Shown here: piece after piece, positions 1-64,000 of the stretch
Layout of the letters: each line of letters opens with the position of its first letter
Position numbering within the stretch: the first letter of the stretch is position 1
Assembly (NCBI GenBank): GCA_008632985.1
Contig: QPGO01000085.1
Span: 124,001 to 188,000 of the forward strand
Length of the DNA stretch: 64,000 nt
Direction of reading: 5' to 3'
DNA from: Psammoneis japonica
Lineage: Eukaryota
Notes under the pieces: generated by a model
Seen by the model: the letters and a program-made list of their open reading frames with translations, nothing else
Databases searched by the model: none
What the model was told of the DNA's origin: nothing
Translations under genes and position numbers: made by a program

Positions 1-613
1 TGACAAGGGGTTCATCAGGGTCAAACGTTTCTTGAAACCGTTTAAATTGTTCCTTTTCAATGCTAATTTCCCTAAATTCGTCTCCTTCTTCTCTACCCTT
101 TTCGTACATAAAGTTCCAAGCAGTCGCTTGTGGGTGGAGTACGTAGCATCCGATAAAAAGACGATCCACTGGTATCCCATACGACTGAACTCGTGCGACA
201 TAGTTTCGGACAAAGTCAAGCATGCCGTCGCGCTCAATTGCATCGCTCAAAAGCCAGTCAATCATATCCTGAATTGCGTCTTTCGAAGCAAGCATTCTGT
301 TCGACGGGACTGCACTGAAGTTCTTCTTTCACCACGATCAAACAAAATGGCAACTCTCTCTCTCTCTCTAAGGTACAATAGGTAGAGTGAAGTGTCAGGT
401 GTAAGGTCACTTCTTGTGTCAAAAACTGCATCAAAAAGCGGCCATCAACTTCCCCGCCCTCTGAGACCCGGAATCAGGATTTCGATGGAAGCGCGATTCC
501 GCGAGTTGCCGCGTGTCAAGTTTTGGCGCGCAGGAAAGATCGCGTTCGAGCTTGTGTTGACACGCAACGGTGACACCTGTTAGTAATTCTATCACACCTT
601 CAACACTTTCACA

Positions 614-1228
614 ATGGCTCGTTCGCTTGTATTCTTCAGCGTTTGCTTCTTTTATCTTGGTTCCGTGAATGCATTCATAGTTCCTTCGACAACCTTCGTT
701 GCGCCGTCACGGAGCCGTCCAGCGCAGCCGATTGGCCAGCAAAACATGCTGCCGCCATTTTTACTCGCCGACGAGCAGTTTGAGAAAGCGGTGGAAAGCT
801 TTGAAGCCGCTGGGGCGAGTGGTTCACCAATTCTCGATACGATCAAGTCCATCGGTCTTGCCATTACGGCCATTTTGTTTCTTGGGGTCGGATTGACGTA
901 CCTCACCGCAAGTGTCTTGATCCCCCAGGCGGCAGAGCAGCTTGAAAAAGAGACAAAGCGACTCCGTCCCGATCTATGGGATGAATACCAAAGGAAACTT
1001 GAGCCAGGGGAGAATATTTCAATGCGTCCTGACCTTTTGAAGGAGTTGGGAGACATTATGCAGCCAATTATCATAGCCGACATGGAAGCTCAAGCAGGAC
1101 AGATTGAGAAAGAAAATGACGACCTATTGATCAAACTTGACTACGATGAAAACGAATTGGGTAATGCGGGTGCAGTTGATGCGGAAATTGTCGACGAGAG
1201 TATCGGCGCACCCAAAAATGACAAATGA
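614..1228 (+). CDS. Probable plastid-targeted single-pass membrane protein of unknown function
   Basis: 204-aa ORF. Signal peptide ends in an ASAFAP-like cleavage site (VNA-FIV), followed by a Ser/Arg/Pro transit peptide, one hydrophobic helix and an acidic tail. Confidence 0.7.
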   Translation: MARSLVFFSVCFFYLGSVNAFIVPSTTFVAPSRSRPAQPIGQQNMLPPFLLADEQFEKAVESFEAAGASGSPILDTIKSIGLAITAILFLGVGLTYLTASVLIPQAAEQLEKETKRLRPDLWDEYQRKLEPGENISMRPDLLKELGDIMQPIIIADMEAQAGQIEKENDDLLIKLDYDENELGNAGAVDAEIVDESIGAPKNDK

Positions 1229-1470
1229 TGGCGATCTGTCGTCGAGTGTGCAAATAGCACCCGCTAAACAAAATGCCTTCAGAAACGAGGTGGAATACGA
1301 CCAATCATATATAACTACTTCTGGAGGTAACAGTGATGATTCACGAGACAAATAACGACACACGTGTAAGCGAAAGGAAACAAGCAATATTCGTCACGTA
1401 GAGCATCTTTTTTATATTCTTGTCTCCTTGAGTGGGAGGAGGTCGAATGCGAAATTTTCATAGTCCTCCA

Positions 1471-2137
1471 TTACGCCTGTTTGGTTGCTGATTTCGATTC
1501 ATAAGCGTTCCCTATTAGGTGGGACTTGTTGCTATGTCCAGACCATTTAGGTTTGTCGTCGTGCATATCGGCGTATCTCTGAGTCGGGTAAGAAAACACG
1601 AAATTGATTTGAATCGCACCTTTCTCTTGTAATTCAAAGCCGCCTGATTAAGTACAATAGGAAATATTTAGAACTTACCATACCATAAAATAGATGACAC
1701 TGATGACGAAAAGATTTAGGTACAACATCTCCTGGGAAATCAAATAATGGACCATAGGCTAGCCACATGCGACGTCCCTCATCGGCGATTGGCGTTCGAC
1801 AAGTAATGCAAGAAACCTTGACGGGAAGAACTCGATGCTCGCCTGATATCTTTGACTCCCACCCTTGATTGATTTCTCCATTGAAAAAGTACAGATTATC
1901 AGTGCCTGAAACAAAGCGGACCTTTTCTTTGTGGAAAATGCAAACCCATTCATAAGGAGCTCCGTGGAGTTTCTGATAACCACGACAGTGACACAGCTTT
2001 GCTGTTTCGGGGTCTGAGAGAACCTCATATTGAACGGCCTTGCAATAGCATGACGCCGAGTGCATTCTTGGGCCAGCTTGATGGCAGTAAGGGGGTTCTG
2101 TGGGATGATCAGCCCACGATGGCTGTTGTGAAGCCAT
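1471..2137 (-). CDS. GFA / CENP-V / Mss4-like zinc-binding protein (2 exons)
   Basis: CxC...CHCxxx...CxxC pattern (SCYCKAV, LCHCRGYQK, SCITCRTP, HLFY). Intron 1678-1579 (GTAAGT...CAG) joins YGM to RYADMHDDKPKW, with TAA at 1473-1471. Confidence 0.85.
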
Positions 2138-2642
2138 GTTTTCGCCTTTTTTCGGAGCTGGTTTCTTCAGAATTATGGATTCTTATTGCCAAGCGTAAAT
2201 CGAATGCAGCGTCCATTCCACTTGCCTTGAGCTCATGGAAGAGAATAATCTAGCAATTGAAGGAGGAGGAAAAGAGAGTTGCATTTGCTCTGAAGCAGTC
2301 AAAAATGTCAATAAAATGACTTTAACGGTAGTTCAACGTTATTTTTCGCTTCAGTATATTCGTACAGTACGTACATGTCATACTCTAACTTCAACAACAT
2401 GCGTTGGACATAATTTTTCAAGAATATGTTGTGCAGTTTTATCGTATTCACTCTTGTATATCCCAAAATGTCTCGTCGATGACGGAATTTTCATCCGTTG
2501 AACGCCCGCACTCCCCCAGTCGCCACATTTTCAGTCGGTGCACGATGTTAACACGAATGCTACCAGGCCTTTGAAACCCCCAAAAGAACCGGCAACTTGT
2601 TGTCACCTATGGTAACGATAGACGCTGAACAAAGACGCAAGA

Positions 2643-5600
2643 ATGAGATCAATGTATTTATTGGTTTTACTGCTGATGCTTTCTGTAGCGAACGGTCGAC
2701 GAAGAAACCTGAGAAAGCAACAAAAACGCAACTGGTTTCGGAATGACTTTAGAAGCACGCAACAAAGAAACAGAAATGAACCGTACGCTAAATGGACAGT
2801 CCCGTTATATTCACATGCTCAGAATTACCATTTTAAATTCGGAAAAAGAAAAGGGCCGACACATCCGAAAGGAAAGAAGGGAAATGGCAAAAAGGGGGGA
2901 TTTGGGAAAAGAATAAGAGCGAGAGGGAAAATAAAGGGCGAAGGAAAAGGCGGGAAGTGGAAAGGCACAAAGACTCACTGGCGACATGTCAAAGGCACGT
3001 TTGCTCCCGTGAAACCTACTCCGACAGTAAATCCAACCGCTGCCTCAGTGCCAATTACTCCTTCTCCGTCCACAAATGTGAACCCGCTCCCTCCCGGCTC
3101 CCCGACGAATGTTCCAACAACAGCGGGTACAACAAGTCCATCATTGCTATCACCCTCTTTTTATCCAAGTGTCACACCCTCTAAAACAATGCCAGGCCCG
3201 AATCCGTTTCCTTCTGCACAACCATCACCATCCGAGACAACTTTACCATCGTATTCACCAACGGCAATACCTGGCTTGCCGCCTATCACACCTCCTGTAA
3301 TCAGTGCGCAACCTTCTATGGAACCGTCAGCGTCGGTGTCAGCAACTCCAACTGATCAGGGTGACAGCAGTGACTCCCCTACAGCACCTCCGTCACATTT
3401 GGAGTCGGAACGACCTTCGGCTTCTTCACGATCGCCGTCATACACACCAACCTCGATACCCAACTTGCAATCTGAGTCGCCTTCCTCTCCACCATCAGAG
3501 ACGACAATAGTGACAATGTCGCCAAGTATGTCATTCAATCCTTCTGGTAGGATTTCCAGATCTCCAACTCAATCTCCGAGTTCATCCCCGAGCCAGAGAT
3601 TAGGTCCGACTATCCCCCCTTCTCACGATACGCCGTCTCAAAGTCCCAGTGCAAGTCCTAGTATGCGGATTGAGCCGAGTGGCGCACCTTCAATAGTTCC
3701 AACTTTTCTACATTCACAGATTCCCAGCTCGAGCCCGAGTGACGCTCCTTCTGAAAATCCAAGAGAAGGGGATGAGCCCAGCTCATCACCATCGGAAATA
3801 CCGAGTGTCCGTCCAACAGTAACGACACGTAGTCCATCTGAAGTCGCATCAAGAACACCGTCTCAACCTCCCAGTGCAAGCCCTAGTCAAAAGAATGAGC
3901 CAAGTGATACACCTTCTATTTTTTCATCTTTCTCGCCATCAGAGGTTCCAAGCACTAACCCCAGCGAAAGAACGGTCGGCCCGATTGGCGAACCAAGCTC
4001 ATCACCTTCTGAGAGGCCGAGTGATAGACCAACAGAAATGGAATCCAGTCCACCTGTAGCCATACCGGATACACCGTCCCAGACTCCCAGCTCAAGCCCT
4101 AGTCAGAAGACGGAGCCGAGTGATGCACCTTCAGTAACCCCAACTTTGTCGCCGTCCGAGGTTCCTAGCGACAGCCCCAGCCAGAGAACGGTTGATAGTA
4201 GTGCTCCTTCTCAAAGCCCAAGTGAAGGAGAAGGCCCAAGCCCATTACCTTCGGAAGCACCGAGTGGTAGCCCAACAGAAATGGCACAATCGCCGTCCCA
4301 GTCTCCCAGCACAACTCCTAGTCAGAAGACGGAGCCTAGTGATGCACCTTCTTATATTCCTTCTTTCTCACCAGAGGCTCCTAGTACTAGCCCCAGCCAG
4401 GGAACGGTCGATCCAAGTGGCGAACCAAGCTCATCACCTTCGGAGATGCCGAGTGGTAGGCCAACAGCAATGGAATCCAGCCCACCTATCGTCGTACCGG
4501 ATACACCGTCCGGGTCCCCCAGCACGAGTCCAAGTCAGAGGACGGAATCGAGTGATTCACCTTCAACAAGCCCAACTTTCTCACTGTCCTCTATTCCTAG
4601 TGACAGTCCCAGCCAGAGAACTGTCGATCCGAGTGGTACTCCTTCTCAAAGCCCAAGTGAAGGCGAAGGGCCAAGCTCCTTGCCTTCGGAAAAACCGAGT
4701 GACAGGCCAACAGAAATGACACAATCGCCTTCTCAGTCTCCCTTCACGAGACCTAGTCAAAAGACTGAGCCGAGTGGCACACCTTCCGATTTTCCAACTT
4801 TGTTCCCGTCAGAAGTTCCTAGCACCAGTCCCAGCCAAAGCGCTGTCGACCCAAGTGACGCTCCTTCGCAAAGTCCAAGCGTTGGGGAGGTGCCAAGCTC
4901 ATCTCCAACAGAAATGACACCCAGCCCATCCGAAATTCAGTCTGAGAGGCCGTCACTCTCTCCAAGCGGTAGTCCGAGTCAGAGAGTCGAACCTTCTTCC
5001 CCACCTTCAAAAAACCCTAGCATTGGCCCGTCGGACGTTCCGAGTACCGGACCTAGCCAGATCATAGAACCAAGTACGCCACCTTCAGGGATACCAAGCA
5101 CATCACCTTCGCAAACCCCTAGCCAGCGGAGTGGTCAACCTTCATCAATTCCTTCAATGATGCCATCAGACCCACCGGACGTGTTCACGGCGCCTCCATC
5201 ACAATCGCCGACCTTTCTGATTATCATCCCACCTGGGCTTCCGGGTGGCACTTCAAGCCCAACCGAATTTGGTCCACCACCTATGCTGCCCGAACCCTTC
5301 TGGTATCAGTGCTCTAATGACACTGTTTGCAATCCTAATGGAATTGGAAGTAGCAGTGACTGCATGAATGACGATAGTCGATGTCCTGATGACCAGACTT
5401 GCGACTTCTTCTGCAGTGGAACGCAATACTTTTGTCATGACTCTATTCAGGATATGTGTGAGCCATTTAATTGTAATGTGGTGCCATGCCCAGGAGACAG
5501 GAACTGCACGACAAACCTATCATTTGAGTGCGGTCGAAGGGTATGCAAAGACACGACAATTGATGATGATGCGCTTGCTTGTTTACTGAATAATACGATC

Positions 5601-5684
5601 GTGGAATGTATCGATGATACCGATTGTCCTGGGGACAAGGTTGAGTGCGTGTCTCTTTTCAATGACTGCGGTCTCTCAGTTTGA
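2643..5684 (+). CDS. Secreted Pro/Ser/Thr-rich mucin-like cell-surface or adhesive protein with Lys/Gly-rich N-terminal segment and Cys-rich C-terminal domain
   Basis: 1013-aa ORF: signal peptide, RRNL site, KG-rich block, several hundred residues of PSxxPS repeats, then a Cys-rich tail. Confidence 0.8.
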   Translation: MRSMYLLVLLLMLSVANGRRRNLRKQQKRNWFRNDFRSTQQRNRNEPYAKWTVPLYSHAQNYHFKFGKRKGPTHPKGKKGNGKKGGFGKRIRARGKIKGEGKGGKWKGTKTHWRHVKGTFAPVKPTPTVNPTAASVPITPSPSTNVNPLPPGSPTNVPTTAGTTSPSLLSPSFYPSVTPSKTMPGPNPFPSAQPSPSETTLPSYSPTAIPGLPPITPPVISAQPSMEPSASVSATPTDQGDSSDSPTAPPSHLESERPSASSRSPSYTPTSIPNLQSESPSSPPSETTIVTMSPSMSFNPSGRISRSPTQSPSSSPSQRLGPTIPPSHDTPSQSPSASPSMRIEPSGAPSIVPTFLHSQIPSSSPSDAPSENPREGDEPSSSPSEIPSVRPTVTTRSPSEVASRTPSQPPSASPSQKNEPSDTPSIFSSFSPSEVPSTNPSERTVGPIGEPSSSPSERPSDRPTEMESSPPVAIPDTPSQTPSSSPSQKTEPSDAPSVTPTLSPSEVPSDSPSQRTVDSSAPSQSPSEGEGPSPLPSEAPSGSPTEMAQSPSQSPSTTPSQKTEPSDAPSYIPSFSPEAPSTSPSQGTVDPSGEPSSSPSEMPSGRPTAMESSPPIVVPDTPSGSPSTSPSQRTESSDSPSTSPTFSLSSIPSDSPSQRTVDPSGTPSQSPSEGEGPSSLPSEKPSDRPTEMTQSPSQSPFTRPSQKTEPSGTPSDFPTLFPSEVPSTSPSQSAVDPSDAPSQSPSVGEVPSSSPTEMTPSPSEIQSERPSLSPSGSPSQRVEPSSPPSKNPSIGPSDVPSTGPSQIIEPSTPPSGIPSTSPSQTPSQRSGQPSSIPSMMPSDPPDVFTAPPSQSPTFLIIIPPGLPGGTSSPTEFGPPPMLPEPFWYQCSNDTVCNPNGIGSSSDCMNDDSRCPDDQTCDFFCSGTQYFCHDSIQDMCEPFNCNVVPCPGDRNCTTNLSFECGRRVCKDTTIDDDALACLLNNTIVECIDDTDCPGDKVECVSLFNDCGLSV

Positions 5685-5850
5685 GCATGTGGCACTCCAA
5701 TACTGCAGAATGAAGTGTGGTTTACAAAAGTCAGCTACAACTTGCTATCGAAACATCCCAACCAAATAGAATACACGCTACAAAATAAATTCGCTTTAAG
5801 CATGAAACGAATCTCTATTCACTGTATTTTGCTTAGAAAGCCGAATCGAA

Positions 5851-7581
5851 TCAACTTGGAGCATAAGTCGATTCCGTTTCAGGACTCGGAGGGGTTTCCA
5901 TCTCGCGTTGGTAAACGTAGATCCCTCTAATCTTCCAGTAAGCTTCTTCCAGTGCCTTTGGATTCGATTTTATCCATGCGTTACAAGACAAGATTGGGTC
6001 TTGCTTGACTTTGAATTCCTTGGCTTCCTCCGGGCAGTCCCTAAAGTATCGATTGCCTGAAACGGTTCCACAAAAGGCAAGGTTGACGACAAGTCGCATG
6101 TCCTGAAAATGATCCGCAGAACAACCCGTCCCCTCTCCAATGGCAAAATAACCATACGGCAATCCCCATTCGTTTGTGTCAGGCATGACACGATCGCTAG
6201 GGTTCCGCTCACTCGCAGATTGTATTGCGTTCATTAGATTTTCGGGCACTGTGTTGTGGGGAGCAAACACCCACGTTCTAATGTAGCGGTTTGACGGGTC
6301 CCATTCGAGAGCATACACGCCTCCACCTTTGGTATTGAATGGGATGCCTAGTGTTCCTTCGTCGGAGCTAACTGCAACACACCCCTGATTTCCCCACTGG
6401 TGAGGTGCACTGGCCCAACAGTCGTCGGCTTCTTTTGACGTATTGAAATCCGGTAATCCAGTCCACGTATCTGGGATTCCAGCTGTTCGAAAGAGAGACA
6501 ACCATTGAGTAAATCGAACCATACAGTAAAAGCGGAGATTCAGAACACCAAAAATCTACTCACTTGCCCAATCCCACGTTCCGGTCTTGCTGTATCCTGG
6601 GACATGAGCATACATGGAGCATTGTGCGGAAGTATGCAGCTGCAAGTTCAATAAAAATATAGTGTTAGAGCAAATTCATCCACACGCTGCATGCTCCTAC
6701 TGACGCCTGGTCCTTCACTTACAGCAGTTTTAGCTACCGATTGGTAATTTACTCCCTCGACAACGTCTATTTCGCCCTTGTCAGGCCAACTTTCTTCGTT
6801 GGTCAGCCAAAACGCCGGCCAGATACCACCTAGAGATAATAAGGGGAATAATTGGTAAGTCTCGGTTCCTTCCCAAGGGGGGTGGTGCGGCTTTGCATAC
6901 AACTCACATCCCGCTGGCATGTGCCTCAAATCAATAATAAAGAGACCACGATTGTAGAGTCTCTTTCCTTCAAGACGAATAGATTGGCGGGGCCCTTCCT
7001 TTGTGGGCGCCGAAGACATGTAAATAAAGCTCTCTGTCTGTTCCTTTGTACTGCGAGACGAGTTGCTTGACTGGAACACATCGTGGTCGACCGATTCCTC
7101 TGTTACGTTCAGAATTCCAAGTTCTGTCGCACGGTTCTTGCTAACATAATCGTTGTAACCAGCACTTCCAAGAGAATCTAGAGAGAACAGAGAATAGCAC
7201 GTCAGAGTATTCCAGTTCTGATTCTGCAGCTGTGACATTGTTCCACTACTTACCCGCTCCATCGTAAAAACTGTAATAATCAAAGAACGAATTTCCCTCT
7301 TGGCATTCAACGAGACTGTACGGTCCAATGGGCTCTCGATGAGAACCCTTCTTCACAGCAACTATCAGGGTTGTAAGTATCAGCACCCCGAGAATAATAA
7401 TCAAGAAAGTGCCCCTGCTAATTCGTTTTGAATAGTCAGAAAAACTCGACGAGACGGAAGAAAAGTACATGCTAGCCCGCGATTGACGAGTAGGGCTTGG
7501 AACCATGCCAACTCCAATCAAAGGAGAATCTTCTTTGTTAAAAGGTTCATCTGCTTGATTCTTATTGAGCTGCGGCGGCAT
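5851..7581 (-). CDS. Glycoside hydrolase family 16 (endo-1,3(4)-beta-glucanase, Lam16A-like), type II membrane protein, multi-exon
   Basis: WPAFW and GEIDVVEG (ExDxxE) catalytic motifs, GGGVYALEW, NLAFCG, AYWKI. N-terminal TM helix. Several GT-AG introns; exon limits are approximate. Confidence 0.85.
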
Positions 7582-7960
7582 TTTCGATCTTATCAACGCT
7601 GTTGGAGAATTCGTAACTACAGTTCTGTCGCCGAGCAACAACAGAAACAACGCGATGATGCCGAAATGAAAAAAGCGCGGGTTAAAAAAAATGGCGCCGC
7701 AACGTCGACGGCTGACCACCTACGTAGGAGCCACGTGGGATCTGGTACAAACGTCATTCGTCGTGCTGACGTTGATGGCGGTTGATAGTTTGGTTCGACT
7801 AATCGACGCTAGAGGAATAGAAGCGACGGACAAGCCGACGAGCAAAGTTTTTGTGGGTATTGGCATGCTACCGACAGTACAGTAGTAGAAGTAGATAGAA
7901 AATCGCCATTACAGCCCCAGCAGACTAGAGAGAGGGGATCTACATAATCATAGATTGTTA

Positions 7961-9751
7961 CTACGCTGTTTCCTCTGCAAAGAACAACTTTTTTCCCGCA
8001 GGAGCAGCTTCTGCTTGGGCTCTGGACTGAGCCTTGAGTCCGTTGGGGCCGTCAGCCCTGGCGATAATCTCGTCTGCAACCATGAGTCCAGAGCGAGTAG
8101 CACCCTCCATGGAATCCAAGTAGTCTTGGTAAGTGTACGAACCCGCAAGGAAGAAGTTTGGAATCGGAGTAGCCTGCTTGGGACGGAATTTGTCTTGTCC
8201 TGGCTTCTCACGATACAAACTCTGGCCGAGCTTTACCACGGACGACCAAGTACATTTCAACTTCTTTGATGAAGGGAAGAGGTCATTTAGCTGAGCAATG
8301 CAGTCCTCTACCAACTGCTCGTTTGATCGGCTAAAGGCGCGCTCGTCAAACACGGCTTGAATGAGACTACCTTCTCCCTCCTTGTAATATTCGCCCGGGC
8401 TCGTGACTGCAAGATCGGCAAAACACGAAAACTCGGCATCAACACTGTACAGGAGGTTGTCAATACCTCCTCCACGGCCATCACTTTGATCACCAGAAAC
8501 ATCCATCATGCGTGCTTCGTCCTGTAGTTCTGTTACCCAACCATCGAAACGCACTTGTACAGTAGCAATCGGGACGGTGTCAAGGTTGTAAATGTTGTCA
8601 AACATGTCGTACTTGCGGAAGCTCTCTGGTAGGACCTTTTTGATTCCAGGCACATCACAGGCAGCAATCACAGTGTCAAACTCGCGGAACTCATCTTTAG
8701 GACCAACCTTGATTCCACGAACTCGGGTTGGCAAACCGGTAGCTTCGTCAATATCATGAACAATTTCACGGCAGCCAGTGCTCAAGTTGATCTTCACATT
8801 GCGGTCTTCCAAGTACTTAATAATAGGATCGTGTAATCCTGTTTGAGGACTTCCATCGAGCATACGCAACACACTAGCCTCGGTACGAATGGCAAAGAGC
8901 ATGAAGATAGTCAACATGCAGCGAGCACTAATGCTGTCACAGTCCAAAAAGCCCAAGGCGTACGCAATCGCATCCCACATCCTGTCCAAACTACCCCGCT
9001 TTCCACCGAGCTGAGTGAACCATTCGGTAAAGGAAATATCGTCGAGCTCTCGAACCATATCCATACCTCCATCGAAGTCAACAAGAGCTCGTACAATAGG
9101 TGACGTTCCCAAACGAACCGCGTTGTGGAACTTGTCCTCAACGTCGAGCTGCTCTGTTCGAGCAAAGGCCTGGAGACCACTGACTGGAGCACCAATCGGG
9201 AACTTAAAGTCAAGAGCACCCGTCTTCCCACCCGAGTTAATAAAGGTATGAATGTGTTCCTTGATACGAAGGTTCTTGTCAAAGCCACCGGTACGTTTCA
9301 TGATTCCAAACAGATTGTAGTAGCACCCGAAGAAGACGTGAAGACCCATTTCAATGTGATTGTCATCCTTGTCCTTCCAAGAACTGACCTTTCCTCCAAC
9401 AAAAGGACGCAATTCAAACAATTCCACTTGATGTCCCGCATCTGCCAAGTCCATGGCGGCAACCATACCGGCCAATCCAGCTCCAATAATACCAATCTTT
9501 AGCGACTCTTCATTCTTCTTTCCGGGGCCGTTCTCAGCACGAGACATGAGATCCTCGTTCAAGAAGGCATCGTTTCCAACCTGTTTCTTGGCTCCCTCTG
9601 ACGTAAAACTTGGCTTGGTAACCTCCTCAACGGCGCTCATCTTGATGGGCGACGTCGAGTGACGACGAACCGAAGAAAAGGCCTGCGGAGCAAAAGCAGA
9701 GCTCCCGACGCATAGAAACGCTGCAACCGCAGCTGCACTTAGTCTGACCAT
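7961..9751 (-). CDS. ZDS: Zeta-carotene desaturase, plastid-targeted
   Basis: SSAFAP presequence, GAGLAGM FAD motif, [30 protein letters not shown]: motifs typical of ZDS/CrtQ. Confidence 0.93.
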
Positions 9752-10132
9752 GACTATTGAGCAAGGATAATGAATAAATAGTCCCTACGCTTTGTTGATT
9801 TGACCAGACTGTGGTGAGACGTTCTTAGCTGTTCACACTTGACGATGAGTCAAGGCCGGTTCAAAACAGCAACGCTCGAAGCGCACACGGGGAACATCAT
9901 GATCCCGTTGTTGTGATGGCCGGCGGGGTCATGAGTCATGGAGAAGCCGCCACCAACGCAGTAGAAATCACGTTGAGATGTACCATTGTAGTCGAATGAG
10001 TCATGGCCAAATTGAAGTTCGACAACGATACACATCCGGGTGATGTATCGCATGTTGCGAGCGTGCGTACGAAGTCTGCCAATCAACCCGTCGGCGGCAG
10101 TTATCGTTTTTCAAAAAACGCTCGAACCTCGT

Positions 10133-11498
10133 ATGAAAATGGCGGCGGCGGCGACGGCGACGGCGACGGCGGTCATAAACGGGTCGCGGGGCGAAGGTGG
10201 AGGGCAACTGCTCCGAAACGCCATTTCGTATGCAGCAATTCTAGGTAAAGCAGTGCAAGTTCAGCACATTCGCGCGAGTCGATCAAACCCAGGACTTGCA
10301 GCACAGCACGCTACGGCGTTGCGTTTGGCAAAGGACATTTGCGGCGGTGCTTTGCAAGGAGATGTGATGCGCTCACAGACGGTAGAATATACGCCGGATG
10401 TGGTGGATGAGATGATATTTAATGAAGATGAACGTACACTGGTTGGTGATACTGGAACTGCAGGATCGATATGTTTGGTGCGTGTCATCGCCTGAAAATC
10501 ACGTGCCTTTTTCCCTCAACAACATCGAAAAAATCAACTCAACAGATTTTGATTCCTTGACACAACACGCTTAGTTAGTTCAAGCTGCCTTACCATGTGC
10601 TTTATTACACTCAAAAAGTCCATGTTGCTTGATCCTTCGCGGTGGCACTAATGCAAGCATGGCACCGCAATTTGACTATTGGGAACACGTGTTTTTGCCG
10701 ACAGTGGCGAGGTTCGGCTTACCGGATAACCTCGTCAGTGCAACTGTTGAATGCCGTGGTTACTATCCTCGGGGTGGTGGAGAAGTAAGGGTTCGTACAA
10801 TACCGTTCAAAGAAAGACCAATGACACCCATGATTCTGACTGAGCGCGGCGATGTATGCGAGGTATACATTCGGTCCCACCACGCTGGGAAGCTACCTCG
10901 ACACGTTGCAGAGCAAATGGTCAAAGGAGCGAGACCGATTATAAACGAATGTCTCCCAAATGTCACGTGCAAAGTCGATATTGTATCTGAACCACACGCC
11001 GTGGGAAGTGGATCGGGCATTCTTCTGGTGGCAAAGACAACGACGGGTTGCCTCTTGGGAGGTTCCGCATTGGGCGCACCGGGGAAACGAGCTCGACATG
11101 TGGGAGCTGAGGCTGCCAATGAGTTGAAAAACACTTTGGCTGATGGAGGATGTGTTGACGAGTGGTTGCAGGATCAACTCATTCTCTTTATGGCTTTAGC
11201 CAATGGAACATCAGAAATGGTGACGGGCTCGTTGACGCTGCACACTCGAACGGCTATTTGGGTGGCCACCCAACTGTGCGGGGCGAAATTTACCGTGACC
11301 AATTTGTCATCGTCGTCGTCTTCTCCTATTGATCTTTCACAAGAATCGTTCGAGACAAAAGACAGCGCTGCATTGTATGGAAAGGAAGGTCGAGTAGAGG
11401 GAAGACACCTAATTCAGTGCCAAGGCATTTCCTACGTAAACACGGCGCTGGAGGGTAGAAAAAAAAGAAAGCATTGCGAAAGTGCTCAGGACGAGTAA
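10133..11498 (+). CDS. RTCA: RNA 3'-terminal phosphate cyclase (2 exons)
   Basis: GEGGGQLLR, IRASRSNPGLAAQH, GTAGSICL|LVQAALP, RGGTN, RGYYPRGGGEV, CVDEWLQDQL, TLHTRT. Intron at about 10479-10574. Confidence 0.9.
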
Positions 11499-11515
11499 GA
11501 CGGAACTCTTCCTGT

Positions 11516-13285
11516 TCATCGCTCTACTACAGGCAGACTTTCGCCTTCATAGATTAGACTCTTCGGCACGGAGAACTGATGGAAACCGTCGACGCCGCTA
11601 TGGTACCCAAAACCTGAGCTTTTATGGCCCACCCTATCGAGCAAAAGCAAAGGAAGAGGTTTTGACGATGAGCAATCAATCTTCAGTAATTTTAAACAAG
11701 TCGAAAACAAAAAAAGCACGGGGCCTTACCATGGACAGTTGACGTCCATATTATCAAGTGGATAGCAGTTGATACCAACCTGTCCAGCTGAGATTTGGTT
11801 TGCTACACGTCCTGCTTTGTCCAAGTCAGACGTGTAAACACTGCCACCCAGTCCATATTCGGTATTGTTGGCCAAACGCACAGCCTCTTCTTCTGTCCCA
11901 TCAAACGTTGAGATCGCGACAACGGGTCCAAAGGTTTCGCTTGTAAAGATATCCATATCGTGAGAAACATTCGAAAGGACAGTGACCGGATAAAACGAAG
12001 ACTCGGGGTTGTTGTTTGGTACCTCACTCTGATGCAGTAGCTTTGCCCCTTGCTTGACTGCCTTGTCGACTTGGTCTGCTACTAAATCACGCTGCATTTT
12101 GGATACCATTGGTCCAACCTTTACATCCGGCTCCATGCCGTTTCCCACCTTGTACGATTCGACCTCTTTCAGAACAATCTTTTCAAAATCAGCAGCAACG
12201 GAGTCGGCAACATAGATACGCTCGGTGGAACAGCAGACTTGGCCGGTGTTGCTGAGAGAACAGCGCACCGCGTCCTTGGCCGCCTTTTCTAGGGACGCAT
12301 CTTCAAAGACAACCTGAGGATCTTTTCCGCCCAGTTCCAGTACTATCCGTTTCATTTGAGGCGCAGCAGACTCGAGAATCTTTTTACCCGTGGCGGAACT
12401 CCCCGTCATGGCAACCATATTGACACAGGGATGAGAAACCAGCGCAGCACCAACACGACCGTCTCCCTGAGCCAGTTGGATGACATTGTCGGGCAAGACA
12501 TGAGCCAAACTGTTCACGACAACAGCACCTGTTTGGGGTGTCACTTCGGATGGCTTGACAATCACTGTGTATGTTAGAGTTACAGGAAAGGGCGTCGGCG
12601 TAAGGCAACACAGCGAGCATGCGGATATGAAAAAGAAGCACTAGCTCACGCTCTTGCTACACTCACCTGCATTTCCAGCAGCTAGCGCTGGTAGCGCCAA
12701 AAGCAGTATTTCGTCCGCCGGAAAGTTCCATGGGCTCATAATGACAGCGACACCCAAGGCTTGTCTTACCACTACAGAGTTCCCAAACTTTTGAGGTTGC
12801 TGGGCCGCTTCTAAGATTTCTAAAAATTCGTTCTTGCTCGTTGCACCCTCTACTTCTTCTTTTGCTTCTGCCAATGGCTTTCCCATTTCTTGAACCATTA
12901 ATTTGGCTAGATTTTCAGACTGGGTACCGAGATGGTCTAGGCCTTTGCGCAAGAAGTCCATGCGTTCGGCTATGCTCAACGCGGCCCATGATTTCTGAGC
13001 TTGTTGGGCGGACTGAATCATGCCATTGATCTTGGATTCGGGTGTACATTCTACACGTGCAATCACCTCTCCCGTGGCGGGATTGGTATTTACAAAGCAA
13101 TTGTCGACAATAGCAACGCCCTGAACCATTGTGGGTCTCGAGAAATGAAAGGAACGGGTGGGACGAAAATCAGCCGAGGTAGAGGCCGGCAGTTGCAGAA
13201 TCGGTGTTGAACGCGTCCTTGATCTAGTTGAAGCGAGGCAAAGTCTTCTCACAGTGCTTCTTGTCGCTGTGGCAACACAAGACAT
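11516..13285 (-). CDS. Aldehyde dehydrogenase (succinate-semialdehyde dehydrogenase-like), probable mitochondrial presequence, 3 exons
   Basis: NPATGE, PWNFP, KPSE, TGSSATG, LELGGKDP, GQVCCS, ETFGPV, HKSSGFG. Introns near 12666-12570 and 11730-11635. Confidence 0.9.
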
Positions 13286-13626
13286 TAAGAACTCCTCTCT
13301 TTCGGAGCGTTGTATGTCTACGGCTTTGCCGAGGAGTATGTGGCTTTTCTCTCTCGCTCTATTGCTGCTTCGACTATCGATTGCTTCGCTTGTGATATTG
13401 TGCGTCGTCGTGGTTTTGCTTTTGGTTTGACTGCTGACGCTCGACGCGTAGGATTCTGTACAAAATCTACGTGAGGCCAATCGAAGAGTTCAAAAGATAC
13501 GCAAGATCCAACTTCAGTTGCACTACTTGAAAGAGCTTCCAAATGACGCAGATGATAGGAACTCATTAACTAATAATGCTAACAAAACGCTTTTAATGAT
13601 AGCTTGATGACTCAATTACGTTGCGT

Positions 13627-14628
13627 TCAAAGAGTTGTCGCAAAGCACAGAGCCATACCGGCTAGAATCGAGAATGTAAGATCCCAAAAAGTTGCACTGA
13701 CTTTGCCGCCACTGGTTTGGTCATCATCTCCACCGGGACACAAATCTTCTTCAATTAACCCTTCAGCGCAACCAGTTTCAAAAATTGGAATATAGTCTAA
13801 AGGATTGACTCGGACAAATCCCGTCGTCGAAAACGAAGTGAGGAGTGCCGTGCCAGTGGAATTGTCGTCGGATGCCATTTTGAACGAATCTCGGAGTGCT
13901 TTATAAATATCTGGGCACGTGGCAGAGGACCATTTCTTCTCCTCTTGAAGGCCGCCACCTGCGACCCACAAGTAGTCGACGTACGGTGGTGTGGTGTAAA
14001 ATACCGTAGTGTTTCCAGTCGTATTGGTTTCAACGCGTCGTTCCCATACCAAGCTATTCAAGGCTCCCACCTCTACATTATTCGAAACATCGGCCACAAG
14101 ATCTACCGTCGCGTCATGATTACCGGAAAAGACAGTCGATTTTGGTGTCACGTTGGCTTGGGTCAAATAATACTGCGGCATTAAATGACCCGATGTTGAT
14201 TCTTCCGCTCCAAACGCAAGGTTGTAGTTCGAAACATCCTGTAGGGTGCCGTTGGTGAGACTCAGACCGGGCGCTTGAATAAACACAGAGGTGAACTGCT
14301 GATCTTCGATTCGTTGTGCGAGATAGAGAGCGTCTTCGTCGTTCAGGCCTGCTTGAACGCCAGTCAAGCCACCATACCAACCAAAGTCGGCATCACCGGC
14401 ACCCAAAGCCGCCACCGCAGCGGGATAATCAACAGCCTCAAAGTAGTTTAATGTGAGATTGACGCCACACCGCGTTTCTAAATCTTGTGTGAGGTAGGCT
14501 TGCAACGCTGCCACTCGAGCTTGTTCGACCTCGTCAATCTGGTCGGGAATCATAGTGAAGGTCAGGGTGACATCACCGTCTGCATTGATCAGAGGAGAAA
14601 GGAGAAGTAGCAGTTGGACTATTCGCAT
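13627..14628 (-). CDS. PhnD / phosphonate(selenate)-type substrate-binding protein with signal peptide and C-terminal hydrophobic (GPI-like) tail
   Basis: IPDQ, DYPAAV, WYGGLTGVQA, STSGHLMP, FSGNHDAT, TPPYVDYLW resemble bacterial PhnD-family binding proteins. Intronless. Confidence 0.75.
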   Translation of the reverse strand: MRIVQLLLLLSPLINADGDVTLTFTMIPDQIDEVEQARVAALQAYLTQDLETRCGVNLTLNYFEAVDYPAAVAALGAGDADFGWYGGLTGVQAGLNDEDALYLAQRIEDQQFTSVFIQAPGLSLTNGTLQDVSNYNLAFGAEESTSGHLMPQYYLTQANVTPKSTVFSGNHDATVDLVADVSNNVEVGALNSLVWERRVETNTTGNTTVFYTTPPYVDYLWVAGGGLQEEKKWSSATCPDIYKALRDSFKMASDDNSTGTALLTSFSTTGFVRVNPLDYIPIFETGCAEGLIEEDLCPGGDDDQTSGGKVSATFWDLTFSILAGMALCFATTL

Positions 14629-14986
14629 CTTTGGAGCTGTGTAGTTTATGCAATGTGCTAATTAAGTTCCACCGTTCACTGCGCTTGTTGAAATGGCCCG
14701 CCCTATGCGTAAGGTGCGTGTCTGTCTGTAGGGCCCTAGGGTTCACCTTCCGAACATCATGCTGTATCATACGGTACGGTATGGTCATTCCGTAACGACA
14801 AAACGAAAAGATCCATAATAATATCCTCCATTTACGAATACTTTAAAACTTATTTTTTGGAATTTTGGTGTTCGGGATGCGAGCCAGCCAACACCAAATT
14901 TTCAAAAAAATTCGCTTGCTTTTACATTATAGCTCGTGCAGCACTTATACTCTCTACTGTAGACCAGGAGCGCTACTGACCTCTGC

Positions 14987-16561
14987 CTACCCGCGCTTCT
15001 TCTTCTTTGGCTTGCCAAACACGAGAGTGACAAGCCAACTCAGAAACGCAACGAGAACTGGGAACACGTAAGCCTGGAGAAAAGCTCCACTTTGTGCAAG
15101 TGCCGACGCCTCGTCCTTCTCCTCCTCCTTCGCTTCCGTTGGCGTTTCTTCCTGAGCTGTGGATGCTATCCCTTTTGATTTTGATTTCTTCTTTTTCTTT
15201 TTTGATTTCTTTTTGGATGTCGTAGTAGCCACAGGAGCAGCAGGAGTGGATGCACTGGCTACTTCTTTTGGTTCCTCAACCGCGCCGACCTCCCCTTCAT
15301 CGCTTTCTTCCTCCTCTTCGTCGCTGCTGTCCACCATCATGGCTCCAAACACATCTCCCTTGCTCATTTTCTTCTTCTTCTTTCGGGACACTGCGCCAAA
15401 TCCTCCTCTTGATTCTCCAGGAGTTACCCATTTGTTTACAGGAACTCGAACTTTGGTTGTTCCATCAATGGTGGTTCCACCTCCTCCACCGCTCTTTTTC
15501 CGTTTGTAGTGTCGAGCAAGCTCGGCGCGACTGGCTTGTACTCGAGACTCAAACACCTCGTCGTTTTCAAACCAACCCCGACTCGTGTCTTGCAGGTACT
15601 CAATTTCGTCCAAAATCTCGTCTTTTCGGGTCATTTGTTTGGTTTCCTTAATGCTCAAGAGTCGCCCTTTGGTTTCCGCCTCGAGCTCAAGCAACGGGAT
15701 TAGTTCTTTTTGTAGCTTGCCAATCTGCGCATGATTTTTTAGCTCGTGCGGCGGAATAGGCTCTATGGATTCCAACAGTTTCTTTCGTGCTAGAGCCTTG
15801 GTTGTGGGCTTGTTTTCCTTTTCGAGAGCGGCGATTCGCTCGGCATTTTGAGACAAGAGCAACTCCTTTTCGTACTGCGTAATGTTTCCACTGTCTACTT
15901 GGTCGAGTGCCTGTTGGCGGACATATTCTTCCTTTTCATTTAATTCTACAACGGCGTCATAAAAGGCTTGTTCCGAGTCGTTGAGTGGAGTTCCTTGAAT
16001 GAGCTGCTCGTCAAGATCGTGCACCAATTCCTTGAGAGCTTCAATCGATCCGAGACAGCCCTTTTTCTGGGACCACGAGGGACACTTTGACTTTAACATG
16101 TTTTTGAACACAGTCATGGAAGACACTGCAATCTTGTAGCCGGGACTGTCTTCGGGAATGAGAGACTCTTCGGCTTGATTCTGCGACGCCGAATCCTTTG
16201 TAGCAGACGTTGTTTTTGGAAACACCACAACTGTCTTTAGATTCTTGCCCGTGTCGTGTTGTAGTTTGTATGAGCCAGCACATTCCATGACACAGCTTGC
16301 ACCTCGGTCTTCTTGATAGCCATATTTACTCAAGACGGCCGTGACGGCTTTGGCGGCACCTTCATCGTACTTTTGACGGTTCTGCTTGCCAGCGCCGGTA
16401 ACAAACGTGAGGCGAATCATCGTTTCGTGTAATTCAAAGGGTTGTGCAAAGGCTGATTCCATGGTGGACGTGATTGTCGCCACATTTTGACCTCCCAAAT
16501 CAAAGGTTTCGCTCTCTTGAGCCGATCGAATCGAAGCGGCAAGGCCGTGGGCGTTCACCAT
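14987..16561 (-). CDS. Protein of unknown function with coiled-coil, Lys/Glu-rich region and C-terminal TM helix
   Basis: Long ORF with normal composition. Likely start MVNAHGLAAS at 16561; tail-anchor-like C terminus. Confidence 0.7.
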   Translation of the reverse strand: MVNAHGLAASIRSAQESETFDLGGQNVATITSTMESAFAQPFELHETMIRLTFVTGAGKQNRQKYDEGAAKAVTAVLSKYGYQEDRGASCVMECAGSYKLQHDTGKNLKTVVVFPKTTSATKDSASQNQAEESLIPEDSPGYKIAVSSMTVFKNMLKSKCPSWSQKKGCLGSIEALKELVHDLDEQLIQGTPLNDSEQAFYDAVVELNEKEEYVRQQALDQVDSGNITQYEKELLLSQNAERIAALEKENKPTTKALARKKLLESIEPIPPHELKNHAQIGKLQKELIPLLELEAETKGRLLSIKETKQMTRKDEILDEIEYLQDTSRGWFENDEVFESRVQASRAELARHYKRKKSGGGGGTTIDGTTKVRVPVNKWVTPGESRGGFGAVSRKKKKKMSKGDVFGAMMVDSSDEEEEESDEGEVGAVEEPKEVASASTPAAPVATTTSKKKSKKKKKKSKSKGIASTAQEETPTEAKEEEKDEASALAQSGAFLQAYVFPVLVAFLSWLVTLVFGKPKKKKRG

Positions 16562-16689
16562 GGTTAGAGCATAAAATAGAAAGCGATGGATATGACGAAT
16601 AAAATGACTCGCTCCTCGCTCTGTGTTTTGCCGTTGTTGCGGTTTTTTGCGCATTCGCGCGCGACACATGTAAGGGCCTCAGACAGCAC

Positions 16690-17518
16690 AAACCATTTTT
16701 TCAAACAACTTCGATGTAGGAAAAATCAATCGCAACAAATTAATAACATTGACAGCAACAATATTCTTTTTTTGATCATCATCCAATAAAGAAATATTAT
16801 CCAAGATTCTGCTTAGCATCTGCGCATCGTCAATTCTAACATTCTCAGATCGCTCTGTCGTTTCCCGTGCCACAAGAAAATGAATAATAAATTCGTTAAT
16901 AATGGTTTTCTGATAGTTTGTTAGAGCATTGTCTTGACGGGACTCAATTTTGTAAATATGCTCTTTTTGAGTACCGCTCTACTTCCTGCGATATTTTATT
17001 CAAAAACTGTACGCGCAATTTACCAATTTTTTCATTTGAATCTATTATAAAGTCAACATCTGAGGACATCCCTTGATTAAAGTCTATTTTTTCTTGTGCT
17101 CCAAGATCATTCAAAAAACTCTTAATTTGAAAAACAGCTTTGCCTAAAAAATGCTGCTTAAAATCTGTTCCACATAAAAACTTCCATACCAAACCAGCAT
17201 AAGGATTTTTTCTATCAAAAAACTCTTGAATTTTTGGAACTTGCTTTTCATCAAGAAGTTTTTCAGAATCTTCATCATACGTTCTTACAACAGTCGTTTC
17301 ATTGATACGCGCTAAATCCAGCAAAGATTTGCCACTCAATCTTTCAAGATTTTCTTTAAGCTCTTCTTTATTCGTGATGTTTAGAGTATTAAATTCGTTA
17401 CTCTGATATAATTCTTCTGTAACTTTTAATGGGTAGTAATACCCAAGAGGCAAATCTTTTATTTTCAACAAATTTCTTACAGCGGTTATAGCGTTACATC
17501 TCTGCCGTATCCTAATCA

Positions 17519-17520
<2 letters not shown>
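16690..17520 (-). other. AT-rich insert with a 191-aa ORF (16944-17519, no ATG start) and a second short ORF fragment; organellar, plasmid, viral or bacterial origin suspected
   Basis: Abrupt drop in GC, A/T-ending codons and a K/N/I/F-rich translation. The 5' end abuts a (CT)n tract. Confidence 0.55.
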
Positions 17521-17550
<30 letters not shown>

Positions 17551-17602
17551 AGCTAGCTAGTTCCTCTCTCTAGAGTAGCTAGCTAGCAACTACTCTAGAG
17601 AG
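17519..17602. repeat. (CT)n microsatellite followed by a CTAG-rich tract with a perfect 13-bp inverted repeat
   Basis: CTCTCTAGAGTAG at 17566-17578 and CTACTCTAGAGAG at 17590-17602. Confidence 0.85.
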
Positions 17603-17714
17603 CTATTGTAGAGAGCTAAGAGAAATAGCTAGATAACAGGGCCCCACTTAGTAGTCCACACAAACCGTTTTTTCGGATAGAGCAACGTTATGAGCGTTGC
17701 GGCTGCGGCGCCGC

Positions 17715-19263
17715 TTATTCGCTACGTGATTGCTTGCTGGCAGAGATCTGCTGTTGTATTTTTATGCACCATTTGACAATCAAAGCCATGCATGGAGTTT
17801 CGCAAGGTGTTGCCTCTCGTGTGTACCCTACCATGCTTTCACGCTGAGCGTCGTTGTTGACGAACTCACGAGACTGAAGAAGCAAGAATCGCTGTGTACG
17901 CAAGTGTGCTTGTAATTCAAAGGATAGGGAGTCGTTGAAACTAGGCATGTACTCTTGTAGCTTAATGAACATGCAGAGACCACATTCAAACTTGCCAGAC
18001 GCGAGAATGGACGGTTGCAAACTTCCATGCTGCGGCAACTCGTGGCTCGTATAGGTTGCATTTGACGAATCGTTTGGCTGGCCTTGTTTGGTGACGGCGA
18101 GACTATGACCAAGTACCACTGCCTATTGTCTGCACTTACTCCATGTCGTTTTCTTTGGGAGGAGGAGAATCATCTCGATAGGTCTTGGCAATATACCCAT
18201 TCATGGAACTCTTGATTAATTGTCGCCACTTTTCGTCTTGCAGAAACCAGAGCACTGTATTCTTCAACACTCGGTCCAACGTTGGCTGCGACATGGGGAT
18301 GAGATTGGTGAGGAAATTATAAGCGGGTGGGTACAGGGGGCCTTGAGGCAGTCCAGCACAATTGGTAGCAACGCCTTTTGGACCGTACGGGATGGAATAA
18401 ACCATTCACCCAAACGCGCCAATTGGACATTGCCCAAGCCGCAGCGTCGTACGGGAGATTAGTGTGGCTCATGAATGTTGTCTTGTTGGTTCCATGAGGA
18501 GAGAAGGCAAATCATTCCAATTGATTGCTTGAGACAAGTCTTCAGTGTTAGTTTGAGTGGATGCGTCTGTATTTCTTCTCTCATTTCGACGTTGTGTAGC
18601 ATATGCTGGACCAATCAAGTACGCGTCGCGCTGCCAACGAAGAGAGGACAAGGCAGACTGGTACAGCTCAGAATCCTTGACGAGATCGTCGTCTAGTTTT
18701 GTATCCGTCTGTTGCTCCCTTTCTCTGATACTAGGTGGAACATCAGCTGCCTTGACAAAGCGTTCAATTCGATCCGCGACAACACTGGAAACTCGCTCAA
18801 TAAAACCAAAATTGACATTGTTGAATTCAATCACTCCCTCTTCATTTGGAAGAATCTGCTGTGCGTCCGGAGGAGGGACTTCATCCGGTGGACGCAATCG
18901 GTCTCGTTCACGGTTCTTATTCATTCTCTCGATAGCTTCTCTTTCCCATTTTTCGTCGTCCCATCCAATGAGCCGTGTGCTTTTTGATAAAAGCTTTGCA
19001 TACAAAACGGCAGGACGATTCGGATCTCCCTCTAGTGGGAATTCGTTCCACCACTTGTCTTCCTCGCGAATGTCCAGAGTGGATGGACCTCGGGGCTTGG
19101 GTATGAATCCTTTTCTGTTTAGGCTATCATCCTCACTAGATCGGGCATCGTTCCATTTGGAAGAATCAAAAACATCGGCCATGCTGCGGAGCAATCGTTT
19201 TGCCAAATCACGGCTTTTTTCGTCGTCGCTGTCTCTGTCGCGAGCGTTCTCTCTTTCTTCCAT
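17715..19263 (-). CDS. Protein of unknown function, multi-exon and apparently frame-disrupted near 18400-18480
   Basis: Consecutive protein-like minus-strand ORFs (18469-19263, 18136-18405, 17715-18119). No clean splice solution found at the first junction. Confidence 0.45.
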
Positions 19264-19846
19264 GGTTATTCTGAACTAAACCTCACAATGTGAATCAGTT
19301 CTTTAGATATCGTACAGCAATCTTCCGTCTCCCTTTGCTTTCGTTTTGCTCTTACTTGAAGCTATCGACGGTATGCATCCAGAACATCAGCAACTCAACT
19401 TTTGACTTTTAGCCAGAGACCAGAGACCGCCGCGGCGCAGCGAGCAGACTATCAGAGAGGAAGTTAGCAAACGTGCTTTAGCGTTTAGGGTCTTGTGCTT
19501 CTTTAACTACTTTATATTACATACATACTGTATGGCATGAGCGATTTTTGGAAATTCGATGCATCCTTCATGATCTAATATGTTTATGAAAGCACTATCG
19601 ACATGGCGCTTTTCTTCGCACTTTAAAATTGATACTATCTTCTATTTCTTTATTCATAAATTCATTCTATATAAGCTCGCCCAGTCGCCAGTGCTCACTT
19701 TTTCGGCATCATCTTCCATCTTTCTTCCACACCTTTTTTGGTTGTTGGCCGCAAAACAGATGTTGGCAACTGGGTGACGGATTCACTCGTTCTCTTCTGA
19801 TATTCGGTACTGTATTCTCACAAACGAGCATTACGAAAGGTTCACC

Positions 19847-22393
19847 ATGGATAGGTACAAGATCTTTGATCTCATTGCGGATCAGAAATGGCAGGATGTC
19901 ATTGAATGTGTCCAAGCGAACGAGTCTTGTGCTCGCGTGAGTCTAGAATACGACTCTGACGAGTCAACTCTTGCTCTTCATGAAGCGTGCAAAATGAAGC
20001 CTCCCAAGACGGTCATCTCGGCCTTATTAGCTGCCAATCCAACAGCAATCAGAACTCCTGGGCAATGGGGATACCTTCCACTTCACTACGCCTGTACTTC
20101 TGGTGCTTCACTCGATGTTATTAGCGAGTTGATTCATGCCGACCCTCGAGGAGCTCGCACGCCGGAAGCCTACGAAGACGCTTTACCTCTTCACTTGGCA
20201 TGCATGTGGGGTGCATCTGAGGCTGTGGTTGCAGAGGTTTTGGCGGCCTACCCCGAGGCAGCCTACGTTCGAGACAGCGCTGGAAAGACTCCACTGGATC
20301 ACGGCAAGGCCGTCAGCTCCGCCACCACGAGACTCGGTGTCATGAGGGCACTCGGCCATGCATCTGCGCCAAGTACACCTAGATCTACTTTAAAGAGCCC
20401 CTTTTCGACGAAGGAGGTACCTACGAATATTTTCGTCGACAAACACAACCAATCGAGCTCCATGGTTGAGCGTCTTCGATCCCAAGTCAACCAAGATACG
20501 AACGATGATACGGAACTGCAAGACTCCCTTATTGCCGAAAGGAAGAAGCTTAAGGAAGCTATGGATCTCAAAGAGAAGTATGAAAAGGAGCTCCGGAAAG
20601 AGAAGGCCATTAACAACATCCTAAGTGAGGATCTCAACGCCGAGACTCAGAGGACCGACCAGCTTGAAACGTCCTTGCAAAAGGCTCGAGATGAATTGAA
20701 CAAACTTCGTGTTAACAAGGATCAAGAGGAAGCACTTGCCGCTTCAGTCATTGAACAATACGGAAAGGATCTCGAGAAAGAGAAACTCACGGTCGAAACG
20801 CAGGCTCAGGAGCTACACGCTTACCAATCCATGTTCGAGACCTTCGAACAAGATTTGAAAACAAAGGAAGAGTACATAGCAAATCTGACTAAGAAGAAAG
20901 AGCACTTGCAAGAAATGGTGGCTTTGGAGCGTGAGGAACATGAAAAGTGCCGAGCCATGTATGACGAGGGTAACAACGAAAGAGAGAAGCTTGCAGCAAA
21001 ACTCGCTTCAGTCATTGATCAGCGTGGAAAGGAGCTCGAGAGAGAGAAAGCCGCCTTAGAAACCCAGGCTCAAGAGCTAAAGGCGAACCAAGACATGAAA
21101 AGGGAGAACGTGAAGCTGCGAGAATTGGTAGCTGCGGAGCGTGAGGAACTTGAAAAGTACCAATCCATGTATGATGGTCTAACAAGGGAGCTCAACAAAG
21201 AAATTGAGAAGACTTGGCAATTGGAAGAGGAAGTGAAAGAAAAGAATGAGTGCATTGACCAGCTAATTGAAAATAAGGAGGAAGACGATTCGAATTCAAG
21301 GAAAGCTATTGCTGAGTTGGAGTCCAGGCTTTTAAGTGCTAACGCTCAGGCCAGAGAACTGCAGAACATTTTGGAGTCTGAGCGTATCGAAACAGCGTCG
21401 ACACTCAAGAAGCATAGTGCAGATATGCAAAAGGCGCTTGACAAAGCTGAAGAAAAACAAGGCGAGATTGAACGAATGAACAATACTATTCATAGTCTAC
21501 GCAAAGAAAAGGAAGACCTTGTTTCTGAGCTAGAAATTGAGCGGCAGGGTATTGAAGATCTCGTTACGAGAGATGAAGCCTCAAAGATTGAGCTTGAGGA
21601 GATTATTCAAAACCTAAGCAAGGAAAAGGAAGATCTCTTTTCTGAGCTAGTAATTGAGCGACAGAGTCTGGAAGATCTCGTTGCGAGCTCTGAAGCATCT
21701 AAGATTGAGTTTGAAGAAGTAACGAAACGTCTTAGAGAAAGCATCAAGGCAAAGGACCTGGAAGCTAAGGAACTCAAGTCACGCATTGATTCCTTCCAGA
21801 GGGCGCAAGTAGCGTTGGCGGTGAAAGCTGTCAAGCTTGAACAAAAGGGACAAGAGACCGCTCAAGTACTTAGTGGCACAGTTGCAGAACTCGCTGCTGC
21901 CAAAAACGAGATTAAAGTCTTGGGGCAAAATCTAAAGGATGATGAAAAGCTGAAAGACGACTACGAACGTAGGATGAGCAAGATGAGTAAATGGGTTTCG
22001 TCCATGGCACGCACATTAGATTCTTGGAAAGTCCAGCATAAACATCCGGATCAACTCTCTGTACGCGACGACGAGGAAGGTCTAACGGAAGCATTCTTGG
22101 TACCAAATAGTGATGTGGAAGAATCTATACAAGAAGTCGAAGAGACTATTGATGAACGGCATGACGACGAGACGGTGATTAACACTGGTGACATTCGTGA
22201 TGAAAACAACGGAGTTTCTGATGACCAAGAAAAAGAAGATCACGAGTGCTCCAACGTATGGCTTGCACTGTACGATTCGGATGTTAAGGCGGAGTCGATG
22301 GACGAAAATTTGATTTCCACCATGTCAGCCGAACCAAAAGAAAAGCATCTTCCCGAGAAGAACGCATTGGAGCAGGTCCATCTTTCTGTGTAG
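19847..22393 (+). CDS. Ankyrin-repeat plus long coiled-coil protein (full-length member of a local gene family)
   Basis: LALHEAC, LPLHYAC, LPLHLAC, GKTPLD ankyrin motifs, then E/K-rich heptads and the family motif AQVALAVKAVK. Confidence 0.85.
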   Translation: MDRYKIFDLIADQKWQDVIECVQANESCARVSLEYDSDESTLALHEACKMKPPKTVISALLAANPTAIRTPGQWGYLPLHYACTSGASLDVISELIHADPRGARTPEAYEDALPLHLACMWGASEAVVAEVLAAYPEAAYVRDSAGKTPLDHGKAVSSATTRLGVMRALGHASAPSTPRSTLKSPFSTKEVPTNIFVDKHNQSSSMVERLRSQVNQDTNDDTELQDSLIAERKKLKEAMDLKEKYEKELRKEKAINNILSEDLNAETQRTDQLETSLQKARDELNKLRVNKDQEEALAASVIEQYGKDLEKEKLTVETQAQELHAYQSMFETFEQDLKTKEEYIANLTKKKEHLQEMVALEREEHEKCRAMYDEGNNEREKLAAKLASVIDQRGKELEREKAALETQAQELKANQDMKRENVKLRELVAAEREELEKYQSMYDGLTRELNKEIEKTWQLEEEVKEKNECIDQLIENKEEDDSNSRKAIAELESRLLSANAQARELQNILESERIETASTLKKHSADMQKALDKAEEKQGEIERMNNTIHSLRKEKEDLVSELEIERQGIEDLVTRDEASKIELEEIIQNLSKEKEDLFSELVIERQSLEDLVASSEASKIEFEEVTKRLRESIKAKDLEAKELKSRIDSFQRAQVALAVKAVKLEQKGQETAQVLSGTVAELAAAKNEIKVLGQNLKDDEKLKDDYERRMSKMSKWVSSMARTLDSWKVQHKHPDQLSVRDDEEGLTEAFLVPNSDVEESIQEVEETIDERHDDETVINTGDIRDENNGVSDDQEKEDHECSNVWLALYDSDVKAESMDENLISTMSAEPKEKHLPEKNALEQVHLSV

Positions 22394-22761
22394 GAAAACT
22401 ATAGCTCCGGATTGAAGATAGGGAGGGGTGTGGGGGTGAATTGAAGATATTAGGAAGAAACTACTTTATTTTTCACGTACTAGCCCCTTCACAATGACGT
22501 GTCATAGCCACGCATAAATTGTCATCTCACATCAGCTACTTTAAATCTCTTGCCTCTTTCTAGAGGTTAATGGAGCTATTTCCGGCCTACCGGTACGGCG
22601 TTTCACTAAATATCACCTGCGACATAGCAATGAACATCCCATAGCCTGACAGATAGAATCGACATATACAAACGTCGCTGGCAAGCTCCACCAGTAACAA
22701 GCCGCGGCGTCAACCTCGGGATCATAACTCAACTGAGCATCCAACTGTACACTTCATGCAT

Positions 22762-25190
22762 TGAGACAGACCACCAGAAGCAGTAGCTTCGACAAGGTCA
22801 CACAATGGCAGGTGAAGAAAAACATCAAGGCCCTTATTATGCTAGCCTTGAACTTGCGAACCAGCCAAAGCGGCGAACAAGAGATGACAATGAAGAAGCG
22901 AAAAAAAGCGGGTTGACCCTTTTGAAAGTGAACTGTTGACTGACAGACGGGCAAATGGGAATATCGCTTAAGAATATTGTTATATATATAAAATGGACAA
23001 CTGTAAAAGTTATGAATATATGGTTATTATTTGGTTGTGATTATTATGAGCATTATAAAGTCAATGTGAAGCTTCACATGCGAATATGTGATAGATTATG
23101 ATTGTATTAAATCTTGAGCAAATAATGAATTCGCTACTAGCAACCAGCGATATGAGCGGTTCGCCACATTTTGAATTTTGAATCGCCATTCACTCTTTCC
23201 TCTTGACACAGTTATTCATCGTCCATTTCTTCTTGCCACCGACGTTGATCCATCGTCTATTTCTTCCTTGAAACGTTGCAAGTAAAAGCCTTCTACGATG
23301 GTATCGGAACAAACAGAAGAACATGCTTGTGAGAAGCCCAACAAGATGAGCATCAAAGTGGACTACGACACAGCTGATGCCAGTGTCGACGAGACCAAGT
23401 TTCTCGAGGCTGAAGACGAGAAGATTGGCGAAGAGGAAGTGGCCAACGAGACTCTTGTGAAGGAGCTTCAAGACACAAAGCGTAGAGCTGAAGCCTTAGA
23501 AGAGATTTTGAAGCAGACTCAGGACGAACTTTCGCAACTGATTGCAAATAAAGATCAAGACGATGCAATTGCAGCCTCTGTGATCGATCAGTATGGAGCC
23601 GATCTCAAGGAAGCGAATGCTACCGTCAAAGAGCAGGCCGAGGAACTTGAATTAAACAAAGTTACTATCGATAGTCTTGAGGAAGGCCTGGCAATGAAGG
23701 AGGAGTATATCTACGGTATCCTCAACAAGTCTCAGAAGTCTTGGTTTCAAGAAGTGGAGAAGAAGCACAAAGAAATGCAAGCTCTTTATGAGTCTGAGCG
23801 CAACAATTCAAAGCTGACTGTCGAAGATATGCAAAGGGAAATCGATGAAGCTCTTGACAAGATCCAAAGCCTCGAAAAAAAGTCTCTCGAGATGTGCACG
23901 AAGAACGAAGAACTAGAAGCGACGTTGGAATCGGAGCGCAGCGACGCATCATCGCAGGCGAAAGAAATGAAAAAAATCATTGAACAACTTCAAGATTACG
24001 AAGAATTACAGGCAGAGCTTGAGACTGAGCGTAATGAGAAGAAGGAGCTTAGCGAAGTCGTATGTCAGCTTGAAAAGGAAAAGAGCGATCTCGCTAAGGA
24101 AAGAGAGGGACTTGAATCTGAAAACGCAAAAGTTCGAGGACAAGTCGAATTTCTGGAGGTTGCTGTTCAGGTTGAGCGCGACGAGAACAAGCGCTTGAAT
24201 AGCGTGTTCGAAGCCGAACGCGCCGAGATCAAACGCCTTAACACAGTATTCGAAGAAACTATTGAATCTCTACGCCAAGAGATCAAGCAAAAGAATGAAG
24301 TGATTGAAAAGATCAAGAATGAAAAGGCTGACCTTGTGGCAGAACTCGAAAATGAATCCCAGAGGGTGTTAGACCTTCAGAAAGCTATCGAATCCAAGGA
24401 CACTGTTGGAAAGGAGCTCAAAGCTAGTCTCGACAAGTACAAAAAGGCTCAAGTTGCGCTAGCTGTCAAGGCTGTCAAGTTTGAAGATATGAAGAAACAT
24501 GCGATGAAGGAACTAAGGACGACAAATGAAAAACTCGATGCTGCAAAGTGGGACATTCTTGTGTTGGAAGAAAAGCTCAAGGCGGCAACTAAAGCAAATG
24601 AAACCCATCAAGAAAGCATGGCCAAGGTTGGCAAATGGGTTTCAGCTCTGGCATCTAATGTGAACAAAGAGCTTCAGCAACAGGATGACGACGACGCCAC
24701 TCGCACAAATGCCCCGTGGTCGAAATATCATGAAGATGCGGAACAAGACCCATTGAAAGATAACGAGGCAGATATTACCGAAGATGTCCTACGACTGGGC
24801 GACAAACGGGATGATGAAGACATGGACCACCAAGAGGCCGAAAGCCGGCAAAACGAAAATTCCAATGAATTCTCAACGAGCGGCAAGACTGATCCGACCG
24901 CGAAAGCAAGTGTCAAGACACCTCGATCGTCAACTGCCAATGCAGATATGTCGCCTGAATTGGAGCAACCAATTGACTGCAACCGACGCAATACAACACA
25001 TCAGAATAGTGAAACTTTCCGTACCTTTAAGAAATGTAGTTATTATTTTCAGATTCCATATATTGTATGATCACGAATTCGCCTTCACGAAAGCAAACTT
25101 GAAAAGGGAGAAATCGTACGGTATCCTCAAGACTCCCGTAAACCCATGGAGTAGGTACAGCAGGTGACCATTTTTACTTCTGCAACCAAC
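22762..25190 (+). repeat. Segmental duplication, copy A (partner about 40927-43330)
   Basis: Upstream region, CDS and 3' flank align with 40927-43330 (e.g. gaaacgttgcaagtaaaagccttctacgatggtatcggaac; gagaaatcgtacggtatcctcaagactccc). Confidence 0.85.
23298..25070 (+). CDS. Coiled-coil protein, paralogue 2 (no ankyrin domain)
   Basis: 590-aa ORF sharing NKDQDD..AASVIDQYG and KAQVALAVKAVK with 19847, 41357 and 55381. Confidence 0.8.
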   Translation: MVSEQTEEHACEKPNKMSIKVDYDTADASVDETKFLEAEDEKIGEEEVANETLVKELQDTKRRAEALEEILKQTQDELSQLIANKDQDDAIAASVIDQYGADLKEANATVKEQAEELELNKVTIDSLEEGLAMKEEYIYGILNKSQKSWFQEVEKKHKEMQALYESERNNSKLTVEDMQREIDEALDKIQSLEKKSLEMCTKNEELEATLESERSDASSQAKEMKKIIEQLQDYEELQAELETERNEKKELSEVVCQLEKEKSDLAKEREGLESENAKVRGQVEFLEVAVQVERDENKRLNSVFEAERAEIKRLNTVFEETIESLRQEIKQKNEVIEKIKNEKADLVAELENESQRVLDLQKAIESKDTVGKELKASLDKYKKAQVALAVKAVKFEDMKKHAMKELRTTNEKLDAAKWDILVLEEKLKAATKANETHQESMAKVGKWVSALASNVNKELQQQDDDDATRTNAPWSKYHEDAEQDPLKDNEADITEDVLRLGDKRDDEDMDHQEAESRQNENSNEFSTSGKTDPTAKASVKTPRSSTANADMSPELEQPIDCNRRNTTHQNSETFRTFKKCSYYFQIPYIV

Positions 25191-25199
25191 AAAAAATGC

Positions 25200-28100
25200 A
25201 CCTCACTTGCTCCCAATCTGAAGGGTTCCCGAGTGAGGTCGGAGGATAGGTTGAAGTAGACGCGGGTGCTTCAAGGTGCCATGAACGAAAATTGAACAAC
25301 ATTCTGTTGAAGACCAACACCGTGCCAAAAGATGTGAAGAATCCTGCATTGGTTCCAAACCCACCAGCACAAAGGAATTGGTGCAAGTGGATGCAAAACA
25401 TAAGAACAGCATGGATGAGAACAATTGGAATGACTGGACAATCACAATGTCCCAGAATTCAGCAAAACAACATGAAAACTTTGCCAAATGGGAACAAGCA
25501 GTGAAAACTCACCAGACAGTCCAATCTTTTGCAGGGGGGTTTAACTGTCTTTGCTGACATTGTCACTCTGTTGATCCACTCTGTCAATCCACCTTGTTTG
25601 CATGGCCCAAAGTTGCACAGTTGATGCCAGCCCCAGGGACTCAACTTCCAACAGGCTGCTGGTCAGAACTGCTGACTCTGATGGTGATGAAGAGAAATCT
25701 CACTGATGAGTGTGCATCAGAAGAAGCCTTTTCAGTGGGGAGTGTTCCTGTCATTGATGACACAGTGAGCCCTCAAGACTTTGGCAGAATTGGAATCTGA
25801 TGTGCATGCTGAGTCTTCACGGCTCACACTGAGAATGGGCCAGAATGAGCAACATGTGTGTGGCACGTGTGGATGTCTGCATGCTGAGTGCAGCTGCCAA
25901 AACCATCAAGAGAAAAAAAAATTCACTGATGACACAAAATGGGCATTGCTGGCCTCATTTTTGTGGGCTTTTCCAAGCCCTTGCAGCAAAGAGATGGGCA
26001 CTGTGGGGGCTCAACTTGGTTGGTTGAGCACCAATTTAACCACCAGTGAAGTTGAAGCCGTCAAGGAAGCTCAAGACAAAAAATGTCCAGGGGGTGGTGG
26101 AACCACTTGGGGGCCCTCTGCTGCTGGCTGAAAGTGCAGCCCTTGTGACATCCCCCCAATGATGCCCCAATGGCCATTCAACAGAGAGCGGTGCTCTGGC
26201 CCAAGACTCTGTTTGGTGCTGGGTGCTTCATGGCATGGCCTGAAAGAACCGCCACACCATTGCTGTGCAATGTGCGGCATGGAGGCTGAGCAGTTGTGAT
26301 GAGCCTTGAGACTCAAGGTGTTGTGTGGCACAGTGTGTTGAAGACCCAGTCTGAGGCTCAAGCCTGCAGCTCTTCTGTGGAACATGGGGCAAATTCTGGT
26401 GCTCTCACTGCCTTCAGGAGAGATCAAGGACAGCTGCATCTAGCTTGCAGGAAAGAACCCATCAGTCAGAGACAATGTTTGCATCTGTGGGGTTGAACAT
26501 GTGGAGATGTTGAGAGAATGGAGCCACCAGTCCTGTGTCCTTCTTGATTGAGCCAGCAGCAAGCAAGGGTGCAGAAAATTCACACAACAGAGTGCGGACA
26601 TGGCTTCTTCACCAGGTGTGCACAGTGTGTCTGACAGAGGTGATTTCAACATTCAATGAGCTGGCAGGAACCTTCTTTGTGCAACCCTGGATGAAAACCA
26701 GTGTGGAGAGAAAGGACATGATGGGTTGTGGAAAGGAAACTGGGCACATGTTTTGGGGCTCATCAAGAATGGAGAGGGTCTGCCAAAGACGTGTGAGCAG
26801 GTGGACAAGGTGTGGAAGATGACACTGTCTTCCCAGACAGAACATCAGGAAGACTTTCCTGTTTGAGTGGGGGCTCTGTTTTAAGAGGTGGTCATCAACA
26901 AATGCCTCTTGCATGGCCTCCTCCCCCTGGGATCCTAGAAGCAAGCTGTGTGTCTCCCATGAATTGCAGCGAATCTCCTGCAGAACACAACTTGATGAGA
27001 GGCATGATGTGGCAGCAGGGTGGAAGCTCCATTTGACTGCCACAGTGACAAATCACAGGACATTGGCTTGTGCACAGTTGGTTGTTTGTCCATGTCCTTG
27101 TCACCACACATGTGTGCCTTTGTGATGCCACAGGAAGGAGGGAGTGTTGCCATGAGGCTGTGTGTTGGACCAGTCATTGTGGGATTAGCTCCAGACTCCA
27201 GAACCCAGAGGCTGGGGTGGATGAAGATGAGGTTACCACACACAGAGTGCACCAGCACTGGCACTGCAAATGGTGCCATCACTTCAGTTTTCATTGCCTT
27301 GGAAAGTCAAATTGTCTGGGAAAGGACCTGCAATCACCATCCTGCACTCACAAGTTCTTGAGTGGGGCTTCCAAGACTGCTGACATGGACAAGATCAAGA
27401 GGACATGTGTGGAACTTCAGAAGGAAGTTCACACAGACCCAGAGTGGACTGATTGGCCAATCAGTTTTGTGGAGAGCACTCCCACAATGCATTGGTTGTG
27501 ACTTCCTCCCCTCTCACTTCTGAACTCACCTTTCATTGTCAGATGGTCATGCAGCTGCTGTCAGGCTCAAGTCCTGCATGTGTGATGTGTTGCTGCTGCT
27601 CCTTCCTTGTTGGGACACATGTGTGCAAACACAGCTGGTGGCAGCACTCATCTGATTTGGATCTTGTTGAGACTGGGGGTCTGTGCCACTTTTGTTCATC
27701 ATCAGAACAAGAAATGACACATGTCTGCCATCATCAAGCTCAGCCATGACCTTTTTCCTGCAAAAACAAGGTTGTTCACAGGCACAATCCTGTCTGACCA
27801 TGTCAGTGCTTGTCTGGCAAGCAACCCAATGGAGTGCCATGTGGTCACATTGCCAAGTGTCCCTTGAGTGAGCCATGAGCCCTGGCACAGAAAGTTCCTT
27901 CAAGCATTGTGACAAACTTCATGCCGCACCTGCTCTTTGTGATTTCCTCTGCCTTGCACTCAAAGCTTGGCTCCATGACAAAATGGTGAGCAGGTTTGGT
28001 TTTGACCCCATGCTGTGCAATTTGTGGAGAGCACAAAGTGCTGTTCTTGGACAGCATTGGATGTTCTGTGGGGGCATGCCCAAGCTCTGGGACACAGCCC

Positions 28101-28560
28101 AAACCCTTTGAATGCATGAAACTGGAGCCCTCCAAAAGCACCAAGTTGGCTCCTTCATTTGGAAATCATGGCAGGAGTTGTGGGAGTTGCATGAAAAACA
28201 AGTGTGTGGCCTCAAAGTTGTCTCAAGGAAGTCTTCTCAATGTCACTTTGTCAAGGCTGAACTCATGGCTGTGCACAACAAGCACCAAGACTGTCTGGTT
28301 GAGGACATCAATGTGATTTTGGACTCAGCAGAGGAATGCCACAATGTGCTCACTCTGCCACATGGTGAAAATGCAGAGCTGGGTCTCTGTGGTCAAGCCT
28401 TGTCTCAGATGAGCTCCAGCTCCAGGTGGGACCTTGCACTGCTGAGCTGTGACACCAACAGTTTTTCGGATCATGCCGCATGTCACTCGTGTGCATTTCT
28501 GCATGACTTTGGCAGAATTTTGCATCATTTTGCAGTGCAATCATTGGGCAATCCATTCAA
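25200..28560 (+). mobile_element. Heavily mutated non-LTR retrotransposon (LINE) remnant: RT, possible RNase H, C-terminal Cys/His region
   Basis: FTDDT (RT xxDD motif) followed by a TTGG(A)L..EKC-like stretch, then KLSHDLFP...EPWHRKFL-like remnants. Near-total loss of TpA and CpG. Ends are approximate. Confidence 0.5.
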
Positions 28561-31279
28561 CAACTTTTGATGTTTTTTCTTCTGTGCCATTGTCAAGGGG
28601 GGTCATCCCTGTGTTTGTCCTGGAATCACTGTTGCATTGTTTGAACAAGGTTGTTTGCACCAGCATTCATTTTTGAGTGCAAAAATTGTTCACATTCACA
28701 CCCAATTGTGCATGAAAATAAGAACATCAGGCAACGTGATCAAAGCATGACAATGACAGCAATCTTGACATTTCTTCAAAATGCAGTGGTCCATCTTCAA
28801 ACTTGTACATCCATGGGCTGGAACGCATCCTCAACAAAAGCATCTTGTCAGCTGCTGTTTCTGTTGGGGGCACCTGCATCAGGTGACACCAGGCCAACTC
28901 TGGCTGATCTTTTCCCTTCTTCCACCACACATCAGTGCACTGGAAATGCGGGTCAACCTGCACTGGCTTTGCCAGTCAATGCTGGTGTGGCAGCACTTTA
29001 AACTGGGTTTGTGATTTCTGAAATTGCGCTTGTTGCATGATGAGTTGGGCTCTCAAATGACATGACTGTGGATGGCAAGGCATTGGATGCAGGACTCAGA
29101 TGGATCCATTGCAGCAGTCACCCAGCCCTGTGGTGAACTGTCATGGCTGAGACAGACCCCTGATGGAATCATCTGTGCACCTCAGGGTTGTGGAGAAGGC
29201 TGGTGGGAATGCTGTGGAACCCAGCCACTCTGACCCCAGCACACCCACTGTGGATGGGTCCTTGTTGAGCACAGAGGCCAAATGAGTGAAAGACCCCACT
29301 GACAGCAATCTTTCATGCTGTGCGGTCATTGTTGACAAATGCGCAGAAATTGTGCAGACCAGCACCAAGAAAAGCATTGGACTGTCTGTCCATCCACCCT
29401 CAGTGAATTGCAATTCTGCAAAAAATGGACTTGACTGCAAACTGATCAGGTGCATTTTGGAACAACACATTTGCAGAAATGCATCTGTCAGTTGGCAGTC
29501 AAGTCCTTTTTTGCACAAGTTTTGAGAAGACAACAGCTTTGGCACAAAAATGTGTAGATTCTGCTGACGTCCTCAAGTGATTTGTGCATTTTGCATTGTG
29601 GGTCATTTTCAAAAGATTCCTGCTGCAATTGGACAGCTCAAGATGTGAGCAGGACCTTCAAGCAGAGCAGAGGTTGGTTGGATGAAGATGCATGTGATGA
29701 TTGAATTTGGAGCAGAGACAACAGGGCATGACTGGGGTTGTGGCAAGTGTTTTCAGCACACTGGATCCACACAAAGGTGGGCACAATGTTCACATTGTTC
29801 TGTGACCACCAATTGTCCATTTTGGACACTCAACACACACATCTTGCAGACTGGTTGTTGGTGGAGAGACAGTTTGCACATGCTCCTCATGGTGGTCCTC
29901 ACATGGAAGACTTGCTTCTTGGGACTCCTCAAAACAAAGCTGTGGCTGCTTTGCTGGAGAGCTGGCAAGTGCACACTGTCTCTTGGGAAAATGGAGGATG
30001 TGTCAGAGGAACTGGGGCATCAATCATGCTGCAAGAGACTTTTCCACACAGGTGGGGTGTGCTGTTCAACTTCTTGTGGAAAGAGTGAGGCAGCCCTTTG
30101 CACGTGACAGGGTTTCAGCTGTGCAAGTGAGTTTGTGCATTGCAGCAGCTTGGTTTTTGCATGCAGTCAGCTCTTTGCACATGATTGCACAACACAGCTT
30201 TTGCTTTCAAGCCATGCAGCTCACAAGAACAATGCCAACATCAATTGTCAACAACATTTTCTGTTTTGGCACATGTGGTGGTCTCTGCATGGAGACTCTT
30301 TTGCCACATGGATGACAGTGATTGGTGCGCTGTTTTGTCCATCAACATTTTTGTTCACACCCTCTCAATGTGCTTGTTTGCCACCAGTCAACATGCCACA
30401 CTTTTCCATGCAAGCACCAGCAGGACTGTCCTGTGCAAGAATTTGGCATTGTGCCAGCCAGCCTCCTTGGGCACTTTGGAACATTCAGCAGTTGTGCCAT
30501 GATGATGTAGATGCCACAGGTGTCAGAGGGGATGCTCCGTCATGCCTTCATTTGGGAGTGACATCACCATCACAGTGGCTCCTCTCTTTGCATTTTCACT
30601 CCCATTGGCCATGCATTTGCACTGCACAATTCTGCATCCAAGATGTTCTCACATTTCTTGTCTCATTGTTTCTTTGAATTCTCAGGACAGAGTGCCTTTG
30701 CATTTTGTCATTTCTTCCAAGTGGCGCTGGCTGTTTTCCACATGGATGGCTGCAATCCAGGCATTGACTGCAGCAATTGTTTTTCTTTTGTTCCTCCAAG
30801 ACCCATGTCAAGACTTGTCAGTGCTTTCCTCATGTCAAGTTCCTTGCAATTTGGTCATCAACAACACACAACAGCATTGTTTGAAGCTGTGCTTCTCCTC
30901 CTGTGCCTGCTGGCGATTTCCAAGTCTTTCTTTTCAGACAAGATGCACCCTCACTTCAAGATGACTTCTGGATCAAGAAATGGCTCTTAAGCCCTTGCAC
31001 CTTTCAGGTTGAATTTTGACAAAGCCCGCATTCATTTGAAAACACACACCCTTTCTTTGCAGTGTTTTTTTTTGGCATCTTTCCAGCTGGGTGTTTGTCC
31101 ACTCTGCTCGACCACAGCAGCAGCCATGCTTGGCTCTCTGCACACAACAAGCACTCAGCTCATTCCTGTCTAGACTTAGAATGCTTCCACAGTCATTGTC
31201 CCTGCCACATCTTTGATGTGCTGGGGAGCGTGGGTCCACAACATTTTGGTTTTTTCAGTCAACACACATCACACACACA
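28560..31279. repeat. Degenerate repeat-derived DNA, family not identifiable
   Basis: TpA- and CpG-depleted, CA/TG-rich composition; no credible ORF. Confidence 0.5.
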
Positions 31280-31284
31280 CTGAC

Positions 31285-31560
31285 TGACAGAAATTGAAGG
31301 CAAATGGCAAGAATTCAAACAACAACTCCTTGCTGCTGTCTAAACAGCAGATGAGTCTCCGCTCAGAGACCGTCACAGGAGCCGAGAGACGTGCAAGTCG
31401 GCACAATCGGGCCACTGTTGTCATTCTTGTGAGCCTTGTGGCTCGAAAGCAAACTACATCGCGCGTGAACGCGCGGAACTAAAGCACACAAAACTGTGCG
31501 CGGCAAACTAAACAGCGCGCGACACTTCGCGCGCATCCAAATCCTGTTCAAATCCTGTCA
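31285..31560 (-). repeat. 3' LTR of the copia element (mutated copy)
   Basis: Aligns without gaps to 37887-38162 with 11 substitutions. Confidence 0.95.
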
Positions 31561-34230
31561 CTCCCCAGTTTGCTTGAGGAGCTACAGAAACAGATTCGAC
31601 TTCGGATGGAATGAAGTTCCAGAACATGAGGGGGCGGAGGAGGTCCCAGATTTGGGAGTAACCCCAATGCTTGCTGAGAATGTCAGCAGGGTTGCGGGAG
31701 CCTTCGATGAAGTGGAACTCAAGGCAACCAGAGGCAATTGCCTCACGCACACGGTGGAACGACAGTGCGGTGTGTCGCTTGTGTAACTTGGAGTGCGGGA
31801 TGGTGGCACTGTCTACAACCGACTTGTTGTCACCGAACATGTGACTAACGTTACGGATCGGGACACCAAGGCAGCGCAGGGTGATGCGCAGGTCGACAAT
31901 CTGCTCAACACAATTCCTTGCGGCAACAAATTCAGATCCGTAGGTTGCAGTTTCCACGGTGGCTTGTTTCTTGGAGAACCAATCAGCCGGGAATTTGTTG
32001 AGGAAGTGGAGCATTCCCATGACAGAGCGTCCGGTGAGCATGCAATGGTGCAAGTTTGCATCGACGTAGTGGGTGGTAGTGACGAACTTGCCAAGGGGCG
32101 GTGGAGCGTCCTTCGGGATCATCTCTTCTGCTTCACCACACACGGAATGCATCCATTCATAGGCCGGAGCAGGGAGATCCGAACAGTCAGGCTCTTCCGT
32201 GCGAACGCGGAGAGCACCGTGTCGCATCTTGGAGAGGTGCCCACACACGCGTTTGGCACGATCCAAGTGGCCTTGACGGGGCGCAGCTCGGAAGCTAGAG
32301 AGTGACATGACAGCCGTGGTGATGTCAATTCGACCAAGGGACACTGCCCATTGGAGAGAACCAACAAGAGACTGGAACTTGTGAATGCCATCGGGTCCCA
32401 GCAGTTCGGAAGTGTCCAGTTCGGGGTGGTCACCCTTCTCTAGAGGTGACAGGGCGTTGGTGGCAGGTTTCTCCCCAAACAGTCGGGCGCAGCTGTCGAC
32501 CATGCGCTCGATGTACTTGCGCGGAGACAGGCACAAGGTTCCGTCGGGGTCCCGGGAAAAGTTGCAACCCAGATGGAACTCAATGGGTCCCGCACCCTTG
32601 AGCTTGAACTTGTGCTTTTCCGTGAGAGTATCGACGAAAGATTGGGGGTCCTTCATGGCAATGGCGAGGTCATCCACATAAACGGCAATGCATTCACAGT
32701 GGTCGCCGTTCCTGCGCATCCAAATGTCGGGTTCGGCGCGGCAGGGGAAGAAGCCTTCAGCTCGCAGGCAGTCGGCGAAGCGCTCGTGCCAGCGGAGACC
32801 GGAGCTGCGCAGTCCATACAGTGCCTTGTGGATGACAAGGATGTGTCCTTCGAGTTTGCCAAATTCGGGTCCAGCTACAATGTAAAGCTTCTCCTTGGTG
32901 GTGGCTTCAAGGCAGGCATTGCCAATGTCGGTGGCCCATGTCTCCAGCTCGTTGAGTTCGGCCAGGAAAATCATCAGCCGAAGGCCACGGAGGGAGACTA
33001 CTCCGGAGTAGACACTGTCAACAGGTGCGTCCGTGAGGTGCCCGTTGGCTGCGAGTCGTGCCTTGTGGCGACCGTCGTGTTTCACGTCGTGCACCAGGTG
33101 CACTCGGATCTTCTTGTGTCCCGCAGGAGGAGTGGAAGACTTGAAGGGCCCGCAGTCATGGAAGACTTCGTATTCGTCGAGTTGGTCCATCTCGAGATTA
33201 GTTGCGTCTCCCCACTTGCGGTTGCCGTTGCGTTCGTCCAGTGACATGGCGTGTTTGCAGTTCCAGGGAACTTCGCATCCGCACTTGTAGCGAGGTGCAG
33301 TGCGGAAGGAGCGAAGCTTGGCTTGGTTGGCCATGCGAAATAGCTTCTTTTGGCACCTCGCGACAGTGCGGAACCGCTTCCAGCCATCCGTGTCAAGGAG
33401 TCCGTTCTCTCGTGCATGGATGGCACAGGTGACGGGGTCATCCTTGGCGATGATGGCAAGAGGCTCGGACGTGATCTCCCCACTTTCCCATTCAAGCATG
33501 ATGTTGTAGCTTGAGCCTTTCCAGGTTGGGTCGTGAGGCTTCAGAGGTCCTTCGTGTGATGCGATGCGTCGAAATTTCCAAATGGTGGTGTCTTCGTCTT
33601 CTTGCTCAATGTGATTCATGATGTCATTGCAGGCAAGGACTTCCTCGTATTCGTCATTGTTGACAGAGCAGACGAACTTAGTGAGCTCGGGATTGCCGTT
33701 CACTTTCCATTCGTGGTCTTCGATGGCCTTGACGATGCGAGCTCTGTGGCGTTGTCCATCCTCTTGTGGCTGCATGAGGAAGGTACGTCCAATGATGTCT
33801 TGCGGATCGAAAACTGGCATCTTGGGTGTCCTGATCTCCCCATCAGGAGAATCGACGGGGTTGTCGTCATGGCGAGATTTGATGATGGGTTCAGGTGGCT
33901 CCCCATCAGGAGGATCAAGACGCAGATTTCGAACGGCAGGATCGGGGGTAGCGGAGCGAACGTTGGACCGGTGGAGGATCTTCTGAGTCTCGTCAGATGG
34001 GATCTTGAAGGTCATCTGGTGGCCGACGTGCTCAGCAATGCCAACAAAGCGTCCACGCAACTCACGGGATTCGGACGGCCAATCGGAGTCATCGAGGTGG
34101 AAGTGCACTGGTTCCCACCAGTGAAAGCGAAGCAATGGGCTGATGTCCGGGGTGGATCCAGTGAGAGTCTCGAGGGGCGTGCGCCAGTGGAGACGTGGGG
34201 ACGCTGTGTGGTTGAGCATGAAGCACACGC
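31508..34230 (-). pseudogene. pol: Copia pol remainder: integrase C-terminus, reverse transcriptase, RNase H
   Basis: Recognisable RT/RH motifs with many Tyr->Cys/His replacements. Joined out of frame to the upstream ORF. Confidence 0.9.
31561..31570 (-). other. Polypurine tract of the copia element
   Basis: AACTGGGGAG on the minus strand immediately before the 3' LTR. Confidence 0.7.
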
Positions 34231-36947
34231 ATCTGATCCTCGAGTGTGTTGACAAACTCTTTGTCCGTCTCAGTGCCGTAGACATCGGTGACGGTAGACT
34301 CGGTGCCAACAAACAGTTGGGCGCTGGTGCAACCGGAGTCGACGGCCGGGGTGTCGGCGCAAACGGTGTCAGTGGCGATGGGCTCGTTGCGGCGGTGCAC
34401 ATTAAGGGCGGGGTTGGGTGATTTGCAGGCCTTGCGAAGGTGTGCACCGGCGGGCATGCGGGCGCACTGCGTGGTGCAGTCAAAATTGCGACGGACCGCA
34501 TCGACAGGTGGGAAGCCAAAGTGAGGCCGAAGAGACTCGAAGGGGGGGTCCTTGGGCTGTACAGTGCGCTCCGGAGGTGGAACGTCATCGCCATTGGGGT
34601 CAATCGCACGCAGATGACACTCGTAGAACACGTCGTCGTTCGGAATGAGGTGATCATCGAGGGCGGATGCGTGATCGGCAGACAAGGAAGCGGACAAGAT
34701 GGTCTCGTTGACAATGACACGGTGACGGCAGTTGCCGTGTTCGTCAAATGGGTTGGCAGTGGGATCGTCCTGCAGGTCAGAGATCGCGTCGCACCACTGG
34801 TCGTCGTCAGTGACAGAGTGATCGAGGACGGAAGGGTCCCATGTGTCATCACCGGTGAGGATGACATGGGGCAGTGTGTCCCATTCGGCGTCAGTGTAAG
34901 GTCGCATGGCAACATGAGGCAGGCCAGCCTTGATGTCAATGGGGATGACACAGCCATCAGGAGTGGCAATGCGTTGCAAGCCGTTGGGCACCCTGACAGA
35001 GCGATCGTTGACATCCTGTTTGCACCATTCGAGCTGGCCGCAGGAATGGATGGTCTTGCCCTTTCCCGTGTGTGCGCACTGATGGAGGATGGCGATGACG
35101 GGACCACGCTGGGTCTCAATGACGGCACCAGCGGTGACAATGGGGATGTCCACCAATTGATGATCGTCAATGCCCTGAACGTCGACTTGGCGAGAGGTGC
35201 GTGCAATGACGCGAACGTCGTCGCCAGCAATGCCGCCGTTGGCCCCACGATTGACTAGAGCGCCAGTGCGTGTGGAGCGATGAGCAGAGGCAGAGCAAAT
35301 GACATTGTGGTTGTTGACGCGGCGGCAAGTGCGGCCGTTAAGTTCCATGTCATCTGCAGGAGCTGGTGGGGCAGAGGAAGCAGCGGATGGCCCCGGTCGA
35401 CTGGCATTGGGGGCTTGGTTAGGTGACAACAGACGTTGCAGATCACCGGGTGGCAGTGGCTTGCGCTTGGTGAGGTGCGCCAGGATGGGATTGTCCGAAG
35501 TGGCGTCCACATGTGTGGCGGAGTCACCACAGTCAGCAGGAGTCGTGTTGGACAAGTTGACATCACCGTCACTCCCAAGGTGTTGGTCGTGAAGGTTGGC
35601 CGTAACAGACTCATGGCAGTTGCTGGCTCGCGGGGTGCGGTTAGGCGGACGAGAGTGCTCAAGGATGATCGCCTTGGAGGAATCGGGCAACGAATCCCAG
35701 AGCCGTTGGTGGTTGGGAGGGAGACGTCTCCATTGGACACCGGTGAGGCTGGGACCGCGGGTGTGGGCAGCATTGGCTTGAAGGACGTCAACGTCGCTGT
35801 CAATGTCGTAGAACACATCGTCGGACGGTTCCTCGGAGCAGACGTCGTGTGCGTGTGTGGCGCGTCGGGGAGCTCGAGGTGTCGTCTTGGGTTGAAACGT
35901 GCTGTCGCACTGAGCTGCCGCAGAGAGGAGCAAGCCACAGCATTGATCGCATGTGAGGCTCTTGCCACTCTGCGTGCGATGCTGATCAGCTTGGTTCTTG
36001 ACAGCACGGAGTTCCTCGACAGGGTGCACGGCATTCTCGAGCATGACGCGCTTCTGTCCCTCAGAGAAGTGGTCACTGGCGGGGATGAGTGCCTCGCACT
36101 TGCGCAACTGATCTTGCCAATGAAGGATGAACCCGTGGGTCGGACCTTTCCAAGTGCCATCACCAAGACGTGTGGTGGTGAGGTGCGTGAGCAGGGTGGA
36201 GGACTCGACAGATGCACGGGTGGAGGCAAGCGCGCACTCAGACAAGGAGCGGCAGACGGTCTGTGTGTCAGAAGACCCCACATTTTTGCGAATGAGAGCC
36301 TTGCCCTTGTCGGTGAGAAGGATGCGTTCGAAGACGGTGAACATGCACTTTTGCTGTTCAGCAAAGAGCAGTTTGTCTTCGGGGCTGGTCGGTTTGTACG
36401 ACGAGTCTAGAATGCACTCGACGTCTTGGGCACGGGCTTGTGCCACAAGTGAGGTGTGCCAAGTGTGCCACTGCTTGTCGGATTTGAGAGCCGTGAAAGC
36501 GGTGGGATCACGCTTGATGCCTCGCTTGAAGTCTCGCACCGGGTCGCGTGCCTTGGTCGGGTTGGTGACATGTGGAGGTGCAAGGGGTGAGCTGCCGATG
36601 GACACAGAGGACATGCAGTCCGGGCTGAGGCGGTGGGCAAGGAACTCGTCATGCGTGAACAAAGAGGAGTCGTTGGCAACGTCAAGGCCTTTGTGTGCTT
36701 TGACAATGCACAGGCTGACCAGTGCTGCTGACATGTTCTTACAACCACGGGGCAAAGGGATCACATCAGTGCCGTTGTCGCACTCAAGCGAGTCGATTTG
36801 GGACGGCATGAACGTGAACAGTTCCTGATGCGAGTCCGTGCCGTCTTGGGCCAAAGCCAAACGAAGAGGACTCCCAGCACCTTGGGCAAGCACAGTTCCA
36901 ACCACGTGCTCGAAACCATCGGTTTGTTGCTGACGAGTGAGAACCAT
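34231..36947 (-). pseudogene. gag: Copia gag-protease-integrase N-terminal ORF
   Basis: FKRGIKRD gag motif. Protease motif reads ALVNRGANGG, where catalytic D->N arises by CpG->CpA. Integrase EPIATDTV...EFVNTLED is then truncated. Confidence 0.85.
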
Positions 36948-37869
36948 GGCAGACAAAAGTGGTGTCAGTGCAATCAATTCTGGTTGGGAAGCGAAGGTGG
37001 ACTCGAAACTTGGGTGAGAATGGACTTGACTTGAAATGGACTTGACTTGAAATCTTGAACTGTCTTAAAATCAGAAGTCGCCGGGCTTTGTTATCCCGTT
37101 CGTTGTTGAGTGCTAAACTTCCTGTCCGGTCCGCAGAGTTGTGCCGGCACGTCCGAACCCGCAGCCAGCGGTGCTTTGGGTTGCTCACGAGCGGAGCAGC
37201 GGGTTGCAAACCCCTGCAGGTAAGCTGACCAGAGGTGGACAAGACCCCTGAACCGTTCTTATTTTGTGTCGGTTGGATTTCCCGATCAGGCTGGCCAGTT
37301 GACGCAGGCGTCAGGCGCTGTGGACGAACAAACAAACGCGGGAAAGCACCCTCGCCCCAACGCAGGCTGCAGTCACGGCTGCTTGCTCTCACAGTCGTCC
37401 TCGTGGACCTAGTAGAACTGTAGAGCACCAGTAGTCCGGGGTAGATCAGGTACAATGGACTCGGTGTGCTTGTAGAGTGGTGGCAAAACCGTGGTCCGAA
37501 GGGTGGGTACAGGTTCTTGGCCGTGAAGATATGTATATATATATATGTCTACAGCGATGAAGATCCTTGAATATGTAGGGTTCTTGACCGTTAACCGATG
37601 AATAGGTATATCAAGGGATGAGGATCAAGGATAGACTTGGATATGACCGTTGAATGTATGTCTTCAGCGATCGAAGGTAGTATAATCAATCCAGATATCC
37701 AGCGGTAAGGAGACTTGACGGTGACGTTAACTTCCTGCCGATGCCCTGGTATTGGATGCGCGTAGACTTGCCGATGTATGTAGAATATATACGGAGGTCC
37801 ACGTAGAATTGAAATAGCGTCGTTGGTAAATCAACGACGACGATGGCGGTTGCTCAATGGGTTGACAAT

Positions 37870-37886
37870 GAGCAAGACTGTTAATC
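37870..37886 (-). other. Putative primer-binding site complementary to a tRNA-Asn anticodon arm
   Basis: No TGG after the 5' LTR. Plus strand reads GAGCAAGACTGTTAATC, i.e. a CT-GTT-AA anticodon loop with GA/TC stem. Confidence 0.45.
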
Positions 37887-38162
37887 TGACAGAAATTGAA
37901 GGCAAATGGCAAGAATTCAAACAATAACTCCTTACTGCTGTCTAAATAGCAGATGAGTCTCCGCTCAGAGACCGTTACAGGAGCCGAGAGACGTGTAAGT
38001 CGGTATAATCGGGCTACTGTTGTTATTCTTGTGAGCCTTGTGGCTCGAAAGCAAACTACATCGCGCGTGAACGCGCGGAACTAAAGCACACAAAACTGTG
38101 CGCGGCAAACTAAACAGCGCGCGATACTTCGCTCGCATCCAAATCCTGTTCAAATCCTGTCA
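37887..38162 (-). repeat. 5' LTR of the copia element (TpA-retaining copy)
   Basis: 276 bp, TG...CA, followed by TSD CTGAC. Confidence 0.95.
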
Positions 38163-38163
38163 C

Positions 38164-40600
38164 TGACAAACATCTGAGATGGGGAGTTCACTCCCTTGTG
38201 TTGGACAGACTGGCACAGACAGACTGGAGAGATCCGATGATCTCTCCTTTGCTCACTTTCTTTCTTCTCTGGCACATGATTGACACATCTGTCCCCCAGA
38301 TGTTGTTAGATCATCCAGACACCAGCAGTTTGCAAGGTTGTGAGCAGCAGTGTGCTGTTCATTTTCCTCAAAACAGCCACATTTTTCAACGCTTGTTGTG
38401 TGACTTGGGAGCGTTTCTCTGTTGAAATCATCATCTTTGTCACAGCTGTTTGTCTCTCTCAATTTGTGATCACCATGACCACCACAGAACACATGCCAGC
38501 ATTCCATGCAGGCACCAGTTTTTTTTTTCACACAACTGTGGTCAACAAGAACACAAAGGCCATTGATTTGACCAAATCAAGTCAACACTGGTTGAGCTCC
38601 AACCACACGATTGCTTGCCCGATGCCTGTCATCACCTGAGTGCCCTTGGTTCAGACAAGACACCTGCTCCTGAAGATCTTCTGCATGAATTTGCTCCTCA
38701 AGGCCTCAAGAACAATGCCACAGCAACTCTCCATCACAAGGTTGTTTAGGATCTTGTCATTCCCCAAGCTGCGCTGATCAAAGATCTCACACAGATTGGA
38801 CCAATCATGGAAAGGCTTCTCTTTTTGTGGCTCTGCCCCTCAAGGTTGTCCTGTTCATCTGAGCCATGCCAATCTTCAGAAGGCTGTGACCAAGGCAATC
38901 TTGGGTGATCAGGACGCTGTGACAACAAATGTTGAGACCCTCTGTCTCCATTTTTGTCCTGGTTTTGAGCATTGTGATTGTTGGGATGACATGTCTGATG
39001 CTCCACATCCAAAATCCTCTTCCAAGGCCTCAGCCACTCATTGGCCTGGTCCAAAACAGCACAAGCAAGCTGTGGCCAATGTGTTGAAGAGTGTTTCTCC
39101 TGTTGAAAAACATTCAACCATGACTCCACCTCCCCAAGGTTTGCAGCATCCAAGTTGGACCCAGTTGCCAGGTCTGCTGCTTGTGGCTCTGATGCCTCTG
39201 TTGCATCTTAAGTTGATGATGCACTTGCCATGGGTGCCAAGATGGACCCCAGGAGTGCTGTTCCAAAGAGTGTCAAGTCTGGCATGTCTGTTGTGGTGCC
39301 TGAAGTGGGCCATCTGCAGTGATTGGTGGTGGTTCCCTTGAATTTCCTGCCAATTTGGTGGTGCTTCCCACCAGCTTTCACACCCCACTCAAGACCCCAA
39401 AGTTTTTTCTTTCTTGCCATTCTGTTGTTCCACACAAAGATGGTCATGTTTGCCCCCTTGATGGGCTGCCCTCTGTTGCCAAGGTCACACCTGAGCTGCT
39501 TGCCACCCACAAGCCACTGTCATTGTCTGATGCTTGTGGATGCTGCCAGTGCTCTGTTGGTCATTAAGTTGATTTGCACTTGGATTTTGGGTTCAGCAGT
39601 CATCAATTTTGGGTGTGCAATGCTGCCATTCCTCATGTTGTCCAAACACAAGAGAGGGCAACCAAGTCTCATCACCTCCCAACATGTCACCTCTTTCCTT
39701 CACTGTCAGGACCATTGTGGCATTGAATGGTGTTTTTCCTGGCACTCCTGATCTGTTGACCATCCCTGATGATGACCCTGCACTTTGCAGCCAGGGAAGG
39801 GATTCCTGCAGCACAGAGGAAGCACACAAGGCCATTGAGAATTCAACCTTCAACCAAGACACCTCACTTGACAACCACAATTTGAATGCTGTGCAATGCT
39901 CACCTGTGATGCATTGCTGTTTTTTCAACATTGAACAACTTTGTGATGCATTTTGTTTGTCCAATGTGTTTTTCAGGGGTGACACAAAATGTTGCAAAAG
40001 CTTTGGTTTGTCAGGTGGATTGCTGTTGCTTCATTTTCACTGCATCATCCACCGTGGTGGATTTCCATTTTTTGGCCCCATCTCTCCTGATGAGTTTTGC
40101 AGTTGATTGTTCATGAATTGGCAAAATTGTTCTTTGGTGCATGACTCGATTTGTCCACCAGACAATTTGTTGTTGGGAGCTGCCTTTGACTTTTTTTGTT
40201 GACCAAAGACTGCTGCACTGACCAAGGCTGTGGGTTGGACACTTCATTCCCAATGTGCTTGTTGGTTTGTGGGACATTGTTGTTGTTGATTGTTGTTGTG
40301 TTTGTGGACCAAGTCTTGGGCATTTCTTTTGGCCCTCTCTTTGTTCTGCTGCTCTGGCCCTCTGTTCTTTCGGATGCTCTCTTTCTTTCTTGATGATGAA
40401 CATCATTGCATTGCTCATCAGAGGAGGGTGACAGACATCCAGGGTGGGGAGTGCACTCCCTTGCATTGGACAGACTGGCATGGACAGACTGGAGAGATCT
40501 GATGATCTCTCCTTTGCTCACTTTCTTTCTTTTCCAGCAGCACATGAGATCACCATCTGTCCCAGATGTCACCAGATTGTCCCAACACCAGCAGTCTGCA
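38164..40600. mobile_element. Old degenerate element bounded by a ~170-bp direct repeat (38164-38335 and 40429-40600); LTR or split-direct-repeat retroelement remnant
   Basis: Both copies share tgaca.acatc...ttggacagactggca..gacagactggagagatc.gatgatctctcctttgctcactttctttc. Interior is TpA- and CpG-depleted. Confidence 0.6.
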
Positions 40601-41356
40601 ACACACCTTGGCACCATCAACAAGCTGTCTTTGTCTGGAGGATGAAAGAGCCATGTCTGTTCTGGAGCACCACACCAATCAACACCCAAGACACAGCACA
40701 CAATTTTGCAAAGCTTGAGAAAGAAGCTGACAAACAAAAACTCTGGTGCACTGCGAACAACCCACGCCCTGGCTGATGGAAATTGACACAGACACAATAA
40801 TCACTGAGACAGTTGGGCAAAGAAAACTTGATCAGCAATGAGCACAGTGTTGGACTCTAGGTGGAGTCGGAGCACCCAAAGAGCATGTCAGTCGAAAAAG
40901 CACTTCTCCTCACTTTGTGCGCTGCAAGAGACAATGCACCGCCAGAAGCAGTGACTTTGACAAGGAGGTCATACAATGACAAGTTGAGCAAGGTTAGAGA
41001 AAAATCATCAAGACCCACATTTTGCTAACCATAACCTTGCAAATCAGTGTCGAACAAGGATTGACATGAAGAGGCAAAAAAAGCAGGTCGACGCTTTTGG
41101 ATGCGAAGTGATGACTGACAGACGGGACATGTGGGCGAAATCGCATCGCCAAAACGTTCATTGTCAGCTTCATGCACGAAGGTGCTGTTTATTTTATGGA
41201 TTTATTTTCATCTCTGTTGAAAGCCACACTGGGCGGGTTCGCCATTCGCCACATTTTTTGTTTTCCATCGCCACTCGCTTTCCGCCTGCCACTTGCCACC
41301 GTGTTGATCCATCGTTCATTTCTTCCTTGAAACGTTGCAAGTAAAAGCCTTCTACG

Positions 41357-43134
41357 ATGGTATCGGAACAAACAGAAGAACATGCTTGTGAGAATCCCAA
41401 CGAGATGAGCACCAAAGTGGACTATGACACAGCTGATGCCCGTGTCGACGAGACCAAGTTTCTCGAGGCTGAAGACGAGAACATTGGCGAGGAGGAAGTT
41501 GCCAACGAGTCTCTCGTGAAGGAGCTTCAAGTCACAAAGCATAGAGCTGAAGCCTTGGAAGAAGCTTTGAAGCAGGCTCAGGACGAACTTTCACATCTGA
41601 TTGCAAATAAAGATCAAGACGATGCACTTGCATCGTCTGTAATTGATCAGTATGGAGCTGATCTCGAGAAAGCGAATGCTGCCATCAAAGAGCAGGCCGA
41701 GACACTTAAATCAAACAAAGTTACTATCGATAGTCTTGAGGAAGGCCTGGCAATGAAGGAGGAGTACATCAACAGTGTCCTCAACCAGTCTGAGAAGTAT
41801 TCTTGGTTTGAAGACGTGGAGAAGAAACACAGGGACGTGCAAGCCCTTCTTGAGTCTGAGCGCAAGAACTCCAACTTGACTGTCGAAGATATGCAAAGGG
41901 AAATCGATGAAGCTCTTGACAAGGTCCAAAGCCTCGAACAAAAGTCTCTCGAGATGTGCACGAAGAACGAAGAACTAGAAGCGATGTTGGAGTCGGAGCG
42001 TGAGCGCGGAGAATTACAGGCAAAGTTTGAAACTGACCTTAATGAGACCAAATCCTCTCTCAAGGAGGCTCAAAGAGAAATCAAAGAGCTTAGCGCGGTC
42101 GTATCTCAGCTTGAAAAGGAAAAGAGCGATCTTGCTAAGGAAAGAGAGGGAGTTGAATCAGAAAAGGCAAAAGCTCAAGCTAAAGTCGAACTTCTAGAGG
42201 TTGCGGTTCAGGTCGAGCGCGACGAGATCAAGCGCTTGAATAGCTTCTTTGAAGAAAACATTGAATCACTCAAGGCAAAAGCTCGATCCGAAGTCGAGTT
42301 CCTCGAGGTTGCGGTTAAGACCGAACGTAACGAGATCAAACGCCTTAACAAAGTATTCGAAGAAAGTATTGAATCTGTCAAGTCGACAGCTCGAACCGAG
42401 GTCGAGTTCCTAGAAGTCGCGGTTAAGGTTGAACGGGAAGAGAACAAGCGAAAGAATGAATTGATCGAAAAGATCAAGAGTGAAAAGGCTGACCTTGTGG
42501 CAGAACTCGAAAATGAATCCCAGAAGGTGTTAGACCTTCAGGAAGCTATCAAATCCAAGGACTCTTTTGGAAAGGAGCTCAAAGCTAGTCTCGACAAGTG
42601 CAAAAAGGCCCAAGTTGAGCTAGCTGTCAAGGCTGTCAAGTTGGAAGATATGAGGCAGCATACGTTGAAGGAACTTAAAACAACAAATGACAAGCTCGAT
42701 GCTGCAAAGTGGGACATTGTTGTGTTGGACGAAAAGCTCAAGGCGGCAACTAAAGCGAACGAAGCCCACCAAGAAAGCATGGCCAAGGTTAGCGAATGGG
42801 TTTCAGCTCTGGCATCTAATGTGAAAAAGAGCTTCAGCAACAGGGTGACGAGGACGTCACTTGTAATAAGGCTCCATCACCGAAACATCATGAAGATGCG
42901 GAACAAGACCCATTGAAAGACTACGAGGCAGGTCTTGCAGATGAGGACCTGCTGGGCGACAAACGGGATGATGAAGACATGGACAACCAAGAAGCTGAAA
43001 GTCGGCAAAACGAAAATTCCAATGAATTGTCAACGGGCGGCGAAGCTGATCCGACATCGAAAGCAACTGTCAAGTCACCTCGATCGTCAACTGCCAATGC
43101 AGATATGTCGCCTGAATTGGAGCCAACCAATTGA
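41357..43134 (+). CDS. Coiled-coil protein, paralogue 3, with a 1-nt frameshift near 42825 (pseudogene or assembly error)
   Basis: Closely similar to 23298-25070. gtgaaaaagagc vs gtgaacaaagagc in copy A; the C terminus continues in ORF 42913-43134. Confidence 0.75.
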
Positions 43135-43499
43135 CTGTAACCGACACAATGCAAAGCATCAGAATAGTGAAGTTTACCGTACCTTAAAAAATGTAGTGTT
43201 TATTTTCAGATTCGACGGTAATGTAGAATGTAGAATGTAATTTGAAAAGGGAGAAATCGTACGGTATCCTCAAGACTCCCGCAAACCCGTGGAGTACAGT
43301 ACTCGACCATTTTTGCTTCTGCAGCCAACATAATTTTCGTCTTCAATGCAATGAAGAAAGTGAGTTTGGGTGCAAACACTTTAGAATTTTTCAATTTCAA
43401 CTCAGCACTGGGGAATGTGTGTAAGACGTACAATGAAAACAATGGAAAAGGGAAACATTGCTTCCTCAACTTTTTTTGCCTCTCAGGAGCTTGCACACT

Positions 43500-46400
43500 T
43501 CATGGTCTTGAGCTCTGCTCAGCAAGTTTACAAACTGGAAGGCAATGCAGCATTGACCATGTTGTTGAAGTCAGACTGAGGAGCTGACACTGCTCACCCC
43601 CAGTTCCTCAGCCTCAATCTTGGATGTGATCACACCATGGATTGGAGAACAGCACTCTGATTGAGCGGGCTTCAGCTGTTTGGTGTGGTGCTCAGCTTTG
43701 CAGCAGGGTGCACAAGGCCACCAAGACTGCACCCTGTCAGAGTGATGCCCTTCTGACATGGCCAGATGAGCAACACATTTCATCTGAAACCCAGTTTTGC
43801 TGTCATTGCCAACAACAATGGATCCCCACAAAGTTGAAACACAAACACACAGACTGCCAAAGCATGGGCCTTGCAACCTGTGCTGTCTTGTTTGACGACC
43901 AATGGTGCCTCTGTCCAATGATCTGGAGGCTGAAGGTGTGCTGAGCCAGAGTTTTGTTGGAGCAAACTTGCACCAGATTTGTTCCAACTTTTGTCAGTCA
44001 AGCTGAAATCAGCTCCAGAGTGCTGCATGAGGTGCTCCAGTCCCCCATGTCAGTTGTCTTGTTGACAATGTGGAGTCATGACATGTGAACAGCAACTTGT
44101 TCAGAGGTGGCTGGACAACAATTGGCTGGGTCAAAGTGCCAACAGAGATTTGAGACATGCAGCCATGACATGTCACTTGTGTGAGAAGGTTGATCTTGCA
44201 TGATGCAGTTGAGACTGGGGCAATGGCTTGAGATGGCTGGGACCAACTGGAGCTCTTGGTGGGGCAGAAGAGGAAGCATGAGTGCTTGACTCTGACAAAG
44301 TGGGGGCATTGGAGGTGAGGCTGCACCATGCCTCCCTTGTCAGTGCAACATTGCCAGCAACTGCAGGAGACTGAGATTTGGCACTCACTGATGTCTTGAC
44401 CTTTTTGCAAGGGGAGGCATCAAGGAAGGAGCCAAAAAAACCAAAAAGCTTCAAGACACCACACAAGACACCACAATGTGGGCATGTTGGCACAACAAAA
44501 CAAAAACAAAAGCTTGCTGCCATCATGAAAACAGGCACCATCTGCATCGTGCTGCCCTCCAACTCTTTGTTTTGACTTTGGCTGAAGCTTGCATTTTGTT
44601 TGTCTTCAAAGCAGCTCTCCTTCAGCCTCACACCCAGCAACAAAGCATCAAGAGCTTTGCTTGCTGTGCTGGGGGTGTGTCAGCTCCAGGTTGTTGCTCT
44701 TTGTGGAGCAACACTTTCCAAGTTCTTGTTTTGGCACCTGTGCTTGCTGTTGCTCTGCAAGTCAGTCCTTTGGTTGTGCATTTGTCAACAAGCATTGCAA
44801 GCTGCTTGCTGTGGCTGTGGCTGCACACAACAGACCAGATGATCAAATGTCAATCAAGTGTGAGACTGAGAACCAAGAAGCATGACAGCATGTGTGAAGC
44901 ACTGGACATGATTCTCCAATGGCACAACATGGCTCCACTCAAGATTGATTTGTTGAGTGTGATCCTGAGTTCAAGAAAATGCTGGCAGAAGATGCTAAAA
45001 AAATGTTCTTCCTGAAGTCAAGTGGAGCATGAAGACCATCAAAGAGCAACCTTGAACCACTGCACACCATGCACCACACAAGATGACAGAACAAAGGTCT
45101 CATGTGCCCTGTCACTGGCCAAGGCAAGGAGACTGGCACATGATTTAAAAAAAAAAACAGAAACAAGGCTTGCTGGTGACTGGATTGTTGAGGTCCTCTC
45201 CCACAAGGAGCTTGCACACAAAATCTGCTGTTGTCTTGAGACAGTGAGTGAGATCATTGCAGCTCTTTTGTTCTTTTGGTGCTGGAGAACACACCTGCCC
45301 TTTGCTTGGTGTGGGGATTTTTTCATCTCACCCACAAGTCAGGATGTGGGGGGCACCATGTCAGGATGGCCAAAAGATTTGCTGACAGCCAGCATTGTCA
45401 CACAAACAACTTCAGCAATGTGCAAAACATGATGGAGCTTTTGGGCTTATGACAAATGAAGGGCAGTGCAAGAAGTTCAGCCTTTGTGCTGCATTGACTG
45501 TTTTTTGGGAAGACACATGTTGCAGCTGTGCTCTTTGGCTTTGACCAAACAACTCCACACACCAAAGTCAGTCATTGTTGAAATGCCCCATTTCATCAAC
45601 ATCAACTTGTCAAACAGAAACAAGGGGCCAGGGTTGACCTTGTCATGCTGCAAAGGGACAAAGCCATCCATGGCCATGGCTGGTTGCACTTTCATTGGAG
45701 GTTGGAAGTGGCGCAACAAAAAATGGCATGCAGAAGCACTCACATCCCCCAGTGGCACACCCTCTCTTTTTTGCAGTGCTCATTTCTGATGATGGGTGGG
45801 GTTTTGTGCAAGCAGTGGGAGTGCTGAAAAACATGCAGCCAGAAGTGGTGCAAATTCTGAAAATTGTTTGTGGTTGAGGAGAAGTGAGTCAGCATGTCAT
45901 CAGCACACTGTGAGCAGAAAATGTGGTGGGAGGTGGGGGTGTGTGGGTGAACTGGCCTCACAGAGGCAGCATGAGTGGATGACTCACATGCTTGGAGTTG
46001 AAAAGCAAACAAAGCTTTGGCAAGGGAAACAAACTTCATTGCAAACTTTTGAATGAGATGAGCTGGAAAAATTGCAAGGCATGTGGGCATTTTGCATCTT
46101 TTTGATGAACTGTCTGTCACAATGGATTGACAAGCTGTTTGATTAAACTCACAAATAAAATGTCATCTTGCCATTGCAAGCAGCACTGGTTTTCACTCTT
46201 ACACTCAATTTTTTTGCACCAGCCAGCTGTTAAAAAAATGTGTGAAAAAAAACTGAACATCTCAACATCACACTCTGTGAGCTTCTTCACCCACCAGGAG
46301 ACTCGCTTCAAGTTTGTCTTTGGACTTGGCAAATGCTGTGCAGTGCACACAGCTTTGCTGTGTGCAAAGTCTTTGTTCACTTGGTGCAACTTTGAGAGCC

Positions 46401-47310
46401 CACTCTGATGATGTGCTGTGGGTTTGTGCAGGCTTGCATGGTGCACTCATCTGTGCCCTGTGCCTGACATTTTGGAGAGGCTGTTGCAAGCTGAAAAACA
46501 AAAAGTGCCCCCCTGCGAGTGCCCCTTTGTGGCAGTGTCAAACATCAAGATTGCTGGAGCAGGTGCCTGGAGAATCAAAGCATTTGGAAATCAAAAGTGT
46601 GCAAAGAGGAGGAGGGTGCATTTGCCTTTGCTTTTGCTGGTGCAAAGGAGGGCAGGATGATCAACAAAGTGTGCAAAAGAAAGATGAGTGGTGCCAAGCT
46701 GGAGATGGCTGGCAACATGAGCATGTGCTCTTCTGTGCTCCAGCCAGCTGAACTGTGTTGCAATGAGCAGTGAAAACAACTCATTTTTGGGGTGGACAGC
46801 ATTGTGCATCACAAAAAAGTTGTTCTTGATTGTGTTGCTGCCTTGAGCTCTGCTGGCAGTGGAGAGAGAGCAAGACATGGACCAAACAAAGCCAACCTGG
46901 CTTGTGCCCAATTGTTTGGTGGTCACTCACAAGTGCAAGAGCAAGCAATGCTGCAACAGCTGTGCCCATGACTTGGGTGAGCAACGATGCTGCTGCAGTT
47001 TGATGAGTGCCTTGCGAGCGACGAGCTGGGCACTTGGCACTGCTTGCTGTTGATGTGGTGTTCTCACCCTCCTTTGCACTGCTGCAGAAATTGGAAAGTC
47101 AACCAGTTGTCATCGTTGTCATTTTTTTGGTGTGTTGTGCTTTCTTCATGGAAAATGGGTGTCATCCATGCAGTCAATGCAGTCACATGATCAAGGCCTC
47201 ATGCAAATGCCACTGTGTGGTGGCCAACTTCCAACGTTGTGTGCACTGTTCCGAATGGAGAATCTGGTGCACTGGTGCACTGCGTGGACGGCTTCTAACA
47301 GTGCACTGCA
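43500..47310. repeat. Degenerate repeat-derived DNA, family not identifiable
   Basis: TpA- and CpG-depleted; only Cys/His-rich spurious ORFs. Confidence 0.5.
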
Positions 47311-47322
47311 GGTGCTGCAAAT

Positions 47323-49762
47323 TGCCAAACACTTGTCACTTTTCATGCGTGAAGCGCCTTCAATTGCCCTGAAGAGGAAAATTTCCTTTCGTTGGCTCGT
47401 TTGCACCAGGCCACGTAGAAACTTGCAGCGCAAAGTCTTGCTGCTTTCCGGCTCCTCCCTCCGACCACCCACAACAACACGCGGTGAAGCACAAGAATGC
47501 ACCCAACAATGGCGGTGCCCATTGTCGTCAGTTCTGCCGCTTTTCACAACTCTCCCATGTTTCAGTGTGCCCTCAATGGCAACAAAAGAGAGTTGTGGTG
47601 CTTGAATTGTTTCCGTTGGGGGCTTTCACTCACATTTGTTCTCTGTCTGTGCCATTTTGTCATTGAACATCCAAGCTGGCGTGACGCGCAGTTTTTTGCT
47701 TTTGTTCAGCAGCACCATGGCTCAAGTTGTCTTTCATCAACCAAAGCAGGTGAATGTCATTCAAGCATTGAACATTTGGTGTTGCAGTGTGGACATTCGA
47801 GGTGGTGGGAGGGCCACAAATGGCTCGCGCTGGAGAGAAACTGAGCACACAACTCTCTGTCTCTCTCTCTCATGAGTGGGATCTTGAACCCAGCAACGCA
47901 GTCCACAGAGCTTAATTTTGCATGACAGATGTTGCAGAAGGCAGAGTTGCATGAGAGCAATGAAGAGATTGAATTCATGGCAGGCAGGAGGGTGGAAGCA
48001 AACATTGACATCTGTCTGTCGGCAAAGGGAGTGATTCGGAGGGAGTGACTCGATCTCAACTCAAATGGCACCACAAAGCAAAGAAGAGAGCAGAAGCTCA
48101 GGTTTGGCTTTAAAGACATCATGTCTGAGAACAAAGGTGGCATTGTTGAATGTTCACCTGGAATGCTTGTCATCGACAGACATTTGTTTTGAAGCATTGT
48201 TGCACTTGCAGCACGAATGTTGTCTTCTTGCACATTGCAGTGCTGCACCCTGCAACTCCTTGCTGTCAAAATCAAGCCAAAGATGTCGCCATTTCCTGTG
48301 ATCACATTGTTGCCATTCTTTCATTGGGGGGCAATGTCAGCAGCATCCAAACAAAAACACCAAAGATGTCTTTTCATGCATCCAGCCTTCATCCAACTGT
48401 TGTCTTCTGGCTTTGCTTCCCATTTCTCACATTCTCTTGTGCAGATGCTGTCCTTGCCTCTGTGCACTCAAGTGGCAAATGAGTTGCAGCAATGTCACTG
48501 ATTCATCAACAGCACTCCACTCGGCAATCATTCGCAACCCGCCGCCGGCAAAAGGGCACATTGAAACAATCAAACACGAAGGAGCACATCCACCTGACAA
48601 GAGTCTTCAAATCACCACCAAATCCCAGCTGTCTTGCATCTTCATCCAACAAATTGATTGGTCCGGCAATGATGTGGGTGAACTGAGCTCCTGCGAGTGA
48701 ATTGCAATCACAGTGCAACAATGCAACGTCTCCCTCACAACACCGCAAGTGGAAACCACAATCCTTTTTGACTTGGATTTCATCTTCAACGAACGTGCTT
48801 TGATCAATGCCACGTTGCCTGTCACACATGTGGGTGTAATTGACTGCACTGCATGATCACAGCAACAGAAAGCATGGCAAAGGGTGGCGCCATTGTCACA
48901 AAATGCCGACGGTGTTTCCCGCATTGTCACGTTGTGCTTTGCGAGAGGCGCGGGTAAAACATTGGAGGGAGTTTCTGTGGAATTCCACACAGCCTGGTGC
49001 AAACCAGCAACGAATGGAAAATTTCATTGACCACTCAGTGGTTGGTGATTGCAGACTTTTTTGTGTCGGTCCGGCAGTCGGGCAGTTGGGCAGTCGGGGG
49101 GTCGGGCAGTCGAGCAGTCGAGCAGTCGGGCAGTCCGTCTGAATTTGAAAGTGTGTCCCTCAGATTTTGGAACGGGATGGGTTGTTTGGTGCAGATGAAT
49201 TCTTTGGATTTGCAGAATGATCATTGAGGACATGAGAGGTCATGGGGACATCCTAAAAAATCGACACATTCCTTGCGACGGGTGCGTGGAACGGTTTTTC
49301 GGGAGAGCTCGAAAGTTCTGAAAAATTGGGGTTGCCAGTGTGGCATGTTGAAAAATGTGTGCAGTTGTGAACAAAGACAACTCATCGTGAATTCTACACG
49401 AAACAGTCATGTTGGGCAATTGGGGAAAACACATCGAACAATGAGTGAGTTTGTGCGATGCGCTGTCATGGCGATAAATTGGAAAAAAAAGAGTGTCCGT
49501 GCACCTCGCCACAGCCCCAAAAATGGCATGAGACATCAAATGCAATGGTCATCCGCATCACCGGTGCGGTGGCCATGCCACTCAGCCACCACAATGCCGG
49601 CCCCGGCGGCAGGGCCCCACGTGCGTACAGGCAATGCAGCGTGCAATGGCACACACCCACACCCACAAAGAAAGACAAGTGGTCAATGCTCCCCACAGGC
49701 CTGGTGTCCTCTTCAGAGCCATCGAAGGCGCTTTGCACGAGAAAAGTGACAAGTGTTTAGCA
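47323..49762. mobile_element. Non-autonomous TIR DNA transposon, ~56-bp imperfect TIRs, apparent 2-bp TSD (AT)
   Basis: tgccaaacacttgtcacttttc...gaagagga (47323-47378) is inverted against 49707-49762. Confidence 0.65.
49072..49137. repeat. Short minisatellite, 8-bp unit GCAGTCGR
   Basis: About 8 imperfect copies visible. Confidence 0.75.
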
Positions 49763-50379
49763 ATGGAGACCTGGACATTTAAAAAACGGGGGACAGCGCA
49801 CAGGCGCACAGAAATCCACAAAATTCTGATTCAAAAAATCCAACCGTCACCTCGCTCCGTCCATGACCATCAGGTTGTTGCGTCCGTCTCATCCTGGTGG
49901 TCTGCATCATTGCTGTGTAAGACATCAGAACCCCATTTCATCCACCATGGGCACAAAAGCTGCCAATTGCTGTTGTGTCATGTTCTCGAGAAAGAAGGAA
50001 TGTCGGTTGATGGGTTGTGCACCATTTTGCAGCACAGAGCGACGGTGCACAGTGCGTGGTGGAGACGACTCGTTTATTTTGTGTTGATGCCAACTGGCTT
50101 GTCTCGGAAATGTCAATCATGTCAGTGGACCCACACCATCGGGAAGAGACAGCAGCGCAAGTGGCAACCATGTGCCTTGTTGCGTGCCAGCAGTTGTGGG
50201 TCTGCACTTGATCGACTGACACTTGATTTGTCTTTTGTTTGGAGTGCAACACCTTGTCCCACGCATGAAGTGTGGAGTGGCCTTTGTTGAGAATTCGGAT
50301 GTTGCCGTGGGTTGGAAAACTGTGTTTCTAAAGAATCTTCTGTGTCGACAGTTGTGATTTTGTGAAAAACCGATGGCAC

Positions 50380-51950
50380 ATTGCTTGGTTCAAAGCATTG
50401 GCATGGAACAGACAACAGCACTCTGCTTGGGACCACTTGGCAGTTCTGATGGTGTCGACAATGGCGCACTGCTCGGTGCATGTGATGGAGTCATAGACAG
50501 CACACGTGATGGCACATCACTTGGCATTGCAGATGGCATGTGTGATGGTGCATTGCTTGCAACAGAAGATGGCGTTGCATGGTGCAGCACTTGGACCTTC
50601 ACTGGGGGCTTCAGACGGTGTGGTGGAGGGAAGTCTTGAAGGTTTGAGCGAGGGTTCAGAGGATGGATTCTTCAAAGGTGCATCACTTTGTTCAGATGAT
50701 GGAGTTGATGTGCATTGCTTGGTTGCAAGCTTGGCACTTTGGATGGCAGCAAAGATGGCGTGGGAGCTGTTGACGGGATGATGCCAGGAGATCCACTCGG
50801 AGCTAACGAAGGTGCACTTGCTGGCATGTTGCTTGGTTCAGATGACAGATGAGTTGATGGCATGACGATGGACTTGTCAATGGCACATTGCTTGGAAATG
50901 CACTGGGCACTGTGGATGGGGTGGTTGATGGCGCAGCTGATGGAGCAAGTGAAGGCATGCCGCTCGGTTCGATTGAGGGAGCCATGGCCGTAGATGGAAC
51001 AGAGCTCGGTGTTGCACTCATCCCTGGGAGGCAGACCGGGAACTCTTGAAGGGGATGTGGGTGGTGCATCACTGGGATGAAATGACAGCTTTGCTGATGG
51101 CAGATCACTGGGGGCCACACTTGGAAACGTCGAGGGTGTTGTTGATGCATCAGCAGTTGGTGCTGTTGATGGAATGTTGCTCGGTGCAGCTGATGGAATT
51201 GCTTGTGGCATGTCACTTTGCTCCAAGGTTGGAAATCCTGATGGAGTTGCGGAGGCCATGACGGAGGGCCTCAAAGATGGCGCACCACTGGGTTCAGCCG
51301 ATGGAGCCACAGATGGCGTTTGCTTGGAAATGCACCAGGTGCCATGGATGGGGCAGTTGCACTCGCAGTGGATGGATTGAGTGAAGAAGGTGTGCCACTC
51401 GTTTGGTCAAGGGAGCCACAGATGGAGCAGAGCATGTCATTGCACTCGGGATTGCAGAAGGGCTTGTCGATGGTGCCGTTGAAGGCCGTTGTGCAACGTT
51501 CTGCCAATTGGGACAATTGACGGTGTCACAGATGGTGTGTGGCTGGGGACCACACTTGGAGCCAGTTTGGTCAAGGGAGATGCACACGGAGCAGAGCTTG
51601 GCATTGTGCTGTTGTACGACGTTTCACCAATTGGGACAATTGATGGCATCGCAGATGGTGCATGGCCAGGGACCACACTTGGAACCGGTTTGGTCGAGGG
51701 AGACGTGGACGGAGCAGAGCTTGGCATTGTGCTGTTGTACGACGTTTTGCCAATTGGGACAATTGACGGCACAGCAGATGGTGCATGGCCAGGGACTGCA
51801 CTTGGAACCGGTTTGGTCGAGGGAGACATAGATGGAGCAGAGCTTGGCATTGTGCTGTTGCATGACGTTTCACCAATTGGGACAATTGACGGTGTCATAG
51901 ATGGTGCATGGCTGGGGACCGCACTTGGAGCCTGTTTGGTCGAGGGAGAC
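50380..51950 (-). pseudogene. Decayed PSxxPS-repeat (mucin-like) coding sequence including a 123-bp tandem repeat (about 3.7 units)
   Basis: Frameshifted APSxxPS-rich ORFs. ccaattgggacaattga recurs at 51504, 51627, 51750 and 51873 (period 123 nt, 41 aa). Confidence 0.7.
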
Positions 51951-52535
51951 GCAGACAGACACTCAAGAAGCAGTCAACTTCAAACAAGCAAAAAAATTCC
52001 AAAGACATTGTAGAACAGCAGTGGATAAAATTGCATCATTTAATCCAAAATGTAACCACTTGGTGGACAATCGAGTCGTTGCTCGTTGCCGCATTGTTGA
52101 GTGTGCAGCACACTGCACCACCAACTTAAAAAGTCTGGCACGTTTCATTTTTTTGCACTCTGGTGTCAACTGCTTCCATCTGAAAATCGTCTGTGCGCCA
52201 GATCCACCCGAGTTCTTGTTGTCTGCGCCATTGAGCAAGTGCAAGGCATGGCATCAAGGTCAACTCGACCGCCGATTTGGAACGAGCATGTGGCACATGG
52301 CTTGCCTTTGGGTTCCAGGCCAATTTTGTGCACATTCCTTCTGTTTGCTGTGTGACATCAATGACCACTTCTTTACATTGACAATGAAGGACTTGTTTTG
52401 ATGTCATTGTCTCTGACAACCTTGTCAACTGCCTTTCTTGCAACCGCTGGATTTCGCAGATCTTTTGTTGCTTGGCATCTTTTTTCGATTTTTCGCGCTC
52501 GTGGCACGCTGTCCCCCATTTTTTAAATGTCCAGG

Positions 52536-52767
52536 CTGCCCTGCAAAAGAACTCCGGAAAACCAAATTTACGCAGAAGGAGTGCCAGGGCCCAAGAAGTG
52601 GAAATGCCAAATGAGTCCGGAATGTCCAGAAACTGCATAGAATCCATCGTAGAATCAGCACCAGGGACGTCAAAAAATCACGAAATTCCGGACTTGTTTG
52701 GCATCTCCATGGTCCCTGGCACTTCTTCTGCGTAAATTTGGTTTTCTGGAGTTCTTTTGCGGGGCAG
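52536..52767. mobile_element. MITE, 232 bp, ~85-bp TIRs, 4-bp TSD CAGG
   Basis: CTGCCC(T/C)GCAAAAGAACTCC(G/A)GAAAACCAAATTTACGCAGAAG at both ends, inverted. CAGG at 52532-52535 and 52768-52771. Confidence 0.85.
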
Positions 52768-53652
52768 CAGGTCTCCATTTGCAGCAGGGCCCCAATGGCA
52801 AGGATTTGTAAGTCTGTCAGGATGCACAAGCTCCAGCACAAATCCACGCGAGAGCCTGTTGCCATGAGTGGTGCGAACACCGTTAAACTTTGCACTGGAT
52901 TTCACGGAGGCCTACGTCGGGCTTCTGACGGGACGAACTGAACATTAAAATTTGTTAAAGTGTGAACAACTTTCATTTCCAGAAATGTTCAAAAGTTCTG
53001 GCGGAAGAATGACTGACGCCATTTTTCCAGAACTTTTGCTTTTTGTGCACATCAACAATTGAAAGCATGTTTGCACACAATGACGTCGGAGTTCGCACCG
53101 TCAAGATTGCTTGTGAAGTCGTCGCCGAGCAATGGACTTGTGAATCCTTGCCTGGTCTAATGGGCCGTGGCAGCGCAGGCAGGGCAAGGCAGGGCATGCA
53201 TTCTGCTCATCGTACAGCACCTTTTACCACATGGACAGGGCCCTGCTCTCTAGAGCCCCACTCGGGCAAAAAATCGAACCACTCAGTGGTTCGCAACTTG
53301 CTCAGCGTAAAACTCGCAACTGACACAACAAAGCAGCACCTGCACAGATGCAACCTTTTAACAGAGGCAAAAAGCCATTGTTGTCAATGCATTGTGTTGT
53401 CAGCGGCCACTCGTGTGTGGAGCTCGGTCGCCGTCAAATCACCGTCATGGTCGTTGTCGGTGATTTTCTCACCCCGTAGAAACAACCGCAGGGCAGCACC
53501 AGAAAAAAATGTCAAACCATTGAGCGGTTCGCTACGCAGATAAGCACTGGGAGCCCCGTGCGTGGAATTGGTGAACCATGAGGTGGTTCGGGAGGACAAG
53601 CGCAGAAATGTGCGTGGCAATTTGCACCAGAGGGTCGAATGCAAAATTGAAC

Positions 53653-53853
53653 CAAGGGATTGTACACCAAAGTCTGGGAGCAACGTGTTGTTGGACAGAC
53701 CGCCTGTCGTCGTGTGGAATTTTGTGTTTGGCAGGTCACCACACACACGCCAAAATCTTGTGAGGACACACACTCACACAAAGCCTCGCTGCGCTCCTTG
53801 CACACAAGGCATTGTGTCTCTAGAGCTAGAGCAGAGGTGCCGTTGCTGCACCG

Positions 53854-53884
<31 letters not shown>

Positions 53885-54720
53885 GCCGGCATTGTGTGAT
53901 TTGAAATCACATCAACATGTAAATGAATTATGTCATCTGCAAGCAATGACTGTTGGTTTGGTGGGGTTGCTGATGCTGACACCGTCAACCTGGAATTTCC
54001 AAGCGGGGTGCAATCTGCCATCAGCAGCAAAGACATTCCTGATGACCGTCGTGACGAGTCACTCTTAATTGAGGCCAGACCAGGACAAAATTGAGGACAA
54101 GGACTGTGACAACTTAGTGACTGATGCATCACAATTGAACTTGGGAGAGGAAGCCAGTGGTGCTGAGACAGACGCTGCAGAAGAAATTCTGCCTCGATCG
54201 AGCGATTCCATCAAGGTAGCCTGTGGTGTGGTGTTGTCGGCAGCCTGCATCCCAAAGTGATCTGAGTCGAACCGAAGATCAAAATTTGAAATTTATGTAG
54301 AACTACACTGTGTTTCTACGTAGACGGAGGAGTCAGAAAACAACCAAAAACACTTCAAACCATGGCGCTCTTTGGACGCAATGTTCTCGAAATCTAACGG
54401 GGCGCGTGAAAGCGTCTCATGGCCGCACAGGCACAAGTTTCTCTATTAAGCTTAATTACGGTCGAGACGCAGTCGTGCGCCCCACTAGATTTTGAGAAAA
54501 TGGCGTCCGGAGAGCGCCATGGTGCCCCATACTTCACCGTGTTGTTTCGTCGTCAAAAGGACAGATTTCAGACTATTTCTACCCACGAATCAGCAATCGT
54601 GACTCAGAATTCAACACGACGGTAGGGAAGAACCCGGAAGCTTTCCTACGTAGAAAATGTACTAAGAGTCTGCTTGTCTTCCGTTTACTGTACTCCCAGA
54701 CTTTAGTGTATAATCCCTTG
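53653..54720. mobile_element. Non-autonomous P-superfamily-like DNA transposon, ~30-bp TIRs, 7-bp TSD ATTGAAC
   Basis: Termini CAAGGGATT...AATCCCTTG; ATTGAAC at 53646-53652 and 54721-54727. CANRG ends with a 7-8 bp TSD fit the P superfamily. Confidence 0.75.
54359..54523. repeat. Internal long hairpin, ~60-bp imperfect arms, 45-bp spacer
   Basis: accatggcgctct..ggacgc...gcgtctc (54359-54418) is inverted against 54464-54523. Confidence 0.8.
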
Positions 54721-54920
54721 ATTGAACCAGAAAAATGAGGCTCACGATGAACAAGACGGTAGCAGTACGGAGAAGTTTAAGAACATAGTAAACCACTAAA
54801 ATAAAGCATACATATTGTCAAACAGATGTTGCTGTATCGTCTGATGTAATGTTATTGTAGATATCTCATTATCTTTTACACTTTTACCCATCGTCTATCG
54901 GTTCGTTTTTGGCTTTTGCC

Positions 54921-55070
54921 GCGAACCACTTGATGGTTCGGGGCAGGAATCGCGCGCATTCGTGATTTCGCGCGGCGAACCACTGCATGGTTCGCGCTGG
55001 GAGTGGGGCTACTACTGTAGAGTAGAGATAGACTAGTAGCTACCGGTAGGGCCTAGGCCCTACCATGGTA
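54921..55070. promoter_or_regulatory. Cluster of palindromes upstream of coiled-coil paralogue 4
   Basis: Two CGAACCA-N5-TGGTTCG dyads (54922-54940, 54976-54994) and a perfect 20-bp palindrome GGTAGGGCCTAGGCCCTACC (55045-55064). Regulatory role is inferred. Confidence 0.4.
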
Positions 55071-55380
55071 CGACAGTACAGGGCCCACAGTACAGTACTA
55101 CAGTATGAGGAGAACAACGTGACCGTTGCGAGAGAACATAGCCGTTAAAAAGAGAATATCGGCATGTTCGTCTTTCAATAAATAATAGTTGCGTTTTAGG
55201 CGATTCTCGTGTCTCAAGCATGCCTGTTTGCCGCAGCAAGGCGATTGGCGATCGATCCGATTTTTCTAACTCACTAACTGTCGTACCGGTACCGGACCTA
55301 TGATATCCCCTAATGCCGCATTTCACTCAAGTCTCTCTGTTGAATTTTCCGCAGCATTGTTAGAGGATAAGTGGACAAGA

Positions 55381-57021
55381 ATGAAAGCTATCTCTCATAC
55401 CTGTGACTTCACCGACGAGGCCCATCGCCATCATGCAGCTGGTGGTGGTACTGAGGGCCACCAGACCAGCAGAATGCTGAAAAAGAGCTCTCTAGCTGAA
55501 GACCTTAATGCTGAGAGGCGTAAAGTCGCAATGTTAGATGATGTATTGAAAAATGTTCGTGAGGAGATTGCGCTCTTGAAGGCAAAGAAAGAACAAGACG
55601 ATTCACTTGCAGCTTCCTTGATTGATCAACGTGGGGAGGAGCTAAGTGAAGCGCAAGCGATACTACGAGAACAATTGACAGAACTCAACGCCAACAAGAA
55701 AACCATTGTCGCTCTTCAGGAGGGCTCGGAGATGAAGGACGAATACATTGTCAACGTTCTCAACGACCCAGAGCAGCATTCTTTGTTTGAAGCGAAAGTA
55801 GCAGAATACAGGGAGTCCCGAGCTCTTTTGGAATCCGAGCGTATCGAGAATGCTTTGACCGTGGAAAAAACGCAGGATGAAATTGACGCTTTGAATTCCA
55901 AGAGTGCCAAGTTTGAAAATGAGATTGAGCGTGCTGAGATGTTATCCTCTCTTGAAGAGGCTCGCAAATTAATCAAGGAGCTCAACGAGGTCGCATCTAA
56001 ATTAGAGAAAGAAAGAAACGAGCTTGATTCTGCACTTGATCTCGAAAGAAAGAGAGTCGAATCTGCCAAAGCCAAAGTCGAGCTGCTGGAGGTTGCAGTT
56101 GAGACCGCACGTGACGAGAACAAGCGCTTGAATCGCGAGTTTAAAGACAATGTTGAATCTGTCAATGCAAAAACTAGGGACAAAGTCGAGCTTCTGCAGG
56201 TTGCTGCTAAGGAGAAACGTGAAGAGATCAAGCTCTTGAAGCAGAAGATTCAAGAGAGCACGGAATCTGTAAAGTCGACAGCCCGAGCCGAAGTTGAGCC
56301 CCTTGAAGCTGCCTTGAAGGTCGAACGGGAGGAGGCCAAGCGCTTGAACGAGGTGATTGAAGATATCATGAAGAAAAAATCGGGGATCGAGGCGACGCAC
56401 GAAAATGTAACCCATAAGGTGCAAGGCCTTCAGAAAGCTATCGATTCGAAGGACGCCTCCACGACGAAACTGAAGAGCAGCATCGACAAGTACAAGAAGG
56501 CCCAAGTCGCCCTAGCTGTCAAGGCTGTCAAGTGTGAAGAGTCGAGGCAACAGATTTTGAAGGAACTAAGCGAGACGAGTAAAAAACTCGAAGCTACCAA
56601 GTGGACCGCTCATGGCCTGGAAGAAAAAGTGAAAGCTGCGAACAAGAAGAACGAAGTCCAAAACCGTCGTATGCGCAACATCAACATGATGGCTTCGTCT
56701 CTGTTGTCCAATGTCAACGGTGTTCTGCAGCCCGAAGAGCAGCAGAAGGTTCCGGTGCATGGCGATGGTTGTGACGGTCCTTCAATCACCGATAAGGCCG
56801 GTATTGAGGATGCGAAAAGCCACGAAAATTCCGACTTCGTACTTCCGAGTGACCAGCGCGACGATGTCGCCTCGAAAGAGCCCACCGTGGACGAGGGCAC
56901 TGAGCATCCCAACATGCGTTTGGCGCAATGCGACACGGATACCAACGCGAAAGTAGTCTACGATCAGCATCTGGCTTCATCGACCCACAGTGACCTTCTC
57001 ACTTTCGAAGATCTTGACTGA
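55381..57021 (+). CDS. Coiled-coil protein, paralogue 4
   Basis: Intact ORF with KEQDDSLAASLIDQRG, VELLEVAV repeats and KAQVALAVKAVK. Start codon uncertain. Confidence 0.8.
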   Translation: MKAISHTCDFTDEAHRHHAAGGGTEGHQTSRMLKKSSLAEDLNAERRKVAMLDDVLKNVREEIALLKAKKEQDDSLAASLIDQRGEELSEAQAILREQLTELNANKKTIVALQEGSEMKDEYIVNVLNDPEQHSLFEAKVAEYRESRALLESERIENALTVEKTQDEIDALNSKSAKFENEIERAEMLSSLEEARKLIKELNEVASKLEKERNELDSALDLERKRVESAKAKVELLEVAVETARDENKRLNREFKDNVESVNAKTRDKVELLQVAAKEKREEIKLLKQKIQESTESVKSTARAEVEPLEAALKVEREEAKRLNEVIEDIMKKKSGIEATHENVTHKVQGLQKAIDSKDASTTKLKSSIDKYKKAQVALAVKAVKCEESRQQILKELSETSKKLEATKWTAHGLEEKVKAANKKNEVQNRRMRNINMMASSLLSNVNGVLQPEEQQKVPVHGDGCDGPSITDKAGIEDAKSHENSDFVLPSDQRDDVASKEPTVDEGTEHPNMRLAQCDTDTNAKVVYDQHLASSTHSDLLTFEDLD

Positions 57022-57215
57022 CAAGTTCAAGTACGCCCAGATGCAACGAAGACTTCCACGGGAGTTGAAGAAATTCTTGTAGAAGTAGTAGTGTTCATAT
57101 TAGTAGTAGTAGGTTGATTCATCTTTGTTTTCAGTTGGTGACAGCGTGCACACACGTAGAAACAGGTGCCACCGAACGGGTACGGTATTCCCACAACGCA
57201 ACGTTGGCAAACATA

Positions 57216-58976
57216 CTAAACGTCCTTTCCTGTCAATCCCTTCCTGTTCTTCTGCATAAGCTTCCTGTTACCCTTATTCATAAAAACCACGCACCACATG
57301 ACCAAACCCAAAACCCAGAAAACAAAAAGCGCATCCATTGGCGCACCCGTAGATGCCATTCCTCCATCAACGTTCACTTCTACGTCTCCCTCCGCCTGCT
57401 TGGGTACAACGCCTTCCAGTTTCATCTGCTGGGGCTGCCTGTGCTCTTGCTGGTAGTATACGAGGTGTGTACGCAAGGGATAAATCGGTTGCGGGTCAAG
57501 ATCGTCGGCGTTTGTATGCAGGTTCTCTACCGGCGAAATTGTCGTATCATACGGAACCCACGTGTGATCTGCACACTTTGTGTTCTACAGACCGCGAAAA
57601 GAGGAAACAATTGAAAATTACAACGGGATCGATATGCATCAAGAGGGGCAGTAGAGTCAAGGTTCAACGTACCAATCGATTTCCCAATTGCTTAGGCAGG
57701 TTAATCCCAACAAACTCATTCAGTTGCTTCAGGCTTCTTCGCTTGCCCAATCCATAGATCCCCAAATTGGCTTGGATCTTGTCGGAGGTTTCCTCTCCGA
57801 TACCCAAAAAGGATCGAATCCTTTGCAAAGATTCCTGCCGCAATCGTTCGCGTCGTTTCTTGATCCATTCCTGCTTGCCGTGTTCCGCAGCCGCATAGTT
57901 GTGCAGCACAATGTGTTGGGTGGGTGTGTAGACATCGTAGCCGCGTGTCCAGAAACGGGCAAAGCGTGGAAACTGCTCTGCGCCCAAAATGTAGGGCGCA
58001 AACGAATCGTAAGGAGCCGATTCTTCCAATGGCACTTGGAAAAGGCAAATGCCGCGGACCAAGCGTGAGATAGGAGCGGCTTGGTAAGACCCTCAACATG
58101 GCCGTCTGCCGGAGATTCATAGTCCTATCGGGAGAAAGAATAGTAAAAGATGAGAAACGCAAAGACTCAGTCATCGTAGACACAAACACTTGTCAAGCAC
58201 TTACAGGAATATCCGTTCCAGAATATCGCACCAGACACTGCCTCGGCACCGGGTCAGACAACTTCCGTGCGGGCACCGTGCTCAGAATGGCAAATTCATT
58301 CTGAATCGAATTCCATTCTTGTTGCGCCAGTGCGTCCCAGTTTTTCACAAAAGACATATGGGCGTCAATCTGCATACAATACTCCTCGTTTCCTAGAACC
58401 TTTCGTCCCAAGGCTCGGGCGTCACTGGGACCCTTGGCAGCAATGTTGTACTCTGCCACCATGCGAATGTTGTTGTAGTATGGGCAATTCTTGTCCTGGC
58501 CTTTTGCCTGCATGGTGACTTTGGTAGTGTCCGCACGAATCGAATGCTTCTCCAAAAAGGGTGGGACACCTAGCACATTGCATGTTATGTTGATGTATGC
58601 GTGAGATGGAGTTCGAGAGAGATTGCAAAGCAGTTGGAAAACTTACCATAGAGACGGCAGTAAGATTCAATGCAGTATCGTCTCCTGGCGCTGTCTGTTC
58701 AATCAAGCCAACGTGTACTTTGCTCGGATCCTTAGCGTTTTCAAACAGACTCTTGATGGTCTGAGCACATCGTTTTCCGTCTGAATTGCGGTAGGGTTAG
58801 TTTTTTAAATGCTACCGGTATGCAATGACGAACTGCAAACTTACCTCGAAAGGACGGAATGACACAAAAATCGTTCCATCACCGCCCTTAACTGGGGGTA
58901 CGGGGACGGTAGAACCGCTGGTAATATCGTCATTGCTGACTGGGATCCATTGCTTGCCGTCGTGCACCTTCGCCAT
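57216..58976 (-). CDS. GT60 family N-acetylglucosaminyltransferase (Skp1-hydroxyproline GlcNAc-transferase-like), multi-exon, C-terminal TM; apparent 1-nt frameshift in exon 1
   Basis: IPSFR|DGKRCAQTIKSLF, KGPSDAR, EYCMQIDAH, GAEQFPRFARFWTRGYDVYTP. Confidence 0.8.
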
Positions 58977-59417
58977 GGTTGCTTTTTGTTTGTTGCATCG
59001 CCACACACCAGTCTTTCTTGCGGTCATTCTGTTCGCGCGATCTTCGCACGCAGAGTCGACAAAATTTACTATTGTAAAAATAGTAATATGTTTCTATTCA
59101 AGCGCGAATAATATTCATCGGAACGCCGTTAGCATCACAATCTGATGACGCTGTTGCTCTCACTTTTTCAACTGCCGCCCCAACGCACCACCGCACCTTT
59201 TGTGTTGGCTTGGATGCACACAAAAGGTCTCCACCAGAGACGAAACAGGATCATTGGATATTCGTTCGCCATGAAGACTTACAATACAACAACTGTTCTC
59301 ACTGTTGCTCTGTTGCGTGGTTCCTTTTCACCGTTTCATTAAATGTTTGGGTGAAAAGGCGACGAGTAACAACCATGAGGAACCTCAAATGAGCAGCCGT
59401 GTTGTTCCACGAGCGCA

Positions 59418-60521
59418 GTGGCTTCGTCAACAAGGAAGCATCCAAGCCAGTTTCCGCCGATTGAAAAACAAAAAACCAACATCGTTCCAAACAAATTCAT
59501 GAAAGAACGAAAGATCGTCCGGCGGGATCATTGGAAATATGTACAACGCCACAGAGGCCAAACAGAACAAGGCAGAGAACAACTTTTCAGCCAGAGACGT
59601 ACCAGGAGGAATGAAAATGCTCCCACAATATCTTTTCGGCCAGATATTATGAAGAATTTGGATAGCTTGAAGAACGACCCAAGGCGGACACTAGTTCATT
59701 TACATATCGGCAAGAGTGGTGGTACATCATTTGATAAGATTGGGGACGATATCGCAAAAGACTCGGGACGAAACTATGTCGGTCATCGTCACTTTGATTG
59801 GTCTTATATTGACAAGCTATCGAATGTCACAAAGGTAGACGTTGTCATGTTCTTGCGACACCCCGTCCCTCGTGCAGAAAGTCATTTCTATTTCATAAAG
59901 AACCAGATATGGACAAGGCAGCTTCCAATGTACAACCAAACAATCGAAGAGTACCTTCATGATCCAAAATCATTGTTACAATGCCGTGATGTGTGGCAGG
60001 ATCAACAAGCATCCATCATGTGGCTGACAGGAAACCACATTGCCAAGTGGGCACACGGTACAGGACAGATACCTCCCCAAGAAAGAGACGAAATGGAGCA
60101 GCGAGGGTTGGACTACGTCAAGATGTGCCATCTTGCAGCAAAGCGGTTAAATCAAACACTGTGGTTTGGTATCTTGGAGGACCGTGAACGCTCAATGGAG
60201 CTCTTACAACATGCCCTCAAGCTCGACTATAGGCCTGAGCTCCCAACTGCCAACACTGGGGGGAGAAAAAAGCAAGCTCAGCCACTCTCCGAATGGTCCC
60301 GAAGCGCGCTCGAATCTCTCATGCCACAGGATATCTGGCTCTATAATTACGCCAAGACTTTGTTTGAGGCACGATGGGTTGAATACAAGACTGGAGTCTT
60401 TACGGAACCAGAGTTGCCACCCCTGCCAGATTTGCCTTGCAGATCGACCCGCTTCGAGCTGAATTGCACATCGGGACCACTGGCTGAGTCGGGACCCCTC
60501 CACTTTAAGCACATATTTTAG
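59418..60521 (+). CDS. Sulfotransferase family 2 (heparan-sulfate/carbohydrate sulfotransferase-like); 5' end uncertain or frame-disrupted
   Basis: HLHIGKSGGTS (5'-PSB), FLRHPVPRAESHFY (3'-PB), WFGILED, DIWLYNYAKTLF. Confidence 0.8.
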   Translation: MASSTRKHPSQFPPIEKQKTNIVPNKFMKERKIVRRDHWKYVQRHRGQTEQGREQLFSQRRTRRNENAPTISFRPDIMKNLDSLKNDPRRTLVHLHIGKSGGTSFDKIGDDIAKDSGRNYVGHRHFDWSYIDKLSNVTKVDVVMFLRHPVPRAESHFYFIKNQIWTRQLPMYNQTIEEYLHDPKSLLQCRDVWQDQQASIMWLTGNHIAKWAHGTGQIPPQERDEMEQRGLDYVKMCHLAAKRLNQTLWFGILEDRERSMELLQHALKLDYRPELPTANTGGRKKQAQPLSEWSRSALESLMPQDIWLYNYAKTLFEARWVEYKTGVFTEPELPPLPDLPCRSTRFELNCTSGPLAESGPLHFKHIF

Positions 60522-60589
60522 AATGGTAAATAATCCTGGGCTTACTCAGTAAAGACTGCTTGTGTCTTTCTTTATGAATAAGCTGTCAT

Positions 60590-61990
60590 TTACTGTTTGG
60601 CTGCTTGATGTTTTCTCATGTTCAATTCCTCCAACTTCTTGTCCATTTCATCTGCAATCTCTGTGGAGTGAAATTCCTTTTGGAAGAGGTGTTTGATTGT
60701 CACTGCCCTGTCCCTTTCTGCATTCCCCATGGATGCTTTCTCTTTGCATTTTGAATCCTGACCATGTCCAAGCAGCACCCATGGTCAGAGAGAAAATGAG
60801 CATGTTCAAAAACATCTCTCTTTTCCCCATTCTTGATGGTCACTCTCATCTTGCCCCATCATCCCACATTTGTTCACACTGGTGGTGTGTCATCTGTCAT
60901 TTTTGCTGAGAGCAAATTTCCTTTGGATGTTGCTTTTGCAGCTTGCAGCCAGCCATTTCATGCTGACTGTGGAGAGGTGCCAACCTTGCTTGTGAGTGTG
61001 TCACCACTTTTGGAGTGCTTCTTCTCAACCATCCAGGGCCAACCATCTGCTGGGCTGGTGCAGATGTTTTGGCTTGAAGTGTTCCTTGGTCTTGATTTTC
61101 TTTTTCTGACCCAAACAAAGCCCAGCAACATCAAAATTTTTCAGCCAAGCTGCAAAAAGAGCTTGCGCAAGAAGACCCTTTCTCCTGCTGCTGTTTGCAG
61201 CAACTTGGTGCACCACAGAAGCTCTCATGCCCCCCACACCCGGCGGCAGCACTTTTTGTGTGCTGAGGCATGCAGTGTGGATCTGCCGCCAGTGCAGCAG
61301 CACCACACACTTGTGACTTGCATGGGGAGCTTGTGCTGGGAACTTGTTGCACATTTGTGGTGGCAAAGATGAGCAGCTCCCAATGCAGCAGGATCACATT
61401 AAATATTGCACACAACACACAAAGCAGCCCAAAAGCCACTTTTTGTCCAGACTGCACAAGAACATCTGGCCCACTTTTGCACCCGCACCACCTTGAGATG
61501 TGCTTGGCATTGCTGTGTTCCCATTTCTCTTCTTTGTCTTTTTTGTTCGGCATCATCGTGTCTGTTGGTCAAGGAGAATTCAAATGAGCAGCAGCATTTG
61601 AGCACGATGATTCAAATGAGCAGCATTTGAGCAAAGGAGCAGCATCGGAGCAAATGAGCAGCATTTGAGCACTTTTGAGCACATTTTGGCACTTTTGAGC
61701 ACTTTTGAGCACAACTGGCAATGATTTGAGCACAATTGGTGATGTCATGAGCAAATTGGCGATGACATCAGCAGAAGTGGCAACAGCAAAATGAACAAAT
61801 GTTTCAAATTGAATGAAGACAAGAGGAGCCAAATCATGCAGTGCATGCACACTGCAGCCACAAGGACACACAGGATTTGCAGCATCTTCATCTTGAGGAT
61901 GTGCCGCCTGAGGCAGAAAGATGTTTGTTGGTGTGCGCGCCGTGCACTGTGGCATTGATTTGAATCTTGTTTTGGCAGACTCATCTGTGA
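60590..61990. repeat. Degenerate repeat-derived DNA including a short tandem array (TTTGAGCAC-like, about 61580-61735)
   Basis: TpA- and CpG-depleted; repeated gagcacttttgagcac / aaatgagcagcatttgagca units. Confidence 0.55.
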
Positions 61991-62049
61991 CACATCCACT
62001 CTCTTGATCACAGACCAGTGGTTGCTTGGTGGTGGTGACAGTTGATTCA

Positions 62050-63920
62050 GTGGTTCTGAAGGGACAAGCCAGCACCAACTTCCCATGTGGGACAGTGCCG
62101 GCTCATCTGGCTGGATGGAACTCAAGATCTGCAAAGGCAGAAATGAGTTGCACATGCAACTGCAATGCTCATGCAAGTGTTGACAAAACCACATGCTTCA
62201 GAGTGGGGTCTTTGCCATTTCTCTGAGAGTTTGGCAACAATGGCATGCAGGGCAGCTTTTCTTCTTTTCTGATTGACCCGTCACATGACACAACCAAAGG
62301 GGCAAAGTGGCATCGTTGGTCAAGGCAAGGCTTGAGGCACTTGCACTTTTTCTCCTTTTCATGGGCCTCTGGGACTTTTTCTGGATCTTTCAAGTGATGC
62401 AATTTTGCATCCGTGTCTGCAACTTGGACATCAAACATGGCATCAGTCAATCTTTGTCACCAACCTCACACTGGAATGTCACCTCGGTCACCTGTCTTTT
62501 GACTTGCGAAGGTTCTTGGAGACATTGGCTTGCCCACTCTTCTTGGTGTTGTCCACTGAGCTCCTTGAGTTGTGGATGGGGTTGGTTTTGAGGTTTGTCA
62601 CATGCTGAAGAGGGCTTGGTGGATTTGCCAAAAAGATCAGCCAGCTCGTCTCTGACTTTGTCATGTCAAGAGATGACTGGGCCACTTTCTTGCACTCCAG
62701 TGCATGTTGTGTAGAAAATTTGCATCCATGTCCATCACACTCCTGGGGCAGGTTGGGAGGTGTTTCAGCACAGTGCACATGAAGGGCATCATGGAATTCG
62801 TTGCTCGACAGCTCCACTCCATTCACGATGGAAGGGTGGACAGACAGCCAAGCACCTGTTTGTGTGCTTCTTCGCGTGGCTCTGGCTTTCTTGTCCTGCA
62901 GAGTGCTGAGGCCATTGCAAAGTTTGCACTTGTTTGCAACATTCTTGTGCTCCAGAATGGTTGACTTGACTTCTTGGAGGTTTCTTGGTGAACCGCCGAT
63001 TGGAACTGAGCGCTCACCAGGGTGCTCGATTCACAGTTGTCTGGGGCAGACTTTGTGGGATGAGGGATTGAAAGTCCAGAAAATTTGATGGGTGGGGCGG
63101 ACAGGGCAATCCTGGGATCATCTTGGTCAACGTGTCATTGAAGAGTGCCGGCAGGAAGTGACAAGTGATCGCTTCCTCACTCTCTGCAAACGAGTCACAC
63201 CGCAGTTCTTCGCCACACACTGGACGCATTGCCACTCATGTTGCAGAGATTTTTGAATCCCTGCATGCACCATCTGGGGACACTTTGCTGCAATGTTGGC
63301 TGGACCTTTGACTGCGCTTGTCCACTTCTCGGACTTTTCCTCCATTCATTTCCTGAGTTCTTTCTCCCCTCGCCGATGAAACCGCCACATGGCGTCTGCC
63401 TCTTCCAGTGGTGACAGAGAAGCCAAGGTCACCAAAGTGACACTTTGCTGCCTCCAAGTTGCAACTTGTGACTGCTGAGATGTTCTTCTCATTGTCGTCG
63501 GGGTGACATCTGACTTGTGAACCTGGGGGGCTCTCGCAAGCGCAGGAAGAATGCTCTGATTCTTTCAAACCTTCCTGCGGCAGCTGAGTTGTCAGCACAC
63601 CATGGTGTGAACATGCCAGGGAATTCTTCATTGAGTTGCTTGACTGGTGGCAGAAGTCCCAGTCCGCAAGCAACCATTGCAAGCAGGTCGCCCTGCGTGA
63701 CACCTTCCTTGCGAAGAGGAAGAATGCCGTGCCGAAGTGTCCCCTCGGATGACTGGGACACTCCAATGCTTGCAGCAGTCAAATGTGAATCGGGTGCCAG
63801 AGGGCCAGATGTGTCCAACGCTGCAGAGCATTGGGATCCCATTCTCCTCGTTGAAGCCGTTGAAGGTGTCGATGAAGAGGAATCCGAGTTCGTCTTCGAA
63901 TTTGTTCTGACACAAAGAAT
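62050..63920 (-). mobile_element. Decayed CRE-clade non-LTR retrotransposon (RT, CCHC, restriction-like endonuclease)
   Basis: GFLFID..NGFNE, EGVTQGD, PWCADN (from YADD), ELSSNEFHDAL...CDGHGCKF..HALEC, FDVQVADTDAK...EKEKKCKC..PC...HFAPLVVSCDG. Confidence 0.85.
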
Positions 63921-64000
63921 TGACACGGGATCCACGGGTGCACCCGGGAATTGCGGGATGAAAGGGGAAAGGGGCAAATGGGAATGTTGGGAAAGCAAGG

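Follow-up and report, generated by a model that had tools for sequence, protein, structure and literature searches.

The window, meaning the whole 64-kb stretch of diatom DNA that was analysed, contains a coiled-coil gene with paralogues, several blocks in which the dinucleotide TA, and to a varying extent CG, is scarce, a Copia retroelement nested in one of these blocks and the remnant of another retroelement. The features, in order along the window, were as follows:

22770..25194, plus strand: coiled-coil gene of normal composition, with paralogues within the window, used as control
25290..31279, no strand: left part of a fully depleted block, TA and CG nearly gone, split from the right part by the Copia insertion
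31280..31284, no strand: left copy of the TSD CTGAC, read from the sequence
31285..31560, minus strand: Copia 3' LTR (TGACAG...CTGTCA), TA-poor
31561..37410, minus strand: Copia internal region, with a gag/integrase frame (34,092-37,064) and an RT/RNase H frame (31,511-35,254)
37411..37886, minus strand: Copia 5' leader, spared by TA loss
37887..38162, minus strand: Copia 5' LTR, TA-normal (14 TA, 20 CG)
38163..38167, no strand: right copy of the TSD CTGAC, read from the sequence
38168..40850, no strand: right part of the fully depleted block, defined by composition and carrying an old direct repeat
43430..47000, no strand: fully depleted block defined by composition, TA and CG nearly gone
47001..54250, no strand: block with TA lost and CG partly kept (TA o/e 0.11 and CG o/e 0.58, pooled with 62,801-64,000)
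60595..62800, no strand: fully depleted block, starting about 80 bp past the stop codon of the neighbouring gene
62491..63030, minus strand: C-terminal domain remnant of an RVT_1-type (non-LTR-like) retroelement, from similarity search and column analysis
62801..64000, no strand: block with TA lost (0 TA in 1,200 bp) and CG partly kept, continuing past the window end

Dinucleotide counts were pooled over the fully depleted blocks (14,417 bp) and over flanking genic DNA (33,752 bp). The blocks held 32 TA (o/e 0.033) and 70 CG (o/e 0.085) as compared to 1,344 TA (o/e 0.572) and 1,819 CG (o/e 0.97) in the flanks. At flanking density 574 TA and 777 CG would be expected in the blocks (Poisson P ~1e-197 and ~1e-236, respectively), and the depletion of TA and CG is both real and extreme. 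Only TA and CG were reduced and only CA/TG was raised (o/e 1.87 over the 14.4 kb); the remaining seven symmetrised classes matched the flanks, including AA/TT (o/e 1.19 in blocks and 1.19 in flanks), and the total number of pyrimidine-purine steps was conserved. Sliding windows at 25.5-31.0, 38.5-40.5, 43.5-47.0 and 60.6-62.8 kb gave TA o/e of 0.00-0.07, CG o/e of 0.00-0.11 and CA/TG o/e of 1.7-2.0. The maximal stretch with no TA was 1,485 bp, and block borders were sharp, with the transition falling within about 50 bp. Sliding-window composition revealed no region in the window that was CG-poor but TA-normal, and CA versus TG was almost without skew in the old blocks. An earlier note on this DNA had placed the depletion correctly, and its count by eye of about 7 TA in 25.44-28.56 kb proved exact (7 TA and 13 CG in 3,121 bp). 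Its description of the blocks as almost devoid of both dinucleotides applies to the four intervals above but not to 47.0-54.3 and 62.8-64 kb, where TA was low and about half of the CG remained. All of the evidence is drawn from sequence comparison and centres on a single 64-kb window.

The earlier note had also linked every such block to transposons. A transposon origin was borne out for the Copia element (RVT_2, LTRs, TSD) and for the RVT_1-type remnant at 62.5-63.0 kb, but domain searches found no TE domain in the depleted blocks at 25.3-31.3, 38.2-40.9 and 43.4-54.3 kb, and ORFs of at least 55 aa in 25290..31279 and 43430..47000 gave no Pfam domain. The remnant had 664 relatives at E<=1e-3 and 84 at E<=1e-10, with similarity ending after about residue 116. 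RVT_1 was present in 4 of its 8 long relatives, above Pfam's cut-off in only one. At its conserved positions column analysis identified two R>H changes, one R>Q and one Y>C. Repeats inside the blocks carried double differences, CA in one copy and TG in the other. There were 6 such doubles between the copies of the direct repeat (38,169-38,335 and 40,434-40,601; 163 aligned bp) and 9 in 340 bp of repeats in 47001..54250, a block that contains 123-bp tandem repeats encoding Gly/Asp-rich repeats at 51,485-51,959. The coiled-coil control gene has an 86% identical paralogue at 40,938-43,333 and a third copy at 55.3-57.0 kb, and its paralogues, which have 195 mismatches over 1,838 aligned bp, showed 0 doubles. 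This difference indicates that each repeat copy inside the blocks arrived at CA or TG independently of the other.

The Copia element matched RVT_2 at E=6.4e-28 and had 1,557 relatives at E<=1e-30; its gag/integrase and RT/RNase H frames are separated by a frame change. This young element has normal CG content and sits nested inside a block free of TA and CG. The body and 3' LTR (31,284-37,410) had TA o/e of 0.19 and CG o/e of 0.91, and the 5' LTR and leader (37,411-38,164, 754 bp) held 55 TA (o/e 1.02). The border between the spared 5' end and the TA-poor body was a step, with no gradient. Gene conversion from an unmutated copy could be an alternative explanation for the sparing of the 5' LTR and leader.

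As the 5-bp TSD is perfect on both sides, the two Copia LTRs would have been identical when inserted. They now have 11 differences in 279 bp. At 10 of these sites the 5' LTR has TA and the 3' LTR has CA (9) or TG (1), meaning that 10 of 14 TA sites changed as compared to 0 of 20 CG sites (Fisher P=8e-6). The Copia protein was compared with 60 homologues, giving 26 columns with Tyr in at least 70% of sequences. Copia had Tyr at 10 of these, Cys at 10, His at 3, Phe at 2 and Trp at 1, and four Tyr positions invariant in 100% of the homologues were Cys or His. Other conserved residues were retained (W 13/13, F 18/20, H 20/21, R 32/34, L 45/47, G 42/43). Judged against these homologues, the conserved Tyr codons polarise the change as TpA loss, and Tyr survival (10/26) was close to overall TA survival in Copia, suggesting that selection is not evident. 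About 70-80% of Copia TA sites were converted, and since CpG is intact where TpA is gone, TpA loss is fast and CpG decay slower and separate. Copia changes were strand-biased (25 of 30), with sense-strand A>G in 9 of 10 LTR changes and an inferred 16 of 20 coding changes, a bias seen in one element, partly confounded by codon context and absent from the relative L059 (18 T>C, 17 A>G). The paired copies (LTRs and CA|TG doubles) and the conserved Tyr codons uphold the earlier proposal that TpA is converted to CpA/TpG, the reverse of RIP, in addition to CpG decay as a separate process, and the A>G/T>C changes showed the strong TpA enrichment whose absence the earlier note had named as a refutation.

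Relatives of the Copia element at 78 metagenome loci had TA o/e of 0.21-1.0, mostly 0.5-0.95, and only 6 of 1,658 500-bp windows of metagenome relatives fell below 0.15. By composition, its nearest relatives are TA-normal. The pattern recurs in two cases outside the window. Locus L059 had a TA-depleted tract with CG kept, the depletion border fell within the RT domain, and of the 152 private changes of this locus 35 were TA>CA/TG. In protein P0194, 12 of 23 conserved Tyr were kept and the others were C (5), H (4) or F (2); none of the other 16 homologues in that alignment had Cys at these columns, and His occurred at no more than 1. CpG-only decay was seen in four TA-normal relatives (L003, L036, L041 and L048).

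The bases were compared with an independent deep read set, run X1, whose library type is not on record and which may share its sample with the assembly. X1 contained 86% of sampled window words. Positions 25,109-28,442 were recovered as one 3,337-bp X1 contig at depth 57 with 8 substitutions and 3 indels relative to the window, and this part of the left block (25.1-28.4 kb) was single-copy at 90% likeness in X1, a point that bears on the putative repeat-directed and heterochromatin-targeted action proposed in the earlier note. X1 depth at 28.4-30.0 kb was 366-8,149, indicating repeated sequence. Among 24 listed window-versus-X1 differences in the two Copia-flanking blocks, 13 interconvert TA or CG with TG/CA, and 5 of the 13 fall on window TA/CG sites, which make up about 1.4% of positions. 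Differences ran in both directions (window CG with X1 TG, and vice versa), and TA/CG sites in the blocks are still polymorphic. Over the whole 16.5 kb compared with X1, places where a C>T or G>A variant reached a share of at least 10% numbered only 87. The abundant Copia family seems to be TA-poor as a whole, suggesting that much TA loss may have been passed on by a source copy that already carried it; convergence of independent copies on this state is the other possibility.

The earlier note knew of no described system with this spectrum, a statement overtaken by a 2026 preprint on Bigelowiella natans that reports hypermutation of exactly this kind, with A>G/T>C changes at TpA only, in viral DNA integrated in its genome (Mettrop et al., bioRxiv 10.64898/2026.01.13.699255). 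Two viral regions yielded 231 de novo mutations, of which 230 were of the A>G or T>C type, all on TpA according to its text, at a mutation rate about 1000x background. The targets are described as single-copy integrated DNA viruses mutating in culture, an ADAT-like deaminase is proposed, and the discussion notes that adenosine deaminases of the tRNA and ADAR types prefer a 5'-U (10.64898/2026.01.13.699255). As the preprint describes it, that case resembles ours in having only A>G/T>C changes, only at TpA and with TpG/CpA as product, limited to certain stretches of foreign or selfish DNA, with many depleted sequences lacking annotation. However, that host is a chlorarachniophyte (rhizarian) and ours a diatom (stramenopile), and its reported targets are viral whereas those identified here are retroelements (Copia and the RVT_1-type remnant). 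Depletion here is near total (TA o/e 0.03) as compared to a Rho of 0.45 reported for the hypermutable NCLDV region and a virophage region not yet depleted. CpG decay accompanies TA loss here, and a term search of the preprint found no mention of it; the strand bias of Copia and the sparing of its 5' LTR and leader likewise have no counterpart in the preprint's abstract, Results or Discussion. Mutations were measured de novo there and are known here from sequence comparison. A literature search found no diatom report of TpA hypermutation.

Fungal RIP changes C to T mainly at CpA, creating TpA and removing CpA/TpG. It shares with our case saturating context-specific transitions in repeats and selfish DNA, sharp edges and destroyed coding capacity, but here the direction is reversed, with TpA removed and CpA/TpG created, and the dependence on duplication seen in RIP is only putative. 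Diatom TEs are methylated, and CpG decay by 5mC deamination accounts for the CG>TG/CA half of the changes, among them the R>H, R>Q, R>C and R>W replacements in Copia and the remnant, and also for the CpG-only decay of L003, L036, L041 and L048, but it is unable to remove TpA and was much slower in the LTRs. APOBEC3 and ADAR also cause deaminase-driven, strand-biased hypermutation of retroelements. APOBEC3G produces a mutation gradient along the element, of which the spared 5' end and 5' LTR of Copia beside its hit body and 3' LTR are reminiscent; however, APOBEC leaves sense-strand G>A changes where ours are A>G, and our border is a step. ADAR acts on RNA, lacks strict UA specificity and cannot produce a difference between two LTRs.

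It is very probable that silenced repeat or foreign DNA was altered in place by two mutational processes, fast TpA-specific transitions and a slower CpG decay. The first would be region-limited and strictly TpA-specific, changing TpA to TpG or CpA (A>G on either strand) and erasing TA while neutral sites diverge by only about 0.4%, with the spectrum reported de novo for B. natans viral DNA. The second would be ordinary decay of presumably methylated CpG to TpG/CpA. Because both yield CA/TG, old blocks would end free of TA and CG, and the CG-intact Copia inside a doubly depleted block, together with the lack of any CG-poor but TA-normal region in the window, suggests that TpA loss came first and CpG decay later. 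The comparisons establish the spectrum, its direction and its speed relative to CpG decay, along with the sharp borders and the genuineness of the bases.

An unlikely alternative is a miscoding modified base, such as 5hmU or 5fU made at TpA by a TET/JBP-type enzyme and pairing with G, or Pol-eta-like patch repair at methylated DNA. 5fU mispairs and Pol eta has a WA motif; T>C at TpA is A>G on the opposite strand, so the attacked base is not decidable from sequence alone, and the shared domains of TA and CG loss would fit a single enzyme that attacks 5-methylpyrimidines (T, 5mC) at YpR steps. However, TA loss in Copia went to completion with CG untouched, so the losses were uncoupled in time and CpG methylation damage was unnecessary as a trigger. 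The undepleted AA/TT runs contrary to a WA-type signature and disfavours the Pol-eta-like candidate of the earlier note, and the extent of Copia TA conversion would far exceed any polymerase error rate. We give still less weight to a scenario in which an ADAT- or ADAR-like enzyme edits A to I at UA sites of retrotransposon RNA and the edits become fixed through reverse transcription and integration. tRNA- and ADAR-type adenosine deaminases prefer a 5'-U, which fits, as does the mainly sense-strand A>G in Copia, and copying of edited RNA would give a family-wide TA-poor Copia. But the LTRs of a new copy share one template and should be identical, whereas those of this Copia are distinguished by 10 TA sites even though its TSD is perfect. 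Non-coding direct and tandem repeats independently became CA or TG, TA sites are polymorphic in single-copy block sequence, CA/TG skew is almost absent in old blocks, and the B. natans targets, as reported, are integrated DNA viruses.

It is also very doubtful that scarcity of TA and CG was an original property of the blocks, which would then be foreign or TE sequence that avoids both or evolved to escape defence, with no host mutator. In favour of this, the TA-poor state is common to most copies of the abundant Copia family, and joint CpG and UpA avoidance is known in RNA viruses. However, invariant Tyr became Cys or His and Tyr survived like TA with no sign of selection, the nearest Copia relatives are TA-normal, the LTRs of a single insertion differ at TA sites and repeat copies carry CA|TG doubles; to our knowledge an o/e of 0.03 is far under any reported dinucleotide avoidance. 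A sequencing or assembly artefact in which modified bases are read as C or G is least credible, being extremely improbable. The few indels between window and X1 are as in an unpolished long-read assembly, but X1 contigs (word depth about 57) reproduce the TA/CG-free sequence across kilobases, and the base-calling artefact that the earlier note had offered as a refutation of a mutator does not hold. Misreading on both strands (CA on one, TG on the other) would be expected to break a k-mer assembly about every 20 bp, yet a contig of over 3 kb was assembled, and the window-versus-X1 differences are bidirectional.

For the two-process reading, the chemistry of TpA loss could be adenine deamination in DNA, with an ADAT/TadA-like DNA adenine deaminase as the leading guess for the enzyme. 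Targeting might occur via chromatin, small RNA or transcription, and the strand bias and spared Copia 5' LTR and leader suggest an orientation-aware, possibly co-transcriptional mode. This kind of hypermutation was described very recently, and once, in an unrelated alga, and the diatom case is new. Its role would be in genome defence, and TA loss in diatom repeats may represent a little-known form of it.

The first 25 kb of the window carry ordinary, mostly intron-poor genes, among them a zeta-carotene desaturase gene at 7,961-9,751 (-) that is 82-86% identical to named Cylindrotheca, Seminavis and Pseudo-nitzschia proteins. Beyond 25 kb, three coiled-coil paralogues and a few other genes are interleaved with long blocks of odd composition. 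Dinucleotide composition was expressed as observed/expected ratios (o/e), and the near-absence of both TA and CG that the earlier note had described was borne out, with TA o/e of 0.00-0.07, CG o/e of 0.00-0.11 and CA/TG o/e of up to 1.7-2.0 in depleted 1-kb windows. The roughly 7 TA claimed for 25.44-28.56 kb proved exact on recounting (7 TA in 3,121 bp). Three compositional states were found.

Compositional states of the depleted DNA
25.3-31.28, 38.17-40.85, 43.45-47.0 and 60.6-62.8 kb: fully depleted blocks (14,417 bp pooled), TA and CG both gone
47.0-54.25 and 62.8-64 kb: TA gone, about half of the CG retained (TA o/e 0.11, CG o/e 0.58)
31,284-37,410: Copia element, TA gone and CG intact (TA o/e 0.19, CG o/e 0.91)

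The fully depleted blocks together contained 32 TA and 70 CG as compared to 574 TA and 777 CG expected from flanking density. This corresponds to a TA o/e of 0.03 vs 0.57 and a CG o/e of about 0.08 vs 0.97, and CA/TG was raised to 1.87 vs 1.11. Among the ten symmetrised dinucleotide classes, only these three were shifted; AA/TT, AT, AC/GT, AG/CT, GA/TC, CC/GG and GC were essentially equal in the blocks and the flanking DNA, with AA/TT o/e at 1.19 in depleted and normal DNA alike. Pyrimidine-purine steps numbered about 110-135 per 500 bp both within and outside the blocks, as predicted by transitions within TA, CG, CA and TG. Block edges were sharp (about 50 bp) and lay 80-100 bp from gene ends, and the adjoining genes were normal.

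The coiled-coil paralogues between the blocks are Lys/Glu-rich and match no Pfam family above cut-off.

Coiled-coil paralogues
23298-25070 (+): paralogue 1
41357-42916 (+): paralogue 2
55300-57021 (+): paralogue 3

Paralogues 1 and 2 share 86% DNA identity and a different depleted block starts about 100 bp beyond the homology end of each, whereas the third is followed by ordinary genes before any depleted block. Two genes in the first part of the window are also of note. A full-length periplasmic phosphonate-binding domain of the bacterial type (PF12974, E=2e-38) is encoded by the intronless ORF 13627-14628 (-), which lies in diatom nuclear DNA and may be an old gene transfer. The 1,013-aa ORF 2643-5684 (+) has no Pfam match, contains internal repeats of 216-225 and 432-435 bp (3,630-4,915) and shows a strong CA-over-TG skew (0.4-0.47), yet its TA and CG are normal.

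Repeat copies within the blocks differed in a characteristic way. A direct repeat (38,169-38,335 vs 40,434-40,601) showed 6 double differences of CA in one copy against TG in the other over 163 aligned bp, and 123-bp tandem repeats at 51.5 kb showed 9 over 340 bp, as expected if the copies had independently resolved the same ancestral TA or CG, one to CA and its partner to TG. Gene paralogues (two segments, 1,838 aligned bp, 195 mismatches) showed none. At 50300-52000 (+ frames) the 123-bp tandem repeats (51,485-51,959) and repeats of about 108/216 bp encode Gly/Asp/Leu-rich units, and this stretch of the TA-depleted, CG-partial block resembles a repetitive gene in decay more than it does a transposon. 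Inverted repeats were found within 52535-52768 (64-nt arms, 91% complementary) and within 54359-54523 (60-nt arms, 82% complementary), the latter just outside the right edge of the depleted block.

The claim that every block is transposon-derived held in part: it stood for the Copia element and for an RVT_1-type remnant, and the other blocks gave no TE match. The remnant, ORF 62,491-63,030 (-), found no relative among longer proteins in a word-indexed search; an exhaustive search then gave 664 relatives at E<=1e-3. In four of the eight long relatives tested RVT_1 precedes the matched domain, in one case with a score above the Pfam cut-off. In the ORF, conserved Arg has been replaced by His twice and by Gln once, and the sole conserved Tyr has become Cys. 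Pfam searches with 73 block ORFs of at least 110 aa (three in Copia) and with the first 150 (up to 53.6 kb) of 190 ORFs 55-109 aa long returned only sub-threshold chance matches, and a tblastn search of the window with 49 full-length Copia homologues found nothing outside 31,284-38,164. The depletion is confined to delimited regions with neighbouring genes untouched, a selfish origin being shown for the Copia element and the RVT_1-type remnant only. Loss of TA deletes TAA and TAG stops and makes no new ones, so that long overlapping ORFs abound on both strands throughout the depleted blocks and the 31.3-38.2 kb stretch and can mislead gene callers.

The direction of change was read from the nested LTR retrotransposon at 31,285-38,162 (-), assigned to Ty1/Copia by RVT_2 (E=6.4e-28), LTRs and a 5-bp target site duplication; its relatives are 58-69% identical. 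The LTRs (3' LTR 31,285-31,560, 5' LTR 37,887-38,162) are 276 bp long with ends TGACAG...CTGTCA and 96% identity, and the perfect CTGAC duplication indicates a single insertion and therefore LTRs that were identical at the start. They differed at 11 of 279 aligned positions. At ten of these the 5' LTR has TA where the 3' LTR has CA (9) or TG (1); the other is a G/T transversion. Changes thus fell on 10 of 14 TA sites, none of 20 CG sites and 1 of 265 other positions. All ten transitions sit at TA, and AA/TT, AT and GA/TC are unchanged in the blocks, confirming the TpA enrichment of A>G/T>C. Across 78 related metagenome loci, whole-locus TA o/e was 0.21-1.0 and mostly 0.5-0.95, and that of the closest relative (L001, 72% aa identity) was 0.84; the TA poverty of the window's element is therefore derived and not a family trait. 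The exact 20-nt LTR pattern had no match in viral_contigs.

Lost tyrosines polarised the changes. The RT-RNase H part of the element was aligned with 60 homologues (58-69% identity) and columns with Tyr in at least 70% were scored. The 26 conserved-Tyr columns contained Tyr 10, Cys 10, His 3, Phe 2 and Trp 1 in the element, with Cys or His at 13 of the 16 lost positions as produced by TAY>TGY or CAY. Other conserved residues were retained (W 13/13, F 18/20, H 20/21, R 32/34, L 45/47, G 42/43), and further changes at TA were three of five I>V, one T>A, one I>M and one V>A. The LTR pair and the conserved Tyr together support the direction given in the earlier note, TpA to CpA/TpG, the reverse of RIP. 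Selection retaining essential Tyr was considered and ruled out, as Tyr survival (10/26, 38%) is close to overall TA survival in the element and four Tyr that are invariant across all 60 homologues are gone, indicating that function was not preserved by selection. The frame also changes between the integrase and RT frames.

The three states give the order of events. No CG-poor but TA-normal stretch occurs within the 64-kb window, and the CG-intact Copia element sits inside a block without TA and CG, indicating that TA was lost first and fast and CG later and slowly. These data show a strictly TpA-specific, region-limited transition process that is far faster than CpG decay and background change, with ordinary CpG decay coming after it. 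CpG decay was evident in its own right from CG depletion with TG/CA excess and from CG|TG and CA|CG differences between repeat copies. That it is a separate process on top of TpA loss, as had been proposed, is upheld by a CG o/e of 0.085 in fully and 0.58 in partially depleted blocks vs 0.91 in the TA-poor Copia element.

Sense-strand changes in the Copia element were mostly TA>TG rather than TA>CA, in a ratio of 9:1 for the LTR and of about 16:4 for coding sequence (25/30 overall, P=3e-4). Codon context accounts for part of this bias, but 3 of the 10 LTR changes contradict a simple flanking-base rule. The 5' LTR and about 470 nt of leader (37,411-38,162) were spared, with 55 TA (o/e 1.02), and the boundary was a step from 2 to 19 TA per 200 bp. 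APOBEC-type cDNA editing produces G>A on the sense strand. In contrast, the sense-strand change here was A>G, and together with the step boundary this ruled out an APOBEC-like cDNA gradient behind the spared 5' end. The strand bias and the sparing of the promoter-proximal part, as read from the sequence of this one element, suggest that targeting may be guided by transcription or RNA. Surviving TAs were short of A at -1 (0.11 vs 0.27) and of T at +1 (0.06 vs 0.25), with ATA and TAT rare and TTAA rich (25/140). The +1 preference was not reproduced among the polarised changes of the metagenome relative L059 and is kept as an observation only.

TA was normal over roughly the first 500 nt of L059 (positions 1-2651), a microbial-mat metagenome contig carrying a Copia relative from another organism; depletion of TA, with CG kept, sets in at about 700 nt and reaches the 3' end, no TA remaining beyond about 1.5 kb. 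TA>CA/TG accounted for 35 of its 152 private changes (18 T>C and 17 A>G, no strand bias). The tract boundary falls within the RT domain; tract edges are therefore independent of any fixed element feature, favoring a process that acts in place. P0194, a metagenome Copia polyprotein 64% identical to the window's, kept Tyr at 12 of 23 conserved columns (C 5, H 4, F 2), and the 16 other homologues in that alignment had no Cys and at most one His at those columns. P0194 thus shows the same footprint in a second source. Five further Copia relatives (L003, L036, L041, L048 and L052) were strongly CpG-depleted (o/e 0.10-0.33); TA was normal in the first four (o/e 0.50-0.86) and 0.43 in L052, whose first 400 bp are TA-free. 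The CpG-depleted, TA-normal relatives indicate that CpG decay is possible without TpA loss in other hosts and that the TpA process is host-specific.

The reality of the bases was assessed against a public deep read set (run X1), which may stem from the same sample as the assembly and whose library type is not on record. Run X1 contained 86% of the sampled 31-mers from 25,300-31,200. One 3,337-bp contig at word depth 57 spans 25,109-28,442 with 8 substitutions and 3 indels vs the window, and other single-copy parts were matched by 7 further contigs among those listed. A modified base misread on both strands would create clashing CA/TG paths about every 20 bp, and we infer that such a contig could not then assemble. 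A base-calling artefact, which the earlier note had named as fatal to its reading, is thus contradicted by contigs that reproduce the TA/CG-poor sequence, X1 being possibly the same sample as the assembly. Of the 24 differences listed for the two blocks flanking Copia, 13 exchange TA or CG for TG/CA or the reverse, with a further 181 differences over the whole aligned stretch beyond these 24. Five of the 13 fall on window TA/CG sites, which make up about 1.4% of positions and are therefore over-represented. Sites listed with a C>T or G>A variant at a frequency of 10% or above numbered only 87 over the 16.5 kb compared; the TA-poor state of the Copia family may come from an already mutated source copy or have arisen separately in each copy. 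The 25.1-28.4 kb stretch is single-copy in X1 at 90% likeness; other parts of the blocks are repeated, with summed depth up to 8,149 vs 57. Copia bins reached summed depths of 64,000-174,000, a depth figure and not a copy number, suggesting that the family is very abundant.

Among possible agents, we give about an even chance to deamination of adenine in DNA, which would be carried out by an ADAT/TadA-like enzyme; no deaminase domain was found among the window ORFs scanned. Oxidised thymine may, on the sequence pattern, be the mutagenic base instead. Pol-eta-type error-prone repair, proposed in the earlier note as patch repair at methylated DNA, acts on the WA motif and would produce A>G at AA as well as TA. 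It is disfavored, as AA/TT is untouched in the depleted DNA, and TA loss with CG intact argues against a trigger at damaged methyl-CpG. A-to-I RNA editing at UA, fixed by retrotransposition, would account for the strand bias; it fails on the LTR asymmetry, on the CA|TG doubles in non-coding repeats and on polymorphism in single-copy sequence, and we consider it very improbable. Within the adenine deamination reading, a fuller model is speculative and held to be rather unlikely: an orientation-aware system of diatoms, which would deaminate adenine in DNA, probably during transcription or guided by RNA, would strip TpA from newly silenced retroelements by about 0.4% neutral divergence, sparing the promoter-proximal 5' LTR and leader.

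Targeted hypermutation as genome defence is known mainly as C>T, through RIP in fungi and APOBEC in animals. Fungal RIP changes C>T at CpA and leaves a TpA excess and a CpA/TpG deficit, whereas the window is the opposite (TA o/e 0.03, CA/TG o/e 1.87). The earlier note knew of no described system with the window's spectrum; this no longer stands, as TpA-only hypermutation of integrated viral DNA is described in a preprint on the chlorarachniophyte Bigelowiella natans (10.64898/2026.01.13.699255). In mutation-accumulation lines, two integrated viral regions mutate about 1000x the rest of the genome, only in some lines, with 230 of 231 mutations A>G or T>C and all on TpA according to the text (10.64898/2026.01.13.699255). 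An ADAT2-like deaminase is proposed there as a hypothesis, and the accessible part of the text makes no mention of diatoms, CpG or strand bias (10.64898/2026.01.13.699255). The window resembles this type in its almost exclusive A>G/T>C changes (10 of 11 LTR differences T/C or A/G), TpA-only context, delimited regions and long-term footprint, clustered TpA depletion with CpA and TpG enrichment being present in its blocks. Literature searches returned no report of this pattern in diatoms, and the window spectrum is a second case of the kind described in 2026.

For the A>G, TpA-only counterpart of C>T defence the one earlier report, from 2026, concerns a chlorarachniophyte; the diatom case adds a second, ecologically dominant SAR lineage, in which some species are genetically tractable. 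Here the same spectrum has reached saturation and the process acts on retrotransposons; its strict restriction to TpA, its strand bias, the sparing of the 5' LTR and leader and its independence from CpG decay provide mechanistic leads. For annotation, TE remnants in such genomes, stripped of Tyr codons and left with a single stop codon out of three, are missed by domain searches and yield spurious long ORFs. A natural DNA adenine deaminase, if that is the agent, would be relevant to base editing. If the fuller model is true, the system would parallel RIP and APOBEC on adenine and amount to a natural DNA base editor specific for TA, and together with the Bigelowiella case it would suggest an old genome defence by TpA editing, common to the SAR supergroup.

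What the first reader, a model, noticed from the sequence alone, without database searches (positions are those of the whole stretch)
31285..38162. LTR pair records the process: 10 of 11 differences are TpA->CpA/TpG and no CpG is lost
Seen: the 5' LTR has 14 TpA, and 10 read CA or TG in the 3' LTR (aataa>aacaa, ttac>ttgc, aatag>aacag, gtta>gtca, gtaa>gcaa, ggtata>ggcaca [two], gcta>gcca, gtta>gtca, gata>gaca). The only other difference is one T/G, and the many CpGs are intact in both. Known: LTRs are identical at insertion, so the changes arose in chromosomal DNA after integration rather than by ADAR-type editing of the RNA genome. Inference: TpA conversion is much faster than CpG decay here. 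LTR-divergence dating would overestimate age roughly tenfold (11 vs 1 difference in 276 bp).
Basis: partly seen in the sequence, partly recalled or inferred. Interest (0 to 1): 0.88.

Follow-up and report, generated by a model that had tools for sequence, protein, structure and literature searches.

The report
TpA-erasing hypermutation of diatom transposons
A dead copia retrotransposon in a diatom genome, and the transposon-rich DNA around it, have had their TA dinucleotides systematically rewritten to TG or CA, a targeted mutation process so far reported only once, in an unrelated alga.

Summary
The two 276-bp LTRs (31285-31560, 37887-38162) differ at 11 sites, and 10 are TA in the 5' LTR versus CA/TG in the 3' LTR (element on the minus strand; TSD CTGAC). 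Against 12 outgroup polyproteins, 28 of 43 conserved Tyr codons (TAY) read Cys (TGY) or His (CAY). Arg CGN, His, Gln and Trp codons are intact, and no CA/TG>TA change is seen, so this is not RIP. Host genes are untouched. The element lies inside multi-kb tracts almost free of both TpA and CpG, with CA/TG doubled and total YpR unchanged. One of 62 related metagenome loci shows the same Tyr erosion. A 2026 preprint reports de novo TpA>TpG/CpA hypermutation of integrated viral DNA in Bigelowiella natans, so the kind is known. The diatom host, the transposon targets, the saturation, the TAY context preference and the LTR record are new. Open points: all 10 LTR changes are in one LTR (p=0.002), and the 5' LTR plus about 480 bp of leader are spared. 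This could be position-dependent targeting, gene conversion, or an assembly mosaic. The enzyme is unknown; a DNA adenine deaminase is the leading guess.

The parts
31280..31284 (.). Target-site duplication CTGAC (left)
   Evidence: Read directly; identical to 38163-38167.
31285..31560 (-). 3' LTR (276 bp), TpA-poor: TA 4, o/e 0.26
   Evidence: It carries CA/TG at 10 sites where the 5' LTR has TA.
31508..35254 (-). ORF B. From about 34228 downward it encodes the RT/RNase H part of the polyprotein (RVT_2 at aa 710-921).
   Evidence: It is 71% identical to P0001 residues 972-1848. 11 of 26 conserved Tyr are kept.
34226..34231 (-). Junction of an internal deletion (about 76 aa of the relatives' polyprotein missing) with a frameshift. 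It also separates the fully TA-converted zone from the roughly 58%-converted zone.
   Evidence: ORF A ends and ORF B begins here; P0001 residues 895-972 are skipped. table 7: contigs of X2-X4 carry 58-181 extra letters before 34226 and about 101-102 behind 34231. One search gives Tyr states on either side.
34089..37064 (-). ORF A, the N-terminal (gag to integrase-side) part of the polyprotein. The aligned Met is at about 36947. 0 of 17 conserved Tyr are kept.
   Evidence: No Pfam hit, but none is found for that part of the intact relative P0001 either.
37410..38162 (-). Unconverted TpA-rich block: the 5' LTR plus about 480 bp of adjacent leader
   Evidence: 55 TpA in 37410-38125 versus 8 in 36000-37409; the most sensitive RTAY contexts are abundant here (23 of 56 in 37285-38162).
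37887..38162 (-). 5' LTR (276 bp), TpA-normal: TA 14, o/e 0.75
38163..38167 (.). Target-site duplication CTGAC (right)
25401..31279 (.). Left flanking tract nearly devoid of TpA and CpG (0-7 per kb each), with CA and TG about 110-130 per kb each
   Evidence: An X1 read-contig matches 31000-31277 with 0 substitutions, so the composition is present in the reads.
38168..40800 (.). Right flanking TpA/CpG-free tract. It contains an old LTR-like direct repeat pair (38164-38335 and 40429-40601).
   Evidence: four adjacent CA-versus-TG double mismatches and one CG/TG difference in about 108 aligned bp.
43601..47000 (.). Third TpA/CpG-free tract
47001..53500 (.). TpA-free zone with intermediate CpG (TA 3-16 per kb, CG 27-47 per kb), built of TIR-bounded units (47321-47378/49707-49764 and 49768-49823/52481-52537)
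60601..64000 (.). TpA-free tract with low to intermediate CpG; it runs off the window end

Best explanation
The feature is a 6.9-kb Ty1/copia-type LTR retrotransposon of a diatom, on the minus strand, with an intact 5-bp target-site duplication. It is dead: it has an internal deletion with a frameshift, and most conserved tyrosines are replaced. It has been hit by a hypermutation process that converts TpA to TpG or CpA (A:T>G:C at TpA only) and acts on transposon DNA while sparing host genes. In old transposon-rich tracts around the element the process has run to saturation. Together with slower CpG decay, it leaves complex sequence with almost no TA or CG and twice the usual CA/TG. In the young element it has removed nearly all TpA from about 34.3-37.0 kb and about 60-70% from 31.3-34.2 kb, including 10 of 14 TpA in the 3' LTR. 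It has removed none from the 5' LTR and the adjacent leader. SHOWN: the direction, the TpA specificity, the confinement to element and tracts, the excess over CpG loss, a 5'-TAY-3' context preference, and same-strand coordination of 9 of the 10 LTR changes. INFERRED: that it acts on chromosomal DNA after integration (my estimate about 0.65 for the 10 LTR changes specifically). INFERRED: that the chemistry is enzymatic adenine deamination (A>I>G) on one exposed DNA strand at a time by a TadA/ADAT-like deaminase, as proposed for Bigelowiella natans (about 0.4). INFERRED: that the sparing of the 5' end reflects position within the transcription unit or a chromatin domain (about 0.35).
For: Polarity: 1804 residues were aligned to 12 outgroup polyproteins (60-71% identical). 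747 columns are conserved in at least 10 of 12, and the window is identical at 659. At the 43 conserved Tyr columns the window has Y 11, C 21, H 7, F 4. Tyr changed 32 of 43 versus 56 of 704 for all other residues, Fisher p=1e-23. The 88 mismatches classify as TA>TG 26, TA>CA 10, CG>CA 7, CG>TG 2, other single steps 21, multi-step or ambiguous 22, and no CA>TA or TG>TA.
Host control: zeta-carotene desaturase keeps 12 of 12 conserved Tyr (60 of the 120 relatives were used). Host paralogs A and B show TA>CA/TG 13 versus the reverse 9, with ts:tv 1.26, although B lies between tracts.
Clade control: none of 120 related proteins shows Tyr>Cys erosion (minimum Tyr retention 0.74, median 0.96).
Replication: 1 of 62 related metagenome loci (L037) has TA o/e 0.02, Tyr 1 of 24 (His 11, Cys 6) and Arg 33 of 36. 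The other 61 keep at least 71% of Tyr.
Tracts: genes have TA 39.5, CG 54.2, CA 72.7, TG 65.1 per kb (YpR 231.5, GC 0.472). Tracts have 2.4, 3.9, 111.9, 122.3 per kb (YpR 240.5, GC 0.480). This is the mass balance expected from in-situ transitions.
Independent conversion in copies: the tract repeat pair has 4 CA-versus-TG double mismatches. At conserved Tyr codons other genomic copies read TAY where the window reads CAY or TGY, and the reverse (sites 31843, 31872/3, 32239, 32818, 33010, 33288, interpreted).
Context: surviving TpA in saturated tracts relative to genes are RTAY 0.008, TAY on one strand 0.034, YTAR 0.178, chi-square p=2e-7. In the LTR, read on the sense strand, TAY is converted 6 of 6 and TAR 4 of 8.
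Strand: 9 of 10 LTR changes are A>G on the element's sense strand.
Precedent (bioRxiv 10.64898/2026.01.13.699255; Results and Discussion read): in mutation-accumulation lines, 230 of 231 mutations in two integrated viral regions are A>G or T>C, all of these at TpA. The rate is about 1000 times background. It occurred in only 11 of 15 lines. TpA-depleted, CpA+TpG-enriched clusters are enriched for RT and DDE domains.
Against: All 10 LTR changes are in the 3' LTR and none in the 5' LTR (p=0.002). The adjacent leader keeps 41 TpA in 37262-37881. A uniform post-insertion process does not predict this.
The family LTR consensus could not be obtained. One search listed only 40 of 766 variant sites and is capped at one call. 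Only one of the ten sites is informative (col 129/130: CA in the 3' LTR, TA in the 5' LTR, TG in X2-X4 contigs).
An assembly mosaic of this very abundant family is not excluded, because no spanning read was seen.
The origin of the TA/CG-free tracts is not shown. 67 tract ORFs gave no Pfam family above its curated cut-off. tblastn with 5 copia polyproteins gave only 3 weak hits outside the element, E at least 0.029. R/Y-alphabet searches found no homology between tracts and the element. That the tracts once had normal composition therefore rests on mass balance and the double mismatches.
The TAY rule is not strict. Tyr>His cases are preceded by a purine in 4 and a pyrimidine in 3, and 3 LTR sites changed on the sense strand although only the other strand had TAY.
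L037 has the opposite strand bias (His 11, Cys 6), and the B. natans NCLDV region is described as transcriptionally silent. Both argue against a simple transcription-coupled model.
No deaminase gene could be sought because no genome is held.
Confidence: 0.8

Rival explanations
1. Recombination, gene conversion or assembly mosaic. The TpA-erasing process is real, but the two LTRs are unlike because the 5' roughly 750 bp (37410-38162) was replaced by sequence from a fresh, unconverted copy or cDNA, or because the assembler or polisher mixed copies. On this view the 10 differences measure divergence between two copies, not change since this insertion.
For: The 10:0 one-sidedness. The sharp step in TpA density at about 37410. 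A second step in Tyr conversion at the 34228 deletion junction, 0 of 17 versus 11 of 26, which gives the element a three-segment mosaic look. The family is extremely abundant and variable: 13784 contig pieces laid, summed depth 60,000-250,000 versus 79 in the flank, so donors are plentiful. cDNA-mediated conversion of resident elements is known for yeast Ty1 (recalled, not checked here).
Against: The matching 5-bp TSD shows both ends belong to one insertion. Contigs of a roughly 97%-identical copy in X2-X4 cover 37262-37881 with only 14-18 differences in total, although the window has 41 TpA there. The same runs show private TA>TG/CA changes in that copy's body. So sparing of the leader recurs in another converted copy, which favours systematic position-dependent sparing. 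Only 1 non-TA difference separates the LTRs.
Confidence: 0.3
2. RNA-level A-to-I editing (ADAR- or ADAT-like) of transposon transcripts, fixed through reverse transcription over many retrotransposition cycles.
For: Sense-strand A>G predominates in this element: 26 TA>TG versus 10 TA>CA at conserved columns, and 9 versus 1 in the LTR. A 5' U preference is typical of such enzymes, as stated in the preprint's Discussion.
Against: Both LTRs are copied from the same template, so RNA edits cannot make them differ. 10 of 36 coding changes and all the symmetric tract conversion need the other strand. TIR-bounded (DNA-type) units and non-coding tracts are converted too. L037 is biased to the opposite strand. 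The 3' neighbour preference is pyrimidine, whereas ADAR prefers 3' G (recalled). In B. natans the mutations arise de novo in a single-copy, transcriptionally silent integrated DNA.
Confidence: 0.08
3. Same signature but different chemistry. Thymine in TpA is modified (for example oxidised to 5-hydroxymethyl- or 5-formyl-uracil by a TET/JBP-type enzyme) in silenced DNA and mispairs with G, giving T>C. Alternatively, an over-active T:G mismatch repair resolves mismatches to C:G in this context.
For: The dinucleotide is palindromic, so 'A in 5'-TAY' cannot be told from 'T in 5'-RTA' on the other strand. The tracts also lose CpG, as expected of chemically marked silent chromatin. Thymine modification at TpA is known in other protists (recalled, not checked here).
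Against: There is no direct evidence here. The only experimental precedent proposes adenine deamination and found an ADAT2-like candidate.
Confidence: 0.12
4. Classical RIP-like or cytosine-deaminase mutation CpA>TpA in the 5' LTR (the opposite direction).
For: CpA>TpA is the textbook repeat-induced signature, and the LTR alignment alone cannot give direction. Diatoms carry DNMT4 enzymes related to fungal RID (passages of PMC9998398 read).
Against: 0 of 88 polarised coding mismatches are CA>TA or TG>TA. There are no stop codons in 1852 codons. His is kept at 29 of 31, Gln 19 of 19, Trp 21 of 22. The element's TA o/e is 0.30-0.32, not enriched. The 3' LTR's TA o/e (0.26) matches the converted body, and the 5' LTR (0.75) matches normal DNA.
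Confidence: 0.03
5. Selection rather than mutation: avoidance of UpA and CpG in transcripts, or native codon usage.
For: UpA and CpG are jointly suppressed in many RNA viruses (recalled).
Against: The losses destroy conserved tyrosines across the polyprotein, including the reverse-transcriptase domain. The depletion is near-total in non-coding tracts. Host genes in the same window have ordinary TpA and CpG.
Confidence: 0.02

Closest known systems
TpA-targeted hypermutation of integrated viral DNA in the chlorarachniophyte Bigelowiella natans (Mettrop et al., bioRxiv 10.64898/2026.01.13.699255, 2026)
   Same: Changes are exclusively A>G or T>C at TpA, giving TpG or CpA. The process is confined to foreign or selfish DNA with host sequence spared. 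Its long-term footprint is TpA-depleted, CpA+TpG-enriched clusters that include RT and DDE coding sequences. It is non-uniform and episodic.
   Different: The host is a diatom (a stramenopile, not a rhizarian). The targets here are an LTR retrotransposon, TIR-bounded units and unannotatable tracts, not giant-virus or virophage inserts. The footprint is far more extreme: TA o/e is about 0.05 over kilobases, versus Rho 0.45 for their NCLDV region. Loss of CpG accompanies it in the oldest tracts; the preprint does not mention CpG (0 occurrences). Here there is a TAY context preference, same-strand coordination, and sparing of the 5' LTR and leader. Here the evidence is comparative, not de novo mutations.
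Repeat-induced point mutation (RIP) of fungi
   Same: It is a repeat- or transposon-directed, dinucleotide-specific transition mutator that inactivates elements and reshapes composition of whole tracts while sparing genes.
   Different: The direction and base are opposite. RIP makes CpA>TpA (C>T), raises TpA and lowers GC. Here TpA is destroyed and GC is unchanged. No stop codons are created.
5-methylcytosine deamination (CpG decay) of silenced transposons
   Same: It produces TG/CA from a palindromic YpR. It is also visible here: 9 CpG>CA/TG changes at conserved columns, at least 9 sites where nearly all other copies keep CG, and CpG-free old tracts.
   Different: It cannot remove TpA. Per site it is roughly 60-fold slower than the TpA loss in this element. 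It contributes none of the 10 LTR changes.
APOBEC3 and ADAR editing of retroelements in animals
   Same: A host deaminase mutates retroelement nucleic acid, with strand-coordinated clusters and nearest-neighbour preferences.
   Different: APOBEC gives G>A on the plus strand. ADAR acts on RNA, so both LTRs would receive the same change. Neither gives LTR-specific A>G at TpA, nor converts DNA transposons and surrounding DNA.
Diatom copia elements ('CoDi' groups of Phaeodactylum and Thalassiosira; name recalled, not checked here)
   Same: An RVT_2-type reverse transcriptase, a single polyprotein of about 1850-1900 aa in intact relatives, short LTRs and a 5-bp TSD.
   Different: The best relatives are only 71% identical, so this is a separate family. 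This copy is deleted, frameshifted and TpA-eroded.

Membership tests
Ty1/copia LTR retrotransposon | Copia-type reverse transcriptase (Pfam RVT_2) | tested here: met
   PF07727, E=6e-28, aa 710-921 of ORF 31508-35254(-).
Ty1/copia LTR retrotransposon | Direct long terminal repeats with TG...CA ends and a short target-site duplication | tested here: met
   276-bp LTRs reading TGACAG...CCTGTCA, with TSD CTGAC on both sides.
Ty1/copia LTR retrotransposon | Integrase encoded upstream of reverse transcriptase | tested here: inconclusive
   Pfam finds no integrase or gag model in ORF A, nor in the intact relative P0001. ORF A aligns to P0001 residues 1-895 at 44% identity.
B. natans-type TpA hypermutation | Mutations almost exclusively A>G or T>C | tested here: met
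   10 of 11 LTR differences. 36 of the 66 single-step polarised coding mismatches are TA>TG or TA>CA, and 4 more are other A>G changes.
B. natans-type TpA hypermutation | Mutated base lies in a TpA dinucleotide, giving TpG or CpA | tested here: met
   Tyr TAY>TGY 21 and >CAY 7; Leu CTA>CCA 2; Val GTA>GCA 1; Ile ATA>ATG 2.
B. natans-type TpA hypermutation | Confined to foreign or selfish DNA, with host genes spared | tested here: met
   ZDS Tyr 12 of 12; paralogs unbiased; genes have normal TA and CG.
B. natans-type TpA hypermutation | [quoted passage not shown] | tested here: met
   several tracts of 2.6-6.5 kb with TA 2.4-5.1 per kb and CA+TG 211-234 per kb, versus TA 39.5 and CA+TG 138 per kb in genes.
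B. natans-type TpA hypermutation | Arises de novo in chromosomal DNA during clonal growth, episodically | not testable with these tools
   This needs mutation-accumulation or lineage resequencing. The LTR pair and the repeat pair are indirect evidence only.
B. natans-type TpA hypermutation | ADAT2/TadA-like DNA adenine deaminase (proposed, unproven even in B. natans) | not testable with these tools
   No genome is held for this window. No deaminase domain was found among the 18 large host ORFs scanned.
Fungal RIP | C>T at CpA, producing TpA excess and premature stops in repeats | tested here: not met
   0 CA>TA or TG>TA among 88 polarised mismatches, and no stops. Element TA o/e is 0.30-0.32.
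ADAR-type RNA hyperediting fixed by retrotransposition | Edits are inherited identically by both LTRs, and only sense-strand A>G occurs | tested here: not met
   The LTRs differ at 10 such sites. 10 of 36 coding changes are on the other strand. Tracts are symmetric.

The most novel reading that the evidence does not exclude
Diatoms possess a genome-defence mutator that is the chemical mirror image of fungal RIP. It would be a natural DNA adenine base editor that deaminates A in 5'-TA(Y)-3' on one strand at a time, in bursts. It would be recruited to transposon chromatin in a position-dependent way that spares about 0.75 kb at the promoter end of an element but hits the sequence-identical 3' LTR. 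Together with CpG decay it would manufacture kilobase tracts free of both palindromic YpR dinucleotides. Its presence in a stramenopile and a rhizarian would make it an ancient SAR-wide system, and it would invalidate LTR-divergence dating in these lineages.
Probability: 0.35. Interest if true: 0.92.

Novelty: new member of a known kind. Interest (0 to 1): 0.78.

Why it matters
A transposon-directed A:T>G:C mutator at TpA was unknown until a single 2026 preprint on one chlorarachniophyte. Finding its footprint in a diatom, on retrotransposons and DNA-type elements, at saturation and with a second instance in metagenome data, suggests a widespread protist genome defence rather than a curiosity.

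It matters in several practical ways:
- LTR-divergence dating here would overestimate age about tenfold (11 versus 1 difference).
- Repeat finders and domain searches will miss TA/CG-free relics.
- Stop-poor tracts generate long spurious ORFs.
- Composition-based scans could now map such tracts.

It also points to a possible natural DNA adenine deaminase with a defined TAY context, which is of interest for base-editing enzymology.

The LTR pair adds something the mutation-accumulation study could not show. Two sequence-identical copies 6.6 kb apart are treated differently, so targeting depends on position, not on sequence alone.

Tried and rejected
- Whole-genome search for other copies: no genome is held.
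- Protein Atlas taxon lookup: not available. I used a homology search instead.
- Earlier notes of this scan: none for this genome or these words.
One of the ten LTR sites could be read (col 129/130), and it shows CA, TA and TG states.
- Origin of the tracts:
  - Pfam on 67 stop-to-stop ORFs of at least 110 aa gave only two sub-threshold, implausible hits.
  - tblastn with 5 copia polyproteins gave 3 weak hits outside the element, E at least 0.029.
  - Purine/pyrimidine-alphabet self-BLAST found host paralogs, one LTR-like pair and TIR pairs, but no tract-to-element homology.
- Leakage of the process into a host gene lying between tracts: none.
- Strict TAY rule tested on Tyr>His cases: not supported (4 purine versus 3 pyrimidine).
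- LTR pairs of related elements as replicates: most 'pairs' in metagenome contigs are 100%-identical terminal overlaps of 103-125 bp, probably assembly circularisation. L038, L048 and L049 are similar short terminal overlaps (124-147 bp) at 98.4-99.3% identity and were not classified. L020 and L032 are multi-kb self-overlaps. L029 is a 66-72% internal match. All of these were left out.
  - Only L001 and L059 were analysed as diverged pairs, and neither is TA-specific (2 of 20 and 2 of 16).
- Reverse-transcription-stage editing as the source of LTR asymmetry: rejected on the topology of strand transfers. My reasoning is that plus-strand strong-stop editing would mark the 5' LTR, and late minus-strand editing would give sense T>C in the 3' LTR; neither matches.
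- Literature searches found no diatom report. One search failed on term syntax and was not repeated.


Full report
OBSERVATION. Aligning 31285-31560 with 37887-38162 gives 276 ungapped columns with 11 differences. At nine sites the left copy has C and the right copy T, each before A. At one site the left has G and the right A, after T. The eleventh is G (left) versus T (right). Dinucleotide counts are TA 4, CA 28, TG 19, CG 21 (left) and TA 14, CA 19, TG 18, CG 20 (right). The long ORFs and an RVT_2 reverse-transcriptase domain lie on the minus strand. CTGAC flanks both ends, so the two LTRs belong to one insertion. The only correction is that the G/T difference costs the 5' LTR one CpG. The class bias is far beyond chance: P is 6e-8 to 4e-6 depending on the ts:tv assumed, and TA 10 of 14 versus CpG transitions 0 of 21 gives p=5e-6.

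HOST AND ELEMENT. No genome is held for the window. A host zeta-carotene desaturase gene is 86-90% identical to those named Cylindrotheca closterium, Pseudo-nitzschia multistriata and Seminavis robusta, so the host is a diatom. The element's closest relatives are metagenome-derived polyproteins of about 1850-1900 aa, at most 71% identical. The window copy is split at about 34228 by a deletion of roughly 76 aa with a frameshift. Read contigs from other copies carry extra sequence exactly there (loose ends at 34226 and 34231). Four coded DNA runs from one sample hold the element. Laying them at 80% likeness or more gave 13784 contig pieces in X1, and summed depths of 60,000-250,000 in the element against 79 in the left flank. 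Variant sites were overwhelmingly transitions: A>G 166, G>A 195, C>T 136, T>C 154, and 113 transversions in all. The family is therefore very abundant and diversified mainly by transitions.

DIRECTION. The LTR alignment cannot say whether TA was lost or gained, so I polarised with outgroups. I aligned 1804 residues of the window polyprotein to 12 relatives. 747 columns are conserved in at least 10 of 12, and the window agrees at 659. At the 43 conserved Tyr columns the window has Tyr 11, Cys 21 (all TGY), His 7 (all CAY) and Phe 4. Arg is kept at 49 of 52, with 47 still CGN. His is kept at 29 of 31, Gln 19 of 19, Trp 21 of 22, Cys 7 of 7. Tyr changed 32 of 43 against 56 of 704 for all other residues (Fisher p=1e-23). 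The 88 mismatches classify as TA>TG 26, TA>CA 10, CG>CA 7, CG>TG 2, 21 other single steps and 22 multi-step or ambiguous. None is CA>TA or TG>TA. TpA has been destroyed, not created. This is the opposite of RIP, and it ruins conserved residues, so it is mutation and not codon preference. Per site, Tyr TA has taken about 1.27 hits against 0.021 for Arg CpG, roughly 60-fold.

CONTROLS AND REPLICATION.
- The host ZDS gene keeps 12 of 12 conserved Tyr, using 60 of its 120 relatives.
- Three host paralogs (23.2-25.2, 41.2-43.3 and 55.4-56.7 kb) evolve with ts:tv 1.26 and no TA bias (13 versus 9), although the second lies between tracts.
- None of 120 related proteins shows Tyr>Cys erosion; minimum Tyr retention is 0.74 and the median is 0.96.
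- Of 62 related DNA loci fetched from metagenome contigs, 61 keep at least 71% of conserved Tyr.
- One locus, L037, has TA o/e 0.02, Tyr 1 of 24 (His 11, Cys 6) and Arg 33 of 36. This is an independent second case, with the opposite strand bias.
- The two truly diverged LTR pairs among those loci are not TA-specific. L001 has 2 of 20 differences of TA type. L059 has 2 of 16 in opposite directions, with 6 CpG-type.

THE SURROUNDINGS. Whole-window TpA o/e is 0.37, and this is not uniform. Gene-bearing stretches have TA 39.5, CG 54.2, CA 72.7, TG 65.1 per kb. Tracts at about 25.4-31.3, 38.2-40.8 and 43.6-47.0 kb have TA 2.4, CG 3.9, CA 111.9, TG 122.3 per kb. Total YpR is almost unchanged (231.5 versus 240.5) and so is GC (0.472 versus 0.480). 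That is the mass balance expected if TA and CG were converted in place to CA/TG by transitions. Zones at 47-53.5 and 60.6-64 kb have lost TpA but keep intermediate CpG, which again shows TpA loss running ahead of CpG loss. These zones contain units bounded by roughly 58-bp inverted repeats, so DNA-type elements are hit as well. A direct repeat pair inside the right-hand tract (38164-38335 and 40429-40601) differs by four adjacent CA-versus-TG double mismatches in about 108 bp. This is the mark of two copies independently resolving the same palindromic dinucleotide. An X1 read contig reproduces the left flank 31000-31277 without a substitution, so the odd composition is in the reads. The tracts' origin is otherwise unknown: no credible Pfam domain in 67 ORFs, and no homology to copia proteins or to the element even in a purine/pyrimidine alphabet.

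ANATOMY OF THE DAMAGE IN THE ELEMENT. Conversion is patchy. No conserved Tyr survives between 36782 and 34361 (0 of 17). Between 34280 and 31660, 11 of 26 survive. The 3' LTR has lost 10 of 14 TpA relative to the 5' LTR. From 37410 to 38125 there are 55 TpA, against 8 in 36000-37409. The spared block is rich in the contexts that vanish first elsewhere (RTAY 23 of 56 in 37285-38162), so it is truly unconverted rather than merely AT-rich. In saturated tracts, survival relative to genes is 0.008 for RTAY, 0.034 where one strand reads TAY, and 0.178 for YTAR (chi-square p=2e-7). This indicates a preferred 5'-TAY-3' target read on either strand. In the LTR, read on the element's sense strand, TAY sites are converted 6 of 6 and TAR 4 of 8. 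Three of the four survivors are TTAG, which lacks TAY on both strands. Nine of the ten LTR changes are A>G on that one strand, including three where only the opposite strand offered TAY. There is therefore real same-strand coordination beyond context. The rule is not strict: the Tyr>His cases show no purine preference (4 versus 3).

COPIES DIFFER FROM ONE ANOTHER AT THE SAME SITES. In the 40 variant sites that one search lists (726 were not shown), conserved Tyr codons are polymorphic among genomic copies. The window has CAC where 76% of other depth reads TAC (31843). It has CAC where 42% reads TAC (32239). It has TGC where about 36% reads CAC (31872/3). The window keeps TAY where 73% (32818), 55% (33288) and 17% (33010) of other depth reads CAY or TGY. 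At LTR column 129/130 the 3' LTR has CA, the 5' LTR has TA, and the X2-X4 contigs have TG. TA is the only state one step from both others. At least nine sites have CG in nearly all other copies and CA/TG in the window, so CpG decay occurs but is minor.

WHAT IS KNOWN. My searches found no report of such a process in diatoms. Passages of Hoguin et al. 2023 (PMC9998398) say only that diatom DNMT4 enzymes resemble fungal RID and that their function is unknown. The searches did find a 2026 preprint (10.64898/2026.01.13.699255). I read its abstract, Results and Discussion and ran a term search; I did not see its supplements. In mutation-accumulation lines of Bigelowiella natans, 231 of 302 nuclear mutations fall in two integrated viral regions. 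230 of those are A>G or T>C, and all of these lie at TpA. The rate is about 6e-7 per site per generation, and only 11 of 15 lines are affected. [quoted passage not shown] The authors propose an ADAT2-like DNA adenine deaminase. The words diatom, CpG, LTR and retrotransposon do not occur in the text. The window shows the same signature in a different lineage and on different targets, driven much further. Near-saturation of TpA can be reached while background substitutions in 276 bp remain well below one.

HOW IT MOST LIKELY WORKS. SHOWN: a TpA-specific A:T>G:C process, confined to transposon DNA, faster than CpG decay, with TAY preference and strand-coordinated action in the 3' LTR. INFERRED, about 0.65 for the LTR changes: it acts on integrated DNA.
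- The two LTRs of one insertion differ.
- DNA-type units and repeats resident in the tracts are converted.
- The source copy's 3' LTR must have been TpA-rich when transcribed, because it templated the present 5' LTR. This argues that the body was converted after insertion too.
INFERRED, about 0.4: the chemistry is adenine deamination on transiently single-stranded DNA by a TadA/ADAT-like enzyme. The native tRNA substrate of that family places U before the target A (recalled). Thymine oxidation or biased T:G repair gives the same footprint and cannot be excluded.

THE UNEXPLAINED PART. This is the 10:0 asymmetry (p=0.002) and the spared 5' block. Editing during reverse transcription does not fit the strand-transfer topology. 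Two readings remain.
- Position-dependent targeting. The 3' LTR lies inside the element's transcription unit or silent domain, while the 5' LTR and promoter-proximal leader do not. A roughly 97%-identical copy in runs X2-X4 also keeps its leader (14-18 differences over a stretch where the window has 41 TpA), while its body carries private conversions. Against a purely transcription-coupled version: L037's reversed strand bias, and the transcriptional silence of the B. natans target.
- Replacement of the 5' end by gene conversion from a fresh copy, or an assembly mosaic (about 0.3). This is favoured by the step-like segment boundaries at about 37410 and about 34228.

VERDICT. It is also much bigger than one LTR pair, because it exposes a TpA-erasing, transposon-directed hypermutation that has reshaped about 40% of this window. 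The kind was described once, in 2026, in another protist lineage, so I rate this a new member of a known kind. It brings new features: the diatom host, retro- and DNA-transposon targets, saturation with joint CpG loss, the TAY context, and positional asymmetry between identical LTRs.

Noticed in passing
window 25401-31279, 38168-40800, 43601-47000, 47001-53500, 60601-64000: Multi-kb tracts of complex sequence with almost no TpA and little or no CpG. They make up about 40% of the window and generate many long spurious ORFs, because TAA and TAG stops are absent.
   Followed up: yes
locus L037 (2766 bp, whole locus): A related copia fragment from a metagenome contig with TA o/e 0.02 and CG o/e 0.44. 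Conserved Tyr is kept at 1 of 24 (His 11, Cys 6). It shows the same erosion with the opposite strand bias.
   Followed up: partly
locus L001, 1-537 versus 7493-8029: The LTR pair of the closest relative differs at 20 sites. 17 are C/T on one strand, mostly outside TA and CG contexts. This is a different, unexplained strand-biased transition pattern, or possibly a metagenome assembly chimera.
   Followed up: no
window 38164-38335 and 40429-40601: An LTR-like direct repeat pair 2.3 kb apart, inside the tract. The copia element is inserted exactly at the first base or two of the left repeat. Both repeat types begin TGACA.
   Followed up: partly
window 47321-47378/49707-49764 and 49768-49823/52481-52537: Two adjacent units of about 2.4-2.8 kb, each bounded by roughly 58-bp terminal inverted repeats, in the TpA-free, CpG-intermediate zone. 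No protein domain was recognised.
   Followed up: partly
window 23182-25204, 41241-43343, 55453-56748: A three-member host gene family with no Pfam domain (ORFs 23286-25070, 41345-42916, 55270-57021, all on the plus strand). A and B are 86% identical, and each lies just upstream of a TpA/CpG-free tract.
   Followed up: partly
window 11726-13489 (-): An aldehyde dehydrogenase is split into two abutting ORFs at 12640/12641 (Pfam positions 9-156 and 156-432). This could be a short intron, a frameshift or an assembly indel.
   Followed up: no
window 2622-5684 (+), repeats at 3868-4857: A 1020-aa ORF with no Pfam hit contains 2.3 copies of a 432-bp tandem repeat at 79% identity.
   Followed up: no
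window 13627-14661 (-): A full-length bacterial-type periplasmic phosphonate-binding domain (PF12974, E=2e-38) is encoded in the diatom gene region.
   Followed up: no
window 52535-52768 and 54359-54523: Two sizeable palindromic (self-reverse-complementary in purine/pyrimidine space) segments of about 234 and 165 bp were seen in the R/Y self-comparison.
   Followed up: no
window 34089-37064 (-) and protein P0001: Pfam detects only RVT_2 in this copia clade. No gag, protease, integrase or RNase H model matches, even in the intact 1859-aa relative.
   Followed up: partly

What the first reader, a model, noticed from the sequence alone, without database searches (positions are those of the whole stretch)
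31600..36947. Direction fixed by protein motifs: conserved Tyr become Cys or His on both strands
Seen vs known copia motifs: IGNACLEA (GNAYL), VHDVKHDG (VYDVK), HCECIAVYVDD (YEYI), RVCGHL (YGYL), LRCLGVPI (LRYLG), SHMFGDN (SYMFGDN), EPDCSD (EPDYSD), YKCGCEVP (YKYGYEVP). TAY->TGY and TAY->CAY both occur, so A>G happens on either strand. About a dozen Tyr survive (YVDD, ALYGL, TYGSE), so conversion is partial in this young element. Inference: the process inactivates by missense, not nonsense, and leaves long open frames.
Basis: partly seen in the sequence, partly recalled or inferred. Interest (0 to 1): 0.75.

Follow-up and report, generated by a model that had tools for sequence, protein, structure and literature searches.

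The report
TpA hypermutation of a diatom retrotransposon
A copia-type jumping gene in a diatom genome has had most of its TA steps rewritten to TG or CA, turning conserved tyrosines into cysteine or histidine; this is the mark of a targeted A-to-G mutation process reported so far only in one unrelated alga.

Summary
The region is a Ty1/copia LTR retrotransposon on the minus strand (31285-38162, 276-nt LTRs, 5-bp target duplication). Against 240 relatives, 20 of 29 conserved tyrosines are lost (14 Cys, 4 His, 2 Phe), while only 29 of 516 other conserved columns differ (Fisher p about 1e-16). This fixes the direction as TpA to TpG/CpA. TA is depleted in all three codon phases, to 0.28 of expectation against 0.76 in 75 relatives.

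The 3' LTR has lost 10 of the 14 TA sites that the 5' LTR keeps, so at least part of the process acted on integrated DNA. Conversion starts sharply at 37066 and favours the sense strand (23:5). It weakens towards the 3' end. CpG-to-TpG/CpA changes are a slower second component.

The flanking blocks have almost no TA or CG. The host is a diatom. The same TpA-only signature was reported in 2026 for integrated viral DNA in the chlorarachniophyte Bigelowiella natans. My literature searches found nothing for diatoms. The enzyme and the targeting remain inferred.

The parts
37887..38162 (-). 5' LTR (276 nt, TG..CA ends). It is unconverted: 14 TpA sites.
31285..31560 (-). 3' LTR (276 nt). It keeps only 4 of the 14 TpA sites of the 5' LTR; 9 became TpG and 1 became CpA on the sense strand. 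The one other difference is a C/A transversion. CpG counts are 21 against 20.
31280..31284 (.). Target-site duplication CTGAC, left copy. The right copy is at 38163-38167.
38163..38167 (.). Target-site duplication CTGAC, right copy.
37066..37886 (-). Leader behind the 5' LTR with natural TpA density. Together with the 5' LTR it holds 62 TA in 1097 nt, about 56 per kb, like the roughly 50 per kb of relatives. The last TA before the desert is at 37066.
36948..37065 (-). 118 nt upstream of the gag ATG that are already free of TA. The sharp onset of conversion lies here, not at the ORF start.
34228..36947 (-). gag-protease-integrase frame: 906 codons, no stop, 5 Tyr left. TA density is 0.00-0.34 of that in relatives.
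34226..34228 (-). Site of an internal deletion with a frameshift. About 73-77 residues of full-length relatives have no counterpart here. Contigs of sister copies carry extra sequence at this point.
   Evidence: tables 7 and 8
31508..34225 (-). pol frame (end of integrase, reverse transcriptase, RNase H). Pfam RVT_2 matches at E = 6.4e-28. 13 Tyr are left. The TAG stop at 31508-31510 lies inside the 3' LTR.
25501..31284 (.). Left flank: an older block with almost no TpA or CpG (observed/expected 0.00-0.15 and 0.00-0.12 up to 31000) and TpG/CpA near 2. No Pfam family was found.
38163..41000 (.). Right flank: the continuation of the same kind of converted block, into which the element inserted.

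Best explanation
This is a recently inserted Ty1/copia (CoDi-like) LTR retrotransposon in a diatom genome. It is being destroyed by a mutation process that converts the A:T pairs of TpA dinucleotides to G:C, so that TpA becomes TpG or CpA.

I think the process acts on the integrated DNA and is aimed at selfish or foreign DNA. Within this copy it starts abruptly about 120 nt upstream of gag and prefers the A of the sense (non-template) strand. It also weakens towards the 3' end. That pattern is what an editing activity coupled to sense transcription, or one spreading from a fixed entry point, would give.

A slower second component removes CpG (CpG>TpG/CpA), most simply through 5-methylcytosine deamination. 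Together the two end in blocks without TA or CG, like those flanking the element. Because TA>TG/CA cannot create stop codons and erases TAA and TAG, the element dies by missense (Tyr>Cys/His above all) and keeps long open frames.

Shown here: the direction, the dinucleotide specificity, the regional limits, the LTR asymmetry, the strand bias and the gradient.
Inferred: action on chromosomal DNA, coupling to transcription, a defence role, and the chemistry (adenine deamination to inosine, as proposed for Bigelowiella natans).
For: Direction and specificity:
- 20 of 29 conserved Tyr are lost (14 TGY, 4 CAY), against 29 of 516 other conserved columns.
- Of the 49 changed conserved columns, 23 are explained by one TA>TG/CA step and 10 by one CG>TG/CA step. 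On my own reading of the remaining 16 changes, which I did not compute, none is a clean single A>G or T>C step outside TpA.
- In the RT-RNase H region TA is 0.28 of expectation, against 0.76 +/- 0.17 in 75 relatives' DNA. GC is 0.569 against 0.473 +/- 0.037.
- TA is depleted in all three codon phases: 6.2 vs 15.5, 3.4 vs 17.0 and 3.4 vs 20.7 per kb.

Action after insertion:
- The LTRs must have been identical at integration. All 10 transition differences between them are TA in the 5' LTR against TG (9) or CA (1) in the 3' LTR, and none go the other way. Only 1 of the other 248 bases differs, a rate ratio of about 310-fold.

Limits and polarity:
- TA density is natural from the 5' LTR down to 37066 and then collapses.
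- TA retention relative to homologous segments of relatives rises along the ORFs from 0.11 to 0.14 to 0.24 (thirds of 30 bins; Spearman rho 0.53, p = 0.003).
- The sense-strand bias is 23:5 (p = 0.0009).

Targeting:
- A host gene at 41292-43333 lies between two converted blocks and has normal TA and CG (61 TA, 100 CG).

The sequence is real and the process recurs:
- Contigs of four runs of one sample hold the element. Among 40 shown variant places (488 more not shown), 29 are transitions among TA, CG, TG and CA. Other copies carry TG/CA at 6 places where this copy keeps TA, and TA at 9 places where it has TG/CA.
- Four other elements from environmental assemblies show Tyr>Cys/His: P0076, P0132, L046 (12 of 18) and L052 (7 of 16). 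For the three that share the RT columns (P0076, L046, L052) the changed positions differ from the window's.

Precedent:
- De novo TpA>TpG/CpA hypermutation of integrated viral DNA was seen in mutation-accumulation lines of B. natans (bioRxiv 10.64898/2026.01.13.699255; abstract, Results and Discussion read).
Against: - Nothing here shows a mutation arising in real time.
- The LTR asymmetry could also come from gene conversion of the 5' end by an unedited copy.
- The spared 820-nt leader is transcribed in a normal LTR element, so a simple model of sense transcription from the LTR does not explain the boundary at 37066.
- L046 has the opposite product bias (8 His, 4 Cys), so the strand bias is not a constant of the process.
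- The products are skewed by codon phase towards synonymous outcomes: CpA is raised at phase 3-1 and TpG at phase 2-3. Both LTRs share TG at LTR position 57, where 60% of family depth reads TA. So part of the TA loss predates this insertion or reflects GC-rich codon use.
- No genome is held, so no deaminase candidate could be sought.
- The four runs come from one sample that may be the assembly's own source, so they are not independent support.
Confidence: 0.7

Rival explanations
1. Same signature, different chemistry. The T of TpA is enzymatically modified (for example oxidised, 5-hydroxymethyluracil-like) and mispairs with G, giving T>C on that strand, rather than the A being deaminated.
For: TpA is its own reverse complement, so the sequence cannot tell whether the A of one strand or the T of the other is attacked. 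The link between T modification and TpA in some protists is recalled, not tested.
Against: Nothing in the data favours it over adenine deamination. The only published proposal for this signature is an ADAT2-like adenine deaminase.
Confidence: 0.12
2. A-to-I editing of the element's RNA (ADAR- or ADAT-like) before reverse transcription. The changes would then be fixed when the edited RNA was copied into DNA and inserted.
For: The excess of sense-strand A>G (23:5) is what RNA editing would give. ADARs prefer a 5' U (as stated in the preprint's Discussion). Some conversions seem inherited from the source copy.
Against: Both LTRs are copied from one RNA and must be identical at insertion. Yet the 3' LTR has 10 conversions that the 5' LTR lacks. 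The transcribed leader is spared. Sense-strand T>C products also occur (4 His, 1 LTR site, 1 Val>Ala). The flanking blocks, which show no retroelement signature, are converted even more fully. ADAR is not strictly TpA-bound.
Confidence: 0.07
3. Most conversions did not happen in this copy. They were inherited from an already hypermutated source copy that was mobilised in trans. Only the LTR differences are local.
For: The family is laid in 13,968 contig pieces in run X1. At the two window-mutated Tyr codons visible in the shown rows, 62% (31873) and 58% (32239) of depth share the window's state. Both LTRs share TG at LTR position 57 where 60% of depth reads TA. The phase-skewed products suggest past purifying selection.
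Against: With only two possible products per site and about 60-85% conversion, independent copies are expected to share many states by parallel change. The gradient and the sharp boundary, and the 10/14 conversion of the 3' LTR, match the ORF's level of conversion. This rival concerns timing only and leaves the direction and the kind of process untouched.
Confidence: 0.3
4. Ordinary divergence, natural Cys/His in this lineage, GC-biased gene conversion, or a sequencing or basecalling artefact at modified bases.
For: The element is GC-rich (0.57-0.60). The runs that confirm the sequence come from one sample.
Against: The loss is specific to Tyr (p = 1e-16). The dinucleotide specificity excludes a general AT>GC drive. 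The two LTRs of one copy differ. Conversion is partial and graded. Contigs built from exact 31-letter words reproduce the converted left flank with 1 other letter in 738 nt (table 8). Environmental contigs from other data sets show the same signature.
Confidence: 0.03

Closest known systems
TpA-specific hypermutation of integrated viral DNA in Bigelowiella natans (Mettrop et al., bioRxiv 10.64898/2026.01.13.699255, 2026)
   Same: There are almost only A:T>G:C transitions, only at TpA, giving TpG or CpA depending on the strand. The process is confined to selfish or foreign DNA next to normal genes. TpA-depleted coding sequences there are enriched in reverse transcriptase and DDE domains. The rate excess is of the order of hundreds to a thousand fold (about 310-fold in the LTR here; about 1000-fold there).
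   Different: The host is a diatom (stramenopile), not a chlorarachniophyte (rhizarian). The target shown is an LTR retrotransposon with protein-motif polarisation. Depletion goes much further: blocks with TA at 0.00-0.1 of expectation, against 0.45 for their viral region. Old blocks here also lose CpG, which that text never mentions (0 occurrences). Here a sharp onset, a gradient and a strand bias are seen within one element. Their evidence is direct (mutation-accumulation lines); mine is comparative.
Repeat-induced point mutation (RIP) of fungi
   Same: It irreversibly inactivates transposons by dense, dinucleotide-specific transitions within sharp regional limits.
   Different: The direction is opposite: RIP turns CpA into TpA and makes AT-rich, stop-rich DNA. 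Here TpA becomes CpA/TpG, the DNA becomes GC-richer and stops are erased. A host gene pair 87.5% identical over 1.9 kb is untouched, which argues against a trigger by duplication alone at that identity.
APOBEC and ADAR editing of LTR retroelements in vertebrates (for example PMC4866542, seen in a search listing only)
   Same: Retroelements carry clustered, strand-biased transitions left by a host deaminase.
   Different: APOBEC gives G>A. ADAR acts on RNA with a loose neighbour preference. Both act before integration, which cannot explain the LTR asymmetry here or the converted blocks that show no retroelement signature.
AID-driven somatic hypermutation (recalled, not tested)
   Same: It is a polar pattern: a sharp 5' onset, decay over a few kb, and a link to transcription and the non-template strand.
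   Different: It deaminates cytosine at WRC hotspots in vertebrate B cells. This is an analogy of pattern only.
Methylation-driven CpG decay of transposons
   Same: 10 of the 49 changed conserved columns are CG>TG/CA. Window-specific CG>CA/TG changes appear against sister copies. Old blocks have CpG near 0.
   Different: It accounts only for the minor, slower component. In the LTR pair none of about 20 CpG has changed, against 10 of 14 TpA. Other blocks (47001-52500, 62501-64000) are TA-free but keep CpG at 0.2-1.0.

Membership tests
Ty1/copia (CoDi-like) LTR retrotransposon | Two LTRs with TG..CA ends flanked by a short target-site duplication | tested here: met
   276-nt LTRs with 11 differences and a 5-bp CTGAC duplication
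Ty1/copia (CoDi-like) LTR retrotransposon | Copia gene order (integrase before reverse transcriptase) and an RVT_2-type RT | tested here: met
   Pfam RVT_2 at E = 6.4e-28. Full-length relatives align collinearly across 36941-31616. Named relatives with 'integrase catalytic domain' come from Phaeodactylum and Nitzschia. No Pfam integrase or gag hit on the window's own frame.
Ty1/copia (CoDi-like) LTR retrotransposon | Membership of a named CoDi group of Maumus et al. 2009 | not tested
   No CoDi reference sequences were compared. The label rests on 40-43% identity to diatom copia proteins.
TpA>TpG/CpA hypermutation of selfish DNA (B. natans type) | Changes are A:T>G:C transitions restricted to TpA | tested here: met
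   23 of 49 changed conserved columns and 10 of 11 LTR differences are TA>TG/CA
TpA>TpG/CpA hypermutation of selfish DNA (B. natans type) | Direction is TA to TG/CA, not the reverse | tested here: met
   Tyr is the state in 85-120 of 120 relatives at the strongly conserved motif positions; one call rests on a plurality of 56/120 and two on Phe-majority columns
TpA>TpG/CpA hypermutation of selfish DNA (B. natans type) | Both strands are hit | tested here: met
   14 TGY and 4 CAY; L046 has 4 Cys and 8 His
TpA>TpG/CpA hypermutation of selfish DNA (B. natans type) | Confined to foreign or selfish regions, with neighbouring genes spared | tested here: met
   500-nt map. The gene at 41292-43333 is normal. 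The origin of the fully converted blocks is unknown: 0 of 68 ORFs with a Pfam match above its curated cut-off.
TpA>TpG/CpA hypermutation of selfish DNA (B. natans type) | Arises de novo in chromosomal DNA | tested here: inconclusive
   The LTR asymmetry (10 vs 0) argues for it. No time series or pedigree is available.
TpA>TpG/CpA hypermutation of selfish DNA (B. natans type) | Same enzyme (ADAT2-like candidate) | not testable with these tools
   No genome is held for the window
Fungal RIP | C:G>T:A at CpA, giving TpA gain | tested here: not met
   Opposite direction
ADAR-type RNA editing fixed by retrotransposition | Changes made before integration, so both LTRs are alike | tested here: not met
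   10 TpA conversions in the 3' LTR only

The most novel reading that the evidence does not exclude
Diatoms possess a dedicated DNA-editing defence that rewrites TpA to TpG/CpA in transposons. It is polar and strand-biased, as if coupled to transcription, and is followed by slower CpG loss, leaving TA- and CG-free fossil blocks. Because the same TpA-only signature occurs in a rhizarian alga, this would be an old adenine-editing immune system spread across the SAR (stramenopile-alveolate-rhizarian) supergroup. It would be the mirror image of fungal RIP, and it would have shaped the codon use of the retrotransposons that survive it.
Probability: 0.45. Interest if true: 0.85.

Novelty: new member of a known kind. 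Interest (0 to 1): 0.7.

Why it matters
A genome defence that mutates A:T to G:C at a single dinucleotide was unknown until a 2026 preprint on one chlorarachniophyte. Finding the same signature in a diatom, much further advanced and on a classic LTR retrotransposon, would show that the process is not a curiosity of one species. Diatoms are ecologically dominant and genetically tractable, so the enzyme and its targeting could be found by knock-out.

The within-element pattern gives concrete mechanistic handles that the earlier work does not report. These are the sharp onset, the gradient, the strand bias and the LTR asymmetry.

There are practical consequences too. The process erases TAA/TAG stops and makes long false ORFs rich in Cys, His, Trp and Gln, which will mislead gene callers and TE annotation in such genomes. 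LTR-divergence dating will also overestimate ages roughly ten-fold if TpA sites are not masked (11 differences, of which 10 are TpA conversions).

Tried and rejected
- Whole genome of the window: not held. No genome-wide copy alignment or deaminase search was possible.
- Earlier notes of this scan: nothing for this genome or this sequence, and only unrelated phage cases by words.
- Pfam on the gag-integrase frame: no family.
- Pfam on 68 ORFs of 110 aa or more in the converted blocks: no family above its curated cut-off; one PT-repeat match at E = 0.00099 below cut-off. Pfam on 8 longer ORFs there: only sub-threshold matches. The origin of these blocks stays unknown.
- tblastn with 7 full-length relatives: no second copia in the window.
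- Paralogous gene pair 23232-25194 / 41292-43333 as an internal polarity test: both copies have normal TA and CG and a balanced spectrum, so the pair says nothing about direction.
- Search for a converted native stop codon at the end of pol: the global alignment forces the ends together, so it is uninformative.
- Expression: no RNA holder is listed among the runs found.
- Read laying showed only 40 of 528 variant places, so sharing of each Tyr change among family copies could not be tabulated.
- Flanking-base context of converted against surviving TpA: inspected by eye only, too few sites, no preference seen.
- Literature: six full-text searches found the B. natans preprint and no report of TpA-directed hypermutation in diatoms. 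Maumus et al. 2009 (PMC2806351) has no occurrence of 'point mutation', 'RIP', 'hypermut' or 'degenerate' (term search only). Subscription papers and the preprint's supplements were not seen.

Full report
WHAT IS THERE

The flagged stretch is the coding part of one Ty1/copia LTR retrotransposon on the minus strand. Two 276-nt LTRs with TG..CA ends lie at 31285-31560 (3') and 37887-38162 (5'). They are flanked by a perfect 5-bp target duplication, CTGAC.

Two long stop-free frames cover the interior. The first is gag-protease-integrase, running from the ATG codon at 36947 down to 34228. The second is the end of integrase plus reverse transcriptase and RNase H, from 34225 to the TAG at 31508-31510. 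Pfam finds RVT_2 (E = 6.4e-28) and nothing on the upstream frame. Seven full-length relatives align collinearly but lack a counterpart for about 73-77 of their residues at 34227/34228, where the frame also shifts. Contigs of sister copies carry extra sequence exactly there (tables 7 and 8).

THE HOST

No genome is held for the window.
- Neighbouring genes are long uninterrupted ORFs.
- The zeta-carotene desaturase at 7961-9784 is 81-86% identical to named proteins of Pseudo-nitzschia, Cylindrotheca, Seminavis and Nitzschia. Its nearest Atlas cluster is mostly Bacillariophyta.
- The only named relatives of the element are from Phaeodactylum and Nitzschia.

The host is therefore a diatom. It is not the intron-rich chlorarachniophyte discussed below.

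THE OBSERVATION

I aligned the pol frame with the best 120 of 2710 database relatives (63-70% identical for 118 of them). Of 289 columns conserved at 90% or more, the window differs at 14. Seven of these are Tyr>Cys (all TGY) and two are Tyr>His (CAY). Seven of 17 conserved Tyr survive, while 268 of 272 other conserved columns are unchanged.

I then added 120 relatives of the upstream frame, used an 80% threshold and dropped columns beyond the frameshift. That gives 545 conserved columns, of which 49 are changed. There are 29 Tyr columns: 9 kept, 14 Cys, 4 His and 2 Phe. Fisher's test of Tyr against the rest gives p = 1.1e-16.

Tyr content is the lowest and Cys content the highest among all compared sequences, in both frames. 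The eight quoted motifs are all present. Six of them rest on clear Tyr majorities in the relatives. One call in RVCGHL rests on a Tyr plurality. Two calls (VHDVKHDG and the second Cys of YKCGCEVP) rest on Phe-majority columns.

DIRECTION AND SPECIFICITY

The refuting condition was that relatives naturally carry Cys/His. It fails. 118 of 120 RT-set relatives have 0 or 1 Cys/His at the 20 conserved Tyr columns, and 118 of 120 INT-set relatives have 0 or 1 at the 11 conserved Tyr columns.

Of the 49 changed conserved columns:
- 23 are explained by a single TA>TG or TA>CA step. Besides Tyr these include Ile(ATA)>Met, Val(GTA)>Ala, and Lys>Glu, Thr>Ala and Ile>Val behind a codon ending in T.
- 10 are explained by a single CG>TG/CA step.
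- The remaining 16 are, on my own reading of the list, transversions or multi-step differences.

At the DNA level, the RT-RNase H region has TA at 0.28 of expectation and GC 0.569. The same region of 75 metagenomic relatives has 0.76 +/- 0.17 and 0.473 +/- 0.037. TA is depleted in all three codon phases. So this is a mutational signature and not selection on amino acids.

WHERE AND WHEN IT ACTED

LTR asymmetry. The two LTRs differ at 11 positions. Ten of them are TA in the 5' LTR against TG (9) or CA (1) in the 3' LTR, and none go the other way. The 3' LTR keeps 4 of the 14 TA sites, while only 1 of 248 other bases differs. That is roughly a 310-fold rate excess. No CpG transition separates the LTRs. 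Since both LTRs are copied from one template at insertion, these ten conversions most simply happened in the chromosome.

Sharp onset. TA density is natural from the 5' LTR through the leader: 62 TA in 1097 nt, about 56 per kb, like the roughly 50 per kb of relatives. It collapses at 37066, which is 118 nt upstream of the gag ATG.

Gradient. Relative to homologous 60-codon segments of relatives, TA retention is 0.11 in the first ten bins, 0.14 in the next ten and 0.24 in the last ten (Spearman rho 0.53, p = 0.003).

Strand bias. Products favour A>G on the sense strand: 14:4 at Tyr, 9:1 in the LTR, pooled p = 0.0009.

A sharp onset, a distal decay, a non-template-strand bias and a converted 3' LTR beside an unconverted 5' LTR together resemble a transcription-coupled editing tract. 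Two things do not fit. The spared leader is not explained if transcription starts in the LTR. Another hypermutated element (L046) has the opposite product bias.

SURROUNDINGS

The element sits inside an older block (25501-31284 and 38163-41000) that has almost no TA and no CG, with TG and CA near twice expectation. Similar blocks lie at 43501-47000 and 60501-62500. Other stretches (47001-52500, 62501-64000) are TA-free but keep CpG at 0.2-1.0.

The element itself has lost 70-90% of its TA but keeps CpG at 0.8-1.0. The order therefore seems to be fast TA loss followed by slow CpG loss.

A host coiled-coil gene at 41292-43333 lies between two converted blocks with normal TA and CG. It is 87.5% identical over 1.9 kb to a paralogue at 23232-25194. 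So targeting is precise, and duplication at that identity does not set it off. None of 68 ORFs in the converted blocks has a Pfam match above its cut-off.

THE FAMILY AND OTHER ELEMENTS

Four runs of one sample hold the element. Laid at 80% likeness, 13,968 contig pieces of run X1 fit it. Summed depth is 58,848-219,945 over the element against 57-90 on the left flank. The tool warns that this is not a copy number.

Variant places in X1 are 436 transitions and 86 transversions. Of the 40 places shown (488 are hidden), 29 interconvert TA, CG, TG and CA. Sister copies carry TG/CA at 6 places where this copy keeps TA, and TA at 9 places where it has TG/CA. Eight CpG losses are nearly private to this copy.

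Some conversions predate this insertion. Both LTRs have TG at LTR position 57, where 60% of depth reads TA. The products are also skewed towards synonymous outcomes by codon phase.

Elsewhere, P0076 (9 of 20 Tyr columns), P0132 (7 of 9), L046 (12 of 18) and L052 (7 of 16) are further hypermutated relatives from environmental assemblies. For the three that share the RT columns, the changed positions differ from the window's, so these are independent events.

WHAT IS KNOWN

A 2026 preprint (bioRxiv 10.64898/2026.01.13.699255; abstract, Results and Discussion read) reports mutation-accumulation lines of Bigelowiella natans. In them, 230 of 231 new mutations in two integrated viral regions are A>G or T>C, all at TpA. 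TpA-depleted genes are enriched in reverse transcriptase and DDE domains, and an ADAT2-like adenine deaminase is proposed. The text never mentions CpG, copia or tyrosine.

Six full-text searches found no such report for diatoms. A term search of the CoDi paper (PMC2806351) found nothing related. Supplements of the preprint and subscription journals were not seen.

Fungal RIP runs in the opposite direction. APOBEC and ADAR editing act before integration and do not fit the LTR asymmetry.

VERDICT

That covers the direction TA>TG/CA, both strands hit, partial conversion, and death by missense with open frames kept.

I add five amendments:
- a strand bias;
- a slower CpG component;
- a deletion with frameshift;
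- some inherited conversions;
- a published precedent in another lineage.

It is a new member of a kind described only in 2026. The open questions are the enzyme, the targeting signal, the meaning of the boundary at 37066, and how much of the damage arose in this copy rather than in its source.

Noticed in passing
25501-31284, 38163-41000, 43501-47000, 60501-62500: Blocks with TpA and CpG both at 0.00-0.15 of expectation and TpG/CpA near 2. Only TGA stops are left, so long ORFs rich in Cys, His, Trp and Gln open in every frame. No Pfam family was found in them. Their origin is unknown.
   Followed up: partly
47001-52500 and 62501-64000: Stretches that are TpA-free but keep CpG at 0.2-1.0 of expectation. 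Like the copia element, they suggest that TpA loss is fast and CpG loss slower.
   Followed up: partly
41292-43333 (also 19778-22393, 23232-25194, 55270-57018): A coiled-coil gene family with four copies in the window. The copy at 41292-43333 is an unconverted island between two fully converted blocks. It is 87.5% identical to 23232-25194, and both have normal TA and CG.
   Followed up: yes
34226-34228: This copy lacks about 76 codons that full-length relatives and sister copies have, and its frame shifts there. This break is independent of the hypermutation.
   Followed up: partly
31285-38162; The family is extremely abundant in the sample that holds the window: 13,968 contig pieces fit at 80% likeness. 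One contig joins 37165 to 37867, so some copies may lack 701 nt of the leader.
   Followed up: no
38168-38735: The right flank also collects high summed depth (7786, falling to 572 by 39000), so the converted block next to the element belongs to another repeated family. The left flank is at single-copy level (57-90).
   Followed up: no
31616-33400, codon phases: The products of TA loss are skewed towards synonymous outcomes: CpA is highest of all 76 sequences at phase 3-1, and TpG is raised at phase 2-3. This hints that the family evolved under this mutation pressure while still functional, or simply has GC-rich codon use.
   Followed up: partly
L046, L052 (metagenome loci); proteins P0076, P0132: Four other copia relatives from environmental assemblies show the same Tyr>Cys/His signature. 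L046 has TA at 0.27 and CpG at 0.96 of expectation. For the three that share the RT columns (P0076, L046, L052) the changed positions differ from the window's. L046 favours His over Cys (8:4).
   Followed up: partly
L009, L037, L049, L076 (metagenome loci): Some relatives show the other pattern: CpG down to 0.11-0.29 of expectation with 1-2 stop codons, but TA in the lower part of the relatives' range (0.44-0.59) and normal Tyr. They look like elements decaying by CpG loss alone in other hosts.
   Followed up: no
2622-5684 (+): A 1020-codon open frame made of Ser/Pro/Thr-rich repeats with a Cys-rich end. It looks like a secreted or cell-surface protein.
   Followed up: no
37534-37545: A short (TA)n run sits in the unconverted leader. 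It is a clean internal sign that this part has not been exposed to the process.
   Followed up: no
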